Assembly: GCA_011605725.1 (NCBI GenBank)
Contig: JAAOZP010000005.1
Coordinates: 1-59,647 of the forward strand
Source of the DNA: Nitrososphaerota archaeon
GTDB lineage: Archaea > Thermoproteota > EX4484-205 > JAAOZP01
DNA: 59,647 bases
Reading direction: 5' to 3'
Shown: piece by piece, positions 1-59,647 of the stretch
Numbering within the stretch: position 1 is the first letter of the stretch
Layout of the letters: every line of letters starts with the position of its first letter
Notes under the pieces: generated by a model
The model's input: only the letters and a program-made list of their open reading frames with translations
Told to the model about the DNA's origin: nothing
The model's database searches: none
Program-made: the position numbers and the translations under genes

Positions 1-55
1 AACCTTATTAAGCGGGGTGCGCCTCAGTTTATGATGCTTTTTCAACATAAATTTT

Positions 56-69
56 TTAGCGCGCGCTAA
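56..69. repeat. Dispersed short palindrome, perfect 14-bp copy TTAGCGCGCGCTAA
   Basis: Perfect palindrome read directly; member of a family recurring across the window. Confidence 0.8.
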
Positions 70-153
70 TCATGATATTGGCATACGTAGTCGCCAAGTT
101 TACACGCTTGCCTTTCCCCCAGTGACCTTCGTTGTTGGAGGAAGCACATTGCC

Positions 154-163
154 TAGCGCGCTA
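154..163. repeat. Dispersed short palindrome TAGCGCGCTA
   Basis: 10-bp perfect palindrome, intergenic, just upstream of an IS-end-like remnant. Confidence 0.7.
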
Positions 164-184
164 AGAGTAACGGGAAGAAAAGCT

Positions 185-219
185 GGAGGCCCAGCCTTTA
201 GGCGTGGAGAGGGCGCCAC
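185..219 (+). mobile_element. Degenerate IS200/IS605 (TnpB-type) right-end remnant
   Basis: GGAGGCCCAGCCTTTAGGCGTGGAGAGGGCGCCAC resembles the archaeal IS605/IS1341 right-end hairpin GAAGCCCCGCCCTTTAGGGCGGGGAGGAGGTCAC; no transposase nearby. Confidence 0.4.
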
Positions 220-303
220 GGGTCATAAGGTGCTTTTTGATACCGTTGCTATTTCTGGATATTCCGAAGATGGCTCCGGTACGCTAGTGCACTCATAGGG
301 CTC

Positions 304-336
304 GAGGCTTCCAGGTCAGAGTAGCGGAGTAGCTCA
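304..336 (+). mobile_element. Possible second degenerate IS200/IS605 right end
   Basis: GAGGCTTCC...GCGGAGTAGCTCA resembles the GAAGCTCC...GCGGAGTAGTTCAC end type; highly decayed. Confidence 0.25.
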
Positions 337-435
337 GAAGCTTATAAAATGTTCTGAATCTCTCCAAATAGGTCTAACACACCGATTTCCTAATTTACCC
401 AAAAAGCGCTGATGGAAAGCTTAAATATAGAAAAA

Positions 436-525
436 ATGTCTATCAGGATAAGTAAAGAGTTAAAAGAAGAAATCGAAAAGCTAAATATAGACACACGCGC
501 GCCCTTAGGGAAGGAAGAGTTATAA
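436..525 (+). pseudogene. Truncated RHH/VapB-type antitoxin N-terminus
   Basis: MSIRISKELKEEIEKLNID matches the start of archaeal ribbon-helix-helix antitoxins (SIR..KELKE.....I[ND]W). Similarity stops at ACACGCGCGC (493-502). TATA-like TTAAATA at 421. Confidence 0.5.
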
Positions 526-534
526 ATCTTCGTC

Positions 535-1077
535 GTGATGGTTAATGATATTGGTGATAGCAAGGTCATGAAGAGCATTGAGGATATTGCAGAGCCCTAT
601 AGAGGTCTTGTTACAAGGCTACTTAAAGTACTTTTATCCATGTTCGGAGATAGATTAGTATCGTTTATTGTTTATGGGAGTGTTGCTAGAGGAGAGGCGA
701 AGCGAAGCAGCGACCTTGACTTATTGATGGTGGTTGAGGGCTTACCCGGATCCAGATTTGACAGAAATAAAATTTTCGATGCAATTGAGGACTCCTTGGC
801 TAAAGACCTGGAGGATCTGCATGCCTTGGGATACTATGCGGCGCTATCTCCCATTATAAAAACACCTGAGGAGGCTCAAAAAATTCTGCCTTTATACCTT
901 GACATGGTTGAGGACGCTGTTATAGTTTATGATAAGAATGAGTTTTTCGAATCAATACTCATAAAGCTTTCAAAGAAGCTGAAGGAGCTTGGCGCTGAAA
1001 GGGTGTGGATTGGTAATAAGTGGTATTGGAGGCTGAAAAAAGACTTGAAGCCAGGCGAGGAGATCATCATTGAATAA
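535..1077 (+). CDS. Minimal nucleotidyltransferase (MNT), partner of an MNT-HEPN toxin-antitoxin pair
   Basis: YGSVARGEAKRSSDLDL = GS-x10-DxD Pol-beta motif; overlaps the HEPN gene; start may be 538 or 568. Confidence 0.9.
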   Translation: MMVNDIGDSKVMKSIEDIAEPYRGLVTRLLKVLLSMFGDRLVSFIVYGSVARGEAKRSSDLDLLMVVEGLPGSRFDRNKIFDAIEDSLAKDLEDLHALGYYAALSPIIKTPEEAQKILPLYLDMVEDAVIVYDKNEFFESILIKLSKKLKELGAERVWIGNKWYWRLKKDLKPGEEIIIE

Positions 1078-1492
1078 TATTGAACTTGCTAGATCGAATA
1101 TCAAGCAGGCTGAAGAGAGGCTGAAGCATGCGAGGGAAGCCTTGGAGTCAGGCAACTACCCCTATGTGATAAGGCAGTGCCAAGAAGCTGTTGAACTAGC
1201 TCTGAAGGCAGCACTTAGACTAGTTGGAATAGAGCCGCCTAAATGGCACGATGTGGGACCAATACTGAGAAGAGAGAAAAACGTTTTTCCTAAATGGTTT
1301 CAAGATCATACGGATGAGTTGGCCTCCGTATCCAGGATTCTAAGAAGGGAACGAGAACCGGCGCTTTACGGTGATGAGGAAACAGGTATGCCTCCAGAAG
1401 AACTATATGCCAGGTCTGATGCTGAGAAAGCTTTGAAGGATTCAGAGGAAGTATTAACGTTAGTTCTTAAGCTCCTTTCTTCGAGCCTATGA
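1070..1492 (+). CDS. HEPN domain protein
   Basis: Helical; CQEAVELALKAAL, KWHDV and REPALYGD motifs of archaeal HEPN proteins; coupled to MNT. Confidence 0.9.
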   Translation: MNNIELARSNIKQAEERLKHAREALESGNYPYVIRQCQEAVELALKAALRLVGIEPPKWHDVGPILRREKNVFPKWFQDHTDELASVSRILRREREPALYGDEETGMPPEELYARSDAEKALKDSEEVLTLVLKLLSSSL

Positions 1493-1554
1493 AAACATTG
1501 AGGACATAGAAATGTCTAAATACTATTAGCGCGTGCGACGAAAATTGTTGAAAA

Positions 1555-1839
1555 ATGCTTAATAAAAGCTTCTTGTTTTTAAATAGTATCATGGAAAAGA
1601 CGATGGAAGAGATGGAGGAAGAGCTGAAAGGGAAAACTATATCCAGAGCTAGAGCCATGATGACGATATTCAAGCTTAGAGAAGAGTATGGGGAGCAGTA
1701 TCTTCAAAGGAAGCGTGGAAGGGTGAGGAGTGAGGAGGAGCTCCGTAGGCTTGCCGAAGCATGCAGGCTGAACTGGAAATTTATGGAGGAGGTGGGTATG
1801 ATACGACGCAGCAACGGGGAAATCCTAGTGAGGATATAG
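1555..1839 (+). CDS. Small hypothetical protein, possible partner of downstream nucleotidyltransferase
   Basis: Charged helical ORF with coding-like codon use, overlapping the next gene; likely start 1591. Confidence 0.55.
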   Translation: MLNKSFLFLNSIMEKTMEEMEEELKGKTISRARAMMTIFKLREEYGEQYLQRKRGRVRSEEELRRLAEACRLNWKFMEEVGMIRRSNGEILVRI

Positions 1840-2432
1840 TTTCAGAGTTCAGGAAGGAGTTTGCTTCGTTTATCGATAAACTATCACCCATTAGAGATAG
1901 TACTACAAGGTTCCTCATGTTAACAGCCTTCATCAACACTTTTATGGAGGAGCGTGGCTTGGGGAGAATAACGATTTCCAGGGGCTTTGCCGCAGAATTC
2001 TACAGTGGTGGTGGATACAGGACTTTAGACGTCGACGTTATAGTTGAGGGAAAGCCGAATGCCGCGGATTTATTAAAGAAGTTTTTAAAATCAGTTGGAT
2101 ATACAGAGTCCGGAAGAGTTTATGTATCAACGCTTTCGAGTCTAGTTGATAAAGCGCTTGACATAGTTGGAACGATCTACGATAAGCCTAAGCCCCCGAT
2201 GAGGATAAGGGTAAACGATTATCGGGTTTACATGGTTCCGCCAGAAGAAGCCATAATATATGCTTTAGCAGCGGCCAAGTTTTGGTCTTCAGTTTCGGAT
2301 TTCGAAAGAGCCGTCTTAATTTACGCTGCGCAGAAGGAAAGCATCGATATTTCTTACCTTGAAGCCCGAGCTGTTGAGGAAAATGTGAAGGATTACTTGA
2401 GTAAAATCATGGAATTATCGAAAAACATTTAG
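1761..2432 (+). CDS. Nucleotidyltransferase-fold protein (DUF6036/AbiEii-like)
   Basis: ISRGFAAEFYSGGGYRTLDVDVIV resembles GG.A...Y....R.T.D.D; PEEAII and D..YL...A tail; true start unclear. Confidence 0.65.
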   Translation: MQAELEIYGGGGYDTTQQRGNPSEDIVSEFRKEFASFIDKLSPIRDSTTRFLMLTAFINTFMEERGLGRITISRGFAAEFYSGGGYRTLDVDVIVEGKPNAADLLKKFLKSVGYTESGRVYVSTLSSLVDKALDIVGTIYDKPKPPMRIRVNDYRVYMVPPEEAIIYALAAAKFWSSVSDFERAVLIYAAQKESIDISYLEARAVEENVKDYLSKIMELSKNI

Positions 2433-2634
2433 CTTAAATGTAAACTTTGATATCCTTTTAAAGTTTTTTCAGAGCGAGGGGTCCTGATTTGTCGAATTAT
2501 TCTTAAAGGTTGAAGGATATATTGAGTAAAATGAACCTGGCTTTATCCTTCATCCCCTTATGCTAGAGGAAAAATGAGAAATCGTTAAGAATATTTTTAA
2601 AACTTAATAATATCCTCATCTGGCTGCTAATGTA

Positions 2635-3654
2635 ATGGGATCTGAAGGTGTATTCGAAACTATAGTCTGCCCTGCTACTAACGCTAATCCGAGAAATTCC
2701 GAGGCGGACATCATTGAATTGAACGATGGGAGGCTGCTCCTGGCCTACACGGAGTTCTACCATTTCAGTCCTCACGACATGGCTCCAGCTAGAATCTCTG
2801 GAAAAATATCCAGTGATCGAGGGAGGAGTTGGGGCAAACCCTTCACGATTCAAGAGAACATCGGTAAGGAGAATGTGATGGATGCCGACCTGTTGAGGCT
2901 TAGAACGGGTGAGATAGCCCTATTCTTCTGCGTTAAGAATTCTGAAGCTGATTGCCATCCGTATGTGAATAAATCCCAGGACGAGGCGAAAACTTGGGGA
3001 GAGCCTATTCCAATCGCTAAATTCTATCAGGGCTATTTCACGCTGAACAACGATAGGGCGATTCAATTATCAAATGGGAGGATTTTGCTACCGGCAGCGT
3101 ACACTCCAAACATTTGGGCATTTCCGATTTCAAGCTTAACATCACTATGCTTCTATTCCGATGACGATGGGAGAACCTGGTTTAAATCCAGGGAGGAGGT
3201 TTCGTTGCCTAACTCTGAAAGCGATGAGCCGGGTGTGGTAGAGCTGAGGGATGGTAGGGTTTTAATGTGGATCCGGACGAACCTAGGTCGTATCTACAGG
3301 TCCTTATCAAAGGATTTCGGGGAAACATGGAGCGAACCAGAACCGATAGGCCTCATATCCCCGTCCTCTCCGCAGACGATAAAGAGGATTCCGAAAACCG
3401 AAGACCTCCTCATCCTCTGGAACAACACGCGAGGACCTAGAAGGGTGCCCTTAACCGCTGCTGTATCGAGGGATGATGGGGAAACTTGGGAGAACCTCAA
3501 GGACGTGGAGTCGGATTCGGCATATCAATACGCGTATCCAAGTATCACCTTTGTCGGCGAAGAAGCTCTGATTACTTATTACCTTTACGATGAGAGGACT
3601 GGTTACATCTCACTCAAGTTGAAAATCCTTCCGATAGACTGGTTCTATGAATAA
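2635..3654 (+). CDS. Sialidase-like BNR/Asp-box beta-propeller (GH33-like)
   Basis: Asp boxes SSDRGRSW, SQDEAKTW, SDDDGRTW, SKDFGETW, SRDDGETW; terminal YAYPS. Confidence 0.9.
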   Translation: MGSEGVFETIVCPATNANPRNSEADIIELNDGRLLLAYTEFYHFSPHDMAPARISGKISSDRGRSWGKPFTIQENIGKENVMDADLLRLRTGEIALFFCVKNSEADCHPYVNKSQDEAKTWGEPIPIAKFYQGYFTLNNDRAIQLSNGRILLPAAYTPNIWAFPISSLTSLCFYSDDDGRTWFKSREEVSLPNSESDEPGVVELRDGRVLMWIRTNLGRIYRSLSKDFGETWSEPEPIGLISPSSPQTIKRIPKTEDLLILWNNTRGPRRVPLTAAVSRDDGETWENLKDVESDSAYQYAYPSITFVGEEALITYYLYDERTGYISLKLKILPIDWFYE

Positions 3655-3713
3655 TATGCAAATGTGGCTAGTCACTCCTCCGTTTCTACGACGAGGCTTA
3701 GCAAGATGCAATA

Positions 3714-3726
3714 GTGACCTCCTCCC
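3714..3726 (-). mobile_element. IS200/IS605 right-end tip remnant (GGGAGGAGGTCAC)
   Basis: Reverse complement matches the common archaeal IS605 terminal sequence; abuts palindrome variant CAGCGCGCACTA (3728-3739). Confidence 0.35.
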
Positions 3727-3764
3727 TCAGCGCGCACTATACTCCGCTGACGAAGCTAAAGTCC

Positions 3765-4610
3765 CTATTTTTCTCCAGGCTTCTTGAGTTCAGTTACCTT
3801 TCGGGTTGAAAAGTGGATGAACGGGAAGCATTCCGGTATATGCGAGTCCATCGCGTAATGCGGATTCCAAGCCCAGCCGCCTGAATCCTCTGCTGGAGGA
3901 GCTTCCTTATACTGGTTGAATCGGAAGCAGTTGATGCGCCAAACGTCCCCGTTTTTCGGCGGGAGGGAGCGATTATCCGGCATAGCCAATACTTTCATAC
4001 CTTCCCATGGAAGGGCTATTTCAACGGTCCACCCTCGATCCCTGTCTCGATTATCGTTGAGCGTGCCGTCAACGTGAACAGCGCTCTTGAGACCGGGAAA
4101 ATCCCAGTTCCAAAAGCCTATCCTAGGTCCGCGAGGATGGTTTTTGAAACCAACTCCATAGAACGGCTGTACTCCAGGAGCATCTCTCCGGAGCTCAGGC
4201 AATTTGCTATAGCCGGATTTCTCATATGCTTCCTCCCATATGAAGAGAACCTCATAGATGGTTCCGAAGGCGTTTATCTCGAATTCGTAGTAAGCGTCCC
4301 TGCCCGCGATGAACAGCTCCACATCATTATCGTTGTAGATCGGTGAGTCGCGCTTAGTCAGCGTAGCGGTTACGAATGGCTCCTCCACCCAGAAGCCTAC
4401 GTACAAATTCTTATCATCCCATAGGATGATGGAATACGTATCGTAAATCGGAATTCGTCCGTTTAACAGGTCTACGAAACGAGAGGAACGGGGAGCGATT
4501 TTCCAGCATTCCTCATCCAAGCGCCCGTCGATAGTAATGCGTTCATCTACGTAGTAGGCAGTATAATGAGGTATTTTTTCTTGTGGGCATGGGAATACTG
4601 AACTCCTCAA
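3765..4610 (-). CDS. Carbohydrate-binding family 9-like (CBM9/DOMON-like) protein
   Basis: ITIDGRLDE..W, LWDDKNLYV, DNDVELFI, YYEFEINAFGT, WTVEIALPW, GDVWRINCFR. Confidence 0.85.
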   Translation of the reverse strand: MRSSVFPCPQEKIPHYTAYYVDERITIDGRLDEECWKIAPRSSRFVDLLNGRIPIYDTYSIILWDDKNLYVGFWVEEPFVTATLTKRDSPIYNDNDVELFIAGRDAYYEFEINAFGTIYEVLFIWEEAYEKSGYSKLPELRRDAPGVQPFYGVGFKNHPRGPRIGFWNWDFPGLKSAVHVDGTLNDNRDRDRGWTVEIALPWEGMKVLAMPDNRSLPPKNGDVWRINCFRFNQYKEAPPAEDSGGWAWNPHYAMDSHIPECFPFIHFSTRKVTELKKPGEK

Positions 4611-4719
4611 TGCGTTTGCCCATTACGTAGTCAGTTATATATAAATGTTAAATTTCCAGTTATTTGCCTTTTTGGAAGCGTTTCTTTCCTTAACGAACAA
4701 GCTATTAGAAGATGCCGAT

Positions 4720-5520
4720 CTAGCGTTGCGTATGCTTCAAAGATTTAACAGCAATCATGAAGAAAGCCACAGAAGTCAATATGAGGATTATGAAGTCGAC
4801 TGCTAGTCTTTGAGGATCAATGGGGCCGTATGCAGCCTGCCGCAGAGCATCAACTGAATACGTTAGTGGCAACAGGTAGGCGAGGAAGATAAGGGATGGC
4901 ATGAAGACGAACGTTTCTTCAAGAGGGATAAAGACTCCAGATAGGAATATCATTATGAAACGTATGAAGTTAAGGGGCATCATTGCATCGGAAACATCAT
5001 TAGCTCGGACCGAGACTAACAAACCTATGGATGAAAAATTGATAGCTGAGATTAGAATGGCCAATAGAAAAAGTGTTGGCGTTAATGATAATCCGGGAGA
5101 AAAGCCTCCCCATTCCCACAGTGGGCCTATCATGATGAGAATCGGGGTAATCGTTATTCCTGAAATAGTTCCAAAGATGACTCCGGAAGCCATTTTTCCT
5201 AGGAGTAGATCCTCCGGAGATAATGGCGCTGATATAAGTCGTTCAAATGTTTTCGATCTTCTTTCCATCGGCAGGACGACGGCCTCAAGGGTTGAAGCAC
5301 CGAAGAAGGTTGAGATGGCCACTACGCCTGTTAAGCGGTATGCTTCTGTGACGCATGGCCTGCCAAGGGTGAACGCGAAGTAAAGAACTAATGGTAGCAT
5401 GATTCCGAAGAATATCGATGGTGGTTTAAAGTAATATATCTTAATATCGTTTTCAGCTATTACGGCTGCTTTTTTAAGTCCCTCCCATATACCTCGCAAA
5501 CCTATTCTAGTGCTTCTCAT
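4720..5520 (-). CDS. ABC-2 type exporter permease
   Basis: About 6 TM segments; ERRSKTFERLISAPLS, FLSGVFIPL, LPLTYSVDALR. Confidence 0.92.
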   Translation of the reverse strand: MRSTRIGLRGIWEGLKKAAVIAENDIKIYYFKPPSIFFGIMLPLVLYFAFTLGRPCVTEAYRLTGVVAISTFFGASTLEAVVLPMERRSKTFERLISAPLSPEDLLLGKMASGVIFGTISGITITPILIMIGPLWEWGGFSPGLSLTPTLFLLAILISAINFSSIGLLVSVRANDVSDAMMPLNFIRFIMIFLSGVFIPLEETFVFMPSLIFLAYLLPLTYSVDALRQAAYGPIDPQRLAVDFIILILTSVAFFMIAVKSLKHTQR

Positions 5521-6481
5521 ATCTTAATTGCTCCATCCTCTCGGCCATTAATGGGTCTATGCCGGTGTGCTTGATGAAGACTTCTTCGAGCGTAGGTCTC
5601 AAAGTACTTATTGAGATTATCTTTAAACCTTTATTATTTGCAAAATCTATGACAAAAGGTAAGATGGAGGACGAATCGCTGGAGTATAGTCTGAACTTCC
5701 TATCATTGAGCTTAATGATTTTGCTACAGTGTTCTTTGAGCTCTTCACTATTGCTTGGAGGTAAACCGAATTCCACTTCAATCACCTCGTTTTCTTGAAT
5801 GGATTTTTTCAAGTTCTCTGAAGTATCGACGACGCATATCTTCCCCTTGTTTAGTATCGCCAACCTATTGCATAACTGGTCTGCCTCGTCAATAAAATGT
5901 GTTGTGAGAAAAATCGTTAAGCCCTCTTTGTTAAGCCTTCTAAGAGCCTCTCGAATAAGCCTCGAACTCTGAACATCTAGCCCGCTAGTTGGTTCATCTA
6001 GAAACAGAACGCGTGGTTCGTGGATCAAAGCTGCCGCAATAGTCAATCGTCTTTTCATACCCTTTGAAAATTGTCTAACCGGGTCGTTAATCCTTTCCTT
6101 CAGCCCAAAAGCCTCAAGAAGCTTTAAGGCTCTTTCCTCCCTTTCCCTTTTAGGGACTCCGTACAGTTTAGAAATGAACATTAAATTCTCCCATGCCGTT
6201 AGCTCAGAATAGATGTTTGAGGTCTCCGGTACAAGCCCGAATTGTTTCTTTGCCATAGTGGGTTCGCGAAGGATATCATACCCCAAAACTGATGCTCTGC
6301 CAGAAGTGGGGGTCGTGAGGCCGGTAAGGATGCGTATGAGTGTGGTCTTTCCAGCACCGTTTGGACCTAAGAGGCCGAAAAATTCTCCCTCGCTGATATT
6401 AAGGTTGATGTGATCGAGCGCTAAAACATCGGCGTAGCGCTTCGATACATCTATGACTTGAATGGCATCTCTAAGCTTCAT
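5507..6481 (-). CDS. ABC exporter ATP-binding subunit (DrrA/CcmA-like)
   Basis: Walker A GPNGAGKTT, signature FSKGMKRR, Walker B LFLDEPTSGLD, C-terminal PTLEEVF. Confidence 0.95.
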   Translation of the reverse strand: MKLRDAIQVIDVSKRYADVLALDHINLNISEGEFFGLLGPNGAGKTTLIRILTGLTTPTSGRASVLGYDILREPTMAKKQFGLVPETSNIYSELTAWENLMFISKLYGVPKREREERALKLLEAFGLKERINDPVRQFSKGMKRRLTIAAALIHEPRVLFLDEPTSGLDVQSSRLIREALRRLNKEGLTIFLTTHFIDEADQLCNRLAILNKGKICVVDTSENLKKSIQENEVIEVEFGLPPSNSEELKEHCSKIIKLNDRKFRLYSSDSSSILPFVIDFANNKGLKIISISTLRPTLEEVFIKHTGIDPLMAERMEQLRYEKH

Positions 6482-6858
6482 GAGCTTTCCTTTAACGCTT
6501 CGTTGATTTTGACGTATAGAGCTTCCTTGCTCGGTACGCTTGCCGCGAAGGCGATTTTTCCGTTAATCGCTATCATCGGAATAATGCTTCTAAATACTTG
6601 AGCTCCTAAACCCATGGATACGATTCTCCCTTTACCGCTGTTTTCAAGGATCTGGTTTAGTCTTAGGAAAGCCTTATCGATCTCAGTTCCGTATTCCATT
6701 ATATTCACTTCAACCTTATCCTTAAAATCCCTTAAGACATCGCTGGCTAACTTAAACAGTGGCGCATTTTCCGCATCTCGTTGTCCACATCCACAAATCC
6801 CGGTCGGAAAAATATCCAATACTACCTTCTTGGTCTTTTCTCCCTCCATACGCCTCAA
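6478..6858 (-). CDS. ArsD-like thioredoxin-fold metallochaperone
   Basis: DIFPTGICGCG resembles ArsD DPAMCCSTGVCG; PMIAINGKIAFAASVPSKE resembles ArsD LP...V[DN]G......YP...E; adjacent to ArsA. Confidence 0.6.
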   Translation of the reverse strand: MRRMEGEKTKKVVLDIFPTGICGCGQRDAENAPLFKLASDVLRDFKDKVEVNIMEYGTEIDKAFLRLNQILENSGKGRIVSMGLGAQVFRSIIPMIAINGKIAFAASVPSKEALYVKINEALKESS

Positions 6859-7781
6859 CCCCCCATTATTACCTCAGCGATTCTTTTAACTCTTTCTATT
6901 CCGACAACTTCCGTTTCTATAAGGGGGACCTCTATAATCTCCATATTTGGAAACTCATTCCTAACAAGTGCGATATATTTCTCCTGTAGTTTTCTTCTTT
7001 CTCTGAAGAAATAATTCGTACAAACTTCTTTCGGAAGCACTTCATTTAATATTAAACCCTTGATGGGTATGCCGTATGGCGCAAGGGATTCTTGAATCCT
7101 CTTAGCCTCGTACACCGGGAGCATCTCAGGATGCAGTACTAACAGGTAGCTGGTTTCTTCTGAACACAGCTTTTCTATGGCCTTAATGTTGTCTCCAGCC
7201 ATTTTCTCGAGGAGCTCTATTTCCGCGGTTTTTCCCGTTAGGTCTGCAACTTCCCTCTTCACCATTATGCTTTTCTTGAGACGGTCGAGTTGCTTCCAAG
7301 GATAGCCGATCATGTCTAGGTTATGGCCACCAGGGGCAGTATCGAAAACAATGGTATCATACTCGTTTGAATTCATGTATTGCACGAAGACATTATAGGA
7401 TGCTGTTTCACAGGGTAATACGGGGTTTTTCTCCCAATACTCTTTCAGCCATAGGATTTCTGCCTCATCGCCCCTTAAGGAACCGATTTTTTTAATTACT
7501 TCGAGTTGATGTTTGCGGATGCTTTCTTTCGCGTCTATATTAATCGCCTCAAAATTATCAAACCCATTAACCTTCGTTTCCTCGCTTCCTATCTCTTGAG
7601 AGAGAATATCGTTCTGGCTTTTCTGCAAATCCGTTGAAGCCAGAAGAACTCTATAGCCTTCTTCAGCTAGTCCTAAAGCTATCGCAGCTGCAAGGGTACT
7701 TTTACCAACCCCGCCCTTCCCACCTAGAAATATAAACCGTGTAGACCCGTTTTTAGGCGGAATCAATAGGTCTTTAAACAT
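6855..7781 (-). CDS. arsA: Single-domain ArsA/GET3-family ATPase
   Basis: GGKGGVGKST deviant Walker A, STD, VFDTAPGGH, LPCETA (Cys at the ArsA PCTEE position). Confidence 0.88.
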   Translation of the reverse strand: MFKDLLIPPKNGSTRFIFLGGKGGVGKSTLAAAIALGLAEEGYRVLLASTDLQKSQNDILSQEIGSEETKVNGFDNFEAINIDAKESIRKHQLEVIKKIGSLRGDEAEILWLKEYWEKNPVLPCETASYNVFVQYMNSNEYDTIVFDTAPGGHNLDMIGYPWKQLDRLKKSIMVKREVADLTGKTAEIELLEKMAGDNIKAIEKLCSEETSYLLVLHPEMLPVYEAKRIQESLAPYGIPIKGLILNEVLPKEVCTNYFFRERRKLQEKYIALVRNEFPNMEIIEVPLIETEVVGIERVKRIAEVIMGG

Positions 7782-7851
7782 TCTACTTCCTTTTTAGTGT
7801 GTATGTGCTTTATTTACTTTTTCCCAATTCTTACCATAATTTTCCTATGAC

Positions 7852-8532
7852 CTAGGATGTTTTCTGCGAAGCCTTTAACCCTTTGTTCAACGTGCTCTTT
7901 ATTTTAAACATGAATCTGCATTCTTCATGCGGGATTTTAGCGACGCAGGGCGTCCCCTCAAGGCTCCTTAAAGCGGAGCATGCTAAAATATAATCCATGG
8001 GGGTGAAGGGCGGTGAGCATCCGTTTATGAGTAACAGCTTCTCCAGCCTCCTCTTATCCTCTGGATTAAACATAAAACACTCGTTTCTATTTAATATGGC
8101 GAAACACCTCTCCCATTGATCTGTAGGGCATTCCCGGCATCTAGTGCCTGTTTTGAGTTTTCCAAATATGTTTGCCAAAGGATCGATAACGTAAAGTGTA
8201 GCGTCAGAGCCTAGCATAACGTATACGGCGTTCCTTTCAGCCGGCATTATGAGTTCCTCACGCGCCCCTCTCTTCTTTCTTTCACTCTCAACTTTCCAAA
8301 GGCCCTTCAGCTGGTTATTCAACTGAAAGAGGAGCTTCGTATATGGTATTCTTAGGGATCTTGCCAACTCCTTTTTAGATACAGGCCTTTCCAACGTGAG
8401 CAGCGAGAGCGTATGGAGTATCCTTCTCCTTAAGGGATGGTTAAGTATTCTTAGAAATATTTCTGGATCCAAGTATGCGACGTGAATGTGACAGCAATAT
8501 TCTCGCTCTTCAACTGTTCCAATATTCATCAT
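7852..8532 (-). CDS. ArsR-like wHTH regulator with Cys-rich N- and C-terminal extensions
   Basis: ILNHPLRRRILHTL helix typical of ArsR; CCHIH N-terminus; CxxC plus six more Cys in the C-terminal domain. Confidence 0.7.
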   Translation of the reverse strand: MMNIGTVEEREYCCHIHVAYLDPEIFLRILNHPLRRRILHTLSLLTLERPVSKKELARSLRIPYTKLLFQLNNQLKGLWKVESERKKRGAREELIMPAERNAVYVMLGSDATLYVIDPLANIFGKLKTGTRCRECPTDQWERCFAILNRNECFMFNPEDKRRLEKLLLINGCSPPFTPMDYILACSALRSLEGTPCVAKIPHEECRFMFKIKSTLNKGLKASQKTS

Positions 8533-8588
8533 TTTTGATAAACCTTAGAGGGGCGGAGTTAATAAGCATTGGGTTAAGGGTCCGTTTG

Positions 8589-8666
8589 TTTTCATGTTGA
8601 ATTGGGGTCGATTTCGGTATGAATTAAGTTAAAAGTTTATTAATCAAATTAAAAATTGACCAATAG
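8589..8666 (+). promoter_or_regulatory. Promoter/operator block, copy 1 of a 78-bp inverted duplication (upstream of cobW-like gene)
   Basis: 72/78 identical to the reverse complement of 11861-11938 (58/59 over 8589-8647). Contains BRE/TATA AAAAGTTTATTAA and two TTC-N5-GAA boxes. Confidence 0.9.
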
Positions 8667-8669
8667 CGC

Positions 8670-9779
8670 GTGCTGAGTAAAATGAAGAGGAGAATAGCTG
8701 GCATAGGAGGATTCCTCGGTTCTGGGAAAACAACGCTGATAATAGAATTAGGAAAGAAACTTGCTTCCGAAGGAAAAAAGGTTGCCATAATAACCAATGA
8801 TCAAGGGGAAAATCTTGTGGACACCAATTTGGTAAGGGATTACGGATTCGCAGTCACTGAAGTAGTTGGTGGATGTTTTTGCTGCAGATTTCCAGATTTT
8901 ATAACTCATATTCACGAAATGGTGCATGAGGCCAATCCTGATGTGATCTTGGCTGAACCCGTGGGGAGCTGCACGGACCTTCTAGCAACAGTTTACGCTC
9001 CGCTCAGAAAGTATTATGAGGGAGAATTTAATCTAGCCCCCTTCACAGTTCTCATAGATGCTTCTAGCCTCCTTCTAGATCTAGAGGAAAAACGTGTCTT
9101 TACTTCAAACACTCCGACGGGAGATCTTTATTCGTGGCAAGTAAAGGAAGGAGACATACTGGCGATTAACAAGACGGATTTGGTGCCTAAAAAGGAGGTG
9201 CCGAAAATTGAGTCGTTTTTGAAGGAAATTAACCCTACAGCCGATATCATCCAAATCTCAGCTAAAACCGGCCATAACTTGGACAGGCTTCTTAAGATGC
9301 TGATAGAAGGGGAGCATAAGCCTCGCTCCACAATCACAGAAGAAATTGATTATAACACATATGCTTTGGCTGAGGCTGAGCTGGGATGGTTTAATGGTGT
9401 GTTTAGGATTAACTCTGACAAACCGTTAAAGATAGATGACTTGATGAAGGAGCTGCTGACGGAGATAAACAGGCGGGTGGAGAAGAGTAAAGGAGTAATC
9501 GTCCACGCGAAGACTCGCTTTTCAACTAAGGAAGGTTGGGCCAAGGCTTCTCTTGTAATATCAGATGTTGATATTACAGGTGAAGTCCCGCCCCCATCAA
9601 AAGACATAGACGTAATCCTCAACATCAGGGCAGCTATAGACCCGGTGGCTCTGTCGAACATCGTGAAAAATTCGCTTGGAGCCGTAACTTCTAGACACAA
9701 TGCTAGGTATGCGGATTGGGTTGCCACAAGCTTTAGGCCAGGATACCCAAAGCCATACTATCGCCTCGTACATACTTAG
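8670..9779 (+). CDS. COG0523/CobW-family (G3E) metallochaperone GTPase
   Basis: GGFLGSGKTT, GGCFCC (CxCC), AEPVGSC, NKTD; CobW_C-like C-terminus; likely start 8682. Confidence 0.9.
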   Translation: MLSKMKRRIAGIGGFLGSGKTTLIIELGKKLASEGKKVAIITNDQGENLVDTNLVRDYGFAVTEVVGGCFCCRFPDFITHIHEMVHEANPDVILAEPVGSCTDLLATVYAPLRKYYEGEFNLAPFTVLIDASSLLLDLEEKRVFTSNTPTGDLYSWQVKEGDILAINKTDLVPKKEVPKIESFLKEINPTADIIQISAKTGHNLDRLLKMLIEGEHKPRSTITEEIDYNTYALAEAELGWFNGVFRINSDKPLKIDDLMKELLTEINRRVEKSKGVIVHAKTRFSTKEGWAKASLVISDVDITGEVPPPSKDIDVILNIRAAIDPVALSNIVKNSLGAVTSRHNARYADWVATSFRPGYPKPYYRLVHT

Positions 9780-9839
9780 AGATGGAGGGAGTTTCCGAAT
9801 GATATGTCCTATAGCGATAGCGTGCGCTCAGGGAGGGCC

Positions 9840-9929
9840 TCAACAACCTGAATGGCTAGAACGTAGACACGCCTGTAGCCAACTCCAATATTTCCTCGAA
9901 TCCCCTCTTAAGCCCCAGCCTGTAGCCAT
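9840..9929 (-). CDS. Putative CstA-associated small protein MATGWGLRGDSRKYWSWLQACLRSSHSGC(TGA)
   Basis: ATG begins 4 nt after the cstA stop; ends Gly-Cys-TGA, echoing YbdD/YjiX (DUF466) CC/CU termini; below the ORF-track cutoff. Confidence 0.35.
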   Translation of the reverse strand: MATGWGLRGDSRKYWSWLQACLRSSHSGC

Positions 9930-9933
9930 CTTG

Positions 9934-11739
9934 CTACATAGACCTTTTATGTTGCTGAGAAGTATAGTCAGCGCTGCCTAGCATAGCGCGCGCTATCCTA
10001 AACCATTTCATTAATGCATCTGCCAACACTGCTCCTAGGAGCATAATAAAAGATACTATTATGAATGTCTGTACTAGAGCGGGAATGGTTCCCGATGGTA
10101 AAAGCTCATTTGTTATCTTCAAAAAAGCCCCATGGATTGTCGCTGAAGAAAATACCAGTACAGGCCAGAACGTTACCCAACCATAAATTGGTTTGAGGTT
10201 CTTGAGAATATATGAGGTTGCAACGATTAGGGCAATACAGGCCATCAACTGGTTGCACATTCCAAACATGGGCCAAATGACGCCTATTGTACCAGTGTAC
10301 AATAAGTAAGCCCATAGGAACGCCATGACAATGGTTAGGGATATTGTGCTTATCCACCATTTGCGTGGCTTTGCGGAGGTGATGCCCATGGCATCTTGCA
10401 CAAAGTATCTAGCCATCCTGGTGCCATGGTCCATGATTGGCATTGTGAATAGAGCTATGTAGATGATACTGAATTGGTACCAAATAGCTAATGCAGTCTC
10501 TCCTCCAAATAGACTGGAAAGAAGTTTCGCGGCGCTTATACTTAATGATGTTACTCCACCAACCCTTCCTTGGAGGTTCATGCCAACCATTTCTGAAAGC
10601 CTTGGCAGCTCCACAGGTACCATTTTCAATGTTGCATAGACATTCGGATTGACATTAATTGCAAAATAATCACCTGGGAAAAGTATACATGCCAAGCAGA
10701 GAGCCACAACTGCAATCGCGCTTTCAGTTAGCCAAGCACCATAAGCTACAGTTCTAATGTCCATTTCACGAGATACCAATCTTGGAGATACACCGGAGCA
10801 GGAAAGGCTGTGCCATCCAGATATTGCCCCGCAAGTAATGATGATGAAAAGGAACGGCCAAAGAGGCCCAGGAATTACAGGCCCACTCGAGACTGCATAC
10901 TCGGTTACGGGCGGCATCTTCAATTCGGGATGCGCAACAAATATCGCGACCACAAGCAAAGCAATTACAGATACTTTGATGAGCCCGCTCAAGTGATCTC
11001 TTGGGCCCAGTAATACATGAACTGGAACAATCGAGGCTATGGACGCATATAGCGCTATTAAGAGTATCAGCTGTTCTTTCCCAAGGTCAAAGGTACTTAG
11101 CAAGCCTATTTCGTTAAGTTTCGGTGCGATGAGTAAAAATAGAATAAGTTGAAAGAGCCCTATTATCGCCCCTTCCATAAACCTTCCCTTTCTAATCCAA
11201 CGTGCATACGCATAAATGAATAGCGAGATTGGGATCGTTGTCGCAACAGAAAATGTCGCCCAGACATTGTGCATCAACGCTGCTATGAGACCTGTGCCCA
11301 TGCCAGCTATGGCGACTATTACCATGAAGTATGTTGCAAGCGTCACAGCTATCCAGCTTATCTTCCCGACTTCCATCTTTGCTATCTGTCCTATCGACTT
11401 TCCATCGTGTCTGATAGAAAGGAACATGACCATGAAATCATGTACTCCCCCAGCAAGACATGTAGCAGTCAATATCCAAAGGATACACGGAAGCCAACCG
11501 TACTGGGCAGCTAAAGTAGGTCCTAACAGGACTCCGGAACCAGCTATTGTCGCGTAATGGTAGAAAAAGACAACCCATCTATTTGTCGGCACGTAATCCT
11601 TCCCATCATTTAGCCTTATGGCTGGAGTTGTTTTTCCATCATCAAGCTTAGCAACCTTCAAGGCTAGAAACTTTGAATAGAACCTGAAGCCTAAAGCGAA
11701 TACGAAAATGGTAGATGCCATCATGATCGCTGAATTCAA
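9934..11739 (-). CDS. cstA: Carbon starvation protein A (CstA) family transporter
   Basis: TPAIRLNDGKDYVPTN, HYATIAGSGVLLGP, AGGVHDF, ITCGAISGWHSL, IWPMFGMCNQL; SD GGAGGA before the TTG start. Confidence 0.95.
   Translation of the reverse strand: MNSAIMMASTIFVFALGFRFYSKFLALKVAKLDDGKTTPAIRLNDGKDYVPTNRWVVFFYHYATIAGSGVLLGPTLAAQYGWLPCILWILTATCLAGGVHDFMVMFLSIRHDGKSIGQIAKMEVGKISWIAVTLATYFMVIVAIAGMGTGLIAALMHNVWATFSVATTIPISLFIYAYARWIRKGRFMEGAIIGLFQLILFLLIAPKLNEIGLLSTFDLGKEQLILLIALYASIASIVPVHVLLGPRDHLSGLIKVSVIALLVVAIFVAHPELKMPPVTEYAVSSGPVIPGPLWPFLFIIITCGAISGWHSLSCSGVSPRLVSREMDIRTVAYGAWLTESAIAVVALCLACILFPGDYFAINVNPNVYATLKMVPVELPRLSEMVGMNLQGRVGGVTSLSISAAKLLSSLFGGETALAIWYQFSIIYIALFTMPIMDHGTRMARYFVQDAMGITSAKPRKWWISTISLTIVMAFLWAYLLYTGTIGVIWPMFGMCNQLMACIALIVATSYILKNLKPIYGWVTFWPVLVFSSATIHGAFLKITNELLPSGTIPALVQTFIIVSFIMLLGAVLADALMKWFRIARAMLGSADYTSQQHKRSM
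9983..9996. repeat. Dispersed palindrome ATAGCGCGCGCTAT in the cstA 3' tail
   Basis: 14-bp perfect palindrome; the only full-length copy noticed inside a long CDS. Confidence 0.7.
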
Positions 11740-11758
11740 TCAGCCAATCCTCCACATG

Positions 11759-11851
11759 CTAGCGCGCACTCCGCCTTTCCTTCAATATGTCCTCAACTTC
11801 AGGGTCTATTTTCATGCTTTCCCAGCCTTCTGAATAATGCGTGCGCTCCAT
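11759..11851 (-). CDS. 30-aa ORF (MERTHYSEGWESMKIDPEVEDILKERRSAR) between the duplicated promoter and cstA; leader peptide or gene remnant
   Basis: First ATG after the TATA of promoter copy 2; stop codon lies inside palindrome variant AGTGCGCGCTAG. Confidence 0.3.
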   Translation of the reverse strand: MERTHYSEGWESMKIDPEVEDILKERRSAR

Positions 11852-11860
11852 TTTCCTTTT

Positions 11861-11938
11861 CAATTAGTTAATTTTTTACTTGATTAATAAACTTTTAACT
11901 TAATTCATACCGAAATCGACCCAAATTCAACATGAAAA
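11861..11938 (-). promoter_or_regulatory. Promoter/operator block, copy 2 of the 78-bp inverted duplication (upstream of cstA)
   Basis: Reverse complement matches 8589-8666 at 72/78. Confidence 0.9.
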
Positions 11939-12145
11939 AACTCGCGCTTATTTGTCCCCAACTTCCGTAAAGCAGAACTGAGCGCATGTGCCCATGTTTA
12001 TACTTTTTTTATAATATTGCATGTAGAGCAATATCGGACTAGCATAGCTCAGCCGTTCTGGTGTGATTCCCTAAGCTTTTATTTGGGTATGATTTGGTTG
12101 AAATTTGGGAAATTCTTTTTTAGCTTCAAATTTCAAGAATATGAC

Positions 12146-12739
12146 ATGAAGGGGACAGAAAGGCCGAAATATTATTTCAACACTAGGGACTTGGTGGTTA
12201 TCGCTACCTTGACAGCAATACGAAGCGTCATCGCTGTCTCATCAGAACCGTTAATCAGGGGGCTTGTCCATGGCGTACTTCATCTCCCAGGACCAGGAAC
12301 AGGGATGGCTATCTTCGGATGGTTCAGTTTCGTCATATGGATGCTGCTGGCATATGGTTTAACGTTGAAAAAGGGATCTGTGTTTCTCACATCCATCCTC
12401 ATGGGCATAGTCACCGCGTTCACTGGAATGGGGCCAATAGCGGGCATCATTGTTCTTCCAATTTTCATTGGCGCAGGATTATGTATGGAGCTCGGGCTCC
12501 TGTTGAAACACTCATCAGTAAAGTACCTTGCAGCCGGTGTGTTGGGAAACATAGCGTTTTTCATCCTTTTCATATCGATGGCGGGATTCTATAAGGGGCA
12601 ATGGTTGTTAGCATCGTTCATTCCCATCGCTACTGTTATTGGCGCGATATCGGGGCTGGTCGGCGGCCTAGTTACAATAAGTTTATTAGTTTCTTTACGA
12701 AAAGCTGGATTGGCGCCATCGGATGAAAAGCAGGGTTGA
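12146..12739 (+). CDS. ECF transporter substrate-specific (S) component
   Basis: FNTRDLVVIA N-terminal motif, about 6 TM, directly upstream of ECF A and T genes. ORF track starts at 12017; ATG 12146 is more plausible. Confidence 0.8.
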   Translation: MKGTERPKYYFNTRDLVVIATLTAIRSVIAVSSEPLIRGLVHGVLHLPGPGTGMAIFGWFSFVIWMLLAYGLTLKKGSVFLTSILMGIVTAFTGMGPIAGIIVLPIFIGAGLCMELGLLLKHSSVKYLAAGVLGNIAFFILFISMAGFYKGQWLLASFIPIATVIGAISGLVGGLVTISLLVSLRKAGLAPSDEKQG

Positions 12740-14463
12740 GCATTAGCATAAGGGATCTTTGGTATAGATATCCGGGTTCAAGGGAATGGGTGTTAAGGAA
12801 TATAAACTTGAATATCAATTCCGGTGAAATGGTATGCATCATGGGCCCCTCGGCCTGTGGTAAGTCAACCCTATTATACTTGCTCAACGGGATCATTCCT
12901 CATGCGTTGGGGGGTGAGATGAAAGGAAGGGTGGTTGTCGAGTCTCTTGACACTAGGGAGCACGACGTGTACGAGCTCTCGACTATAGTTAGCCTAGTTC
13001 AACAAGACCCAGAAAATCAGTTCCGTACATTTACAGTTAAGGATGAGATTGCATTTGGCCCGGAGAACCTGTTGATTCCTAAGCATGAAATCTTAGAACG
13101 CGTCGAACAGTCTCTTCAAATAGTGAACGCGAAGCATCTTGCGGACAGGACGATGATGGAGCTTTCTGGGGGAGAAAAGCAACGTATTGCCTTAGCCGCC
13201 GCGCTCTCGATGAAGCCGAAGATATTGGTTCTCGACGAGCCGACATCAAACATAGATCCTAAGGGTGCGGTGGAGCTTGCGCAGAACCTTAGGAACATAC
13301 GTTCAAAGACGAACATAACGGTGATAATAGTTGAACACAGGCTCGATCTTTTCCTCTGGATGTCGGATAGGCTAATCATCATGAATGAAGGAGAAATAGT
13401 TTGCAACGGGGCACCTCGGTCAGTTCTACAGAAGTATCAGGGCCTCCTATTAAAGATTGGAGTAAGGCCTCCTCAGACCTTTGAACTATTCGATCGGCTT
13501 TCCAATCTAGGTGTAATAAATAACAGTCATTACCCGCTTTCCATTGAAGAAATTGAAGAAAAGGCGGAGTTTTTCAGGCAATTGTTTCAGTCTGATTTTT
13601 GTGTCTGCACCCCGGTTTCCAGTGGGAGAACTTCTGAGGGTGAAGTCGTCATTAGGGTTAATGGGCTTACATACGATTATCCTGGAGGTATTCGTGCTCT
13701 TGACGGTATAGACTTGGAAGTTCGGAAGGGAGAATTTATCGGAATAATAGGGAACAACGGTGCTGGTAAGACTACGTTTCTCCTCCACCTCATTGGAATA
13801 CTCAAACCAAAAAGTGGAAACGTTTCTGTTCTCGGCATGGATACTCGAACTACGCCGGTCTCAATTATCGCTAGAAGGGTCGGCATGGTGTTTCAATATC
13901 CTTCGCAGCAACTTTTCGAGGAATCTGTTAGAGACGAAATCCTATTCGCCCCCAAGAACTTTTCGATGAGGGAAAACGAGCTTTATGATAGATTTAAAGA
14001 GATATCGAAAACATTTGACCTAGAGGGGCTGGAAGACAGGTATCCTCAATCCCTCAGCGTTGGCCAAATGAGAAGACTGAACCTAGCATCCATCCTAATC
14101 TATGACCCAGATATAATCATCTTGGACGAGCCGTTCTTTGGGCAGGACTATGGACATGTTGAAAGGATCATGGGTTTGCTTGAAAAGTTGAACGAGGAGG
14201 GGAAGACGATCATGATAGTCTCCCATAACATAGTTGAACTGGCCGAGCACGTAAGAAGGCTTATACTATTTAAGGACGGGAGGATAATTGAAGATGGACC
14301 CACTAGACGCGTGATGAATAGTATGGTCGACAAAGAGGAAAAACAGTACTTCTGTACCCCCGTATGCAGGCTCTCTCGTCTTCTCACTAAGCACGCTGTT
14401 TTAGAGGCTCCAACTACTGTCGATGAAATACTTTCAGTTCTGATGAGGAGAAGGCAAAGTTGA
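12736..14463 (+). CDS. ecfA: ECF transporter fused double ATPase (A-A')
   Basis: Two ABC cassettes: GPSACGKST/QDPENQ/LSGGEKQR/LDEPT and GNNGAGKTT/QYPSQQ/LSVGQ/LDEPF. Confidence 0.95.
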   Translation: MSISIRDLWYRYPGSREWVLRNINLNINSGEMVCIMGPSACGKSTLLYLLNGIIPHALGGEMKGRVVVESLDTREHDVYELSTIVSLVQQDPENQFRTFTVKDEIAFGPENLLIPKHEILERVEQSLQIVNAKHLADRTMMELSGGEKQRIALAAALSMKPKILVLDEPTSNIDPKGAVELAQNLRNIRSKTNITVIIVEHRLDLFLWMSDRLIIMNEGEIVCNGAPRSVLQKYQGLLLKIGVRPPQTFELFDRLSNLGVINNSHYPLSIEEIEEKAEFFRQLFQSDFCVCTPVSSGRTSEGEVVIRVNGLTYDYPGGIRALDGIDLEVRKGEFIGIIGNNGAGKTTFLLHLIGILKPKSGNVSVLGMDTRTTPVSIIARRVGMVFQYPSQQLFEESVRDEILFAPKNFSMRENELYDRFKEISKTFDLEGLEDRYPQSLSVGQMRRLNLASILIYDPDIIILDEPFFGQDYGHVERIMGLLEKLNEEGKTIMIVSHNIVELAEHVRRLILFKDGRIIEDGPTRRVMNSMVDKEEKQYFCTPVCRLSRLLTKHAVLEAPTTVDEILSVLMRRRQS

Positions 14464-15311
14464 TCAAACTTAAGTATACTTATGTTAATGTCGATTCTAA
14501 AGTTCATAATCTGAATCCCATTGTAAAGGTCCTTTGGATTACGTGTGTAGATGTGCTTGCAATACTCGTTTGGGATATCGCATGGCTCGGCCTAATCTTT
14601 CTCTCAGTGTTTGCAGTAGGCTTAGCAGCCAATCTCGGCCGGAGAAGGTTACTGGATGCGATGAGGCCGCTGAAGCCTTTGGTAATAATACTCCTATTCT
14701 CCCCGAGCTTCATACTATTGCCTGAGCTCAGGATTCTCTCGCCTAATCCATCTTTGATCACGCTTCTTGTCGAAGGCGTTGCCTACGGAATCACTATTGC
14801 TTTACGGTTTAGCTGCATAATATACTCCGCATTCATCTTCATGATGACGACAAGATTAAACGATCTCGCCTACATGCTGGTGAAACTGGGAATGCCATAC
14901 AGGTATAGTTTTATGATCATCACATCGTTCCGGCTGATCCCGTCTTTAGAAAAATATGCGGAGAACATCAAATACGCCCAGCTAGCGAGGGGGTTAAACC
15001 TAGATAGAGCCGGTATTTTAAGGAGGTACTTTAACTTCGTGAAGTATACGGTTAAACCTCTGCTTATCTCAGCCTTAAGAGGAAGCCTCACCCTTGCCAT
15101 ATCCATGGACAGTGCCTGCTTCGGCGCTTACAGAAGTAGGGTTTTCTTGAATGATGTCCCATACTCTAAGCAGGATGTATTTATCTCTGCGGTGATACTG
15201 TTGATTATGACGCTGAGCATTTATGTTATTTTCACGGGAAGATTGCCCATTCTTTTTGACTTTTCTGAGACAATCAGGAGGCTCTTTTATCCTTCTGGTA
15301 AAATTGTTTAA
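14460..15311 (+). CDS. ecfT: ECF transporter transmembrane T component (CbiQ/EcfT)
   Basis: HNLNPIVK, RLIPSL, AQLARG, LAISMDSACF (second Ala-Arg-Gly motif altered). Confidence 0.92.
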   Translation: MIKLKYTYVNVDSKVHNLNPIVKVLWITCVDVLAILVWDIAWLGLIFLSVFAVGLAANLGRRRLLDAMRPLKPLVIILLFSPSFILLPELRILSPNPSLITLLVEGVAYGITIALRFSCIIYSAFIFMMTTRLNDLAYMLVKLGMPYRYSFMIITSFRLIPSLEKYAENIKYAQLARGLNLDRAGILRRYFNFVKYTVKPLLISALRGSLTLAISMDSACFGAYRSRVFLNDVPYSKQDVFISAVILLIMTLSIYVIFTGRLPILFDFSETIRRLFYPSGKIV

Positions 15312-15961
15312 ACCGACTTAACTATTTCGATCCACCTACCCAGCTCGCTTCGAATAATCTTGAATCCTGAGATCCTTGCTTCCTTAACCCACTCTTCCAT
15401 TTTCCATTTTTCAAGAGGAAGATATCTTCTCCCTTCAGGGCTGTTAAAAAATTGCTTTCTCTTGCTTTCAAACTCCTCCCGTAATTTTTTCGGAAGACGC
15501 TGAGGGAAGCCTCCTCCAACAAAGGCAACTCCTCCTAGGGTTAACACTCTGAACACCTCCCGTAACACTTCCGTCACATTCTTGAAAAAAGGTATGGCTC
15601 CTCTGCTTACCGCGAGGTTGAAGGAATTTTGCCTGAAAGGCAGGCTATGCGCATCAGCTTGGACAGCCATTACTCTGTTCTTTACTTTAAGATATTCTGC
15701 ATTTTTTAAGCCTTTCTCTAAAACATTCCTCTCAGCATCTATAAGCAAAACCTCAAGTTTAGTTTTAATCGCAAGTTCTATTCCAAACATGCCAACGCCG
15801 CTCCCAATATCCATGCATAATCCGTATGTGATACCATACCTCTCAACTACTTCCTCAGCCAATTCTTTATATACGATTAGGGGCCAGAGTGGAGGATACG
15901 GTATATCTGAGCCACAAGAAGCATACTGGTTATCAGATGATGCGCCTAGTTCTATAATCAT
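15308..15961 (-). CDS. Class I SAM-dependent methyltransferase
   Basis: MDIGSGVG motif I, DAHSLPF, LAVSRG, EVFRVL..GG..FVGGGF. Confidence 0.9.
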   Translation of the reverse strand: MIIELGASSDNQYASCGSDIPYPPLWPLIVYKELAEEVVERYGITYGLCMDIGSGVGMFGIELAIKTKLEVLLIDAERNVLEKGLKNAEYLKVKNRVMAVQADAHSLPFRQNSFNLAVSRGAIPFFKNVTEVLREVFRVLTLGGVAFVGGGFPQRLPKKLREEFESKRKQFFNSPEGRRYLPLEKWKMEEWVKEARISGFKIIRSELGRWIEIVKSV

Positions 15962-16245
15962 TTCCAGGTTATCAGAAGAAGGATAGCCAATCCAATGGTC
16001 TCAATGCTGCTCAGGATCGGCCGAACCACTCTGGCGACTTCGATAGCACTACACATGTCTGTAGACATATAGAAGTAAATGGCTAAGAACCTTTCTAATA
16101 AGAAGAGTGAGGCAAAGGATAAAAGACCTAGGGTAAACTTCGACCTAATTTTAAGATGGTTCTTTACATATATGTACACAAGAACCAGTAACAGCATTAC
16201 GTTAACAACTTCCACCATTATGCTGACCCATGTAGCGAGTTCCAT
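15958..16245 (-). CDS. Small 3-TM archaeal membrane protein (usual partner of the upstream wHTH)
   Basis: Three hydrophobic helices, SKFTLGLL motif, operonic with wHTH gene. Confidence 0.75.
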   Translation of the reverse strand: MELATWVSIMVEVVNVMLLLVLVYIYVKNHLKIRSKFTLGLLSFASLFLLERFLAIYFYMSTDMCSAIEVARVVRPILSSIETIGLAILLLITWK

Positions 16246-16281
16246 TATTACTTTTTTATCCTCATCCTCTTTAAAAACATT

Positions 16282-16563
16282 TTACCCAATTTTATCCCAA
16301 ATCTCCTTAAATTCCTCAAAAATTTTCTCCATTTCTTCGGACAAGGTATAAACGGAACCATACTTCCTTTCCATAATAACTATAATTCCAGCATCCTTGA
16401 GTACTTTCAGATGATGTCTCACAGTCTTATAATTCATCTTTAAAATTTCAGCCAACTGATTTGCATTATAAGGTCTGTCTTTAAGAGCTTTCACAATTCT
16501 GGCTCTGCTCTCTCCACCTCTAGAACCTGCTAAAATATACCAAATAAAGGATTTAAGAGTCAT
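16282..16563 (-). CDS. ArsR-like winged-helix transcriptional regulator
   Basis: WYILAGSRGGESRARI, RPYNANQLA, YKTVRHHLKVL, KYGSVY; likely ATG 16563 (track starts at 16623). Confidence 0.9.
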   Translation of the reverse strand: MTLKSFIWYILAGSRGGESRARIVKALKDRPYNANQLAEILKMNYKTVRHHLKVLKDAGIIVIMERKYGSVYTLSEEMEKIFEEFKEIWDKIG

Positions 16564-16772
16564 TTTAATCACCAATATCATTAAAATGGCGGTTTCCTTC
16601 GAATTTCGTATGCGTAACATCATTCAAAATATATGCATTGTGTCTTGCCTTTAAACATTCGTCGTGAGGCTTTAGACTAGCTGTACTGGCAGGTAGCATA
16701 CTCACCTTTGATATGAATTGTTCTATATATAGGTTTTCGGTTGATTTACTGTCTCAAAAATAAATGACCGTA

Positions 16773-16782
16773 TAGCGCGCTA
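16773..16782. repeat. Dispersed palindrome TAGCGCGCTA
   Basis: Perfect 10-mer, intergenic. Confidence 0.7.
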
Positions 16783-16879
16783 GCCGAACGAACTGGGACT
16801 AGCGTAAATAGGCTTTCTTATTGCTAGTTTAATACGGTCTTTATACAAAAATTTAAATAGGGCTGCATAAATTCAATAA

Positions 16880-17377
16880 TTGTTGTGCTCAAAGAGAATG
16901 GTAGGTCCTTTGGCTTTCAAGCTCTTGCTGATCGGGGTTATTGTTTTCTCGCTTTCTGTTATTATATTTATACCGTCATATATGTCTTACCCAAGAAATC
17001 AATTTTCAGATGAAAACATCAAAATTCCAGATATGCGTAGCTTTTCTTTACCTATTTCCGAAACATTCGTTGTAAAGGCAAACTCCTCGTACTTTTTCAA
17101 AGTTCAGATAGATGCTAATTCAACAATCGTAGGGAGTTTTCAAGAGGCCAATAAGCTGTGCATACTTTTTTATGTCCTAAATGAGACCACAATGAAAAAA
17201 TGGTTGAGTGGTATGGATGTTTCAAGGGAGGCATACGTCTACTCAAAAGTATCAACCAACTTTACCGTAACCTTTACCTCAACAGGAACATATTATTTCG
17301 TGTTTGACAACAGAGTTATATATCGCGACATTGTCTGTAAGGATAAGGTTGTGCTACTCCAGGTAACCTTGCGCTAG
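16880..17377 (+). CDS. Membrane-anchored beta-sandwich protein (emp24/GOLD-like)
   Basis: N-terminal TM helix; FTVTFTSTGTYYFVFDNR typical of GOLD-like domains; several NxS/T sequons. Confidence 0.55.
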   Translation: MLCSKRMVGPLAFKLLLIGVIVFSLSVIIFIPSYMSYPRNQFSDENIKIPDMRSFSLPISETFVVKANSSYFFKVQIDANSTIVGSFQEANKLCILFYVLNETTMKKWLSGMDVSREAYVYSKVSTNFTVTFTSTGTYYFVFDNRVIYRDIVCKDKVVLLQVTLR

Positions 17378-17479
17378 AGTTCAGCACACGTATAGGGTTT
17401 GTTAAAACTCATTTCATGATCTTTAGTGCAACGGAAATTGCAGAACATCTAAAAAACAATTTTAAAGCCTTCATCATTT

Positions 17480-20038
17480 TTAGGTCCTCTCGATATTGTA
17501 TGTTAAGACTGCTTTTCTCACGCATTCTAGGATGACACGATAATGTTCTGGGCTCACAAACACGTTTCTTCTTATGTTAACCTGCAAATTAAAATGAGCA
17601 GCTTCCTTATAAAGCCTTATTGTCATGTCGAATGGAAATAGATTATAGTTTACTTGGTAAAAGTATAGTCTTTCTTCAGGTTTGATTTTAGCATATTTCA
17701 CTTCAACTTTTATATTCGGGTTTTCAGATTCCATAACGCTTGACATTCTTCCTCGCAAGAATTCATCTATTTTTAGGATTTCATCCATTTGTATTATTAA
17801 TGGTAATTGATGCGTTATTCCTTCTCTGGTAATGCTTTCCAACGGCTTCCATTTGTATAATAAGCTGGGAGTAGTTCTCGAATATACTTTGCTAGCGGGA
17901 AAATACCCACCCAATAGGCTTACGAGAATCATGAGAGCTATAACAATTGCTTGATAGCTTAAGCCAGATTTGATGTAGGTGCTCATCGAAATAGGGAATA
18001 AAATAGCACCCATGAAGTAGCCGAGAAAACCTGCTGCCGATTCAGCCAGCGTTAATTGGATGAGAACAAGTCTTTTTAGGTCTGTTGGATTAAGGCCGAG
18101 AATAGCCAGGGTTCTAAGGTCTGACGTTCTTTCATTGAGCATTTGAAAAGTCACCATGAAGCTGAGAAGCGTTGACAGTGATATTGGAACCATAGCGTCG
18201 ATTAAGCCATGGGTGAAAAAGGCCTCGGAGTACCTTATTCCAAGCGCCGTTCCGTTTTGTATGAGCCAAACAGTATATCTCTGAGTTACCCTGTTGAGAG
18301 CTAATGATACTGCCAACTCCTCCAGCTTCGCCGGATCAACATTCTCGCCGAATAACACGGAAAGCCTCGTAATTGGAGTTTGTCCATTCCACACGCATAT
18401 CATTACGTCGTGAAAACCATAATCGCCATAGGGGTTATGAACGCTTATCTTTAGTAAATCTCCTCCGTTTAATTCTTTTACATTAGTTAACATTTCGCCG
18501 TTTAAGAGTCCGACTATCTTATAAGTCCCTAGAACTCTATAGCCTACGTGTGGAATATAACCGTAGTAGGCGACTTCATCTCCTAGATTAACGTTGAGCA
18601 ACCTTGCTTTATCGTAACATAGGAGGGCCTCGTTCTCATTAAGTGGGCACCTTCCTTCGACGAGTGCCTCAGGTATTCTATAAGTCTTATTCATAACGTC
18701 CTTGTTAAGAAATATTCTACAGGCCATTTGGACTTTGATGCTTTCATTCTTCAAGTTTGTCAAGAAAAAGTATCCGTGGGCTTTAACAGTCGCTGTTTCT
18801 ACCGCCGGCAATCCTACTACCGCGTCATCAATAAAAACTTGTGAAATACCAGTTGTTCCCGTGAGCGAGACAATCCAAGAGTAATCCTCGTCTAGAATGC
18901 CGATAGGGCTTTCAATGGTGATTGCATTAAAACTGTGCGTAACCTTTACTGTCTGCACGTTTTTCACATACGCTGTTCCTAAAGTCAACAAGAACACGAG
19001 TGAGCCTGTGACAAAAGAGCTTGCAAGAATTAGAGATGTATACCTGAAAGCCCTGCGACGGATGTCGCGGACTGCTAACATAAGGATCGAGGAAAGCCGT
19101 CTAACTCCAATAAGGTCCTTGGCTTTTTCAATTAGAAACATTGATGAAACGAAAGTTGAAACGAGTAGAAGTGCGTAAATAATACTGTTGAATAGGCGGT
19201 TCTCTGGAGTTAAACCGAAAAACAAGAGTTTTACATCGGGTGCGAAGGATATAAAGAAAAGCCAAGAGAGTGAAAATGTAACCACCGCGATGATGGCTTT
19301 TCCTAATCTGGACTCGGAAGCCAGATTACCCATAAAGATCGCAAAAAAGACGGAGATTGCATACAATATTGTAAATGAAACCGGTGCAAACGTGGTTAGT
19401 CTTGCTATCTGATTGTCGACAGTGTTTTTAACCATAAGAATCTTGCGATGATACATTATAGCAGTTAAGTAGTCACCGGCCTTAGCATAAGATATTCCTT
19501 CCTCAACCATGTTCTTTACAACTGAGGCAGTAAATTGAGGGATGAAACCTTCCTCAACCATTCCAGATATTTTCGATTTTAGCTCTGAAGCTATTTCCCA
19601 CATCCTATTAGAGTAAATCTCGTATTTAAGGTCTAGAACTAAGACTTCCCCGGGCTCAAGCCAGTAATAGTTACTATTATTTGAAAGTCTGTAAAAATCG
19701 GTCATCCACCATTGAGATTCGACTGTGACACTGAACTTAACACGTGAAAAACGATTCTCAATCATTACTGTTATGTTATCAGGTTTACTGTTTGCCGATA
19801 CCACGTAGCTCTTTTGAAACAAGGAGTCTTCAGTGAAAAAGAGCAATTGAATACTGAGGGAATCCCATTTTTTGAAAGGGTCGTCTAAATTCACAATGAC
19901 AATAGTGCTCGAGCCCTCCTCTTCCAATGAGGCTTCACCATGAACCTTACCGTTGGTTAAACAGAGGATATGGATGCTGATGAATAATAGTGCCATAATA
20001 AGCTTAGTGTTAAAGGCTTTTAGCATAGCTTTTCTCAA
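17480..20038 (-). CDS. Large FtsX/MacB-type permease
   Basis: Signal peptide, ectodomain, TM bundle, AVRDIRRRAFR, MacB-like loop, ERTSDLRTLAILGLNP, C-terminal TPSLLYKWKP domain. Confidence 0.8.
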   Translation of the reverse strand: MRKAMLKAFNTKLIMALLFISIHILCLTNGKVHGEASLEEEGSSTIVIVNLDDPFKKWDSLSIQLLFFTEDSLFQKSYVVSANSKPDNITVMIENRFSRVKFSVTVESQWWMTDFYRLSNNSNYYWLEPGEVLVLDLKYEIYSNRMWEIASELKSKISGMVEEGFIPQFTASVVKNMVEEGISYAKAGDYLTAIMYHRKILMVKNTVDNQIARLTTFAPVSFTILYAISVFFAIFMGNLASESRLGKAIIAVVTFSLSWLFFISFAPDVKLLFFGLTPENRLFNSIIYALLLVSTFVSSMFLIEKAKDLIGVRRLSSILMLAVRDIRRRAFRYTSLILASSFVTGSLVFLLTLGTAYVKNVQTVKVTHSFNAITIESPIGILDEDYSWIVSLTGTTGISQVFIDDAVVGLPAVETATVKAHGYFFLTNLKNESIKVQMACRIFLNKDVMNKTYRIPEALVEGRCPLNENEALLCYDKARLLNVNLGDEVAYYGYIPHVGYRVLGTYKIVGLLNGEMLTNVKELNGGDLLKISVHNPYGDYGFHDVMICVWNGQTPITRLSVLFGENVDPAKLEELAVSLALNRVTQRYTVWLIQNGTALGIRYSEAFFTHGLIDAMVPISLSTLLSFMVTFQMLNERTSDLRTLAILGLNPTDLKRLVLIQLTLAESAAGFLGYFMGAILFPISMSTYIKSGLSYQAIVIALMILVSLLGGYFPASKVYSRTTPSLLYKWKPLESITREGITHQLPLIIQMDEILKIDEFLRGRMSSVMESENPNIKVEVKYAKIKPEERLYFYQVNYNLFPFDMTIRLYKEAAHFNLQVNIRRNVFVSPEHYRVILECVRKAVLTYNIERT

Positions 20039-20132
20039 CAGCCTTAGTTAAAAACTTTTAACACTCAATATAAAAAATTTACCCATATTTTACCCAAAAG
20101 TTTATCAGTATTAAATTATACACTAATATACG

Positions 20133-22226
20133 GTGAAAAAGATGGAGAAAAAGGCGTTTACTCCAGGCCTAACACCAAAGTCACTCGTCATCCTCCTTGT
20201 CCTCATCGTTTTGATGAGCATAACGCAAACCTTCATATATTTCGCCACGGGAGTTGCCGATTTTGCAAACTATTGGAACGATGAGCATCGATGCGGCCTC
20301 TTGTTTAAAGGAATAGGCTGGTGGTTCCTCACGTTCGCCATATTAACAGCCGTAACCGGAAAAGTTGCCCTGAGTAAGCAGGAGTCTGTAGTTATCTTGG
20401 CGTCAAGCTTCATAATAGGGTCTGAGATAGGTCCATTGATAGCGGGTGTGATCATGTCTGTGCCTTTCGGCGCAAACGACCCTGCTGTGTCTCAATACGT
20501 AAAGTACCTGCCGGAATGGTACAGGGTCCCGCCCGAGGCTTCAGACTTCTTCCTAAGAGGGGGACCAGTTAGATGGGATCTCATAGCGGGACCGTTCGTC
20601 GGGTGGGTTGTAGTCATAATCATATGGCAACTATTCCAGTATTCCATGGCTCTAGTAGCACGGCGTACGGTGATAGATGTTGAGAAGCTTCCATTCCCAT
20701 GGGCTCAGCCGGCCAGCATATTGCTCGATCATTGCACAAGAACGGAAGACGGGAAACCCGTACTTATGAAGATGGGGAATCCAGTAATAAAGCGGATTTG
20801 GGCAGGTGTTGCAATAGGTATCATACTGTACCTTATCTTCATACCCAGGTTCTGGATACCCGACTTCCCGGTGCCGATGGACCCGGAGTACCACTGCACC
20901 TCGCCTGTTCACCCATGGCTGTTTGACAAGAGGGGTGCTTGGGTCACTACAATTCCATGGTTCCAGTTCTACCTTAGCGTGCAGCCGGAACTAGTTGCCT
21001 CAACCTTCTTCTTCCCAATGGACGTGCTCTGGACCGTCAGTGGCCTATACTTGATTCTTACAGTAATACTTCCTCCGATCGTTGCGCCTCTAGGCTGGCA
21101 GGGAAGAGACTACGGTGGAACCCCATGGTGGGTGAAAATACCTGACGCAGGGTCCTGGTGCACCATTTGGATGGACTTGTCTCAATATCCTATAAACATC
21201 CTGTTTGCCTTCTTCGCCGGCATCGTCTTCTACGGCTTGTTCAGGTTCATCTGGAACTGGAGGTCTTTCAAGGATTCCTTCATGGGCTTGCTGGGGAAAC
21301 CAGTATCCGGGGAGGAGAACGAGCCTATTCCTATCCGGTACATATGGTTGATGTTCATCGGCTTAGGAATACTGTCATTAATCATGCTGGTCGTAGGCTT
21401 TGAGATGACTGTTGGAGTAGCATTAATCACGATTCTCTTCGCCCTGATGTACTGGTATTCAAACGTTCGTCTAGTCGGCGAAGCCGGTCCATCAAACTAT
21501 TGGGCTGGAGGAGGAGAGTTCGCTAACATTGTACCCTATTTAGGCTATAAGCTGGGCCTGATGCAGGAGAAGACTATAGGTGCAGCAAGCAGCATGCTTT
21601 TTGCAAACAACTATATTGCGGGATACATATCGTCAGCATCGTTCGCCGGCTTCGGCCTCGCAGGCTACAGTATAGCAAGGGATACTGGCACGCGTCCGAG
21701 AGACATATTCATCGCTCAAGTGCTGACGATAATCATAGGGCTGGCGGTCACCTACGTTTTCGCGCTCATCTCCATATCCTCATTAGGCTGGACGGTGAAG
21801 TATAAAGGGAAACCGACTTGGACAACTCCCTGGGTTTCATGGTTCGGCGGTGTTGCGGAGAACCCCAAGGGGACAATAGATTGGTTTGAAGCACCCGCAG
21901 CCGGACAGCCATGGTATACGAACACCGCGACTGCTTGGCTGGTTGGCGGCATCCTGTTCTTCGTATTGATGGTTGCGAGAAGCCTCTTCGCATGGTGGCC
22001 ATTAAACCCTGTCGGATTCCTGATCTTCGGCCTGTATAACACGATAAAGTACTCGCCTGCCATACTTGTAACGACAATCCTTAAGTATACTGTGGTGAAA
22101 ATAGGGGGTACGCCGCTCTATGAGAAGGCTACACACTTCGCGGCCGGAGTCATAGCTGGATCCCTAATAGGAAGAGTAATACTCGGACTCATAGGCTATG
22201 TGACTGGACTACCACTCGTATACTAG
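20133..22226 (+). CDS. OPT-superfamily-like polytopic membrane protein (DUF6785/DUF6784-like)
   Basis: Many TM helices; DVEKLPFP OPT-like motif; C-terminal WWPLNPVG..K...GG..LYEK...F..G.I.G. Confidence 0.75.
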   Translation: MKKMEKKAFTPGLTPKSLVILLVLIVLMSITQTFIYFATGVADFANYWNDEHRCGLLFKGIGWWFLTFAILTAVTGKVALSKQESVVILASSFIIGSEIGPLIAGVIMSVPFGANDPAVSQYVKYLPEWYRVPPEASDFFLRGGPVRWDLIAGPFVGWVVVIIIWQLFQYSMALVARRTVIDVEKLPFPWAQPASILLDHCTRTEDGKPVLMKMGNPVIKRIWAGVAIGIILYLIFIPRFWIPDFPVPMDPEYHCTSPVHPWLFDKRGAWVTTIPWFQFYLSVQPELVASTFFFPMDVLWTVSGLYLILTVILPPIVAPLGWQGRDYGGTPWWVKIPDAGSWCTIWMDLSQYPINILFAFFAGIVFYGLFRFIWNWRSFKDSFMGLLGKPVSGEENEPIPIRYIWLMFIGLGILSLIMLVVGFEMTVGVALITILFALMYWYSNVRLVGEAGPSNYWAGGGEFANIVPYLGYKLGLMQEKTIGAASSMLFANNYIAGYISSASFAGFGLAGYSIARDTGTRPRDIFIAQVLTIIIGLAVTYVFALISISSLGWTVKYKGKPTWTTPWVSWFGGVAENPKGTIDWFEAPAAGQPWYTNTATAWLVGGILFFVLMVARSLFAWWPLNPVGFLIFGLYNTIKYSPAILVTTILKYTVVKIGGTPLYEKATHFAAGVIAGSLIGRVILGLIGYVTGLPLVY

Positions 22227-22240
22227 CGGTGCTATCAAAC

Positions 22241-22256
22241 TTTTTTTTTACTTTTT
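22241..22256 (+). terminator. Archaeal oligo-T terminator
   Basis: T9-AC-T5 shortly after the stop of the OPT-like gene, between convergent genes. Confidence 0.6.
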
Positions 22257-22954
22257 CAAGTGGTTGTCATCAAATCTGGGTAGAGTTGTTTAACTTCTTC
22301 TCTTAACACGCGAAGTATTGCGTTAAACAGACAGACTACGTCTTCAACTTTCCTGTTTACACCAGGAATTCGGTCGAACTGCGTATCCAACGCGATAAGC
22401 CAGGTTATTCCAGTCGGCTTTCTGTAGAATTCCTTAACGAGGCTGAGAAGGAAATTCTCCGATTCTGTTAAAGACGGGTATTCTGAAGGAATCGAGTGGA
22501 GCCCAATCGTTAAACCGTCTGGATTAACCCTTTTCACGAGCCTCATAACCTCTTCGTCCCGGTTTAGAATACTTGCAAGCTCGTCAGAAATCTGTAGGTC
22601 AGCAATATGGAGACGGAGCTCTTTTAAAAACGGGTTTATTTTAAAAACCCCTTTTCTCGGGAGCAATCCCTCCCATTCCAGTAAGCATTCCATGCCTTTA
22701 AGCTTCCTATAAAGGTCCTCTAAAGCCGTATTCATGCTGCTTCCTCCTAAGGCATCATGAAGAACGCTTATACGCCAAGCTGTGTCAAAAAAGCCGGCCG
22801 GCCTCCGTTGGAATATGAGATAGTTACAGGGGATTTCCTTCGGAGTAACATATATCAAACCTCCGATGATTCTCCAGTCCTTCACGTATCTCCGAAAGAG
22901 ATTAACTATGTGGGGCGTCTCGAAAACAGACTTTTTTCCTACTTTAAATTGCAC
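22256..22954 (-). CDS. Hypothetical soluble protein
   Basis: 232-aa ORF filling the gap between transport genes; no recognised motif. Confidence 0.65.
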   Translation of the reverse strand: MQFKVGKKSVFETPHIVNLFRRYVKDWRIIGGLIYVTPKEIPCNYLIFQRRPAGFFDTAWRISVLHDALGGSSMNTALEDLYRKLKGMECLLEWEGLLPRKGVFKINPFLKELRLHIADLQISDELASILNRDEEVMRLVKRVNPDGLTIGLHSIPSEYPSLTESENFLLSLVKEFYRKPTGITWLIALDTQFDRIPGVNRKVEDVVCLFNAILRVLREEVKQLYPDLMTTT

Positions 22955-23060
22955 GCTGAATATGTTTCATGAATTCGTATTTAAAGCTTCTTATTTAACT
23001 AACTGTCATCATCGAGCAAAATATTTATTAAGATGTGGTTCAGTTATCTACATACCGTAT

Positions 23061-26000
23061 ATGATACCCTTGCCAAAAAACGTGTGTTATAAATTATTAG
23101 TCACTACCTTATTCACAATATTGATTTTCGTCAATTCTTTAAATACTATGTCTGTTTTAGCAGATAGTGCAAACGGTTTTAAGAGTGTAAGGGAGATAGC
23201 GGACGCAGGTCTAATCGAGAAGCTTGTAAGCTTCATAGACTATGAAAGGGTCGAGAGCCACATTAGGAAGCTCTCCTCCATCTCAAGGTTCACCGGATAT
23301 CCGGGTTGTCTCGAAGCTGCGGATTATATTAAGAGTCAACTCGAAAGCTACGGTTTGAAACCGTTCTTCCAAAACTATAGTGTTATTGTTCCGGTTGACG
23401 GAGGCGCTACACTAACTACTTTAGACCAGAATCCTCTGACATTAAAAATATACCCTATGCTTCCAAACCTTGCCTGTCCTCCAGCTACTCCAGGCTTGGA
23501 GGGACGTTTAGTCTACGCTGGAAAAGGAACTCTTAAGGAGCTCAATGGGCTTCCTTTGAATGGAAGTGTAGTTATGCTTGATTTTAATTCGGGATACAAC
23601 TGGCTTGACGCTGCACAGTTCGGAGCAAAAGCATTCCTGTTTATAGAACCGGATGAAACTAAGAGTTATGAAGCGGAGTCTAAGCGGATATATGCTCCGG
23701 TGAACATTCCTAGGTTCTACATTTTAAGGGAAGAGGCTGAAAAACTGCTGCAAAGACTTAATGAGGCTGGCCCTCAAGGCCTATCGGTGTTTATTCAGTC
23801 TAAGATGACTTGGGAAACTAAGGAGGCACAAAACGTCATCGCGCTTGTAAAAGGGCAGTTGAATGAAACAATCGCTATTTTCTCTTTCTACGACGCGTTT
23901 TCTCCAGTTCCTTTTCTTGCGTATGATGCTGATGCTGCCTCTGGAGTTGCAATCTGGCTGGAGATAGCCAGGTATTTCAGCATTAATAAGCCTCTTAGGA
24001 ATGTTTTATTCGTATCTTTCTCCGGACATTTTCAGACTCTGGCAGGTGGGAGAGCTTTTGTAGATGAATACATCTTCGGTGAAAAACCAGATCCAGTATT
24101 GGGCTACAGGTATGGGAGAAATATAAAACTGGCCTTAGGACTGGATATATCGACGGATAGCCCGTCAGCCTGCATAGCCTGGGGAACATCCGCCGGTAAT
24201 TCTTTGATTCAGATAGGGAGGGCAGGATACGCTTACATCAGGGATGCTGTCAAGCCGATTTTCTACGAGGAGGCTCCTGGAGTACAAACACCCCGTGATG
24301 AAGAACTTACTAGCATACTTCAGGAGCCAATAAATAAAGGAAGCCTAGTATATTATGTGAATAGGATAATGGGAGAGAAGACCGGTTATCTATACATGAT
24401 AGGCGACAGAATTTCTCAAGTCAATGATTACATACCCATGTATCCGTTAGCCCGTACACCTTACATGAGGCTTGAGAGCCAGTTGATTGTGCAGGTTGGA
24501 GGCATAGGCTTGACTGTTCACACTTCAGTGGCGGATAGGATCCATTGGGGCCTACCCATAAGTAATTTGAATAAGGTCAATATGCGAAATCTTAGGCCTC
24601 AGGCCGAATTCAGCCTTTGTTTAGCATACCTCTACATCTGGCTTGATCCGCAAGTATTAAACCAGTACGTCAACATACCCGGGTGGACGAAGTGGGATGG
24701 TACAGGCTTAGGATGGCCAATTTTTGAGGGTAAAATATTAGAATTCGATAAGTCATTAGGAAAGTATGTTGAGGTGCCGAATGCATTAATAATGTTTTTC
24801 TCCTGGCGTACACCATACTTCGAAATTGTTTTAAAGAGCGATGAAAAAGGATCATATCGGGCAACAGGATTTCAGGGAGCAGTAGGCGGGTCTCCGGTAA
24901 CCAGTGGTGGAGGCTTCGTTTACTACGCGTTTGCTTTCGTCATAAACGAGACGAACGGAAATGTAGAGTATGCTCCAGACTCTGGTGTGTTTGGGGCTAT
25001 GTACGGCCAGTCTTTTCAATACTGGCTAAGGAGTATGGGAAAGGAAGTTGAACAGTTAAACATACCTGTATTTAAATGCGGCTCCATAGTCCTTCATGGT
25101 CTTCTAGATCCGAGACTGATGAACGTCAGAACTTCTTTCAAAACAAGGATTAACGATGCTTTCTCACATGCTGAGCTCATCGCCTTCTCAGACCCGTCAA
25201 TATTCACTGACTGCTATTTGAGAATGATGCAGGCGACAATAGCAACGGGGACACCTGCTGCAGAAAGCCCAAGTATAACAATGGTAGTATTCGTCCCACC
25301 TAGAACTCCAATCGAAGTGCTTCTATACATAGGTCCTACGCTCGTTGGAGCTTTCAATAACGGAGGGAATGGGTTTACGGTTGAACCTGGACGAGTTATC
25401 CGTAGGTTTGCTCCCATGCAGATCGCGTCTGATATCCTATTGCTAAACGAGAGGCGGCTTAATACTCTTCACACTCATGGAGTCTTCAGTATAATGAATG
25501 TGTCCGAAGCCCGTCAATCGGAGGCGTTGAGGTATCTTGAAATAGCATCCAATAGTCTCTCAAACCTGAACTATGAAGAATGCTCCTACTATATTTATAA
25601 GTCTTGGAACTATGTTGCAGAAAGTTATACGATGATTAAGGACATGTATCTTGATACCATAAATTCTGTTGCTTTCATCTCAGTACTCAGCCTTCTTTTT
25701 TCCATACTTTTAGAGAGGCTTATATTTTCCACAGGCGGTTTCAAGAGGGCTTTCATCATTATCTTCATATTCATTTCTATCACAACATTATGCTCAGTGC
25801 TTCACCCTGGTTACCTCCTCGCTTCAAACATAGGTTTAGAGCTGCTGGGCATTAGTGTAATATTGATGCTCATACCTGCAATCATGCTATTACTCAGCAT
25901 GGCAAGCCGCCAGTTATCTCAAATAAGGGAAGAGCGTAGAGGTATTGAAGCACCGGCAGTGGATAAGTTATCTGCCTTCATTCTCTCCCTTTCATATGGA

Positions 26001-27698
26001 GCGTCCAGTATGAGAAAACGTCCATTCAGAGTATCGCTAACATTATCGTCAATAATTGCAATAGCTTTTGCAATAAGTCTACTAACGAGCATAAGTTCTT
26101 ATTCTTGGACTAACATTATCCCGGAGAGCGTTGAAGCTGAGCTTATACCATATAACGGCTACATGTTAAGAACAACGGATTGGTCTCTTGCACAACAAGT
26201 GCCACAAGGCCTGTCCGTCACGCTCGTAAAGTATCTGGAGTCCCAGTTCCACGATGCGGTTGTAGCTCCCAGAGTTTTATCTCCGATTGTTTTCAACGTG
26301 CCTTGGTATAACCTGTTGTGGGTTGATGGCGTGCCAAAGAATATTACCAGTTCTCCGGTTCGCGCAATAATGGGCCTTTCTGTGGCTGAATCAAAGCTGG
26401 TGAACAATTGGAATAATTCTATCATGTCTGGGAGGTGGTTGGAGAGTGATGAAGGATTTGAATGCTTAGTCAGTTCTGACATAGCAACATACCTGGACAT
26501 AAAATTAAACCAAACAATAAGGTGGTCTGGTACTGAATTCAGAGTGGTGGGGATTTTTGATCCAAGTAAAATCGGGCGGGATATTGACGGGGAACCAATG
26601 ACGCCTAGAGATTTCCAAGCAATAATGCAAGCTGGCTCTGTGTCAAAAATTCTTCCACATGTGCCGCGTTTGAATAGCTCGTTCATCATAGTTCCGTGGA
26701 AGACGCTCTGGAAACTAGGTGGAGAAATCATGAGCATAGCGGTTAAACCTTCTAAGGTGGAGCCGGAGACTGCTGCCGCTTTGGCGCTTGAGACAGGTGC
26801 TCATGTATTCACCGTCGCGACTATTAATGGAAGACCAACTGTTCTCAAATATTCTAAAACTAACGTCATCACCACATCGGGCTTCGACTATCTTTTAATA
26901 CCCCTGGTAATAGGAACGCTTATCATAGCTAACACGATGCTGGGCGGAATATACGAGCGACGAAAAGACATATTCACTTTTTCAGTTGTCGGTTTGTCGT
27001 TAACACAAATTTTCTTCATGTTCATGGCTGAGGCTATCGTTTATGGAACCATAGGGGCATTCCTAGGGTATTTGGTTGCAATGAGCGTCGCGTTCTTTTC
27101 CTCTTATTTCCAGTGGGGTGTAGTCTTCAACTTTACTTCGGGTTACGTGATTTTAGCCCTCGCAATAGCGATGCTGGCGATACTCGTCGCGATGAGTCTT
27201 CCGTTTTTAAGCGTAGCCCAGATTGCTACTCCTTCTCTAGAAAGGAAGTGGAAGGTTCCTGCTCCAAAGGGTGATCACTGGGATGTTAGGTTTCCTTTCT
27301 TAATTGCAGAGGAGGAGTTCAATGGATTCCTGTTGTTTATGAAGGAATACATTGAAAACCAGAGCGGAGATGTGCTTGGTATTTATAATTTGAGAAGCAT
27401 AGAGGTAAAGACTGTTGAGGTTCCCAGTGGTGGCCAGGAGCGTGCATTACGGGCTTTAATGGATCTTCTTCCACCGGAGCTCGGCATATCTCAGGAAGTT
27501 TTAGTTGCAGGCACATGGGATCCGCAAAGGACCAGGTATAGTCTGCATGTTGTTACAAACCGGATTTCCGGGACTCCTGCAGACTGGATGAGAAGAAACA
27601 CGCTGGTATTGAACTTGCTCAGAAAACGTTTCCTCCTCTGGAAGAGCCTCACACCTAAAGAGAAATCTGCTTATTTAGAACGTGCACATGCGTTATGA
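23061..27698 (+). CDS. Giant FtsX/MacB-type permease with N-terminal PA and degenerate M28 peptidase-like ectodomain
   Basis: SRFTGYPG, GRLVYAGKG (PA), YDAFS...ADAASGVA..LEIAR (M28-like), MRKRPFRVSLT, YERRKDIFTFSVVGLS, ATPSLERKWK. ATG 23061 lies about 30 nt after TATA ATATTTATTA; the track start 22866 overlaps the divergent gene. Confidence 0.85.
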   Translation: MIPLPKNVCYKLLVTTLFTILIFVNSLNTMSVLADSANGFKSVREIADAGLIEKLVSFIDYERVESHIRKLSSISRFTGYPGCLEAADYIKSQLESYGLKPFFQNYSVIVPVDGGATLTTLDQNPLTLKIYPMLPNLACPPATPGLEGRLVYAGKGTLKELNGLPLNGSVVMLDFNSGYNWLDAAQFGAKAFLFIEPDETKSYEAESKRIYAPVNIPRFYILREEAEKLLQRLNEAGPQGLSVFIQSKMTWETKEAQNVIALVKGQLNETIAIFSFYDAFSPVPFLAYDADAASGVAIWLEIARYFSINKPLRNVLFVSFSGHFQTLAGGRAFVDEYIFGEKPDPVLGYRYGRNIKLALGLDISTDSPSACIAWGTSAGNSLIQIGRAGYAYIRDAVKPIFYEEAPGVQTPRDEELTSILQEPINKGSLVYYVNRIMGEKTGYLYMIGDRISQVNDYIPMYPLARTPYMRLESQLIVQVGGIGLTVHTSVADRIHWGLPISNLNKVNMRNLRPQAEFSLCLAYLYIWLDPQVLNQYVNIPGWTKWDGTGLGWPIFEGKILEFDKSLGKYVEVPNALIMFFSWRTPYFEIVLKSDEKGSYRATGFQGAVGGSPVTSGGGFVYYAFAFVINETNGNVEYAPDSGVFGAMYGQSFQYWLRSMGKEVEQLNIPVFKCGSIVLHGLLDPRLMNVRTSFKTRINDAFSHAELIAFSDPSIFTDCYLRMMQATIATGTPAAESPSITMVVFVPPRTPIEVLLYIGPTLVGAFNNGGNGFTVEPGRVIRRFAPMQIASDILLLNERRLNTLHTHGVFSIMNVSEARQSEALRYLEIASNSLSNLNYEECSYYIYKSWNYVAESYTMIKDMYLDTINSVAFISVLSLLFSILLERLIFSTGGFKRAFIIIFIFISITTLCSVLHPGYLLASNIGLELLGISVILMLIPAIMLLLSMASRQLSQIREERRGIEAPAVDKLSAFILSLSYGASSMRKRPFRVSLTLSSIIAIAFAISLLTSISSYSWTNIIPESVEAELIPYNGYMLRTTDWSLAQQVPQGLSVTLVKYLESQFHDAVVAPRVLSPIVFNVPWYNLLWVDGVPKNITSSPVRAIMGLSVAESKLVNNWNNSIMSGRWLESDEGFECLVSSDIATYLDIKLNQTIRWSGTEFRVVGIFDPSKIGRDIDGEPMTPRDFQAIMQAGSVSKILPHVPRLNSSFIIVPWKTLWKLGGEIMSIAVKPSKVEPETAAALALETGAHVFTVATINGRPTVLKYSKTNVITTSGFDYLLIPLVIGTLIIANTMLGGIYERRKDIFTFSVVGLSLTQIFFMFMAEAIVYGTIGAFLGYLVAMSVAFFSSYFQWGVVFNFTSGYVILALAIAMLAILVAMSLPFLSVAQIATPSLERKWKVPAPKGDHWDVRFPFLIAEEEFNGFLLFMKEYIENQSGDVLGIYNLRSIEVKTVEVPSGGQERALRALMDLLPPELGISQEVLVAGTWDPQRTRYSLHVVTNRISGTPADWMRRNTLVLNLLRKRFLLWKSLTPKEKSAYLERAHAL

Positions 27699-27752
27699 GA
27701 AGCAGCTTTGGACTGATAAAGTATATATATAGCTTTACTAAGATAATGTTTT

Positions 27753-29663
27753 ATGGCTGTTGAAGAGAGATCCTCGACAGAGCCGGAATTTAAAGGGGGT
27801 TTTTCGAGGATAACTATCATTACAATTCTCTACAGTGCTCTAGTTCTCATCCCTATCGTGATATTCTCATCTCTCTATAGCGGAGCCAGTATCGCCGGGG
27901 CAGCCCCGTACATAATGATTATCATAATCACTCAAATGTCGGTTTTGCTCGGAAGAAAGCCTTTCACCAGGCAGGAAGTTTTAGTTGCCTATGTAGCTAC
28001 GTCAGTATCTGCTACTTACACCGGTATGGGAGTTTACGCTATTTTTAACACCTATATGCGTTCAGCTCCAGGTATTAAAATTGCCCCTTACATACCTGAA
28101 TGGGCTGCTGTACAGTTAACATCCCCCGCATATCTTCAACGAACATTACTGCATCCAGACTGGATTCCTTTCATCATAGTCAATATGGGCACTACAGTGC
28201 TGTGGTACATAGCCAACATGTCGTTGGGACTGATGGCCGGGCAGCTCTACTATGATATCGAAAAGCTCCCGTTCCCTATGGCTTTAGTAGGTGTTGAAGG
28301 GGTGATAACTCTTTCTGAGAGAGAAGAGAAAAGAATAAGATACTTTACTTTGTTTCTAATACCGGGTGCTATTTTATCGGCTTTGATCTATGCGCTGCCA
28401 ATGGTTAGCGCGGCCATCACGCGTCGCACAGGCATAACGCTAATCCCTGTTCCTTGGAGTGATTTAACTATTTTTATAGACGCAGTCCTACCGGGTAGTG
28501 TATTCGGCATCTCTACTGATCCATTAGCCTTCGCTATGGGATTTGTAATACCGTTAGAAGTATGCGTAGCAATGCTTATCGGAGCAATCTCGGTGAGCAT
28601 AGCGGGCAATTCTATTCTTTACGGTTTCGGCCTCTTGCCTAGAGTCTATAGAGGAATGAGCATCGCAATGAATTATACATATGCTTACTTGGATTTTTGG
28701 GCAAGCCCAATGATAGGACTGGCCATTGCTGCTGCACTAACGCCTCTCCTCATTCATCGCGATACTCTATTGGGACTGTTAAGAAGTATGAAGGGTCTTA
28801 CAGCATCTCAGAAGTCAATGGGGTATGTTTCACCTTTACGTCTAATCACACTGTACGTTGCATGTAGCTTTGGAACCGTGCTAGTAACCCTATACCTTTG
28901 TCCCGGTTTCATACCTTACGCTCCTATAGCGATCATCATGGGTGTTGCATGGCCTTTCATATTCGTAATAGCTCAGGCAAGGGGAATGGCCGTATCCGGC
29001 GTGCCGCTAAACATTCCGTACATCTGGGAAGGGATTCTCGGCATGATTCCGTATAACGGGGTGGACATATGGTTCGCACCTCTTTACACCTCCAGAATGG
29101 TAGGCATAGGGTCGCCCACTGCGGAATGGGCAGGCACGTATGTCATGGCTAAACTAACCCAAACTAAAATTTCCGACATAATTAAAGCATGGTTTATAGC
29201 TCTTCCTATTACGTGGACTATGGTATGGATGTTTACTAGTGCTTTCTGGACACTGGCTCCCATCCCCTCAATGTTTTATCCGTTTACTGCTCAAACATGG
29301 CCTATGAATGCTGCTATAACTGATCTCTACATGTCTAAAACGTTCACGACAGCGTTAAACCCGTTATTGATTGGTGGTGCTGCACTTATAGGTGTTGTCA
29401 TGTATATCGTGTCAAGCCTTCTCAAATTCCCGAACTTCCTGATGGGATTTGTATTAGGAGCCAGTGGATACATTCCTGGGTCAGTATCTATATTTATCGG
29501 TGCCCTTTTGAACCGGTTTTTACTAAAGAGATTTCTAGGGGAAGAATGGAACAAATATAAAGCTGTTGCTGTCGCTGGCCTAACTTGCGGTGAAGGCATT
29601 ATACTAGGTTTATCCGCACTATTTACAGTAATATCAAATTCTCTTATGACCATTCCTTACTAG
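27753..29663 (+). CDS. OPT-superfamily-like polytopic membrane protein
   Basis: Many TM helices; TRQE, DIEKLPFPMA, APIPSMFYP, AGLTCGEG; related to 20133..22226. Confidence 0.78.
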   Translation: MAVEERSSTEPEFKGGFSRITIITILYSALVLIPIVIFSSLYSGASIAGAAPYIMIIIITQMSVLLGRKPFTRQEVLVAYVATSVSATYTGMGVYAIFNTYMRSAPGIKIAPYIPEWAAVQLTSPAYLQRTLLHPDWIPFIIVNMGTTVLWYIANMSLGLMAGQLYYDIEKLPFPMALVGVEGVITLSEREEKRIRYFTLFLIPGAILSALIYALPMVSAAITRRTGITLIPVPWSDLTIFIDAVLPGSVFGISTDPLAFAMGFVIPLEVCVAMLIGAISVSIAGNSILYGFGLLPRVYRGMSIAMNYTYAYLDFWASPMIGLAIAAALTPLLIHRDTLLGLLRSMKGLTASQKSMGYVSPLRLITLYVACSFGTVLVTLYLCPGFIPYAPIAIIMGVAWPFIFVIAQARGMAVSGVPLNIPYIWEGILGMIPYNGVDIWFAPLYTSRMVGIGSPTAEWAGTYVMAKLTQTKISDIIKAWFIALPITWTMVWMFTSAFWTLAPIPSMFYPFTAQTWPMNAAITDLYMSKTFTTALNPLLIGGAALIGVVMYIVSSLLKFPNFLMGFVLGASGYIPGSVSIFIGALLNRFLLKRFLGEEWNKYKAVAVAGLTCGEGIILGLSALFTVISNSLMTIPY

Positions 29664-29697
29664 GGTTAATCATGTGTTTGAAAATCGCCTTCTAAGC

Positions 29698-32600
29698 TCA
29701 AATAATTCTTATTGAAACGTAAACTGGACATTGTCCTGCCATTTTCCTTAAGAATACTTCCTTTCCAGCTAACCTTAAAACCTTTCTAAGCTCTACCACG
29801 GCTTCCCTATTCATCCCTAATCCAAGATAGGCTATTATCTTCCTGCAGCGTGCTTCCATAAGCTTTTTATCGTAATTCAAGGCGTTGAAATATTCCTCAG
29901 GAATTTCTCTCTTTAAGCTCGCTATTTCTTCCTCTCTTTTCATCGCTTCCTTCAACATGTCTTTAAACAATTCTAAAGCCTCCCTCTTTCTTCCAAGCAT
30001 CTTGAGGGCGAGACCCTTATAGTAGGCTTCGTCAATATTGAAAAACTTTTGAGTAAGAATACTTTTCCACATCTTCCTTGCCTTCTTCTTCTCCCCCATG
30101 AGAAGATAACACTGGCCAGCCCAGTACCTCTGTTTAGCCTCATGCCTATGCGGAGCATAAGGTGCCCCAACACCCAGATTCCTCGGGTATGTTAAAGCGT
30201 TAAGGAAGTCTTTTAAAGCCTCTTCATACCTTCTTCTGTTCACCCTCTCCAACCCTCTCCTCACATGGGCCTCTACGAACATCTCCCAGTAGCCATAGTA
30301 TCCTTCAGCAGGGGTGAAAGTGTTCTCCTCGAGTATTTTAATCGCTTCATCGTTTTTCCCCGTGTCGATGTATGCTGAGGACAATGCTGCCAGTATCGAG
30401 TCTTTCTTAATTCTGGTCCTCGCTTCTTCTAAGGTTTTAACAGCCTTTTCAACGAGTTTTGTCCAACGGCATACATCATAGTATTCAAGGTATAGCCTGT
30501 AATTGTCTTGATCAATGTCAATCGCTTTCTCATATTCCTTTAACGCTTTCTCATAATCCCTGTACAATCTGTTGTAAGCAAAACCAAGGTTCCTATGTAG
30601 GATTGAATACTTAAAACCGCTTTCCTCAGCTTTTTCCCATTCCCCTATCGCCTCTTCAAATCTTCCGAGCTGAAACAAGAGGTTTCCGAGATAATACCTT
30701 GCCTTAGGGCTCCCGGTGTTTTTGATGACGCTTCTAAGTATTTCCTCCTCAATCAACCTGTGTGGAAACACGCGGTCGGGATTCCTCAAATCCCCAGCCT
30801 GATAATGCTTTTTCATCTCCTCTGTTTGTTGAAGCCTCTCACAAACGAAGCCTAGGTAATAGTGGACCATAGGGCCATTAAGCCCCTTCGACACACCAAT
30901 CTCCAGGACTTTCTTGGCATCTTCATAAAAATTGATGCTGATGTATTCCGTAGCTGCTTCAAGGAGCTTCTGTTCTTCAGATAAAACGATCCTTTCGAAT
31001 TCAGGCTTGCCCTCTTCCGAGCAGAGCATGAGCTCAGAAAGCAACGGGTAGTAAAGCGGAAAGGCTTCCAAAGCCTTTTTAACGATATCTAAAGCTTCCT
31101 TAACCTTCTTCTGCTTCCTTAAGACTGCGGCGAGGAGGAATGTGCACTTAAAATCCTTCGAATCCCTCTCAACCACCTCCCTAAGCACCTCCTCCGCTTT
31201 CTCATACTCTCCATTTCTGATTTTTACGACTGATATCCAATACGAGGATTGCGAGAAGAACTTGGTTCTAGCCTTCCAGAGCTCTATTTCCGAGTTGAAC
31301 TCGTCTCCCAGCTTAAGGTAGCATAGCCCCAAATAATAATGCGCTTCACTGTAATCCGGGTCCCTTTTCAACGCTTTTTCGAGAAGCTTAACAGCCTCAG
31401 CGTACATGCCCCTCCGATAATAGATAGTGGCTAAGGAACACAATGCTTTCGAGAAACCCTCATCGACCTTTAATGCTTGTTTATACTTCAATTCTGCAAG
31501 CAATGGATTACCCATTCTTTCCTCCAGTTCCCCATCAATCCAAAGCTCTTCAGCGGTCTTTTTAGCATTGACGACGAGTTCGCTTGGACGGTAGTATACG
31601 GATTCGTCAATCTTCGTCTTATAATCCCTGCAATCCCAAGCTATGATCTCCACGCCTTTTTCATCAATGGCTTCAACCTTCACCTTTTTATCCTTGGATT
31701 CAAACTCCTTAACGAAAGGATCCGTGGGCGCCAAGTTGAGTTTCTCCTCGACAACCTGCCCACCAAGATGGATTCTGATAACGGAATTCGGGAAAACCTT
31801 CGTCACGTGAATCCCCACAGTTACTTTGAACTTTCCATTTTCAGGTTTGATGTCAACATATACCACGGCATCCTTGTTCGCATAGGATATTCCTCCTATC
31901 TTCGGAACGGGATACCACCATTCCTCCCATTCATCGAAATAATGAGGATCAACAAAGCCAACTATGCTCTGCGTCCTATACTTGCCGGATTGAAGCTCAA
32001 TGTATGGCACCCCTTTATCTGAAAGTATTGGCGCCCAGAAAAGCCCGTCTTCACTAGTTCCCCATGTGAACCTTTTCTTCCCAGGAATCTTGAAATGATT
32101 CGCGTACTGCACTACTCCGTAATGCATATTGTAATCGTAGTATCCGAAGAAATCCTCCTCAGAATCTATTATAAAGGCGTCGACGGCGAACTTGCAATTC
32201 TTATACCAGCTGACGTCAACACCGTCTCTTGTCACTGGAAACGTATCCTCTGTCAAGTGTTTGCCTGGTATGAAGACCCTGCTGCCCTCGGTAACCGGCT
32301 CAGCAGTATTCGTCCAGAAGTAGTATTTGGTTCGCAACACATCGTTGTTAAAAATTTTAACGGATGTTTCTAGAAAATGTCTACCCGGCCTCAGGGTGAG
32401 GCCTACCAAATAATACATGTTGGTGATGAAGTTAATGTTCCCTATGTAAACAGTTACGCCACCATCCTCCAACTCCTTAACTTTCCAGTCTACTGGAGAA
32501 AAATTGTCTGGAGTATGATGACCCCTGTCCAAACTGTTGAACTCTACTCCGTTAGCAATCCATGCACCTCTTAAAGCTATGTTGGCTGGCCTTATTATTT

Positions 32601-32880
32601 CATTGTAGTGAAACACATGGGCATTGTTAACCTTATCGTATAGGTCGTGCAGTCTTGCCCCAAGCGATGGTATTACCCTCATCTTTAGGTATTCGTTTTC
32701 AACCACTATACTATCGTAGGTAACCGGTTCAGGCTCATCGCTAAAATTGTTTAAACCAGTATAGGGGTAATATTGGAAAAACCTTGGTAAAGGATCTTCG
32801 TCAAGCACTCTATAGGTCTGTATCTCTACCTTCTCGTCATACCATTTGCTGGTCATGGATTTATAAACACATATTAACAC
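29698..32880 (-). CDS. DUF5107 domain and TPR-repeat protein (paralogue 1)
   Basis: VVENEYLKMRVIPSLGAR, FHYNE.I.P, GVEFN, YFWTN, PGKKRFTWG, PYIELQSG; TPR array; YPRNLGVG. Confidence 0.88.
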   Translation of the reverse strand: MLICVYKSMTSKWYDEKVEIQTYRVLDEDPLPRFFQYYPYTGLNNFSDEPEPVTYDSIVVENEYLKMRVIPSLGARLHDLYDKVNNAHVFHYNEIIRPANIALRGAWIANGVEFNSLDRGHHTPDNFSPVDWKVKELEDGGVTVYIGNINFITNMYYLVGLTLRPGRHFLETSVKIFNNDVLRTKYYFWTNTAEPVTEGSRVFIPGKHLTEDTFPVTRDGVDVSWYKNCKFAVDAFIIDSEEDFFGYYDYNMHYGVVQYANHFKIPGKKRFTWGTSEDGLFWAPILSDKGVPYIELQSGKYRTQSIVGFVDPHYFDEWEEWWYPVPKIGGISYANKDAVVYVDIKPENGKFKVTVGIHVTKVFPNSVIRIHLGGQVVEEKLNLAPTDPFVKEFESKDKKVKVEAIDEKGVEIIAWDCRDYKTKIDESVYYRPSELVVNAKKTAEELWIDGELEERMGNPLLAELKYKQALKVDEGFSKALCSLATIYYRRGMYAEAVKLLEKALKRDPDYSEAHYYLGLCYLKLGDEFNSEIELWKARTKFFSQSSYWISVVKIRNGEYEKAEEVLREVVERDSKDFKCTFLLAAVLRKQKKVKEALDIVKKALEAFPLYYPLLSELMLCSEEGKPEFERIVLSEEQKLLEAATEYISINFYEDAKKVLEIGVSKGLNGPMVHYYLGFVCERLQQTEEMKKHYQAGDLRNPDRVFPHRLIEEEILRSVIKNTGSPKARYYLGNLLFQLGRFEEAIGEWEKAEESGFKYSILHRNLGFAYNRLYRDYEKALKEYEKAIDIDQDNYRLYLEYYDVCRWTKLVEKAVKTLEEARTRIKKDSILAALSSAYIDTGKNDEAIKILEENTFTPAEGYYGYWEMFVEAHVRRGLERVNRRRYEEALKDFLNALTYPRNLGVGAPYAPHRHEAKQRYWAGQCYLLMGEKKKARKMWKSILTQKFFNIDEAYYKGLALKMLGRKREALELFKDMLKEAMKREEEIASLKREIPEEYFNALNYDKKLMEARCRKIIAYLGLGMNREAVVELRKVLRLAGKEVFLRKMAGQCPVYVSIRII

Positions 32881-33153
32881 ATTAATTAAGTTTTGGGTAC
32901 TCTATTTTTTATTCGCTATTAGCTGAGCACTACCTTTTGGATCGGAACACTAGTCGAGAAGATATACTTACATAAAGCAGGCCCTATCCTTTCCAGCTTT
33001 TCAATTCATCCCTTGATCAATTTATAGGTCCCTAGCCTAATCGCATTCATCTAACCACCTTAACTTGCTAAGGGAATAAATTTAACGAGAACTTTCAGTG
33101 CGCACAAACATAGAAGCCGCGGAAAAACATAATAGGTAGAAGGATGTAATAAG

Positions 33154-33615
33154 TTGCGAGTGAAAATGGTTGTGGAAAAAGAGTTAAAGTCGATAACTAT
33201 AAACACATTGGCTTACACAGTTCCTCCTAAAACAGCCGACAGGAGGTCTGAAAGCATTACTGCAGAAGAGGACATGCACATAGTGGCCATCGAACACTTT
33301 ATAGGGGTTAGTAGTGGAGGCTATCCTACTGATAATGGGCACGTGTTGTCAAAGAATCCTGACAACCCGTGGGTTAAATGGAGTGGAAAAGCTACTGGGA
33401 TGGAGCCAACCGAGGAGAAAGGTTATTTCGGATACTGCGGAAGGGACTACTACTCTGAAGTAAACGGTGTTAACGACGTATGCGTGTACGAATGCTTCCC
33501 ATCAGGCTATTTCCTCGTGAAAAGGGGCGAGAAGCTTTACATGCATTGCTACGCTGGCAACCCTACGAGTAAACAGGTTGTTTTCCATCACTGCGTACGC
33601 TTAATTTACTGGTGA
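33154..33615 (+). CDS. Hypothetical His/Cys-rich beta protein
   Basis: Intact 153-aa ORF on the opposite strand between the two paralogues; possible jelly-roll fold. Confidence 0.7.
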   Translation: MRVKMVVEKELKSITINTLAYTVPPKTADRRSESITAEEDMHIVAIEHFIGVSSGGYPTDNGHVLSKNPDNPWVKWSGKATGMEPTEEKGYFGYCGRDYYSEVNGVNDVCVYECFPSGYFLVKRGEKLYMHCYAGNPTSKQVVFHHCVRLIYW

Positions 33616-33911
33616 CCCATTAGTTGCAGGAGCGACGGTTTAAAAAGACGTACAAGCTTCTTAGCGCGCGAGTTTCATTACTTTTGTCATTTCTGCATAA
33701 GTATTTTTTAAGTCATAACAGATTTCCGTTCTCTTCAATGGAATAACAACCATGTTTTCTCTATCCGACTTCTCGTTATTACCTGGTAAGAGAATTTTAC
33801 TGAAGGAAAGCTATTGAAGCTTGCGCAATGCGTAGGCCATGCATGCAAATCATGCTCCTTAGAGACACAGCTCTGCAGAAGTTCCTATAAACTCTTCATA
33901 AAGCCAGGGTT

Positions 33912-36900
33912 TTAGTACGTGTCAATTCTTATTGAAACATAAACCGGCCATGATTTAGACATTCTCTCCACGAAGATCCCACTACTAGTTATCCTCAAGA
34001 CCTTCCTAAGCTCCTTCATCGCTTCCCTATTCCTTCTCAGTCCAAGATAGGCGATTATCTTCCTGCAGCGTGCCTCCACAAGCTTTCTATCGTAATTCAA
34101 AGCGTTAAAGTACTCCTCTGAAATTTTTCTCTTTATGCTGATTATCCTCCCCTCTTTTTCCAAAGCCTCCTTCAACGCACCCTTAAACAATTTTAAAGCC
34201 TCTTTTTTCCTTCCAAGCATTCTTAGGGCAAGGCCCTTGTAGTAAACCTCGTCAATATTAAAGAACTTCTGAATGAGGATGCTTCTCCACATCTCCCTCG
34301 CCTTCTTCTTCTCCCCCATCAGGAAATAGCATTGGCCAGCCCAGTACCTCTGTTTAGCCTCATGCCTATGCGGAGCATAGGGTGCTCCGACACCCAGGTT
34401 CTTCGGATAAGTCAGAGCCTTAAGAAAGCACTTCAGAGCTTCTTCATACTTCTCATTCTTCAAATTCTCTATTCCTCTTCTCACATAAGCTTCCACAAAC
34501 AGCTCCCAGTAGCCATAGTATCCTTCAGCAGGAGTGAAAGTGTTCTCCTCGAGTATTTTAAGCGCCTCATCACACTTCCCGTCGTTAACGTATGCTACGG
34601 ATAACGCTGCCAACACTGACTCCTTCTTAACCCTACCGCTTATCTTCTCTAGAGCCTCAATTGCTTTCTCAAAAAGACGAGCCATAGAGCAAACCTCGTA
34701 ATACTCGAGGTAAAGCCTATAGTTCAGCGGATCCATGGCGATCGCTTCCTCATACTCTTTCATAGCCCTCTCATAGTCTCTGTACAGCTTGTAATAAGCA
34801 AATCCAAGGTTCCTATGGAGGACTGGGTGTTTCAACCCATTCTGCTCTGCAATCCTCCATTCTTTGATCGCCTCGTCAAATCTCCCGAAGTGAAATAGAA
34901 GATTTCCTAAATAGTATCTTGCTTTGGGACTCGCTGTAATGGTGATAACACTCCTGAGTATTTCCTCCTCTTCTATCCTGTAAGGAAAGACGTAATCCGG
35001 GTTCTTTGAATCGCCAATCCGATAATGCTTCTTCATTTTATCTACCTGTTGAAGCTTTCCGTAAACAAATCCCAGATAGTAATGAACCATGGGTCCATCA
35101 AGGCCTTTTAAAACCCCTGCATTCAGAATCCTCTCCGCATCATCGTATAGGTTAGCTCTTATGTATTCAACAGCTACTTCCAAGAGCTTATGCTCCCTAG
35201 CTAGGACAACCCTTTCAAACTCTGGGCTACCCTCTTTCTCTGAGCACAGCATCAACTCTGACAGCAAGGGGTAGTATAGTGGAAAAACCTCTAGGGCCCT
35301 GTGAACGGTTCGCAGGGCCTCCTCAATCTTTCCTTGTTTCCTCAAAGCAGCGGCAAGCAGGAACAGACACCTGAAATCCATAGTATCTTTCTCTGCAACC
35401 TCTCGAAGAACTTCTTCGGCTTTTCCATACTCTTTATTTCTCATTTTGATGATGGATATCCCGTAGGATGATGGTGAGAAGAATCTCATGGACCTCCTGG
35501 CCTCCCAGAACTCTATCTCGGAGCTAAACTCATCTCCCAGCTTGAGATGACATAGACCAAGATAATAGTAGATCCCGTAATCTAGGTTTCTCTTCAAGGC
35601 CTCTTCGAGAAGTTTAGTAGCCTCACCATACTTTCCCTTCCGGTAATAAAGAATGGCTAAGGAGCACAATGCTTTCGAGAAATTACTATCCACTTTTAAT
35701 GCTTGCTTATACTTCAATTCTGCAAGCAATGTATTGCCCATTCTTTCCTCCAGTTCTCCATCAACCCAAAGCTCTTCAGCAGTCTTCTGTTTCTCAGCGT
35801 CGATGCTAAATTCACTTGGACGACGGTATACTGATTCGTCGATCCTTGTTCTATAGTCCCTACAATCCCAAGCTATGATCTCATTACTGTTTTCGTCTAT
35901 GACTTCAACCTTAACCCTCTTATCCTTAGACCTAAGCTCCTTAACGAACGGGTTTCCAGGCGTTAAATCGAATTCCTCTTCAACAACTTCCGCGCCTAAA
36001 TGAATTTTAATTTTAGCATTGGGAAAGTCCTTCGTCACATAAACCCCGATCATTATTCTGAAGGCTTTGTCTCCAGGCTTGGCATCAACATAAATCACAG
36101 CATCCTTGTTAGCATAGGAAATGCCATTTATCTTCGCGATTGGATACCACCATTCCTCCCATTCATCGAAGTAATGAGGATCAACAAAGCCAACTATGCT
36201 CTGCGTCCTATACTTGCCGGATTGAAGCTCTATGTAGGGCATGCCTCTATCCGAAAGTATCGGTGCCCAGAGCAAGCCGTACTCGCTGGTTCCCCACGTG
36301 AACCTCTTCTTCCCGGGCACTTTGAAATGGTTAGCATGCTGTACTAATCCATAATTCGTGTTGTAATCATAATACCCGAAGAAATCCTCCTCACAATCTA
36401 TTATGAAGGCGTCGACACCAAACATGCAATTCTTATACCAGCTGACATCGAGGCCCTCTCTAGTCACTGGGAAAGTGTCATCTACTGTATGCTTGCCGGG
36501 AATGAAGACTCTGCTCCCTTCGGTGACCGGCACAGCTGCATTCGTCCAGAAATAGTATTTGGCCCTCAGCGGGTCGTTGTTAAAAGTTTTGATGGTGGTT
36601 TCTAGAAAGGCCCTTCCAGGCCTCAGGGTTAAACCAACCAAATAGTATATGTTGTTAAAGAGAATAACATTTCCTATATAGACAGTTATGCTACCGTCCT
36701 CCCATTCCTTAACCTTCCAGTCCACCGGGGAGAAGTTATCCGGAGTATGTTCTGGCCTATCCAGACAGTTAAACTCAATTCCATCAGATGTCCACGCTTC
36801 TCTAAGGCCTATAACAGGTCTTAACACCTCATTATAGTGAAACACGTGAGCATTATTAATCTTATCGTAAAGATCGTGAACCCTCGCCCCCAGGGAAGGT

Positions 36901-37085
36901 ATTATCCTCATCTTTAAATACTCGTTTTCAACCACTATAGTTTCATACACAACCGGTTCAGGTTTATCGTTGAAATTGTTTAAACCGACGTATGGATAAT
37001 ACCGGAAGAACTTTGGAAGCGGGTCTTCATCAAGGATTCTATAAACTTGTAGTTCTGTTTTTTCTGTATGCCATTTGCTGTTCAT
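33912..37085 (-). CDS. DUF5107 domain and TPR-repeat protein (paralogue 2)
   Basis: Collinear full-length paralogue of 29698..32880 with the same motifs. Confidence 0.88.
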   Translation of the reverse strand: MNSKWHTEKTELQVYRILDEDPLPKFFRYYPYVGLNNFNDKPEPVVYETIVVENEYLKMRIIPSLGARVHDLYDKINNAHVFHYNEVLRPVIGLREAWTSDGIEFNCLDRPEHTPDNFSPVDWKVKEWEDGSITVYIGNVILFNNIYYLVGLTLRPGRAFLETTIKTFNNDPLRAKYYFWTNAAVPVTEGSRVFIPGKHTVDDTFPVTREGLDVSWYKNCMFGVDAFIIDCEEDFFGYYDYNTNYGLVQHANHFKVPGKKRFTWGTSEYGLLWAPILSDRGMPYIELQSGKYRTQSIVGFVDPHYFDEWEEWWYPIAKINGISYANKDAVIYVDAKPGDKAFRIMIGVYVTKDFPNAKIKIHLGAEVVEEEFDLTPGNPFVKELRSKDKRVKVEVIDENSNEIIAWDCRDYRTRIDESVYRRPSEFSIDAEKQKTAEELWVDGELEERMGNTLLAELKYKQALKVDSNFSKALCSLAILYYRKGKYGEATKLLEEALKRNLDYGIYYYLGLCHLKLGDEFSSEIEFWEARRSMRFFSPSSYGISIIKMRNKEYGKAEEVLREVAEKDTMDFRCLFLLAAALRKQGKIEEALRTVHRALEVFPLYYPLLSELMLCSEKEGSPEFERVVLAREHKLLEVAVEYIRANLYDDAERILNAGVLKGLDGPMVHYYLGFVYGKLQQVDKMKKHYRIGDSKNPDYVFPYRIEEEEILRSVITITASPKARYYLGNLLFHFGRFDEAIKEWRIAEQNGLKHPVLHRNLGFAYYKLYRDYERAMKEYEEAIAMDPLNYRLYLEYYEVCSMARLFEKAIEALEKISGRVKKESVLAALSVAYVNDGKCDEALKILEENTFTPAEGYYGYWELFVEAYVRRGIENLKNEKYEEALKCFLKALTYPKNLGVGAPYAPHRHEAKQRYWAGQCYFLMGEKKKAREMWRSILIQKFFNIDEVYYKGLALRMLGRKKEALKLFKGALKEALEKEGRIISIKRKISEEYFNALNYDRKLVEARCRKIIAYLGLRRNREAMKELRKVLRITSSGIFVERMSKSWPVYVSIRIDTY

Positions 37086-37160
37086 AATGTTAAAAAAACA
37101 TTAGCTATATAAAAACTTTATAGTTGCAAATAGATGCACGCTGCGCGCTTAGACTATTTA

Positions 37161-38459
37161 CTAAACTGTCAGCCTTTTTATAAGCGAAATGCTCTCTTCA
37201 ATCAGGATTTCTGCCGAGCCCTTCGCAAGCCTGTTCCACCATGTTGGAGTAACCTCGTACCCGCCCTGTTCATACGCCTCTGAGGTGGCTATGTACCCGC
37301 AATACCCATTCGCATAGGAGACGATGAGGGTTGGGCTCAGTGGAGAGCTCTTCTTGACGCGTATGCCGACTTCAACAAGGGGCTCACCCGGTATTCCAAC
37401 CAGTACCCCCCCACCTATTCGCAAGGCCTGCAACGTTGTTTCAACCGTCTTCTCCAACGGCATTTCACGAATCATTCTCAGGTTTTTCTCATAATAATTT
37501 AGAATAGCCTTGTTCCTCATTATTGTTTCAGCATCCGCGTTTCTAGCCTCAAGCTGAGAAACATGTTTCTCCTGGTTTTCAAACAGCTTGCGGGCTGTCT
37601 CCATGGAGGGCTCCGCCAGCGGTAGCGTAACTTTTTTCCCTGCAGTCTTTACAACCGGCTCCTCCTCTGTCTTGATGAACCTCATAGCGTTAAGGGCAGC
37701 ATACGCCACTATTCTTCCAACAGCTTCAACATCCTCAAACGTGCCTGGGCAAGCATACCCTAACGAGGTAAGGGGATTAATGTCTCCATCCGCCCCGTTC
37801 GTGAAAAGAGCCACATGGTTAGCGTTTAGCCTCGACTCGATTATTCTCGAAACTACGCCAGGATAGTCTGCTGAAATAAGGTAGTTCGTATCTCCCAGCA
37901 CAACACCGTGGCACGCGTAATTCACAAGTGAGGCAATCGGGCTGCCGGATTCCTCTGTGACGAGTAGAACGCTAACATCCGGGTCAACAGGCCCATTGAA
38001 GAGCCTCCTGTTGAAGCCTACGATGGCTCTTCCAACACCCCAGCCGAGCTTCGCTCTTCTCGCCATTGCCGCCGAGTTTAAGCCTGCCGTCACCATTTTC
38101 TCGCGGAGAGTGCTCAGATAGTTTTCTAAGCCCGTTCCGGAAATATCTGCAGAAATGTCCGGGGGGAGCGATGGGCCAGAGTGGGTATGGGTTGCGGAGA
38201 TCATTATGGAGCTTTCCACAAGCCCAAGCCTACTGGCCAACTCCTTCTTAACTTCAACCGTCAGGGAGTCAGGGATGTTAAGCAGGTCGTTAGCGATAAG
38301 TAGTAGAGCGTTTCCCCCGCGCTCCAAGTATAGTGTTCTCGTGTAAAGCCTATCATGCACTCCCTCAGAACCCTTGTATCTCGCTGCGAAACCACCCATC
38401 TTGACGCCGACGGGCGGAGTAATATCCTCCTTCGACGCTCCAGCTCGCATGCAAACCAT
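37161..38459 (-). CDS. Neutral/alkaline ceramidase-family amidohydrolase
   Basis: DITPP, GVHDRLYTR, SATHTHSGP, NYACHG, ISADYPG, GADGDINP, PGEP, YANGY.GY, YEQGGYE. Confidence 0.88.
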   Translation of the reverse strand: MVCMRAGASKEDITPPVGVKMGGFAARYKGSEGVHDRLYTRTLYLERGGNALLLIANDLLNIPDSLTVEVKKELASRLGLVESSIMISATHTHSGPSLPPDISADISGTGLENYLSTLREKMVTAGLNSAAMARRAKLGWGVGRAIVGFNRRLFNGPVDPDVSVLLVTEESGSPIASLVNYACHGVVLGDTNYLISADYPGVVSRIIESRLNANHVALFTNGADGDINPLTSLGYACPGTFEDVEAVGRIVAYAALNAMRFIKTEEEPVVKTAGKKVTLPLAEPSMETARKLFENQEKHVSQLEARNADAETIMRNKAILNYYEKNLRMIREMPLEKTVETTLQALRIGGGVLVGIPGEPLVEVGIRVKKSSPLSPTLIVSYANGYCGYIATSEAYEQGGYEVTPTWWNRLAKGSAEILIEESISLIKRLTV

Positions 38460-38576
38460 GTTCTTAACAATCCTATTAAACCTTTAAACCAGCTGGTCAA
38501 GCCGAAAAGTTTAAGCAACTGAGCATTAGCCTGTTTCCCCGTTTTTCAGATAAGTTTTTTAGGCTATCCAGACGGT

Positions 38577-41219
38577 TTGGTGAAAGGTAGAAGCCGGTTG
38601 ACTGGGTCTTCGAGCAGCATCAAGATTCACCTGGTCCCCACTTTCCATTATGATCTCGCGTATTTAATGAGCTTCGAAGAGTATTTTCCGAGGCTGAAAC
38701 ATATTTTCACAGAGGTGCTTAACATCATGGAGAAGAATCCTGAATATACTTATATGTTTGAACAAGCCTTGCTGGTAAACCTGTTCCGAAGGCTCTGCCC
38801 TGAGCATTGGGAAACGTTTAGGAAACTGGTTTCATCCGGAAGAATCGAAGTCACAGGCCCATATGTGCAGACGGATAACAATATTCCTTCAGGAGAATCC
38901 ATTGTTCGCAACGCTGTTCTAGCTAAGAGGACGCTTGAGAAAATAGGGGGAGACACTAAAACAGCTTGGATGGGGGATGTCTTCGGCCAGAATGCTCAGA
39001 CTCCGCAGATAGCTAAGCTCTGCGGCTATGAATACTTACAGTTTAGCCGAGGCCTTTACCGGAGCGGCGTTAAATCAGAATTCCTCTGGGAAGCCCTGGA
39101 CGGTACACGCTTGTTGACATACTGCGGCGAATACGGCGGTGTCCAGTTTTCACAGGACGTGGAGGAGAATCTTAGGAGGATCAGCATGATTGTGGAAAGG
39201 CTTTCGAGAAACTCAGCTACTGATGAGGTTCTCCTTCTCAGCGGCGGCGACTGGGCTGTACCTGTTCAGAACACTCCTGAAACCGTGGAGAGATGGAACC
39301 AGGAGAATGCTTTAAAAATATGTTTCTCATCCGTCTCCCGTTTCTTCGAATCCGTGGCTGGGAAAGCTGTTGGGCTGCAGGTTGTCAAGGGGGATATGAA
39401 TCCGGTGATGCGTGGAACCTACAGCAGCAGGATCAGGCTTAAGATTCGGAACAGGGAGGTTGAGAACCTACTTATCACTGCTGAGAAGCTTTCATCAATA
39501 TGCTCGCTAATGGGGGCGGAATACCCTTCTGAGAAGCTTGAAGAAGCATGGGAGAAACTCCTTCTAAACCAGTTTCACGACGTGATTTGTGGAAGCTGCG
39601 TCGACCCTGCTTTCGAACAGGCTTTACAATGGTATGCGGAGAGTGAAAGAATTGCGAACAGGATTATAGATGAGGGTCTAGACTTCTTGTCTGGAAAGAT
39701 TGGCACAAGCAAGGTGGAGGGTAAGCCAGTCCTAGTCTTCAACCCGTTGGGCTTCGACAGGCGTGACATCGTTAAGCTGAGGCTGACTTTCGTTAAGCCG
39801 GGTGTTAAAAGCGTCCGGGTTTTCGACGACGAGGGGAGAGAGATTCCGGTGCAGCTTTCTGAGAAGAAGTATTACGGCGAAGCTCCTCCGCCACATCTCC
39901 CGATCGGCGGGAAGGTTGAGTTCCGTGAAGAACCGGCGGAGGCAGGCTACACTAGGGTTGAGAAAGGCTTCTCCGGAAATGGTGGAGCAAGCCTTAGGGA
40001 GGCTCTGGTAATGTTCATCGCAGAGGTGCCGGCTCTCGGCTACAGGGTTTACAGCCTGCAGGAGAGTGGTGAGGAGCAGGAGTATCCGACCAGCCTAAGC
40101 GTTTCCAGCAGGATTCTTGAAAACAGTTTTTACCGGATTTGTTTCAACGAGGACGGGACTATTCGCAGCATAGTTGACAAGGAGACTGGTTTAGAGTATG
40201 TTGACCCTGAAAAGCCTTTCGCAAACAATCTTCTGCTTCAGATCGACAGGGGAGACCTGTACAACATCATGCCTATGCTTGACCCTAGGGATCCTCTACC
40301 GATGCAGGTTCGAGAGAAGCTGGCTGAAGTAGCGCGGGAGCTCCACCTGGAAGACCTTAAGCTCTGGGACCATGTTGAATCGAGAAACATGCCTGTTAAA
40401 ATAGATGTTTTAGAGAAGGGTCCGGTAAGGGCTACAGTCAGGGTTTCAGGCGTCCTCAGGTTCTGGGTTGGCATAAGCGTAGTGTTCACTCAGCTTATTC
40501 ACCTCTACGATGGTTTGAGGAGAATAGATTTTGAAACCAGGCTCACACCATCCGGGAAGCAGTACAGGATTAGAGTATGCTTTCCAACAAACATCAGGAA
40601 GGGAATGATAAGGCATGAAATACCTTTCGGCCATGTTGAGCGGCCGGAGGGAGAATACCCTGCGCAGAACTGGATTGACTATAGTGATGAGGAGAAGGGG
40701 CTGTGCATAGTTAACTGTGGTCTTCCAGGGAACAATGTGGTTGACAATGTCGCTATGGTTTCGCTTCTGAGAAGCGTTGCTTTCGAATACAAGGGTGTGA
40801 GTGAAAAAGGGTTTGAGGAGAACGTGCAGCACTTGTTCAAATACTCGCTCATCCCGTTTAGGAAGAATGATCCTGAGTATCTTCCTTGGAAACATGCTGC
40901 TGAGCTGAACAACATGCTTATAGCCAGGACGGTTTCAAAGTCGAACGGGCTGCTCCCGCTGAAGCATAGTTTCCTTAGGGTCGAGCCAGGCAGCGTAATG
41001 CTGTCCTCCTTGACGCGAGACGGTGAGCATGTTCTGGTAAGGGTTTACGAGGCCAAGGGCGTTAAAACCGGTTGCAGAATACGGATTACCCTGCCTTTTA
41101 AAAAGGCTGTTGAGGTTGACTGTTTAAACAGGGAGACTGGGCGTAGAGTGGAGGTTGAGCGTGAAACAGTTAGGCTTGAGATGAACGGTTTCGAAATAAA
41201 AACCATTAGACTATGCTGA
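38577..41219 (+). CDS. Glycoside hydrolase family 38 (alpha-mannosidase-like)
   Basis: HYDLAY, PSGESIVRN, WMGDVFG, GGDW, RGTYSSR, NQFHDVICGS, FNPL, FEIKTI C-terminus. Confidence 0.92.
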   Translation: MVKGRSRLTGSSSSIKIHLVPTFHYDLAYLMSFEEYFPRLKHIFTEVLNIMEKNPEYTYMFEQALLVNLFRRLCPEHWETFRKLVSSGRIEVTGPYVQTDNNIPSGESIVRNAVLAKRTLEKIGGDTKTAWMGDVFGQNAQTPQIAKLCGYEYLQFSRGLYRSGVKSEFLWEALDGTRLLTYCGEYGGVQFSQDVEENLRRISMIVERLSRNSATDEVLLLSGGDWAVPVQNTPETVERWNQENALKICFSSVSRFFESVAGKAVGLQVVKGDMNPVMRGTYSSRIRLKIRNREVENLLITAEKLSSICSLMGAEYPSEKLEEAWEKLLLNQFHDVICGSCVDPAFEQALQWYAESERIANRIIDEGLDFLSGKIGTSKVEGKPVLVFNPLGFDRRDIVKLRLTFVKPGVKSVRVFDDEGREIPVQLSEKKYYGEAPPPHLPIGGKVEFREEPAEAGYTRVEKGFSGNGGASLREALVMFIAEVPALGYRVYSLQESGEEQEYPTSLSVSSRILENSFYRICFNEDGTIRSIVDKETGLEYVDPEKPFANNLLLQIDRGDLYNIMPMLDPRDPLPMQVREKLAEVARELHLEDLKLWDHVESRNMPVKIDVLEKGPVRATVRVSGVLRFWVGISVVFTQLIHLYDGLRRIDFETRLTPSGKQYRIRVCFPTNIRKGMIRHEIPFGHVERPEGEYPAQNWIDYSDEEKGLCIVNCGLPGNNVVDNVAMVSLLRSVAFEYKGVSEKGFEENVQHLFKYSLIPFRKNDPEYLPWKHAAELNNMLIARTVSKSNGLLPLKHSFLRVEPGSVMLSSLTRDGEHVLVRVYEAKGVKTGCRIRITLPFKKAVEVDCLNRETGRRVEVERETVRLEMNGFEIKTIRLC

Positions 41220-41264
41220 TGGAACGCTTAAATCCATGCTGCTGCCTACCCTCTGCGAACCGGA

Positions 41265-42284
41265 ATGTCCGAGAAGGTTAGACTAGGGTTTGTAGGCTGC
41301 GGAGGAATAGCTGTAGCACATTTGAAAGCCCTCGCTAAAAACCCGTATGCGGAGATAGCTGCTTTCTGCGACATAAACCTTGAGCGTGCTAAAACCGTTG
41401 CCTCTCAGTATGGTGCGGCTGGAGCCACGGTTTACAGCAGGTCTGAAGAAATGTTTAGAAACACTAGTCTGGATGCTGTTTACATCTGTCTCCCGCCTTT
41501 CGCCCACGGGGCTGAGTTTGAAGCCATAGACCGTGGAATACCGTTCTTCGTGGAGAAACCTGTAAACCTTTATTTTGAACAGGCTAGGGAGATAGCTGCA
41601 GCCGTTGAAAGGAAAAGGGTTTTAACGAGCGTCGGCTACATGAACAGGTACCGGAGCGGGGTTCAAAAAGTCAAAGAGATTCTCCGACAGGATCCTCCCA
41701 TACTTGTGCTCGGAGGATGGATCGGGCAGACTCCCCGCCTGACGCCTGAGGCAGCGATATACAGCTGGTGGGTCGTGAAGGAGAAAAGCGGTGGACAGTT
41801 TCACGAGCAGGTGACCCACACCGTCGACCTGGTAAGGTTCATGTGCGGCGAGATTACTGAGGTTCAGGCTTACCCTGCTAAAGGGTTTAACAAGAATGTT
41901 TCGCCAAACTACAATATTGAGGACGCTAGCGTGGTTAATATTAAACTGGCCAACGGCGCTGTTGGAAGCCTCTGGGCCTCTTGCTCAGCAAACGGTGGAG
42001 GGGGAGGAGTAAGCCTAAGCATTTACGCGGGCCGAACGACAGCCCTGTTCACCGGGTGGGAGCATTCCCTACGCCTCCTGCAGGCGGGTGTTGAGCCCGA
42101 GGAAATACCTGGGGAACCGAACATTTTTGAAATAGAGGATAACGCGTTCATAGATGCTGTCAGGCTTAAGGATCCTTCGAAAATACTCTGCCCCTATACA
42201 GACGGCTTGAGAACGCTTACGGTGACTCTTGCAGCCAATCAGTCGATGATGAGTGGGGAGCCGGTCAAAATCCCTTTTAAATAA
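41265..42284 (+). CDS. Gfo/Idh/MocA-family NAD(P) oxidoreductase
   Basis: GFVGCGGIA Rossmann motif, FVEKP, SGGQFHEQVTHTVD. Confidence 0.93.
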   Translation: MSEKVRLGFVGCGGIAVAHLKALAKNPYAEIAAFCDINLERAKTVASQYGAAGATVYSRSEEMFRNTSLDAVYICLPPFAHGAEFEAIDRGIPFFVEKPVNLYFEQAREIAAAVERKRVLTSVGYMNRYRSGVQKVKEILRQDPPILVLGGWIGQTPRLTPEAAIYSWWVVKEKSGGQFHEQVTHTVDLVRFMCGEITEVQAYPAKGFNKNVSPNYNIEDASVVNIKLANGAVGSLWASCSANGGGGGVSLSIYAGRTTALFTGWEHSLRLLQAGVEPEEIPGEPNIFEIEDNAFIDAVRLKDPSKILCPYTDGLRTLTVTLAANQSMMSGEPVKIPFK

Positions 42285-42381
42285 GCACAGCCGCAGGCCA
42301 CCTGTTCAAGGCTAGCCTCAAAATAGTTCCTGGAAAAAGCTTAATAGGTTAACGAGTTTCATAATTCTCTGTGAATAGAGA

Positions 42382-43158
42382 ATGATAAGAGTCCTCTACG
42401 TTGGGGATTCCGGGACGATGGCGCTAGTATACACGGGTTCACCATTCTGGGTGGAGCAGAAGAATCTTGAAGTCAGAAACTTCGGCCTGCCGCTGCTCCG
42501 CGCCCTTGAAGGAGACACCGGTATTGAAGTAACATACATGCCCACCTGGGAAGCCTACCGCAGTTTTCCGAAGAATCTTGAAGACCTGTTAAAATACGAT
42601 GTTTTAATACTGAGCGACGTTGAGTACGACTGCATAATATACTATCCTGAGTTCTACACTCCCAGCAAGTATGGTGAGCACATAGTTATGCCGAACAGGG
42701 TTAAAAACATCAGGGAGTTTGTACGGCTGGGCAGAGGGCTGGCGATGCTCGGCGGATGGCAGAGCTTCGCCGGGAAATATGGGAACGCGCTTTGGCAGGG
42801 CACGCCTGTTGAGGAGGCTCTGCCCGTGAAAATGCTGGATAGGGATGACAGGGTTGAGCACCCGGAGGGAGCGCAGATAAAAGCGTTAAAAGAAGACCAT
42901 CCCGTCATGAGGAACATAGACTGGAGCACTGCGCCCCCGCTCTTAGGCTATAACAAGGTTCTGCTTAAAGACGGGTCTGAGCTTCTCGCCACGGTGGGGG
43001 AGGGAGACGTGCTAATCGCTACCTGCAAGTTCGGCGAGGGGAGAAGCTTCGTCTTCACCTCGGACCCAGCACCTCACTGGGGTATAAACTTCATGAAATG
43101 GCACTACTACGAAGTCTTCTGGAGGCAAGCCATTAAATGGTTGGCTGGAAAAATCTAG
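42382..43158 (+). CDS. Glutamine-amidotransferase-like protein (DUF1355/GATase1-like)
   Basis: YDVLILSDV, GLAMLGGWQSFAG, TPVEEALPV, DDRVEHPEG, LLGYN, FTSDPAPHWG. Confidence 0.88.
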   Translation: MIRVLYVGDSGTMALVYTGSPFWVEQKNLEVRNFGLPLLRALEGDTGIEVTYMPTWEAYRSFPKNLEDLLKYDVLILSDVEYDCIIYYPEFYTPSKYGEHIVMPNRVKNIREFVRLGRGLAMLGGWQSFAGKYGNALWQGTPVEEALPVKMLDRDDRVEHPEGAQIKALKEDHPVMRNIDWSTAPPLLGYNKVLLKDGSELLATVGEGDVLIATCKFGEGRSFVFTSDPAPHWGINFMKWHYYEVFWRQAIKWLAGKI

Positions 43159-43211
43159 TCCAATTATGAGCATTGGCTAGAAGCCTTTAATAACTTTTGC
43201 ATTTTTATCAA

Positions 43212-43223
43212 TTAGCGCGCGCT
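43212..43223. repeat. Dispersed palindrome TTAGCGCGCGCT
   Basis: Intergenic copy overlapping the first codon of a PIN-like gene fragment. Confidence 0.7.
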
Positions 43224-43289
43224 TTTGAAGAAATAGAGAAGCATAAAGACGAACTTCTAGACAAGGTTTCGAAGCATGCTTTGAACTAG
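43221..43289 (+). pseudogene. Internal fragment of a PIN-domain gene (AFEEIEKHKDELLDK)
   Basis: Resembles the EEI.KH..E...K helix of archaeal PIN proteins; no start codon; begins within the palindrome. Confidence 0.4.
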
Positions 43290-43409
43290 CCTTGATTAAA
43301 GCTAAGCGCGTTCTCAGCTACCATGAAGAATAAGCTGCTAATAAATGATCGATGAGCAAAGTGTTGTTAGAAGAAAATGTTTATATAGTCATGGTATAAC
43401 TTTCACCGT

Positions 43410-43697
43410 ATGGTGGAAACTGTGGAAGAAACATTGAACGTAGACAAGCAGGGCAGGATTGTTCTTCCCGCTCGTATCCGGAAAGCTATAGGAATGGAAA
43501 GAGGAGGAAAACTGCTAATTAGGCTTGACGGCTCAAGGATAATACTTGAACCTTTCCCTAAAGACCTGAAAAAGAGTGTTGAAGAATGGGTTAATTTAGT
43601 ACGAAACATGGAAGTTAATGTTTCTGAAGAAACTTCTGAGGAAAGCTGGAAGTGGATGAGCCGTGAATATGCTGAAAGGAAACTTGGCCTATCCTGA
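43410..43697 (+). CDS. AbrB/MazE/SpoVT-family antitoxin
   Basis: VDKQGRIVLPARIRKAIG...IILEP. Confidence 0.9.
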   Translation: MVETVEETLNVDKQGRIVLPARIRKAIGMERGGKLLIRLDGSRIILEPFPKDLKKSVEEWVNLVRNMEVNVSEETSEESWKWMSREYAERKLGLS

Positions 43698-44157
43698 AGG
43701 AATATTAGATGTGAGCATAATAGTCGTCATATGCTTCGATAATCCCCTTAAAGAGCATGGTATAAATTTCATTCATGATGTACTTATTCAGAAAAAACAT
43801 GTCGCTCTTCCGGTTTCGTCTATAATAGGGGCATACCACATAGCTACTAGGTACCTAAAAGTATCAAAAATCTCTGCAAAAAAAGTTCTAGTAGGTCTTT
43901 TGGTTACAAGATCTCCTGCACTGTATCCGTCAATAGCACCTGAACTAGCCATTGATGCTCTCGAGTACGCAACATACTATAATGTTGAGTCTTGGGATGG
44001 TTACTTGATATCTTTAGCAAGAAGCCTAGGAACTTCAATAATATATTCATTAGATAAAGAGCTTGCAAAAGTGAAGGAAGTATCGGTAGTTAACCCATTT
44101 CCAGAGGAAGCAGTTAAACAGTATCATGAATTCATAAAAAAAGTATTAAAGTCTTAG
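43663..44157 (+). CDS. vapC: PIN-domain (VapC-like) toxin
   Basis: ILDVSII, SWDGYL, IYSLDKEL, VVNPF; overlaps the antitoxin gene. Confidence 0.85.
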   Translation: MNMLKGNLAYPEGILDVSIIVVICFDNPLKEHGINFIHDVLIQKKHVALPVSSIIGAYHIATRYLKVSKISAKKVLVGLLVTRSPALYPSIAPELAIDALEYATYYNVESWDGYLISLARSLGTSIIYSLDKELAKVKEVSVVNPFPEEAVKQYHEFIKKVLKS

Positions 44158-44175
44158 AAGCCTTTGATGTCAGAT

Positions 44176-44197
44176 TAAGCGCGTAAGCGCGCGCTAA
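44176..44197. repeat. Tandem palindrome copies TAAGCGCG-TAAGCGCGCGCTAA
   Basis: Directly downstream of the TA module. Confidence 0.75.
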
Positions 44198-44405
44198 ACA
44201 AATCCAAGCATGCCTGTGAACGTTAAGCAAGCACTTGCTTTGAGAGCTTGGCTTCTGTCCCAGCCAACTTGGACTGAGCATTGTCTAAATCTCTCTGCAA
44301 GTCCTCCATCTGCCTTTGCAGCATGGGCACGGTGTTCCTACAACCTTTTAATTCTTCCTTCGGGTGGACAAGACTTATAAAGAACCCGTTGTACCTAAAA
44401 ACGGA

Positions 44406-44629
44406 ATGTCTGAAATAACTTATGAGAGCCCAGCGATAACGATGAAAGACTACGAAAAGTATAGGGGCAAACATGTTGTAATTTCAAGGATGAAATAATA
44501 TCTGAAGGCTCGAGCTCGGTCGAGGCTGTGGCGAAAGCCTTGGAAAAACATCCTGAGCTCAAAACTGAAGACCTGGAGATAACATACATACCTTTTGAGG
44601 AAACATTAATCCTTGAAGTTTACATTTAA
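44406..44629 (+). pseudogene. Frameshifted DUF5678-family gene
   Basis: MSEITYESPAITMKDYEKYRGKHVVI, then -1 frame at about 44481-44485 continuing KDEIISEGSSSVEAVAKALEKHP...ITYIPFEETLIL; KY.GK.V.....I...G....A...A is the DUF5678 pattern. Confidence 0.7.
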
Positions 44630-44687
44630 GTATAGAAGAGAGGAAGCCAAGAAGAGGATCATCTATAGGCCAATTGTAGCGCGCACT
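44613..44687 (+). pseudogene. 5' remnant of a clan AA aspartyl-protease-like gene (usual DUF5678 partner)
   Basis: MKFTFKYR...IIYRPIV matches the N-terminus of these proteases; breaks at TAGCGCGCACT (44677) before any DTG motif. Confidence 0.5.
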
Positions 44688-44725
44688 TCCGCCTGGGAAG
44701 CCCTCTATGCGCAATATGTTGTTGC

Positions 44726-44737
44726 TAGCGTGCGCTA
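44726..44737. repeat. Dispersed palindrome variant TAGCGTGCGCTA
   Basis: One transition from the consensus; clustered with copies at 44677, 44824 and 44835. Confidence 0.7.
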
Positions 44738-44998
44738 TCATATCCTAAAAACCTTTCTTTTAACAGAACCCTTATCAACATTTATACTCACGCGCTGCTA
44801 TAAATTAGTGGCATTTAATTTTTTGGCGCGTGCTTTAGCGCGCGGCTCCCTCTGCAAGGGATGTAGAAACCGGCTTTCAATCAGGAGCAAAAAGGAGTAA
44901 TGATGCTTTCTCGGTGCACAGTAGACTTATGTAGTGGTATGAGCAAAAATGGAGAAACAACCCTTCCAGTGTTCAGCGAGCATTAGGGACGTTAATCC

Positions 44999-45994
44999 CT
45001 AATGCTTCTCCTGCTCTTCAGCTGCTTGGCGAAGTAACTCGACCTCCATCGGGTCAAATGGTGTACCATCAGGATTAAGAAGATCGTGCTGCCAGACTTT
45101 TGGTGGCGGATCACCAGGCTTAGAAGACCAGTCTAGATGAGTCTGGGTTTTACCTCTAACCAAGCCCCAGAAATACCAGCCAATCCGGTGCTGAAAGAAT
45201 ATGGGCAGTAATGCTGAAAAAGTATTGCCTACTTGTCGCCGTAAAAACTCTGTGCAAACCATTGGGCGTTTCGACTTGTTCACGCGCTCTTTCAGGAAGT
45301 CGATTTTTGCCAGGACGCGGTCAGGTGGTTCATAAGCATGAAAGGAGATGAAGTCGGACAGCTGAGCGAGCCGCTGATGCATCTTGTCTTCGAAGTTTGA
45401 CCATAGACCGGTGGTTAAAAATTGTGTAGGAGAGGCTTCTCGTGCCCATCTGAAGGCTGCTTCCACCAACGGCAAACTTTTCACACCCATGCCTGAATTA
45501 CCGGGTTCGTTGTAAAGGTCCCAAGCAATCACCCGTTCGTCTCTGGCGAAACTGCCAACAACATCCTTAACATACTCTTCAAGTCCCCGCCACGCGGTTC
45601 TGTCTAGGACGCGAGATCGGCCTGGGCTGGCTACCCAGCGGCTGTTGTGCACACCGGGTATAGGCGGCTCCTGGGGCCCCAGCTTAGGCTCTTGATTCCA
45701 GCAGTCGTCAAATAATACTAGCATCACGCTAATTTTATGCGTGTCGGCAATGCTTAAAAATCGGTTCAATCGGCTCCTGAACCCCTGCGGATCTGCCTCC
45801 CAGACCATATAGTGTAGGAATACGCGGATGCTGTTTAAACGGATTCGTTCTGCCCAGCCTAATTCTTCATCTATCGTTTGCTCATCAAAGGTTTCCGCCT
45901 GCCACATTTCAATCGTATTTACGGCAGTGCGAGGAATATAGTTGCAGCCTCGTATTAAACCAAGCTTACGATAGCTCTCCATTATAAATCTCAA
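44999..45994 (-). CDS. Clan GH-A glycoside hydrolase (GH5-like)
   Basis: GCNYIP, NSIRVFLH, VLFDDCW, WDLYNEPGN (acid/base), SFHAY, CTEFLRR (nucleophile), WGLVRGKTQT. Confidence 0.88.
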   Translation of the reverse strand: MRFIMESYRKLGLIRGCNYIPRTAVNTIEMWQAETFDEQTIDEELGWAERIRLNSIRVFLHYMVWEADPQGFRSRLNRFLSIADTHKISVMLVLFDDCWNQEPKLGPQEPPIPGVHNSRWVASPGRSRVLDRTAWRGLEEYVKDVVGSFARDERVIAWDLYNEPGNSGMGVKSLPLVEAAFRWAREASPTQFLTTGLWSNFEDKMHQRLAQLSDFISFHAYEPPDRVLAKIDFLKERVNKSKRPMVCTEFLRRQVGNTFSALLPIFFQHRIGWYFWGLVRGKTQTHLDWSSKPGDPPPKVWQHDLLNPDGTPFDPMEVELLRQAAEEQEKH

Positions 45995-48546
45995 TATATG
46001 GAGAAGGTTTTCTTAAAAGACTTTAAGGCATCTTCAAAAGTACCCTTGAAACCGTAAAGGTAATAGCTGAAGTAGGTGGTTGTGCCCGTGTTAACCCTTA
46101 TCCAGGGCTGGATCTCAATGTAGGAGTAGTGTGAATCACCGTTCTCCGGAGTGTTCATCCAGATATGGGTTAGGAACGGGGTTTTCGAATCATAAGCCAT
46201 TATGAGTCCAAGCTTCTCCTGCTCATCGTAGCATGCAATCCAGTCCTCCTCGAGGAAAAGCCTTTTACCGTAAAGCCTGCCCCTATATCTTTCCTTGAGA
46301 ATACCGTTTTTAGAGGGATAGTAGATCACGTGGCTAGCGTCAACATTGTTCCCAAGCCTGATTAAAGGGTTGACGCCGATCACGTTAAGCTCAGGGTTGA
46401 CGAAGTCCGCCTCATACCTCACCTCTAGCAGAGTCGTGCCTCCGAAAAGCTTGAATGTCTTCTTTAAAAGGTTCCCGTTCATATCTGCCTCTGCAGAAAC
46501 TACTGCACTATCCCCCTCCTTCTTCACCACCTTAATGTTGAAGTTTTCATGTCCCTCGACGGTCGGCTGCTGTATGAATTCCTCTAAGCCTCCGAACGGG
46601 TAGAATCTTCTCTTCCTGCCTGAAACCCTCCAGTCCTCAGGCTTCTTCGGGTATAGTTTGAACAGCAGGTCTGCCTCCAGCCTCTTCAACCTGTACTGCA
46701 ACAGCCTTCCCCCTGGAGAGATTACTTTAGCCACCACGTGCTCGTTTTCAAGCACTGCTTCCTCAAGACCGTCTTCGTCGAAATCCCCCTTATACGCTAC
46801 GGCTCTTCCTTCAAAGTTTTCCACCAGAAGCCTGCAGGCTGTTTTCCCAGTGGAGAAAACCAGGTTCACCAAGTATTCTCCAGTCTTCAGGTCGAGTGGA
46901 ACCATGGTTTTAAAAGGCTTATGCAGAGGAGCCTGGATTCCTACGGATTCTTCGAAAACCATGCTTCCCCTGTGGGAAACACTTACTTTCAAATCGGCTT
47001 TCTCAACACCGGTATTGTTCCACACGGTCACCGGTATTTCCACACGGCCCTCTGAAACCAGAAGCGGGAAAGTGGAAACCATGGGCGGTGCTTCAAAGAA
47101 GCAAAGGCTCCTCCAGCAGCCTTCTTTCGAAGAGAATTCTACGAGCAACAGGCCGTAAGACCCGTTTAACTCTTCAGACGCAGATATTTCGAGAACAATG
47201 TTTTTCTTCTCACCCTTGTCGAGACGCATAGTCATGCTGTTCGGCTGAACAACCCTGATGCCACGGCTCGCCTTGACTTGAAGAACCCCTTCTAAAGGCT
47301 TCTCAGCCTTATTAATCATTGAAACCATGAGGCTCAGCCCATCCAGCTTCGAGGAAAGCGAGAAGCATGTTCCGTAAACCCGGCGTAGATACTGCTTGTC
47401 GGCGAGAAGAATCCTCACCAGGTTTACGAGCATTGAAGGACCCACTGTCTTCCCGTCTTCAAACACTCCAACAGCTTTCCGAGAAAGAATCGTTTTCACA
47501 ATTCTCTCCTTAGATTGTAGTTTATGATCCTCCTTGTCGACGAACAACCAGATGGAGGGAGGTGCCTCCCCCCATTCCAAATGGTGTGGAATAATTAAGA
47601 AGGGTGTTTCCAGCTCCTCAAGATACTCGCTATTACCCTCGTGAAAAACATAGCCGTCTAAATGGTTCTTCAACATGTCAACATCGGAATCCAGAAGATT
47701 GTTGAACACTCCGAAAAGCATTTTCCCCGGCTTCTTCACACTGCACGCGTCAGCAGCATCTGAGGACTGGGGGTCAGGATACTCATCCCAGTCAACCATG
47801 AGACACTTACCGTCGCCAGTAAACTGGCCTGAGAAAACAGTGAAATCAAGGCCAAGCTCCTCTATCTTCGGAGTCAACTCCTTAACCGTTAAATCCTCAC
47901 CCGGGCCAACGATGAAAACCCATTTGCAGCCCAGCTTAAGAGCATCCGCCATTATTTTACCCGGGTGCCTAGGCAGAGGGGTCACCGTATATCTTCCGCT
48001 AGTGTGGAAGGGCCATCCCTTCCATATTTCATGCGTGTCCAAAACCTTTTTACCCTGGTCAAGCAACTCTAGAATTCTTCTCGAAACCGCAATACTCCTA
48101 GAGGCAATAATCATCACAGTATTTTGACTCGGATGCTGGCGGAGATAGAGGAGGAAAACATCCTTGCCGCAATGCTCCTCCGGAACTTCCTGTTTAAGCG
48201 TTGCCCAGAGATGCGCGTTAAAATCGAGGAGAACAATCAGGTTGGATTCAGCAGCTTCCTTCTGAAACTCCTCCGGAGAAGGGTTGGAGACTACTTTGAA
48301 ACCCTCCAGCCTCACAAATCTCTCGAAAAACCCTTCCTTCATCCAGAATTTTCCGAAACCTTTTAGAGAACTATTCCTGTTCTCAATGTTCTTCACCTTC
48401 GCATCAAGATCCTCAAAGCAGAAGTCTATCCCAAGATATGAGGCTGAAACCCATTTTTTACTCATCCATTCGCGAGAGAATCCTTGAAACTCATCCTCGG
48501 TAAGCGTAAAATCACGCAAACAGTTTTCAGAGGCTTCGCCATGCAT
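45991..48546 (-). CDS. Large hypothetical protein with Ig-like domains and a C-terminal galactose-mutarotase-like sandwich
   Basis: 851 aa; C-terminal AVLENEHVVAKVISPGGRL resembles the DUF5107/supersandwich start; overlaps the GH5-like gene. Confidence 0.7.
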   Translation of the reverse strand: MHGEASENCLRDFTLTEDEFQGFSREWMSKKWVSASYLGIDFCFEDLDAKVKNIENRNSSLKGFGKFWMKEGFFERFVRLEGFKVVSNPSPEEFQKEAAESNLIVLLDFNAHLWATLKQEVPEEHCGKDVFLLYLRQHPSQNTVMIIASRSIAVSRRILELLDQGKKVLDTHEIWKGWPFHTSGRYTVTPLPRHPGKIMADALKLGCKWVFIVGPGEDLTVKELTPKIEELGLDFTVFSGQFTGDGKCLMVDWDEYPDPQSSDAADACSVKKPGKMLFGVFNNLLDSDVDMLKNHLDGYVFHEGNSEYLEELETPFLIIPHHLEWGEAPPSIWLFVDKEDHKLQSKERIVKTILSRKAVGVFEDGKTVGPSMLVNLVRILLADKQYLRRVYGTCFSLSSKLDGLSLMVSMINKAEKPLEGVLQVKASRGIRVVQPNSMTMRLDKGEKKNIVLEISASEELNGSYGLLLVEFSSKEGCWRSLCFFEAPPMVSTFPLLVSEGRVEIPVTVWNNTGVEKADLKVSVSHRGSMVFEESVGIQAPLHKPFKTMVPLDLKTGEYLVNLVFSTGKTACRLLVENFEGRAVAYKGDFDEDGLEEAVLENEHVVAKVISPGGRLLQYRLKRLEADLLFKLYPKKPEDWRVSGRKRRFYPFGGLEEFIQQPTVEGHENFNIKVVKKEGDSAVVSAEADMNGNLLKKTFKLFGGTTLLEVRYEADFVNPELNVIGVNPLIRLGNNVDASHVIYYPSKNGILKERYRGRLYGKRLFLEEDWIACYDEQEKLGLIMAYDSKTPFLTHIWMNTPENGDSHYSYIEIQPWIRVNTGTTTYFSYYLYGFKGTFEDALKSFKKTFSIY

Positions 48547-48805
48547 TTTAAAGATACCGCTTGCTTAAGTAAAATATAAGGTTTTAAAGATAATAAGGTA
48601 ACGTGTAATTTTTACTGTCTATCGCTTCCTTACTCTATCATTCCAGCTGTATGCTTGACAGCATATTGTTTCTAACCGGCTTATGGTGAGCCGTACGGAA
48701 AGGGGATGCGTGTTGCTAGACACTGTATAAATGTACACGTTTGTACAGCAAGATTTAAGAACCTTCTTCTAGGGCGCATGGAAAAGTGTATGGAGCGCTG
48801 GAGAA

Positions 48806-49741
48806 ATGGTGGAGAGTAAGCCTAAGGTCCTCGTGCTCGACAGCTTCGACCAAGAGTTTTTCGAAAGGCTAGAAAAATACTGCGAGGTTCTGAATGAAAC
48901 CCGTATGGATGAGGCTGAAATACTTATAGTCAGGAGTAACACTAGGGTTGACAGACAGTTCATATCCCGGCTTCCGAACCTTAAGCTTGTCGTGACTGCT
49001 ACTCATGGGGAGGACCATATTGACAAGCAGGCTCTGGCGGAGCGTGGAATACCCTACAGGACTGCTCCTGTTCAAAGCTATGATGTTGCGCAGAGCGTGA
49101 TGGCTTATGTTTTCGCGTTCGCCACCAACATGGTTACCGCGGACAGGTCTATGAAGAGGGGCGAGTGGAGAAAGAAGGAGCTCGTAGGATTCAGGGTGGA
49201 GGGTAAAACACTTGGAATAATAGGTTATGGGCGCATAGGGAGGGAGGTTGCTAGACAGGCTTTAGCGAACGGCTTGAAAGTAATCGTTTACGAGAAGGAT
49301 GCTAAGGCTAGGCTGGAGAATAGGCTTCCCGTAAGGTTTGCTGAAACCCTTGAAGAACTTCTTTCAAGCTCCGACATAATCACTATACATGTCCCCTTAA
49401 CGGAGGAAACGAAAGGAATGATTGGGGAGCGTGAGCTGGCGCTTGTTAAGGACGGTGCCTACCTGATAAACACTGCCAGAGGAGGTATCGTGGATGAGCA
49501 GGCATTGTTGAAAGCATTAGAAACCAATAAACTTGCAGGTGCAGCTTTAGATGTTTTCTATCACCAGCCACCCTTGCTGAACAATTCCTCCGAGAAGCTT
49601 GCTCGCCACGAGAAAGTTATCGCATCACCACACAGCATTGCTCAAACCACTGAAGCTCTCAGAGAGAAAGGGGAGAGGGTGCTCCAAATCATCAAGGAAT
49701 ACGTGATGAAAACCAGTGAGCCTTTCAACGCATATTTTTAA
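48806..49741 (+). CDS. D-isomer-specific 2-hydroxyacid dehydrogenase (SerA-like, no ACT domain)
   Basis: GKTLGIIGYGRIG, HVPLTEET, LINTARGGIVDE, AALDVF, SPH. Confidence 0.92.
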   Translation: MVESKPKVLVLDSFDQEFFERLEKYCEVLNETRMDEAEILIVRSNTRVDRQFISRLPNLKLVVTATHGEDHIDKQALAERGIPYRTAPVQSYDVAQSVMAYVFAFATNMVTADRSMKRGEWRKKELVGFRVEGKTLGIIGYGRIGREVARQALANGLKVIVYEKDAKARLENRLPVRFAETLEELLSSSDIITIHVPLTEETKGMIGERELALVKDGAYLINTARGGIVDEQALLKALETNKLAGAALDVFYHQPPLLNNSSEKLARHEKVIASPHSIAQTTEALREKGERVLQIIKEYVMKTSEPFNAYF

Positions 49742-49790
49742 TGGCTTTATTGCCCTTAGTTGCTAGCCTAATCATCTTTAATAGTCTCCC

Positions 49791-50096
49791 CTAACCCTTC
49801 CAAAGCCCCAGCAATAATCCAATGAGGAAGGTTGCAGAGGAGTATGGTAATACATTCTGGAGACTGCCGCCCAAGTCGATTATCTTTGGCAGAAACTCCA
49901 TAGCCTTGTCGAAAACATCTTGAAAAGTGAGGCTCACGTACCCTGTGGCTATCAGGACTACGACCAGTATCATGAGAACCAGTATCAGCGTAATGGCACG
50001 CTTAATCATGAGGCCCACTAAAAGTCCAATAATAAAGGGAACAACGATCGGAACTATCCATGCAAACTCAGGTGGGATGGTCACGACAGACCCCAT
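49791..50096 (-). CDS. Small membrane protein (FUN14-like)
   Basis: Hydrophobic 101 aa; G...G...K.A...; terminal F..G..LG..KG. Confidence 0.7.
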   Translation of the reverse strand: MGSVVTIPPEFAWIVPIVVPFIIGLLVGLMIKRAITLILVLMILVVVLIATGYVSLTFQDVFDKAMEFLPKIIDLGGSLQNVLPYSSATFLIGLLLGLWKG

Positions 50097-50206
50097 GAAA
50101 CGAGGCTTAAACCCATTTAAAAAGTTTATGTCACACCTAGTTTTCTGACCAGCCTGAATGTCCTGCAGCTAATAGCCTATGCTTCTCATCATTTCTACAT
50201 TCCTAA

Positions 50207-50998
50207 TCACAGTAGCCGGAGAAAGAAGTCGTACATTGGCCCTTTAAGCATCATGCTTTCCAGCATTTCTCGGCAGCTTGCCTTAAGCACAATCGGTTTA
50301 ACACTACCTCCGAAACTGAGAAGCTCGCCAGAGTATATGATGCATCCTTTAACCCCCTTTATTGAAAGAGCCAGCTTCACAGCCTCTTCCAAGGACTTCC
50401 TACACTCAGACTTAATCATGTTTCCTACACGCGTGGAGACAGCATCTGCAAGCGCAGCATTCTCAGCAACTACCACTGCAGCATCTGCTTCTCCGAAGGA
50501 GAGAGCATGGCTGACGCTACTTGAACTCGTAGAAACACCGATTCTGTCTTGAGAAGGGTCCAGAATAAGCCCAAGGTTAAGCTCCCTTCCGGTATACACG
50601 CCTACAACAGCCTCCCTATTCATTCTCGTCGAGATTTCCCCACCGTTTTCGACAATAGCTATTGTAGCACCCATCGTGAGCATAGCGTCTAGAACAGTGT
50701 CTGCAAGAGCCCCAGGCAGAGAGGCCATCGGTCCAACCCCTGCTTTACTGGAAGCTTCCAGAGCTACTGATACTGCAGGAGGAACCTCTCCACTCCGTTT
50801 TATGGGTTCAAGACTATATAGAAATTCCGGGTGCTTCTCAACGTAGTTCTGGACTGCTTCCCTCTCCTCGATGAACTTGGCTAAACCCTTGCTCACTATA
50901 GAAATGTTTTCCGATGCAATAAGCAGGTCAGCCTCCCTATACGTAGTTCTCAAATAGAATAGGCCGTTTCTATACGTTAATACTGGCCTAGTACTCAT
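50207..50998 (-). CDS. UPF0280 / ApbE-like protein linked to archaeal sulfide assimilation
   Basis: PEFLYSLEP, AGVGPMASLPGALAD, VENGGEI, TSS.SVSHALSFGEADA; ATG 50998 overlaps the upstream stop (ATGA). Confidence 0.9.
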   Translation of the reverse strand: MSTRPVLTYRNGLFYLRTTYREADLLIASENISIVSKGLAKFIEEREAVQNYVEKHPEFLYSLEPIKRSGEVPPAVSVALEASSKAGVGPMASLPGALADTVLDAMLTMGATIAIVENGGEISTRMNREAVVGVYTGRELNLGLILDPSQDRIGVSTSSSSVSHALSFGEADAAVVVAENAALADAVSTRVGNMIKSECRKSLEEAVKLALSIKGVKGCIIYSGELLSFGGSVKPIVLKASCREMLESMMLKGPMYDFFLRLL

Positions 50999-51402
50999 TT
51001 GTACAAAACTACCGCTCTCACCGGACATGACTTCAAACAGTTCCCACAAAGTATGCACTTCTCCTCCTCCAAAACAAGTTTTCTCTCCAAGCCTAAGGTT
51101 AAAGCATCTGTCGGGCACACTGCGGTACAAGCACCGCAATCAATACACTTATCCCTGTTGATCTCAACATATCTCGGAATCTCTTTCACTTCAACATTGT
51201 TGGACCTTAGTATTCCGATGATTTTCGAAACAACATTCTCGTCAGCGTTCACCTCAACTGTCATTATGCCCTCAGTAGCTGTCAGTCTGGCGTTCAAAAT
51301 GTTTATCGGAACTCCTGATTCAAGTATCGCTTTAGAGAGTATGGGCTTATTCACATGTGCTGGAGAATACCTTAATTCAAGCCGGGCCTTCAACCACAAC
51401 AC
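50995..51402 (-). CDS. NIL domain and 2[4Fe-4S] ferredoxin (homocysteine synthase partner)
   Basis: INILNA NIL motif; CIDCGACTAVCP and CILCGNCLKSCP. Confidence 0.93.
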   Translation of the reverse strand: MLWLKARLELRYSPAHVNKPILSKAILESGVPINILNARLTATEGIMTVEVNADENVVSKIIGILRSNNVEVKEIPRYVEINRDKCIDCGACTAVCPTDALTLGLERKLVLEEEKCILCGNCLKSCPVRAVVLYK

Positions 51403-52909
51403 CTCCCCCCTGTGTTTTCAAAAGCCTTGACAAATCTGCACTCGTTATGAGTCCGAGAACACGGTTCTCTTCATCTACTACTGGTAGGCCTGTAATATCA
51501 TGCTGCTCCATTCTTTTAGCAACAATGTCAACAGTTTCTTGGGGTTTTGCAACTATGACTTTCCTAGTCATTATTTCCTCCAAGGTTCTCGCGTTAATCG
51601 CTACTGCCTTAGCTATATCCCATGTCGTCACTATCCCTACAAGCCTATTCTGCTCATCGACCACGGGCACATGGTCAACGTTTCCCCTCACCATTCTTTC
51701 AGAAACATCCCTAATGGAATCCTTAGGGTTGGCTGTCAAAGGATTCTTCCTCATCAGCTCTGCCACCTTTGGCTCCGGTCTTCTAAGCGGCATAGTCTTC
51801 TGCACAACATCCTTGTTCAAGGGTGCAACGGGTCTACTCAGCTTGAAAACACCTTCCAAAATCCATTTCTTAAGTGTCTCCGCCACCTCCACAGCCATTC
51901 TTAGGCTGGACATGCTTGCAGCCTTAACCGTTCTATCGCCTAGCCCGACTTTTCCAGACTTAAGCTCCTCATAGCTAACCCTTCTTAAAATTGGTCTGTT
52001 GACAGAGGGAACACTGTAGTCAATAATCTCTGTATATATTTCTCTGTCAGGCGTTGCAGCATTCCTCGCCACATTCATGTTTACTATGGGTATTGGTATA
52101 CCAACTCCAACGTAGAGAGTTGAACCGTATTTATAAAAGGTTGCACCCCTTAGAAATCGAGGGTTCATCTTCTTCAAATCCCCGGCAACCATTATTGTAG
52201 AAAGGTATTTGGCAGGATAGTGCTGGGTACCCTCTCCCATAATGTAGCCAATTCCTCCTCCCAGAAATATCCTGGACCCTATACCTAATGTTTCTAAATC
52301 CCGGTCCTTGTATAAAGGGCTTAGTTCTCCCGATCCGGAATATCCGATATTCCCGTAATTAGGTAAAAGTGTTCCAAGATAAGTATAGAGTGTTCTCTCG
52401 CTTGAGTTAGTGGCTGCGAAATACCTCTGATAGGCATTCCTTGGGTTAACTAGAACAGCCTGGTTTAAATCGTGGATTGTTATGACTGTTTCAACATGTT
52501 TCCTCGGGTAACAATCTGTACCGTAACCCTCACCCCTAAGTATAAGCTCCCTACCACTCACCAAGTCTTCTATGACGTGTCCACCGCCATAATCAATGCC
52601 CTTTGTTTCGCTAAAAGCTGTTGCACCGATATACCCGTCAACTGCAGCCAAGCCCTTATACACTGGGACATCGTTCAACCATGCTTTTGTCATCTTTATA
52701 GGTGGGTCAGCATGCCCAAAGTTCAGAAACGCGCCGGAGCTGCACATGGCTCCGAAAGTCCCGGTGGTAACTACGTCAACTTCTCTCGAAGCTCTTTCAA
52801 GACCAGAGCTCTCCGCCAGTTTCACGAATTCTTCTGCCGTCAGGACCACAACGTCTCCCTTAGCTATCTTATTGTTTATCTGCCCTATTGTTCTTAGAGA
52901 CTCGTCCAT
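51377..52909 (-). CDS. DUF39 + CBS homocysteine biosynthesis protein (aspartate-semialdehyde sulfurtransferase, MJ0100/MA1821 family)
   Basis: VDVVTTGTFGAMCSSGAFLNFGHADPPIK, YGGGHVIEDL, GTDCYPR, NPRNAYQ, GEGTQH; tandem CBS domains. Confidence 0.95.
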   Translation of the reverse strand: MDESLRTIGQINNKIAKGDVVVLTAEEFVKLAESSGLERASREVDVVTTGTFGAMCSSGAFLNFGHADPPIKMTKAWLNDVPVYKGLAAVDGYIGATAFSETKGIDYGGGHVIEDLVSGRELILRGEGYGTDCYPRKHVETVITIHDLNQAVLVNPRNAYQRYFAATNSSERTLYTYLGTLLPNYGNIGYSGSGELSPLYKDRDLETLGIGSRIFLGGGIGYIMGEGTQHYPAKYLSTIMVAGDLKKMNPRFLRGATFYKYGSTLYVGVGIPIPIVNMNVARNAATPDREIYTEIIDYSVPSVNRPILRRVSYEELKSGKVGLGDRTVKAASMSSLRMAVEVAETLKKWILEGVFKLSRPVAPLNKDVVQKTMPLRRPEPKVAELMRKNPLTANPKDSIRDVSERMVRGNVDHVPVVDEQNRLVGIVTTWDIAKAVAINARTLEEIMTRKVIVAKPQETVDIVAKRMEQHDITGLPVVDEENRVLGLITSADLSRLLKTQGGGVVVEGPA

Positions 52910-52938
52910 TTTTTAAACCACCTTAAAAAGGGCCGGAA

Positions 52939-52953
52939 AATAACTGTGTTATA
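52939..52953. promoter_or_regulatory. Operator TATAAC-N3-GTTATA (AATAAC-TGT-GTTATA) at the DUF39 operon promoter
   Basis: One mismatch to a palindrome found five times in this block; overlaps the TATA region about 30 nt from ATG. Confidence 0.75.
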
Positions 52954-52990
52954 AGCTTTTCTACAGTTATGAATGATTTATGTTATTTCG

Positions 52991-53005
52991 ATTACCCATA
53001 GTAAT
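52991..53005. promoter_or_regulatory. Second palindrome ATTAC-N5-GTAAT
   Basis: ATTACCCATAGTAAT, 52 bp from the first operator; matched by 58597-58611. Confidence 0.5.
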
Positions 53006-53119
53006 AATCTATTAGTCGCCTTTTATGGTTATCGCCGAGACTTTTCAGAAGAACAACTACTTACAAGCATCTATATGTTTTTAAAAGCATGACGCATGTC
53101 TAAACGGCTATGAAAACAC

Positions 53120-53695
53120 TCAAATATATTTTAAACTTAATTCCTCTGCTATCTCATGATATTTTTCATGAACTCCATGGCCCATCCTTTCTTCTTCAAT
53201 CTTCTCAAAGCTTTCTAACAACTTCCCAAAATCTTCTTCATTAAGCACTTTTCTTCCAATTGGGTAAAGCACGTTATCCTCTTTAGAAATATGAGCTTCA
53301 AGCAACTCGACATAGTATGATGCGTTCTCAGAAAAAAGCATGTACCCATTCTTATCACCTTTTTCTATGTTTTCTATCGCCCGCGACATCTTTTTAATTA
53401 GATTTCGTCCCTGCTCATGCTCCTGAAGCATAACTCCTATAGGGCCTCCTGATCGAGAAACTCCACGGCTTTCTAAAACTGGGAACAAGATATCCTCCTC
53501 TTTGCCATGGTGACATTTATCTGCAAACATTCTCAAGAATTCTAACGCTTTCTTAAGCTCTTCGACCGGAGGATTGACACCCGCCTTTATATTCTCTGAT
53601 GCTTTCTTCAAAACCTTTAGAACTTTCTCAATTACCCTGTGCTCCCCCTCTAGTACTTTTAATGGGTCGTTCATCATTCTGTTTTCAGCATACAT
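53120..53695 (-). CDS. Hemerythrin-like (HHE cation-binding) protein
   Basis: EH..I, DKCHHGKEEDILFP, GPIGVMLQEHEQGR, HISKEDNVLYP. Confidence 0.93.
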   Translation of the reverse strand: MYAENRMMNDPLKVLEGEHRVIEKVLKVLKKASENIKAGVNPPVEELKKALEFLRMFADKCHHGKEEDILFPVLESRGVSRSGGPIGVMLQEHEQGRNLIKKMSRAIENIEKGDKNGYMLFSENASYYVELLEAHISKEDNVLYPIGRKVLNEEDFGKLLESFEKIEEERMGHGVHEKYHEIAEELSLKYI

Positions 53696-53849
53696 TCATG
53701 CATATAAGATTTCTGGTGATGCAATTCTTTTATAAGTGTGCCTTATCTGGAATGTCCAGGGTATTCTTGTTTTTTCGGGAAACATTTAAATTTGAGACAT
53801 TTCAACTTCAATGGATACGTTGAAATCTTATCCTTACTCTAAAGGTTTT

Positions 53850-53864
53850 TATAACACTGTTATA
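53850..53864. promoter_or_regulatory. Operator TATAAC-ACT-GTTATA (perfect) in a divergent promoter region
   Basis: Perfect palindromic arms between the hemerythrin and cysteine-synthase-like genes. Confidence 0.78.
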
Positions 53865-53992
53865 TAAAGGCTTTATAGAATGAATATGGAAAGGCACTTA
53901 GAAGTCTCGAAGTGTCGACTTACCATCGTCAAAAGATATTTGATACGAGCGCCAAACTTGGAATTACACGTTTTTGGGGGGAGGGGTAAAGG

Positions 53993-55174
53993 TTGAGTAA
54001 GGTTTTCAGCGCAATTAGTCTTCAAATGTTCAACAGATTCGCCGAAAACCTAGTGCAATATAGGGGGTTAAAACCATATCCCATCGAGGAAATAAAGGGG
54101 TTTAGTGTTGAAAAAGATCTACACGTGTTCATAAAGCGGGAACACGATAATATTGAAGGTACTGACCCTATCAGATCAATAAAGAGAAAGCCGGCAAGCA
54201 TAATGGGTTTATTCGTGGAAGAAGTTAACCCATATTCAAAAGTTTGGATCTCCGCTTCATCGGGTAACTTTGTTGAGGAACTTGGTATTTTGGCGAATGA
54301 AGCAGGCAAAGATCTTTTTGCTGTTGTTCCACCGCGAACACCTTCCCAGAAGATTGAAACCTTGAGGAATTTAGGAATAAACATTGTTAAGGTTTCTGAG
54401 GAAGAATACGACCTGTGCCCAAGGGAGTTCACAGTGTTCTGGGTTAGGGCTCTTGTGAACAGGCTTAATAGCACGGATGTGCTAAACATAGACCAGTACA
54501 ACAGCATTCTGAATCCTCTTTCTCACGTTTTACTGACTGCTAAAGAAATAGATGAGAAGTTTGAAAACGATTTAACTCACATTTTCGTTCCATTGGGAAG
54601 TACAGGAACTTTTGCAGGCATATGCGAGTATTTCTCAAGGTTCCGCCCAAAGGTCAAGATAATTGGTGTTCAACCAACTATGGAGCATCATATACCAGGC
54701 GTTCATTACGTCATGGGCGATTGCAAGTGGAGTCCGGAAATCTTCGGATTGCCTGACAAGAGAAGCTTGAAGATTTTAACAATAGACGACAAATCTGCGT
54801 ATCTAGCGCTTTCAGAGCTCGAAGTTAAATATGGTGTTCACGGAGGGCCTTCAAGCGGGATGGTGTTCGCCGCCCTAAAGAAGGAATTGAACACTATGGA
54901 AGATGGTAGTAATATACTTGTATTGTCAGCTGATAGTTCGTGGGATTACGTGGAATGGAACAGGGCTATTTTAACGAAACTTAAAAATGAATCTGTATTC
55001 TCCGAAGAGGATGATGTATTGGTAGAAAAATACATGGGGCTTCTACAAAGGAGAGAAGATGCGTCCAGAAGAGTATTGAAAGTAAAAAACACCTATAAGC
55101 CTCCTAAAAAAGGGCAACTTTATAGCCTAGAGGAATTCGAGGATCTTTTGCCGAACTTGTTAAATAAAACTTAG
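53993..55174 (+). CDS. Fold-type II PLP enzyme, divergent cysteine synthase/CBS family
   Basis: DPIRSIKRKPA (PLP Lys), ASSGNF, DQYNS..N...H, LGSTGT, IIGVQP, GGPSSG. Confidence 0.82.
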   Translation: MSKVFSAISLQMFNRFAENLVQYRGLKPYPIEEIKGFSVEKDLHVFIKREHDNIEGTDPIRSIKRKPASIMGLFVEEVNPYSKVWISASSGNFVEELGILANEAGKDLFAVVPPRTPSQKIETLRNLGINIVKVSEEEYDLCPREFTVFWVRALVNRLNSTDVLNIDQYNSILNPLSHVLLTAKEIDEKFENDLTHIFVPLGSTGTFAGICEYFSRFRPKVKIIGVQPTMEHHIPGVHYVMGDCKWSPEIFGLPDKRSLKILTIDDKSAYLALSELEVKYGVHGGPSSGMVFAALKKELNTMEDGSNILVLSADSSWDYVEWNRAILTKLKNESVFSEEDDVLVEKYMGLLQRREDASRRVLKVKNTYKPPKKGQLYSLEEFEDLLPNLLNKT

Positions 55175-55196
55175 CACGCTACGAATAATAAGGTAT

Positions 55197-56039
55197 TTAT
55201 AGGTCTCGAATCGTTTCACGGCCATAAGCATAAAACACGAGAGGTAATGCTATAGTCAGATAACCAAGATGTATAATAACCCTGGCCCATTCAGCAGCAA
55301 CCGTGTAGCCGAACATCACCGCAAGCACGGAGCCTATCAACCCCTTATGATGTAGAGGATTGTCAACCGACAAGTTCAAGTTAAAAGCTAATTCGCCAAG
55401 CCAACCTGTACTAACTCCTATCCCCTCCATATATTCCAGTATTTCATGAGTACCATAACCAGCTAATCCGCCAGCTAAAAATACAAGTAGCAAGCTAGTG
55501 TAGTAGAAGACTCTCCGAATATTGATTTTCATGCCAGCCATGAAAACCAGATAGGCGAAAAGTACTGAAGCCATTATGCCTAAAGTAGCACCGCCGAAAG
55601 TGTTCGCAGGATCTGCTAGAAGAAAGGGTGTTAGAAAAAGCACGGTTTCAAGGCCTTCTCGAAAAACAATTATGAAAGAGAAGAATGTAAGTGCCAGGGC
55701 TGTGCCCAGAGTCGTGATGGTTTCAACTCTTTTTTCAATTTCTGCTTTAAGCTCTCTTCCCCTGGTTGCCATCCAATAGATCATAGAAGTTAGGACTATT
55801 ACTGCAAGAAAAGCAGCAACACCTTCAAACAACGCTTTAGCAGGTCCAGTGAGGATCCCATACGTAAACCAAACGAACGCTCCGGAGACTAATGCTGTGG
55901 CTATTGCTAGACAAATACCGTAATTGACATAGCGTGATAGTAACCCTCTTCCAGTTCTCTTCAAGTATGTTAATACTATTGCTACTATAAGCGCTGCTTC
56001 CAACCCCTCTCTGAATGCCAATAAAAATTGGCCTATCAT
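55197..56039 (-). CDS. FTR1/EfeU-family iron permease
   Basis: Two REGLE motifs, about 7 TM helices. Confidence 0.93.
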   Translation of the reverse strand: MIGQFLLAFREGLEAALIVAIVLTYLKRTGRGLLSRYVNYGICLAIATALVSGAFVWFTYGILTGPAKALFEGVAAFLAVIVLTSMIYWMATRGRELKAEIEKRVETITTLGTALALTFFSFIIVFREGLETVLFLTPFLLADPANTFGGATLGIMASVLFAYLVFMAGMKINIRRVFYYTSLLLVFLAGGLAGYGTHEILEYMEGIGVSTGWLGELAFNLNLSVDNPLHHKGLIGSVLAVMFGYTVAAEWARVIIHLGYLTIALPLVFYAYGRETIRDL

Positions 56040-56054
56040 CTTCGTTGCCTTTTC

Positions 56055-56444
56055 CTAAACGAAAAGCACTATGCTGCCCTTCTTAGCGGCTTTAAGTGCT
56101 CTCTGGAGAAAGGAAACAGCTTCCTCTATTTGAACACCTGGATAAAGCGTTTGCTCATTAACCCCCATGGCTTCCAGCATTTTCTTTGAAGGTGCACAAG
56201 CCGCCACATAGGCCCCGAGCGATATAGAGTCTTCTAAGTATTGCCTGACAGGAGGCATCCCGGGCATTGAAATCCTGTCTGCCGAATCTTTCTTTATAAC
56301 ATCAAGGCCCTTCATAGTACAATAGAGGTAGGATTTGACGCCAAATGTGCTTGCAGCTAATACTAATGTTAATGCTGGATAAACACGCTCCGGTTCATTC
56401 GAAACTAACACTATGTGCAACTCTTGAGATTCATCCATTTCCAC
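56055..56444 (-). CDS. DsrE/DsrF-like (DsrE2/peroxiredoxin-like) sulfur-relay protein
   Basis: YPALTL..AA, YCTMKGL, AACAPS, terminal VLFV. Confidence 0.82.
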   Translation of the reverse strand: MEMDESQELHIVLVSNEPERVYPALTLVLAASTFGVKSYLYCTMKGLDVIKKDSADRISMPGMPPVRQYLEDSISLGAYVAACAPSKKMLEAMGVNEQTLYPGVQIEEAVSFLQRALKAAKKGSIVLFV

Positions 56445-56445
56445 T

Positions 56446-56460
56446 TATAATCGTGTTATA
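56446..56460. promoter_or_regulatory. Operator TATAAT-CGT-GTTATA upstream of dsrE-like/FTR1
   Basis: One mismatch to the consensus, immediately 5' of the start codon. Confidence 0.7.
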
Positions 56461-56600
56461 GTTTTTAAACATTTACCGAATATTTCTTCATGGGTTCGCT
56501 AGCTTTTAATGTTAAGTTTTCTAGCCTCAGATAACAGAGGAATGAGAGTTAACTACGCTTTACTTTGATCTCAGTGGAAGCCACAAAATCTTTTAAAATC

Positions 56601-57158
56601 CTACTTCCTGTACAACCGTCCAATATTAGTTTCAATCGACGGTAGGATTGACAATCCGGTCAAAGTCCCTGCGACACTCAGCAACGTGCTTTTTATCATA
56701 TCTGGCACATAAGTTAGGAACCAAATCAAAAAACCATAGAAACCCAAAGTAAATAAGTAGAGGAAGACGTATGGCATCGATGCCATCACGCCCGAAATCA
56801 CGGATGCAAAAACAACGTATTTCCTACTGGCATTCGCGTGATTTTTTGGTAGGAAATACAGCAGATCGAAAGTTAGTCCTCCTACAGCATAGCCTAACCC
56901 TACGAACAACGAGTAAATCTGCGTGAACCGAGAGAGCCTCGTTGCTAGCGATGATATCGTAGCCATAATTGTCACCCTGCCAAATTTACCTGTAATCCTA
57001 GCTATGATTAGCATCAATAGCCAGCCTAGGAAACGCTGCACGACGCCGTGTATCCCCGTTATTAGGCTAATGGTTGGACCGAGGTAAGTTTGCGAAGCTA
57101 TCCAGATGGCTGAAAAAACCGCTATTAGAGCGATGTCCCTGGCACTGAAGTCTTTCAA
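56601..57158 (-). CDS. Stand-alone ECF S-component-like membrane protein
   Basis: FSARDIALIAVFSAIW N-terminal motif, GKFG, about 5-6 TM. Confidence 0.65.
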   Translation of the reverse strand: MKDFSARDIALIAVFSAIWIASQTYLGPTISLITGIHGVVQRFLGWLLMLIIARITGKFGRVTIMATISSLATRLSRFTQIYSLFVGLGYAVGGLTFDLLYFLPKNHANASRKYVVFASVISGVMASMPYVFLYLFTLGFYGFLIWFLTYVPDMIKSTLLSVAGTLTGLSILPSIETNIGRLYRK

Positions 57159-57176
57159 AGGGTAGTTGCCTCACCT

Positions 57177-58478
57177 TCAAATTGGTGGTGGAAATATTAC
57201 TCCTCCGAAGAAGACGTATGCAGATAGTAAAGATAACGCTATATCCAGCAGGGTCGCCGCCGTGAAGACCAGCAGGGGTTTACCGCGTCCTATCTTGAAC
57301 AGATCCTTGAAGCTTGTATTTAACCCTATGCATACAAAAGCCATTGCAAAAAACCATGAGCGTATATTCTTTACTTGATTAATGATAGTGCTTGTCGCAA
57401 CGCTTCCGAAGGCTGGAATGAACAGGAAGGAGGATAGGGCCGAAGTCGCTACAAAGCCCAAGACAAACTTTGGAAACCTGTACCATATTTCAATGGGCTT
57501 TGGTTTCTCACCCGGGTTCCTCTCAACCCTGAGAGTCCAGTAAACCGCTAAAGCAAAAGCAGCTATACCGATCAAAGTGTTCTGTGACATTTTGATTATA
57601 GATGCTACCTGCATAGCCTTGTCACTATATAGGGCACCTGCGGCTACGACGGCTGGTGTTGTATCGATTGTTCCTCCTATCCACGCGCCTGCAACCGCAT
57701 CGGGCATTCCGATGGTCTTTGCTATAAGTGGCATTAGGACTAGCAAAGGTATGGAGAAGAGGAGCACGAGTGAAATCGTGTAGCTCACTTCCTTCGGATC
57801 CCCTTTAACAGCTCCTCCCGTGGCTATTGCTGCAGAAACTCCACAGATCGAAGTTGCACTCGCCATAACGCAGGCAAAGGACCTGCTTAAGCCTAGTTTA
57901 ATCGCTAGATAATAGCAGAAGTACCAAACTGTAAATAGTCCCACTGTTATCTCGAATAATCCGAAGGCTCCGGCGGAAAGCAGCGTGTTGAAAAGTATTT
58001 CTGTGCCGAGTAAGACTAAACCGGTTTTTATGAATAGCTCCGTTTTAATGGAAGACTTAAGCCGCCCAGGCAGACCAACCACATTGCTTATAAACATTCC
58101 AAGCAACAGGGCCCAGAGAACATATTCTAAACCCAAATAATTAACGTAGCTCTGATTAGCTATCAGTATGGCTATAAATGACAACGCAAAAACTAGAGGG
58201 AAGCCTAATGCATACTCTTTCAGGCTATTTTTCATTGCTACAATGGATATGCTGCTTATAATTAGCAGGAGCAAGGCCAGAGCTGCAAAATACGGTAAGC
58301 TCGAAATACCTATGTAGGAGAAGACATCCGTGCCCCATCTGCCTATCTTCGGAATCCATGGGAGAAGGTTGGCAACAGATAATCCTAATAGGGCAAAACC
58401 TAACCAAACAGCCCACCAATCCTCACTCCTATAAAGCGACGACCATTTCCTTGTTTCTTTCGATTTAGATGCTTCCAA
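57177..58478 (-). CDS. YeiH/PSE (putative sulfate exporter) family transporter
   Basis: SEDWWAVWLG, ELFIKTGLVLLG, SICGVSAAIA, GAWIGGTIDTT..VVAAG, KMSQN, RFPKFVLGF. Confidence 0.92.
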   Translation of the reverse strand: MEASKSKETRKWSSLYRSEDWWAVWLGFALLGLSVANLLPWIPKIGRWGTDVFSYIGISSLPYFAALALLLLIISSISIVAMKNSLKEYALGFPLVFALSFIAILIANQSYVNYLGLEYVLWALLLGMFISNVVGLPGRLKSSIKTELFIKTGLVLLGTEILFNTLLSAGAFGLFEITVGLFTVWYFCYYLAIKLGLSRSFACVMASATSICGVSAAIATGGAVKGDPKEVSYTISLVLLFSIPLLVLMPLIAKTIGMPDAVAGAWIGGTIDTTPAVVAAGALYSDKAMQVASIIKMSQNTLIGIAAFALAVYWTLRVERNPGEKPKPIEIWYRFPKFVLGFVATSALSSFLFIPAFGSVATSTIINQVKNIRSWFFAMAFVCIGLNTSFKDLFKIGRGKPLLVFTAATLLDIALSLLSAYVFFGGVIFPPPI

Positions 58479-58504
58479 TCCTTGTCACCTCTCAGGGGTT
58501 TTTC

Positions 58505-58519
58505 TATAACCCATTTATA
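58505..58519. promoter_or_regulatory. Operator TATAAC-CCA-TTTATA upstream of the YeiH-family gene
   Basis: One mismatch to the consensus; overlaps the minus-strand TATA. Confidence 0.7.
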
Positions 58520-58596
58520 AAGATTTTCTTAAATGATACTGAAAATTTATGTTTAATCTCGAGAATTGTTAGTTTAATCTTGTCAGAAGAATCATT

Positions 58597-58611
58597 ATTA
58601 CCCCTGGTAAT
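58597..58611. promoter_or_regulatory. Second palindrome ATTAC-CCCTG-GTAAT
   Basis: 54 bp upstream of the thrC operator; same arms as 52991-53005. Confidence 0.5.
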
Positions 58612-58650
58612 TAAAGTGTTTAACTCACAATGCTTTTTCAGAAAGCTTTT

Positions 58651-58665
58651 TATAACCCAGTTATA
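58651..58665. promoter_or_regulatory. Operator TATAAC-CCA-GTTATA (perfect) overlapping the thrC TATA box
   Basis: Perfect arms; TTTTTATAA TATA overlaps the left arm; ATG at 58691. Confidence 0.8.
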
Positions 58666-58690
58666 CTCCAGCCTTTCCAAGGCGTTAAAA

Positions 58691-59647
58691 ATGGTTGATC
58701 CACACGCGGGGCTGACAGAATTCGAAGAGAGTGAACACATAAGATCTCTCAAATGTAGAGAGTGCGGTAGAGAATATCCGCCGACGAAGATATATGCTTG
58801 CGAGCATTGCTTTGCTCCACTTGAAGTCATTTACGACCTTGATTCCATTAATCTCAGTAGGGACCTCTTTAAAAACAGGGAGAAAACTTTATGGCGTTAC
58901 CGAGAACTCCTGCCTTTAAGCAATCATGGAAGGATTATAGATATAGGTGCCGGTTTCACTCCTCTCCAGGAGTGCAAACGTTTAGCTGAAGCCCTAAACC
59001 TAAAGAGGCTTTATGTGAAAAATGACACGGTAAACCCAACCGGGTCTTTTAAGGATAGGCCGGCTTCTGTGGCTGTTTCAAAAGCTCTGGAGCTCGGTTT
59101 CAGAGCTGTTGGATGTGCTTCAACAGGTAACTTGGCGGCAGCTACTGCTGCCCATGCTGCGAAGGCCGGAATTCCATCGTATGTTTTTATACCGTCGAAT
59201 ACGGAGAAAAATAAGATTCTACAGGCAGCAGCCTACGGAGCTAAGATAATAGCGGTTAAAGGCACTTACGATGATGCCAACAGGCTTGCAGCCCAGGCTT
59301 CCGACGAATACGATTGGGCCTTGGTGAACATAAACACGCGTCCATATTATGTAGAGGGCTCTAAAACAATAGCTTTTGAGATTTGTGAGCAAATGGGATG
59401 GAGGGCTCCAGAAAACATTGTGATCCCAATGGGTAGTGGTGCACTCTTATGCGCTGTTTGGAGAGCTCTAAAGCAATTTGAGAAAATAGGGTTGGTCGAT
59501 GAGTTAGGGACAAGGCTCATAGGAGCACAACCAGAAGGATGCTCGCCTATCGCCAGAGCCTTTAAGTTAAGGTCAGAAGAAGTTTTCCCGGTAGAAAATC
59601 CAAAGACGATCGCTAAGAGTTTAGCCATAGGCGATCCCGGTGACGGC
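58691..59647 (+). CDS. thrC: Threonine synthase family protein, 3' end beyond the window
   Basis: Absent from the ORF track (no stop); translated by hand: LKCRECG..C..CFAPL, LWRYRELLP, NPTGSFKDR, CASTGNL, RPYYVEGSKT, QPEGCSPI. Confidence 0.93.
   Translation, partial: MVDPHAGLTEFEESEHIRSLKCRECGREYPPTKIYACEHCFAPLEVIYDLDSINLSRDLFKNREKTLWRYRELLPLSNHGRIIDIGAGFTPLQECKRLAEALNLKRLYVKNDTVNPTGSFKDRPASVAVSKALELGFRAVGCASTGNLAAATAAHAAKAGIPSYVFIPSNTEKNKILQAAAYGAKIIAVKGTYDDANRLAAQASDEYDWALVNINTRPYYVEGSKTIAFEICEQMGWRAPENIVIPMGSGALLCAVWRALKQFEKIGLVDELGTRLIGAQPEGCSPIARAFKLRSEEVFPVENPKTIAKSLAIGDPGDG

Follow-up and report, generated by a model that had tools for sequence, protein, structure and literature searches.

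The window, that is, the whole stretch of 59,647 nt that was analysed, belongs to the 2.2-Mb genome of a hot-spring archaeon of the Brockarchaeota. It contains, among other genes, an MNT-HEPN pair (526–1489), cobW (8670–9779), cstA (9934–11739) and an AbrB-PIN pair (43389–44154), all of them bracketed by copies of a short palindrome. The general form of this motif is A(GC)nT, in which n is mostly 4, T often precedes and A often follows. Copies and bracketing had been noticed in a first-pass annotation; the listed copies are genuine and their coordinates accurate to 1–3 nt. The exact 10-mer begins at 58, 9985, 43214 and 44186, and forms with one transition at 3729, 8665, 9819, 11761, 44678 and 44727. 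Forms with n = 3 are found at 154, 16773 and, degenerate, 55172, and weaker remnants at 496, 1528, 11939, 33663, 37140, 43305, 44176, 44825 and 44837. The features are as follows, unstranded unless a strand is given.

57–68: exact 12-mer TA(GC)4TA, also present in strain contig L069
154–163: n = 3 form, TA(GC)3TA
436–505, plus strand: ribbon-helix-helix-like gene start of about 20 codons, as read from the sequence, ended by a degenerate (CG)n tract (493–502)
1528–1537: degenerate copy directly past the MNT-HEPN pair
3729–3738: one-transition copy with a BNR gene on one side and a CBM9 gene on the other; the strains share the variant
8665–8674: one-transition copy at the end of a duplicated 76-nt promoter-like stretch (8589–8664); perfect in strain L069, with a length differing by 2 nt
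9819–9828: one-transition copy past cobW; the strains have another single change in the same copy
9985–9994: exact copy, junction F of the strain comparison
9985–11783, minus strand: 1799-bp segment with a cstA-like gene, replacing 1151 bp of strains L069–L072
11761–11783: junction G, a one-transition copy (11761–11770) plus 13 extra nt
11939–11948: degenerate copy bounding the second, inverted 76-nt stretch (11863–11938) at its opposite end
16773–16782: n = 3 form, TA(GC)3TA
33663–33672: degenerate copy in the spacer between a 153-aa gene and the second DUF5107/TPR paralogue
37138–37152: degenerate double tract, 17 nt off breakpoint 37167/8 (against strains L062/L063)
43214–43223: exact copy before the AbrB-PIN pair, at the point where the stretch homologous to five congeneric species (43149–43205) stops
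43305–43314: degenerate copy 5' of AbrB
44176–44195: junction A, a short degenerate tract plus the exact 10-mer
44180–44736: 557-bp mosaic of filler, a 482-bp piece, filler, a 39-bp piece and filler
44678–44687: junction B, a one-transition copy
44727–44736: junction C, a one-transition copy
44825–44846: two degenerate copies side by side
55172–55181: degenerate n = 3 form in a region colinear in all strains

The earlier observation that both copies of the duplicated promoter end at the motif (at 8665 and, for the inverted copy, at 11939) was correct. The site near 3728 had been taken for the end of an IS605 element; its neighbours are instead the BNR sialidase-like gene and the CBM9 gene, and a search of the genome found no Y1 transposase.

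The 10-mer AGCGCGCGCT is the commonest of all 10-mers in the genome, with 88 loci against about one expected (0.9–1.4 loci genome-wide under Markov orders 0–3). Within the window, the 12-mer TA(GC)4TA occurs twice (57–68 and 9984–9995) and in none of 100 shuffles, and the 10-mer with at most one mismatch occurs 10 times, compared with 0.90 ± 0.95 (maximum 4) by chance. Genome-wide, 59 loci have n = 3, 88 have n = 4, 20 have n = 5 and 2 have n = 6, a length series that fits pairing in different registers, or slippage. The flanks of the genome-wide loci are informative at position −1 only, where T is present in 56% of the copies; conservation stops at 12 nt and nothing is shared farther out. Although 88% of the genome is coding, 74 of the 88 loci are intergenic and 3 lie at a gene edge. 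The other 11, nominally coding, fall within the outermost 3% of an ORF at either end (7) or in short low-scoring ORFs (4), and the interiors of confident genes hold no copy. The observation of the first-pass annotation is confirmed. Neither promoter-side nor terminator-side spacers are favoured. Copies are clustered in variable regions.

The motif decays through CpG transitions. The single-transition variants at CpGs are found at 26, 23, 12 and 7 loci, transversions are close to background, and one given copy bears different single changes in different strains. It is also limited to one clade: all genomes with 6–118 perfect copies belong to a clade of nine species, and the sister lineages have none, except for one genome (G013) with 3.

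Comparison of the window with strain contigs 99.3–99.8% identical to it (L061–L065 and L069–L072) has revealed two large replacements. In the first, the cstA-like segment occupies the place of the body of a radical-SAM gene, which is intact in the older allele (350 aa) and of which the window retains the first 68 nt only. Homology to L069–L072 stops at 9984, all 10 nt of junction F being missing from the radical-SAM allele, and picks up again at 11784, after junction G. In the second replacement, the mosaic stands in for about 4 kb and four genes of L061/L065. From 44179 on, strains L061, L062 and L065 carry other DNA, without the motif there (junction A), and L064 runs through 44678 motif-free (junction B). 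Homology to L061, L062 and L065 is back at 44737 (junction C), within the initial 45 nt of a BNR gene (409 aa); the gene is intact in these strains, and in the window the 10-mer adjoins those 45 nt. At 9984/5, 11783/4, 44179/80 and 44736/7, the intact-gene allele has no motif at the breakpoint, and the window allele has the motif together with foreign or relocated DNA. As the older alleles hold intact genes and lack the motif at these points, the motif is filler written at the joints.

The suggestion that breakpoints in related strains would coincide with the motif was borne out, the five breakpoints lying 0, 13, 6, 0 and 0 nt from the nearest motif edge; for a random intergenic point, the chance is P = 0.015 within 1 nt and P = 0.093 within 14 nt. 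The suggested tie to gain, loss and replacement of accessory genes is likewise correct. Not all joints are clean, since junction G carries 13 extra nt and the breakpoint at 37168 lies 17 nt from its tract. The 13.7 kb from 45.9 to 59.6 kb, with its single degenerate n = 3 remnant, is colinear in four strains. The same junctions were found in contigs of eight different metagenome samples, which makes a library or assembly artefact unlikely.

Similar joints are present elsewhere in the genome. The ends of paralogue matches adjoin the motif in 23 of 1270 cases, whereas shifted controls gave 4.7 on average and 12 at most, and the partner copy continues motif-free in all but one of the cases shown. 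Positions 1–141 and 149–243 of contig C10 match positions 1–141 and 1061–1155 of C11. Because the sequence is uninterrupted there in C11, as it is in a third copy on C9, C10 represents a 919-bp deletion, closed by an alternating GC run of 7 nt. A 67-bp copied piece (C6:25761–25827) has the motif at both ends, the joint at C12:18273 cuts radA mid-gene, and a copied piece at C9:66219 brings along part of its source's tract. The motif is therefore new sequence at joints that follow deletion, replacement or DNA capture, and it joins unrelated DNA, including pieces of 39–67 bp and truncated genes.

These comparisons of sequence suggest, with a probability of roughly 0.78, that A(GC)nT is a junction scar, a self-complementary stretch of constant sequence that is newly added as two DNA ends are joined. 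No description of a repair scar of one constant sequence was found in the literature. For its formation we infer a tailing-and-annealing chemistry. One break, or two with or without a stray fragment between them, would give free ends, and each 3' end would receive a short tail, first (T)A and then alternating GC, copied from a template (an RNA or the palindrome itself) or made template-free. Any two tails could then anneal via the GC run, with n fixed by their pairing register, and gap filling and sealing would yield left flank, A(GC)nT and right flank. The scar would subsequently erode by C-to-T changes at its CpGs.

Known end-joining fillers are either different at each joint or copied from DNA close by. 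The motif resembles them in placing non-parental nucleotides exactly at the joint (junctions B, C and F and the C10/C11 deletion), with deletions and captured fragments alongside. Unlike them, it is one self-complementary sequence throughout the genome (88 loci) and the clade, and Ku, like PolX, was not found in the genome (G000). It also recalls telomerase break healing and interstitial telomeric repeats, in which a constant short sequence marks repaired breaks inside chromosomes. In such healing, a dedicated polymerase writes a constant short repeat onto DNA. The product considered here differs in pairing two ends instead of capping one; no reverse transcriptase (RVT_1) was found in G000, and the six loci of the candidate primase-polymerase (AEP) gene discussed below revealed no template-bearing conserved RNA. 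These loci have no common (GC)n-bearing element, RNAalifold gave no consensus structure for them and Rfam no match.

Filler and templated insertions have been described for NHEJ and alternative end joining, with LigD-Pol and Pol theta, and as the N and P nucleotides of V(D)J joints (PMC5042397, PMC3898472). The product of bacterial DRT10 is a protein-primed cDNA that serves defence, and not a joint in the genome (bioRxiv 10.1101/2025.10.16.682844). According to the abstracts, archaeal PriSL of a hyperthermophile performs microhomology-mediated end joining of double-strand breaks through terminal transferase activity, strand annealing and extension, leaving small insertions and deletions (PMC12019639; PMC3333859). 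A constant inserted sequence is not mentioned in the abstracts on PriSL end joining (PMC12019639).

A rather unlikely elaboration holds that scars, once written as proposed, become preferred new break sites, either fragile or recognised by a nuclease, and also the reusable shuffling points of the first-pass annotation. Double or neighbouring tracts (44176–44195 and 44825–44846), several scars within 0.6 kb (44.2–44.8 kb), the source tract carried along to C9:66219 and an identical variant followed by the identical next 6 nt at 11761 and 44678 are all consistent with it. However, clustering is equally expected where variable regions tolerate many independent events, and no event was seen with an old scar as breakpoint in the older allele.

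It is very improbable that the motif is a pre-existing site of site-specific recombination, comparable to attC or dif, with modules swapped by crossover of two copies. The flanking of the whole modules MNT-HEPN, AbrB-PIN, cobW and cstA and the clusters in variable regions would suit such a site, but the older alleles are motif-free at junctions A, C, F and G, and genes are cut at arbitrary points, as in radA or where starts of 45–68 nt are left. Moreover, one deletion shows filler alone at its joint, the conserved element extends over 10–12 nt, and the supposed cassettes are as small as 39 and 67 bp or consist of truncated genes. The first-pass annotation had proposed a crossover, cleavage or repair-scar site; the scar is supported, whereas the motif-free older alleles argue against a crossover or cassette site that was there beforehand. 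Its remark that no recombinase is visible was right, and the scar reading needs none.

Still less credible is the reading of the tracts as footprints left on excision by a cut-and-paste transposon that duplicates its TA target, each composed of TA, a few terminal bases of each inverted repeat and TA. Written as TA-GCGC/GCGC-TA, the motif has the shape of a footprint of this kind, as known for Tc1/mariner and IS630 elements, and T precedes it in the 56% of flanks given above. Nevertheless, a self-BLAST in which family termini were not inspected revealed no repeat family with such ends, ordinary genes and no element occupy these places in the older alleles, and the tract links unrelated DNA and closes deletions.

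Least probable is a palindrome that selection, or biased repair linked to methylation, maintains (HIP1-like or protein-binding, as a nucleoid, operator or Z-DNA signal), since, for all its perfect symmetry, hyper-abundance, lineage specificity and intergenic position, near-identical strains differ in copies, copies decay instead of being kept, neither kind of spacer is preferred, copies coincide exactly with structural breakpoints, no orthologous copy is conserved across species at 43214, and no C5 methyltransferase (PF00145) was found. Cyanobacterial HIP1 is a maintained motif that also occurs inside genes. REPs have a greater length and a common sequence, and are accompanied by RAYT transposases. 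The motif shares with HIP1 and REP/BIME the character of a short, highly iterated, lineage-specific palindrome. Unlike HIP1, it is absent from the interior of confident genes, is not maintained and lies on breakpoints; unlike REPs, it has no shared sequence of 20–40 nt, and no Y1 (RAYT) transposase (PF01797) was found.

Returning to the junction scar, a possible writer, though not a probable one, is an extra PriS-like primase-polymerase gene located right after radA (G000:C7:379023–379793). PriSL is a replicative primase, whereas this gene is a PriL-less paralogue adjoining radA. The protein retains the family's DxD, SGxRGxH (here SGxRGFH) and further Asp, as well as the His/Cys knuckle; D89/D91, S139–H145 and D197 are invariant in seven aligned sequences. 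Its PF01896 match (31.5 bits) exceeds the cut-off of 26.8, and its alignment profile matches PriS structures (E = 4e-10), in agreement with membership of the AEP/PriS family. Among four AEP genes compared, it alone is restricted to the clade. A genome without the gene (G010) has 3 perfect copies, but its copies with one mismatch number 78, where the control gives 24. A Bathyarchaeia genome (G031) contains a 43%-identical homologue and fragments, and has 117 W(GC)4W loci against 33 for the reversed-pattern control; three Bathyarchaeota genomes without a homologue have 7, 2 and 0. Clade restriction and this distant relative with its own (GC)4 excess make the gene the best candidate. Against it, the copy in G008 is dead (frameshift, stops and an altered DxD), yet 33 perfect scars are present; G009 has 16 and the gene was not found in that genome, which is 89% complete; and genomes that have the gene are not cleanly separated from those lacking it by the ratio of perfect to degenerate copies. 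Many further clade-specific genes would correlate equally, because the link consists essentially of one gain and one distant lineage.

More tentatively, a dedicated linker-writing end-joining system can be envisaged, in which the PriL-less PriS-like enzyme, possibly together with RadA, would equip any end with a GC tail of fixed, self-complementary sequence; the template would be either a small RNA or the palindromic oligonucleotide. Any two ends could then pair stably at high temperature, which would make the system a functional equivalent, in archaea and based on a primase, of telomerase or TdT. In Brockarchaeota, and with different flanking bases also in some Bathyarchaeia, it would be a driver of gene capture and deletion. 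The extra PriS-like gene offers a testable enzyme candidate. A polymerase that gives arbitrary DNA a defined sticky end at high temperature would, should the chemistry hold, also be a useful tool.

End joining without Ku is an open question in most archaea. Here, natural genomes preserve a legible record of hundreds of repair events, some of them recent enough to vary among strains that are 99.5% identical. The scar thus provides a direct marker with which structural changes and captured genes can be mapped in uncultured archaea of hot springs.

The tract under study has the form A(GC)nT, with n mostly 4. The window contains two copies of the 12-mer TA(GC)4TA, four of the core 10-mer A(GC)4T and six more that are one base off, compared with 0.9 +/- 0.95 for the 10-mer at <=1 mismatch in the shuffled window. 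The places listed by eye in the first-pass annotation amount to about 22 copies once n=3 and more degenerate forms are included, and the enrichment suspected there extends to the host genome G000 (2.23 Mb in 20 contigs, the window being the whole of contig C2), where the 10-mer has 88 loci, whereas Markov models of orders 0-3 predict about 1. A(GC)4T ranks first in frequency among all 10-mers of this genome. The runner-up consists of overlapping repeat words (about 90 copies, outside the window), whose end, ATTGAAAG, we take to resemble archaeal CRISPR repeats. Loci of the A(GC)nT form number 59, 88, 20 and 2 for n=3, 4, 5 and 6, respectively, and (CG)n tracts, in the other register, are rare.

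The copies have only a T at -1 (56%) in common and nothing more in their flanks; a MITE or longer mobile repeat is therefore ruled out. As had been claimed from the window, the motif is mainly intergenic: with gene positions from a crude gene caller, 74 of the 88 loci fall between genes and no confident gene has one in its interior, in a genome that is 88% coding. The motif occurs in proportion between neighbours of all four relative orientations, so that it acts neither as a promoter nor as a terminator element. Single-mismatch variants are mostly CpG transitions, as expected if perfect founder copies decay.

The decisive evidence comes from near-identical strain contigs of other metagenomes (99.3-99.8% identity to the window), and it shows that the motif is new sequence at joints. 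The replacements compared were the following:

Window 9985-11783: segment with a cstA-like gene, substituting 1151 bp (the body of a radical-SAM gene) of four strain contigs
Window 44180-44736: segment substituting about 4 kb with four genes

The window allele of the first replacement is derived, because the first 68 nt of the radical-SAM gene remain in it. At its left joint, a complete 10-mer stands between the common flank and the new DNA, and the older allele has none of those bases; at its right joint, a one-transition copy is followed by 13 nt. In the second replacement, homology restarts at 44737, immediately past a motif copy and within the first 45 nt of a 409-aa BNR gene, which is cut in the window and intact in the strains. 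The 557-bp mosaic is composed of filler, a 482-bp piece, filler, a 39-bp piece and filler. Strain L064 has the 482-bp piece too and continues through the point of the second filler. The expectation that breakpoints between strains would fall on the motif was borne out, the distance to the motif edge being 0 at three of the five junctions and 6 and 13 nt at the others; a random intergenic point lies <=1 nt from a motif edge with P = 0.015. Four strains are colinear with the window across a 13.7-kb stretch whose sole copy is a degenerate n=3 remnant, and small indels elsewhere are ordinary homopolymer changes.

The same one-transition variant with the same next 6 nt (CCGCCT) is present at two joints (window 11761-11783 and 44678-44700), and a longer version of this joint sequence was located in a third place, at G000:C19:125253. 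The scar may have been copied along with adjacent DNA, or the written unit may be longer. Elsewhere in the window, tandem paralogues of a DUF5107/TPR gene of 1057-1060 aa (29698-32880 and 33912-37085) are 69-84% identical across the four repeat blocks found. The region is strain-variable, and the 153-aa gene between the paralogues is inverted in strains L062 and L063.

Within the host genome, the motif abuts the ends of paralogue matches 23 times, versus 4.7 in shifted controls, and the partner copies continue without a motif at those ends, with one exception among the cases displayed. A 919-bp deletion is sealed by 7 nt of alternating GC at a point where two further paralogues are continuous. 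A 67-bp copy has the motif on both sides, and a radA copy begins mid-gene immediately past one. These paralogue ends and the strain joints exclude, as the main explanation, a pre-existing crossover site, one of the options given in the first-pass annotation, as well as a cassette site and a transposon footprint. The reading of cstA as a fixed-boundary cassette was likewise rejected: the paralogue on contig C3 has a copy near its end, at a position that is not equivalent. The proposed IS605 end at 3728 found no support. A clean insertion at the 43214 spacer was not visible in the species-level alignment, which at 81-84% identity is too diverged, and when the window flanks were compared by blastx with the ORFs of the same genome, no truncated paralogue turned up in the window.

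Given its self-complementarity, the tract would be written most simply by tailing, pairing and sealing. Each 3' end would gain a tail of (T)A followed by alternating GC, two tails would pair, and the gaps would be filled and sealed; different pairing registers, or slippage, could generate the spread of n. We infer this scheme as a whole. At the left joint of the first replacement (9984/5) and the right joint of the second (44736/7), both the outer A and the outer T are newly added and would thus be part of what is written, and at other joints a flank A or AG doubles as the start of the tract. Eight G:C pairs form the most stable short duplex, and such pairing would suit end joining in a hot spring.

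The candidate writer of the scar is an extra PriL-less AEP, the PriS-like enzyme, to which we give about one chance in three. A well-supported clade of nine species in the genus holds every genome with 6-118 perfect copies, and seven other species have 0-3. Six of the nine genomes in the clade carry a full-length PriS-like gene and one more a dead copy, and the gene was not found outside this clade; the other two non-replicative AEPs are genus-wide. The catalytic residues of the protein are intact. G010, a genome inside the clade without the gene, has just 3 perfect and 78 one-mismatch copies, a profile that looks like a fossil record. A Bathyarchaeia genome of the SPRUCE_177 lineage (G031) has a 43%-identical homologue, several gene fragments and 117 W(GC)4W tracts with flanks mostly T..A, compared with 7, 2 and 0 tracts in three other Bathyarchaeota genomes. 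Neither Ku, reverse transcriptase nor PolX was found in the host genome. Against the PriS-like enzyme, the distribution in the clade counts as no more than a single gain; G008, with a long-dead copy, still has 33 perfect scars, and G009 has 16, with no gene copy found.

In the host genome, dinB, radA and the PriL-less PriS-like gene are co-oriented (G000:C7:376638-379793; L023:1639-4797). The PriS-like gene overlaps the radA end, and the radA-AEP pairing is retained in all six genomes with the gene. Pieces of the PriS-like gene occur at scattered places in G000, G002, G006, G007, G008 and G016, that of G000 (C12) starting immediately past a GC scar. At the G031 loci L089 and L111, the homologue does not follow radA and, on a reading of the translation, may adjoin a tyrosine-recombinase-like gene; over 12 kb, L111 contains six tracts of the form (GC)4-5, one of them within a few nt of the start of a PriS-like fragment. 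A 30%-identical relative occurs in G023, of the same order and another family. A 400-kb sample of that genome has a weaker excess of (CG)4, the other register (15 loci versus 1.9 expected, some A..T flanked), clustered in one 10-kb stretch (C2:190-200 kb). The Bathyarchaeota genome MFD02416.bin.1.399 (G032) contains 7 exact Brockarchaeota 10-mers versus 0 of the control pattern, and the extra primase profile gives just weak matches in it (E about 1e-8).

An RNA template adjoining the PriS-like gene found no support. Across six loci, no common (GC)n element was found downstream and no conservation was seen after the stop codon; for these regions, RNAalifold returned no consensus structure and Rfam no match. 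The only downstream (GC)n tract, 100 nt away in G006, is a scar, because homology to the PriS-like locus L085 stops there. One hairpin was located:

L024:2215-2245, and the equivalent place in L025-L029 and L085: hairpin in the last PriS-like codons

Its pairing is preserved despite changes on both sides, the stem being CCGGC/GCCGG in two species and CCTCCC/GGGAGG in others. The loop varies among genomes having the same motif, across which the stretch directly past the stop, before TAAAAAC, reads ACGC, AGGC, GGGC or GCGC. A template may instead be encoded at another place in the genome, the palindrome may template itself, or synthesis may need no template.

The nearest known processes are end-joining filler and templated insertions, the healing of breaks by telomerase, DRT10, and MMEJ by archaeal PriSL (PMC12019639, PMC3333859). 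None of these is known to use one constant self-pairing linker genome-wide. Full-text searches for the 10-mer, or for Brockarchaeota together with palindromes, found nothing relevant.

What the first reader, a model, noticed from the sequence alone, without database searches (positions are those of the whole stretch)
17480..29663. Uncharacterised membrane system: two giant FtsX/MacB-type permeases plus two OPT-like transporters
Seen: 852-aa and about 1545-aa permeases, each with a large ectodomain, extra TM bundle, MacB-like loop, FtsX motif and a shared C-terminal domain (TPSLLYKWKP / TPSLERKWKV). Each is paired with a 640-700-aa polytopic protein carrying D[VI]EKLPFP. Known: FtsX/MacB permeases do export or mechanotransmission with a LolD-type ATPase, while OPT proteins are secondary importers. 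I know of no characterised system combining them, though I recall similar unannotated clusters in other heterotrophs. Inference: a heteromeric capture-and-import machine for peptides, glycopeptides or oligosaccharides, feeding the adjacent cytoplasmic hydrolases like an archaeal SusCD analogue.
Basis: partly seen in the sequence, partly recalled or inferred. Interest (0 to 1): 0.85.

Follow-up and report, generated by a model that had tools for sequence, protein, structure and literature searches.

The report
Archaeal FtsX-OPT nutrient uptake cassette
A hot-spring archaeon carries five copies of an unstudied three-gene membrane cassette (a giant MacB/FtsX-type protein flanked by two oligopeptide-transporter-like proteins), each copy sits beside sugar-degrading enzymes, and its apparently missing ATP motor is most likely a single shared gene set encoded elsewhere in the genome.

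Summary
All four genes, their domains and their shared motifs are present as described.

The gene pairing needs revising. The conserved unit is a three-gene cassette:
- A: a DUF6785/DUF6784 protein (P0002).
- B: a giant PA/M28-like FtsX permease with a C-terminal domain, here called CTD (P0003).
- C: an OPT protein (P0004).

This genome (Brockarchaeota relative) has five such cassettes. Of 54 related loci with enough flank, 47 have C next to B. P0001 is an optional shorter B paralog.

All five own cassettes lie beside glycan enzymes (GH38, GH130, GH3, GH18-like, glycosylasparaginase-like). The Staphylothermus marinus copy (Smar_1398-1400) lies between two GH57 genes. This points to oligosaccharide or glycopeptide uptake rather than peptide uptake.

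"No ATPase" holds only in cis. A single-copy minimal FtsX (D) and two MacB-type ATPases (E1, E2) co-occur with B across 201 Thermoproteota genomes (48 both, 3 B only, 7 D only, 143 neither). They sit next to the cassette in S. marinus and in two bacterial loci. I read them as a shared energising module.

No publication describes this system. This scan has met the family before on other genomes. Physical assembly, transport direction and substrate are inferred, not shown.

The parts
17480..20038 (-). P0001, 852 aa: a shorter B-family paralog ('b'). It has a signal anchor, an ectodomain of about 190 aa, extra TM helices, a MacB-like extracytoplasmic domain, FtsX TM2-4 and a weak C-terminal domain (17477-17872).
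   Evidence: (E 3e-13 to P0003 over about 560 aa), and 70 (CTD profile E 8e-22). Conserved in close relatives (L016; an 853-aa frame in G087). Similar extra 'b' genes occur inside cassettes L036, L040, L048, L060 and L073.
20133..22226 (+). A = P0002, 697 aa: polytopic DUF6785/DUF6784 protein, a distant OPT-superfamily member. DVEKLPFP motif at 20676-20699.
   Evidence: DUF6784 54.5 bits. (an ortholog carries PF20581 and PF20580). (hhalign of family A against family C: probability 99.8%, E 7.6e-28, full length)..
22256..22954 (-). P0005, 232 aa: small predicted cytoplasmic protein encoded antisense between A and B. No Pfam family. Possible accessory protein or regulator.
   Evidence: A 229-aa gene lies in the same place and orientation in L007. 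A 228-aa ORF lies in the same position in the own C7 cassette, with weak similarity (E 2e-4).
23061..27698 (+). B = P0003, about 1545 aa from Met66 (ORF frame opens at 22866): the giant type VII ABC (MacB/FtsX)-like permease.
23232..24059 (+). PA/M28 aminopeptidase-like ectodomain of B with a remodelled active site.
   Evidence: Peptidase_M28 25.7 bits. (2EK8 aminopeptidase E 4e-9; nicalin E 4e-4; the catalytic Glu-Glu aligns with His-Phe). (G-H-[WYF]-Q in 68 of 74 family members; the Asp of HxD in 74 of 74).
25686..25940 (+). Three extra TM helices of B, preceding the canonical MacB-type TM1.
   Evidence: helices 2-14, 19-40 and 50-86 of the model, which starts at residue 940..
26049..26873 (+). 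MacB-like extracytoplasmic core domain of B, between TM1 and TM2.
   Evidence: MacB_PCD 34 bits. (the periplasmic domains 3ftj, 5udf and 5lj8 are matched).
26898..27221 (+). FtsX TM2-TM4 of B, including the conserved coupling-helix motif (E-R-x-x-[ED]-I ... G).
   Evidence: FtsX 40.9 bits. (E425/R426 nearly invariant and G437 invariant across 51 sequences). (short helix 427-436 between TM2 and TM3).
27228..27695 (+). Cytoplasmic C-terminal domain (CTD) of B, starting at TPSLERKWK. It is an alpha+beta sandwich (strand-helix-four strands-two helices) and is the hallmark of the family.
   Evidence: (pLDDT 92). The fold has no clear relative.
27753..29663 (+). C = P0004, 636 aa: OPT-family polytopic protein. 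DIEKLPFP motif at 28254-28277.
   Evidence: OPT 32 bits, profile positions 8-620 of 623. (paralogs directly after every giant B gene)..
29698..48546 (.). Adjacent predicted cytoplasmic glycan and glycoconjugate enzymes, the likely consumers of the imported substrate: two DUF5107-TPR proteins, a ceramidase-like protein, GH38 alpha-mannosidase, Gfo/Idh/MocA, GATase1-like, a GH5-like protein and an 851-aa unknown.
   Evidence: Pfam. (no N-terminal hydrophobic segments). DUF5107-TPR is also next to A in L007.

Best explanation
The locus encodes one copy of a conserved, uncharacterised multi-component membrane system. Its specific part is the cassette A-B-C. B is a MacB/FtsX-type (type VII ABC) mechanotransducer. 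It has one FtsX module, three extra TM helices, a huge ectodomain built on a catalytically remodelled PA/M28 fold, and a cytoplasmic C-terminal domain. A and C are two anciently diverged OPT-superfamily polytopic proteins.

I propose the following mechanism:
1. B pairs in the membrane with a minimal 4-TM FtsX protein that lacks an ectodomain (D, contig C10).
2. The pair is driven by two MacB-type ATPases: E1, next to D on C10, and E2, an orphan on C11.
3. D, E1 and E2 are single-copy and serve all five cassettes, much as group II ECF transporters share one energising module.
4. ATP-driven movements of the B ectodomain capture oligosaccharides or glycopeptides (N-glycan, mannoside or alpha-glucan type, differing per cassette).
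5. The captured substrate is handed to, or gates, the OPT-fold conduits A and C, which carry it into the cytoplasm for the adjacent intracellular glycoside hydrolases.

Shown: the domains, cassette conservation, co-diversification, glycan-enzyme neighbourhood, and the phyletic and (in some genomes) physical linkage of D/E to the cassette.

Inferred: the physical complex, the B/D heterodimer, the direction of transport and the substrate.
For: 1. Cassette.
- Five A-B-C sets occur in this genome, with tight or overlapping gene junctions.
- In 54 loci from other genomes with at least 2.5 kb of flank, C lies within 300 bp of B in 47, and both A and C are present in 43.
- A, B and C distance matrices correlate over 46 cassettes (r 0.93-0.95, P<=5e-4; r 0.44-0.55 even among deep paralogs).

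2. B is type VII ABC-like.
- Pfam FtsX and MacB_PCD.
- Foldseek matches MacB, LolCDE, YbbAP, HrtBA, BceAB and YtrEF.
- The coupling-helix motif is kept.

3. Motor in trans.
- No ABC ATPase lies within about 9 kb of any own cassette.
- Bacterial loci L063 and L078 read (A-)B-C-FtsX(345 aa)-ATPase-ATPase.
- S. marinus has B-A-C-GH57-183 aa, then a convergent D-E1-E2 operon.
- The own genome has D+E1 on C10. E1 is 62-66% identical to the bacterial cassette ATPases and 71-94% identical to the archaeal E1 copies next to D.
- The own genome also has an orphan E2 ortholog on C11. Both ATPases have intact Walker A, Walker B and signature motifs.
- Across 201 Thermoproteota genomes: both B and D in 48, B only in 3 (two of these genomes are 70% complete), D only in 7, neither in 143. 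By family: 12 both, 0 B only, 2 D only.
- Within family f7, only the Staphylothermus genus has either gene, and it has both.
- D appears once per genome in the listed matches, while B reaches 10 copies.

4. Glycan uptake.
- Neighbours of the five own cassettes include GH38 (twice), GH130, GHL10/GH18-like, Asparaginase_2 (apparently in one operon with A-B-C), GH3, GH42-like, CBM4_9, GH5-like and DUF5107.
- Brockarchaeota average about 27 CAZymes per genome (PMC8065059), so five out of five is far above chance.
- The S. marinus cassette is flanked by two GH57 genes.
- The neighbour tally over 42 other loci includes GH10, GH130, GH42, TrmB and Gfo/Idh/MocA, and no peptidase family among the 25 commonest families.
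- The window's enzymes lack signal peptides, and the window holds no binding-protein-dependent sugar ABC importer.
Against: - No direct evidence of a complex.
- D/E are unlinked from the cassette in most archaea, even in single-cassette genomes (for example G098, about 690 kb apart).
- Related genomes are not independent samples, so phyletic co-occurrence could partly reflect shared lineage history.
- Seven genomes have D without B, including G071 (92% complete). One 96%-complete genome (G101) has B without a D-type hit.
- All characterised type VII ABC systems extrude, extract or signal at the outer face. None drives import.
- Characterised OPT proteins work alone as proton symporters.
- The neighbour tally outside this genome is heterogeneous. 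URO-D-like proteins are the commonest neighbour (9 of 129), so a glycan substrate is not universal.
- The function of the CTD is unknown.
Confidence: 0.45

Rival explanations
1. An ATPase-independent heteromeric machine made of two FtsX-OPT pairs, in which the FtsX-type proteins act as passive receptors or are driven by the proton-coupled OPT partner.
For: No ATPase lies in cis in the window or near any own cassette. An ATPase lies within 3 kb of B in only 6 of 54 loci. B carries a family-specific cytoplasmic CTD exactly where MacB-type proteins contact their ATPase.
Against: The conserved unit is A-B-C, not pairs. B keeps the canonical coupling-helix motif. D/E1/E2 co-occur with B and are linked to the cassette in S. 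marinus and in bacteria.
Confidence: 0.15
2. Co-regulated but separate functions. A and C are ordinary stand-alone proton-coupled OPT importers. B (with D/E) is an independent FtsEX-like module that controls or anchors an extracellular activity on the same polymer. There is no physical A/B/C complex.
For: Characterised OPT proteins act alone, and FtsEX-type systems regulate extracellular hydrolases (established knowledge of these families). No B-OPT fusion was found. A few loci have B without A or C (L059, L071, L074).
Against: B-C junctions are very tight, often overlapping, across phyla. The three families co-diversify at the level of deep paralogs. A and C of this type were seen here almost only next to B: the own genome has five of each plus a single extra OPT-like gene.
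Confidence: 0.2
3. Export or surface assembly. A and C move a glycan, lipid-linked oligosaccharide or peptide outward, and B processes or attaches it at the cell surface (envelope or S-layer maintenance).
For: All studied type VII ABC systems act outward or at the outer leaflet (MacB, LolCDE, HrtBA, BceAB, YbbAP; for the fold relationship). The huge ectodomain could serve as an assembly platform.
Against: The neighbours are catabolic and cytoplasmic: GH38, GH130 phosphorylase, GH57, GH3, a glycosylasparaginase-like protein and sugar regulators. No glycosyltransferase family is among the 25 commonest neighbour families. Having up to 10 paralogous cassettes per genome looks like substrate diversification, as in polysaccharide utilisation loci.
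Confidence: 0.1
4. Peptide uptake. This is a classical oligopeptide (OPT) importer whose peptidase-like receptor binds or trims peptides.
For: OPT family assignment of C. M28/PA-like ectodomain. S. marinus ferments peptides, and its genome paper calls Smar_1400 a peptide transporter (PMC2678158).
Against: The M28 catalytic Glu-Glu is replaced in 68 of 74 members. Gene neighbours are glycan enzymes, and no peptidase family is among the 25 commonest neighbour families. Glycopeptides would reconcile the two readings: a glycosylasparaginase-like gene precedes the C13 cassette.
Confidence: 0.1

Closest known systems
Type VII ABC transporters / mechanotransmission family (MacB of MacAB-TolC, LolCDE, FtsEX, HrtBA, BceAB, YbbAP, YtrEF)
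   Same: B has the FtsX 4-TM module, the extracytoplasmic core domain between TM1 and TM2, and the coupling-helix motif. D is a minimal FtsX. E1 and E2 are MacB/LolD-type ATPases. An asymmetric permease pair with a single large ectodomain recalls LolC/LolE and BceB.
   Different: B has an added ectodomain of about 900 aa with a PA/M28-like pseudo-peptidase, three extra TM helices, and a 155-aa cytoplasmic CTD found only in this family. It is obligately adjacent to two OPT-fold proteins. In most archaea the ATPases and partner permease are encoded elsewhere and are apparently shared among several paralogs. The context points to import, which no type VII system is known to do.
OPT/YSL transporters (Pfam PF03169; from memory TC 2.A.67)
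   Same: C matches the full OPT profile above the Pfam cut-off. A is homologous to C over its full length. The EKLPFP motif resembles, from memory, the conserved 'KL.[FY]PSG' motif of OPT/YSL proteins.
   Different: Both are very divergent: no PDB chain was found by sequence or profile. They always come as two distinct paralogs next to a giant FtsX-type protein. Characterised OPTs are stand-alone proton symporters for peptides or metal chelates, whereas the context here is glycan catabolism.
PA-domain M28 aminopeptidases and their pseudo-enzyme relatives (Aneurinibacillus aminopeptidase 2EK8; nicalin; transferrin receptor and GCPII from memory)
   Same: Sequence similarity over the PA and M28 parts. 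As in nicalin and the transferrin receptor, the catalytic residues are replaced.
   Different: The replacement is a family-specific, conserved G-H-[WYF]-Q with an invariant Asp. This suggests a retained site with a different job. The domain is fused to an ABC-type permease.
SusC/SusD polysaccharide utilisation loci of Bacteroidota
   Same: Organisation only. Multiple paralogous transporter cassettes per genome each sit beside a different set of glycoside hydrolases. Uptake of oligomers would be energised from a shared remote source (TonB there, D/E1/E2 here).
   Different: There is no homology, no outer membrane and no TonB-dependent barrel. The energy source would be ATP rather than proton-motive force.
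Group II ECF transporters (shared EcfAA'T module with many S components)
   Same: One single-copy energising module (a membrane subunit plus two ATPases) is encoded apart from many substrate-specific membrane components.
   Different: The folds and families are unrelated, and the sharing here is inferred rather than shown.

Membership tests
Type VII ABC (MacB/FtsX) permease superfamily | FtsX 4-TM domain (Pfam PF02687) | tested here: met
   P0003 scores 40.9 bits against a 25.5 cut-off. P0001 scores 20.5 bits, below the cut-off, but is homologous to P0003 at E 3e-13. D scores 65.9 bits.
Type VII ABC (MacB/FtsX) permease superfamily | Extracytoplasmic core domain between TM1 and TM2, and overall MacB-like fold | tested here: met
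   MacB_PCD 34 bits against a 27 cut-off. Foldseek matches MacB, LolCDE, YbbAP, HrtBA and BceAB at probability 1.0 and E down to 7e-12. TM-scores are low (about 0.2) because the domains are oriented differently.
Type VII ABC (MacB/FtsX) permease superfamily | Cognate ABC ATPase (FtsE/LolD/MacB-NBD type) | tested here: inconclusive
   None in the window or within about 9 kb of any own cassette. The candidates E1 (C10) and E2 (C11) are supported by bacterial and S. marinus linkage and by the phyletic profile. Binding has not been shown.
Type VII ABC (MacB/FtsX) permease superfamily | Cytoplasmic coupling helix between TM2 and TM3 | tested here: met
   E425/R426 are nearly invariant and G437 is invariant in 51 sequences. 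The model has a short helix at 427-436.
OPT transporter family (PF03169) | Full-length match to the OPT profile above the gathering score | tested here: met
   P0004: 32.0 bits against 25.8, profile positions 8-620 of 623. P0002 does not match OPT directly, but it matches DUF6784, and the A family aligns with the C family at hhalign probability 99.8%.
OPT transporter family (PF03169) | Proton-coupled uptake of oligopeptides or metal chelates as a stand-alone carrier | not testable with these tools
   This needs transport assays. The genomic context (always beside B, next to glycan enzymes) argues for a different mode and substrate.
M28 metallo-aminopeptidases | M28/PA sequence and fold similarity | tested here: met
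   Peptidase_M28 25.7 bits against 21.3. 2EK8 at E 4e-9.
M28 metallo-aminopeptidases | Catalytic Glu, adjacent metal-ligand Glu and first His ligand | tested here: not met
   Glu-Glu aligns with His-Phe in P0003, and the first His is Tyr. The Glu-Glu position is G-H-[WYF]-Q in 68 of 74 family members. B is therefore not filed as a peptidase.
SusCD-type polysaccharide utilisation locus | TonB-dependent outer-membrane barrel plus SusD lipoprotein | tested here: not met
   No such Pfam families occur among the window or cassette genes. The organism is an archaeon, with no outer membrane. Only the locus logic is shared.
A-B-C(-D-E) cassette family (undescribed; defined here and in earlier notes of this scan) | Giant B with a TPSLERKWK-type CTD, directly beside an OPT-like C, with a DUF6785/6784 A nearby | tested here: met
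   The window reads A 20133-22226, B 23061-27698, C 27753-29663. The CTD profile hits at E 6e-47. The same order occurs in own contigs C3, C5 and C13.

The most novel reading that the evidence does not exclude
This is a new class of primary-active importer. An asymmetric type VII ABC motor (B/D with E1/E2) would use mechanotransmission through a giant pseudo-peptidase ectodomain to load or gate two OPT-fold conduits (A/C). ATP hydrolysis would then drive uptake through secondary-transporter-fold proteins. In archaea one motor would be shared by up to ten substrate-specific cassettes, which would act as the archaeal equivalent of polysaccharide utilisation loci.
Probability: 0.35. Interest if true: 0.92.

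Novelty: new variant of a known kind. Interest (0 to 1): 0.8.

Why it matters
How heterotrophic archaea (Bathyarchaeia, Brockarchaeota, Thermofilaceae, Desulfurococcaceae) take up complex glycans is largely unknown. Their many cytoplasmic glycoside hydrolases imply that oligomers are imported.

- **Candidate gene set.** This family has at least 1343 sequence clusters. It reaches 10 copies per genome and lies beside CAZymes, so it offers a concrete marker for archaeal sugar-utilisation loci.
- **Mechanism.** No known system couples a MacB-type mechanotransducer to OPT-fold proteins. A motor shared in trans would explain why these giant permeases look like orphans.
- **Testability.** The system is present in the cultured Staphylothermus marinus (Smar_1398-1400 plus the adjacent D-E1-E2 operon) and in several bacterial phyla.
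- **Annotation.** 'Peptide transporter' and 'FtsX-like permease' are probably misleading labels for these genes.

Tried and rejected
- **Complex prediction.** The B C-terminal half (alignment A3) with D (alignment A8) scored 0.24 and 0.22 against a mark of 0.32. This is no verdict and counts neither for nor against binding. B with C or A could not be tested because the chains exceed the 1000-residue limit.
- **Rosetta-stone search for B-OPT fusions.** P0004 and a 45-sequence C alignment were searched against longer proteins and found none. This is weak evidence. The 'sometimes fused' remark in an earlier scan note was not reproduced.
- **CTD fold.** Foldseek against the PDB found nothing at E<=1e-3, only weak SRPBCC/Bet v 1-like rows. 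VIA-align gave a best Z of 8.6 (KA1 domain, METTL16 VCR, phosphoglucomutase domain 4, SRPBCC), which is at the noise level the tool states. No function was inferred.
- **OPT structures.** Neither phmmer with P0004 nor a profile of family C found any PDB chain.
- **Literature.** No paper mentions DUF6784 or DUF6785. The Brockarchaeota paper does not mention these transporters. The S. marinus genome paper lists only Smar_1400, as an OPT peptide transporter.
- **Related-loci search.** The first attempt with alignment A1 failed for lack of a conserved stretch. It was repeated with A2.
- **Retracted pseudogene reading.** I briefly read the D gene of G071 (a genome lacking B) as a pseudogene because of stops reported. 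Direct ORF calling shows an intact 215-aa gene, so that argument is withdrawn.
- **Homolog search with P0002.** The word-based search found only three close relatives. The wider picture came from genome and locus searches.

Full report
**What is in the window.** Four large membrane-protein genes occupy 17480-29663.
- P0001: 852 aa, minus strand.
- P0002: 697 aa.
- P0003: a 1610-aa frame. The hydrophobic anchor begins at Met66, giving about 1545 aa.
- P0004: 636 aa.
- P0005: a 232-aa ORF lying antisense between P0002 and P0003.

Pfam assigns FtsX, MacB_PCD and Peptidase_M28 to P0003, a sub-threshold FtsX hit to P0001, OPT over the full profile to P0004, and DUF6784 to P0002. P0001 and P0003 align over about 560 residues (E 3e-13). 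The aligned region includes the extra TM helices and the start of a shared C-terminal domain (CTD).

**The conserved unit.** I searched the four proteins against six-frame ORFs of the organism's own assembly (2.23 Mb, 20 contigs; the window is contig C2). This showed the same three-gene order on contigs C3, C5 and C13, with junctions of a few bases or overlaps, and a rearranged copy on C7. The order is A (DUF6784-type, about 690 aa), then B (giant FtsX-type, about 1500 aa), then C (OPT-type, about 640 aa).

The unit is therefore P0002-P0003-P0004. P0001 is an extra, shorter member of the B family, transcribed divergently from A. A profile comparison shows that A and C are homologous over their full lengths (hhalign probability 99.8%, E 7.6e-28). 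Both are therefore OPT-superfamily proteins.

**Relatives elsewhere.** A scan of one genome per prokaryotic species with the FtsX+CTD region returned 80 loci.
- The closest (88% identity) is a Candidatus Brockarchaeota MAG.
- Most of the others are from Bathyarchaeia, Brockarchaeota, Thermofilaceae, Desulfurococcaceae, other Thermoproteota and Nitrososphaerota.
- A few are from bacteria: Chthoniobacterales, Victivallales, Sumerlaeota and Planctomycetota.

I classified the ORFs of these loci with HMMs built from the five own cassettes. Of 54 loci with at least 2.5 kb on both sides of B:
- 47 have C within 300 bp of B;
- 50 have C somewhere in the locus;
- 43 have both A and C;
- 4 have neither.

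Pairwise distances of A, B and C over 46 cassettes correlate at r 0.93-0.95 (permutation P<=5e-4). Among pairs with B p-distance above 0.6 the correlation is still r 0.44-0.55. The three genes have therefore diversified together as cassettes. Relatedness between the genomes inflates such correlations, so I treat this as supportive only.

A profile of the CTD alone finds 1566 representatives (1343 at E<=1e-10) among 1.84 billion. In the 150 best hits listed it lies at the C-terminus, and the full-length ones are about 1430-1570 aa.

**Anatomy of B.**
- *Ectodomain.* The N-terminal ectodomain resembles PA-domain M28 aminopeptidases (2EK8, E 4e-9) and the pseudo-peptidase nicalin. The catalytic Glu-Glu aligns with His-Phe. 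Across 74 family members that position is G-H-[WYF]-Q in 68, while the Asp of the HxD motif is invariant. The site is remodelled yet conserved, so it is not a canonical peptidase.
- *C-terminal half.* The AlphaFold model (51-sequence alignment, pLDDT 83) shows three extra TM helices, an amphipathic helix, TM1, the extracytoplasmic core domain, TM2, a short coupling helix, TM3, TM4 and the CTD. It matches MacB, LolCDE, YbbAP, HrtBA, BceAB and YtrEF. The E-R...G coupling-helix motif is nearly invariant.
- *CTD.* It folds with high confidence (pLDDT 92) into a strand-helix-four-strand-two-helix sandwich. It has no convincing structural relative.

**The missing ATPase.** None of about 40 ABC ATPase genes in the genome lies within about 9 kb of a cassette. 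The ATPase at 12736-14463 belongs to an ECF importer.

The bacterial loci give a different picture. They read (A-)B-C, then a 345-aa FtsX permease, then two ABC ATPases (L063 and L078). The best matches to these genes in the own genome are on contig C10:
- D, a 231-aa FtsX protein with four TM helices and almost no ectodomain;
- E1, a 244-aa ATPase 7 bp downstream of D, 62-66% identical to the bacterial cassette ATPases.

I then profiled 201 Thermoproteota genomes, drawn by the tool, for the CTD and for D. D-type hits separate cleanly from ordinary FtsX proteins of about 400 aa:

| Genomes | Count | Notes |
|---|---|---|
| Both B and D | 48 | |
| B only | 3 | two are 70% complete |
| D only | 7 | |
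| Neither | 143 | |

By family the split is 12 with both, 0 with B only and 2 with D only. Within family f7, only one genus has either gene, and it has both. D appears once per genome in the listed matches, whereas B reaches ten copies.

That f7 genus is Staphylothermus. B, A and C are Smar_1398, Smar_1399 and Smar_1400. About 3 kb downstream lies a convergent operon of D followed by two ATPases. Reciprocal BLAST separates two ATPase orthogroups:
- E1 is next to D, and is 71-94% identical among the archaeal genomes checked.
- E2 in the window's genome is an orphan on contig C11 with no FtsX-type permease gene on that contig.

Both have intact Walker A, Walker B and signature motifs.

My reading is that an asymmetric B/D permease pair, driven by E1/E2, forms the motor. 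In multi-cassette archaea one D-E1-E2 set would serve all cassettes. This rests on linkage and co-occurrence, not on a demonstrated interaction.

**Substrate and direction.** Every own cassette has glycan enzymes as immediate neighbours:

| Cassette | Neighbouring genes |
|---|---|
| C2 (window) | two DUF5107-TPR proteins, ceramidase-like, GH38, Gfo/Idh/MocA, GATase1-like, GH5-like |
| C3 | a GHL10/GH18-like gene directly after C |
| C5 | GH130 directly after C, and an HTH regulator before A |
| C13 | an Asparaginase_2 (glycosylasparaginase family) gene directly before A; GH38 and ceramidase-like after C |
| C7 | GH3, GH42-like and a CBM4_9 protein |

Brockarchaeota average about 27 CAZymes per genome (PMC8065059), so five of five is well beyond chance. 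GH38, GH130, the glycosylasparaginase-like gene and the GH18-like gene together point to N-glycan or mannoside breakdown.

In S. marinus the cassette lies between two GH57 genes. A tally of 129 neighbours from 42 other loci is more mixed. It includes URO-D-like proteins (9, in 7 loci), Gfo/Idh/MocA (4), GH10, GH130, GH42 and TrmB sugar regulators. No peptidase family is among the 25 commonest families.

The window's enzymes lack signal sequences, and the window has no binding-protein-dependent sugar importer. Uptake of oligosaccharides or glycopeptides is therefore the most economical reading. It remains an inference.

**Comparison with what is known.**
- B is a member of the MacB/FtsX superfamily by sequence and fold. 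All studied members act outward or at the outer leaflet, have their ATPase in cis, and have no OPT partner.
- C meets the Pfam definition of OPT, and A is its distant homolog. Studied OPTs are stand-alone proton symporters.
- The ectodomain fails the M28 catalytic test.
- The SusCD comparison holds only for locus logic.
- I found no publication on DUF6784/DUF6785 or on this gene combination. The S. marinus genome paper lists Smar_1400 simply as a peptide transporter.

**Earlier notes in this scan.** The scan has met the family repeatedly on other genomes. Some notes report ATPase-less giant FtsX plus OPT pairs. Others report bacterial six-gene operons with an asymmetric FtsX pair and an ATPase. 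Others report orphan minimal FtsX/ATPase pairs in archaea. The present analysis links these three kinds of note. It also adds the multi-copy glycan-locus organisation and the cultured carrier.

**Verdict.** It is wrong on the gene pairing and probably wrong on the absence of an ATPase. Physical assembly, the role of the CTD, the substrate and the direction of transport remain to be shown.

Noticed in passing
own genome contig C10:57025-58462 (L096:5025-6462) and C11:54087-54869 (L098:4087-4869): A minimal FtsX with no ectodomain (231 aa) lies directly before a MacB-type ATPase (244 aa). A second, orphan MacB-type ATPase (260 aa) has no FtsX-type permease gene on its contig. These are the orthologs of the D-E1-E2 operon that sits beside the cassette in Staphylothermus marinus.
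   Followed up: yes
window 22256-22954 (-); L011:7699-8385 (+); L007:10875-11564 (-): A cytoplasmic ORF of about 230 aa with no known family lies antisense between A and B in the window, in the own C7 cassette (weak similarity, E 2e-4) and in a 65%-identity relative. It may be an accessory protein or a regulator.
   Followed up: partly
own genome C3:148594-153969 (L012): A 1791-aa FtsX-type protein carries a weak CTD match (E 2.5e-11) and is conserved at 1785-1820 aa across the genus. My BLAST found no OPT-like gene beside it. It looks like a separate branch of the B family.
   Followed up: no
loci L021, L027, L032, L039, L045, L049, L075: URO-D-family (uroporphyrinogen decarboxylase / methyltransferase-like) genes are the commonest single neighbour of the cassette outside this genome (9 proteins in 7 of 42 loci). 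The glycan-uptake reading does not explain this.
   Followed up: partly
L059, L071, L074 (Nitrososphaerota / 'Archaeon HR02'): Here B occurs without A or C. It is followed by two conserved ORFs (339 and 296 aa) with no Pfam family and preceded by a Gfo/Idh/MocA gene. This may be a variant system with different partners.
   Followed up: partly
own genome C7:132953-142434 (L011) compared with L043 and L067 (Thermofilaceae): The A, B and C genes of the own C7 cassette are each closest to Thermofilaceae cassettes (p-distances 0.34-0.49), not to the other own paralogs (about 0.7). This suggests either an old subfamily or transfer of the whole cassette.
   Followed up: no
window 29698-37085 and L007:5488-8661: Two DUF5107-TPR paralogs of about 1060 aa follow the cassette. 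In the relative L007 a DUF5107-TPR gene sits divergently next to A, in the place taken by P0001 in the window. The association is recurrent and the function is unknown.
   Followed up: partly
window 16001-18000: GC content drops to 36%, against about 44% for the window, around the 3' end of P0001 and a 165-aa single-TM ORF (16880-17377).
   Followed up: no
window 2635-4610: A BNR_2 sialidase-like gene and a CBM9-like gene lie at the start of the window. They add to the glycan theme but are separated from the cassette by an ArsA/ABC-2 module, cobW, cstA and an ECF importer.
   Followed up: partly
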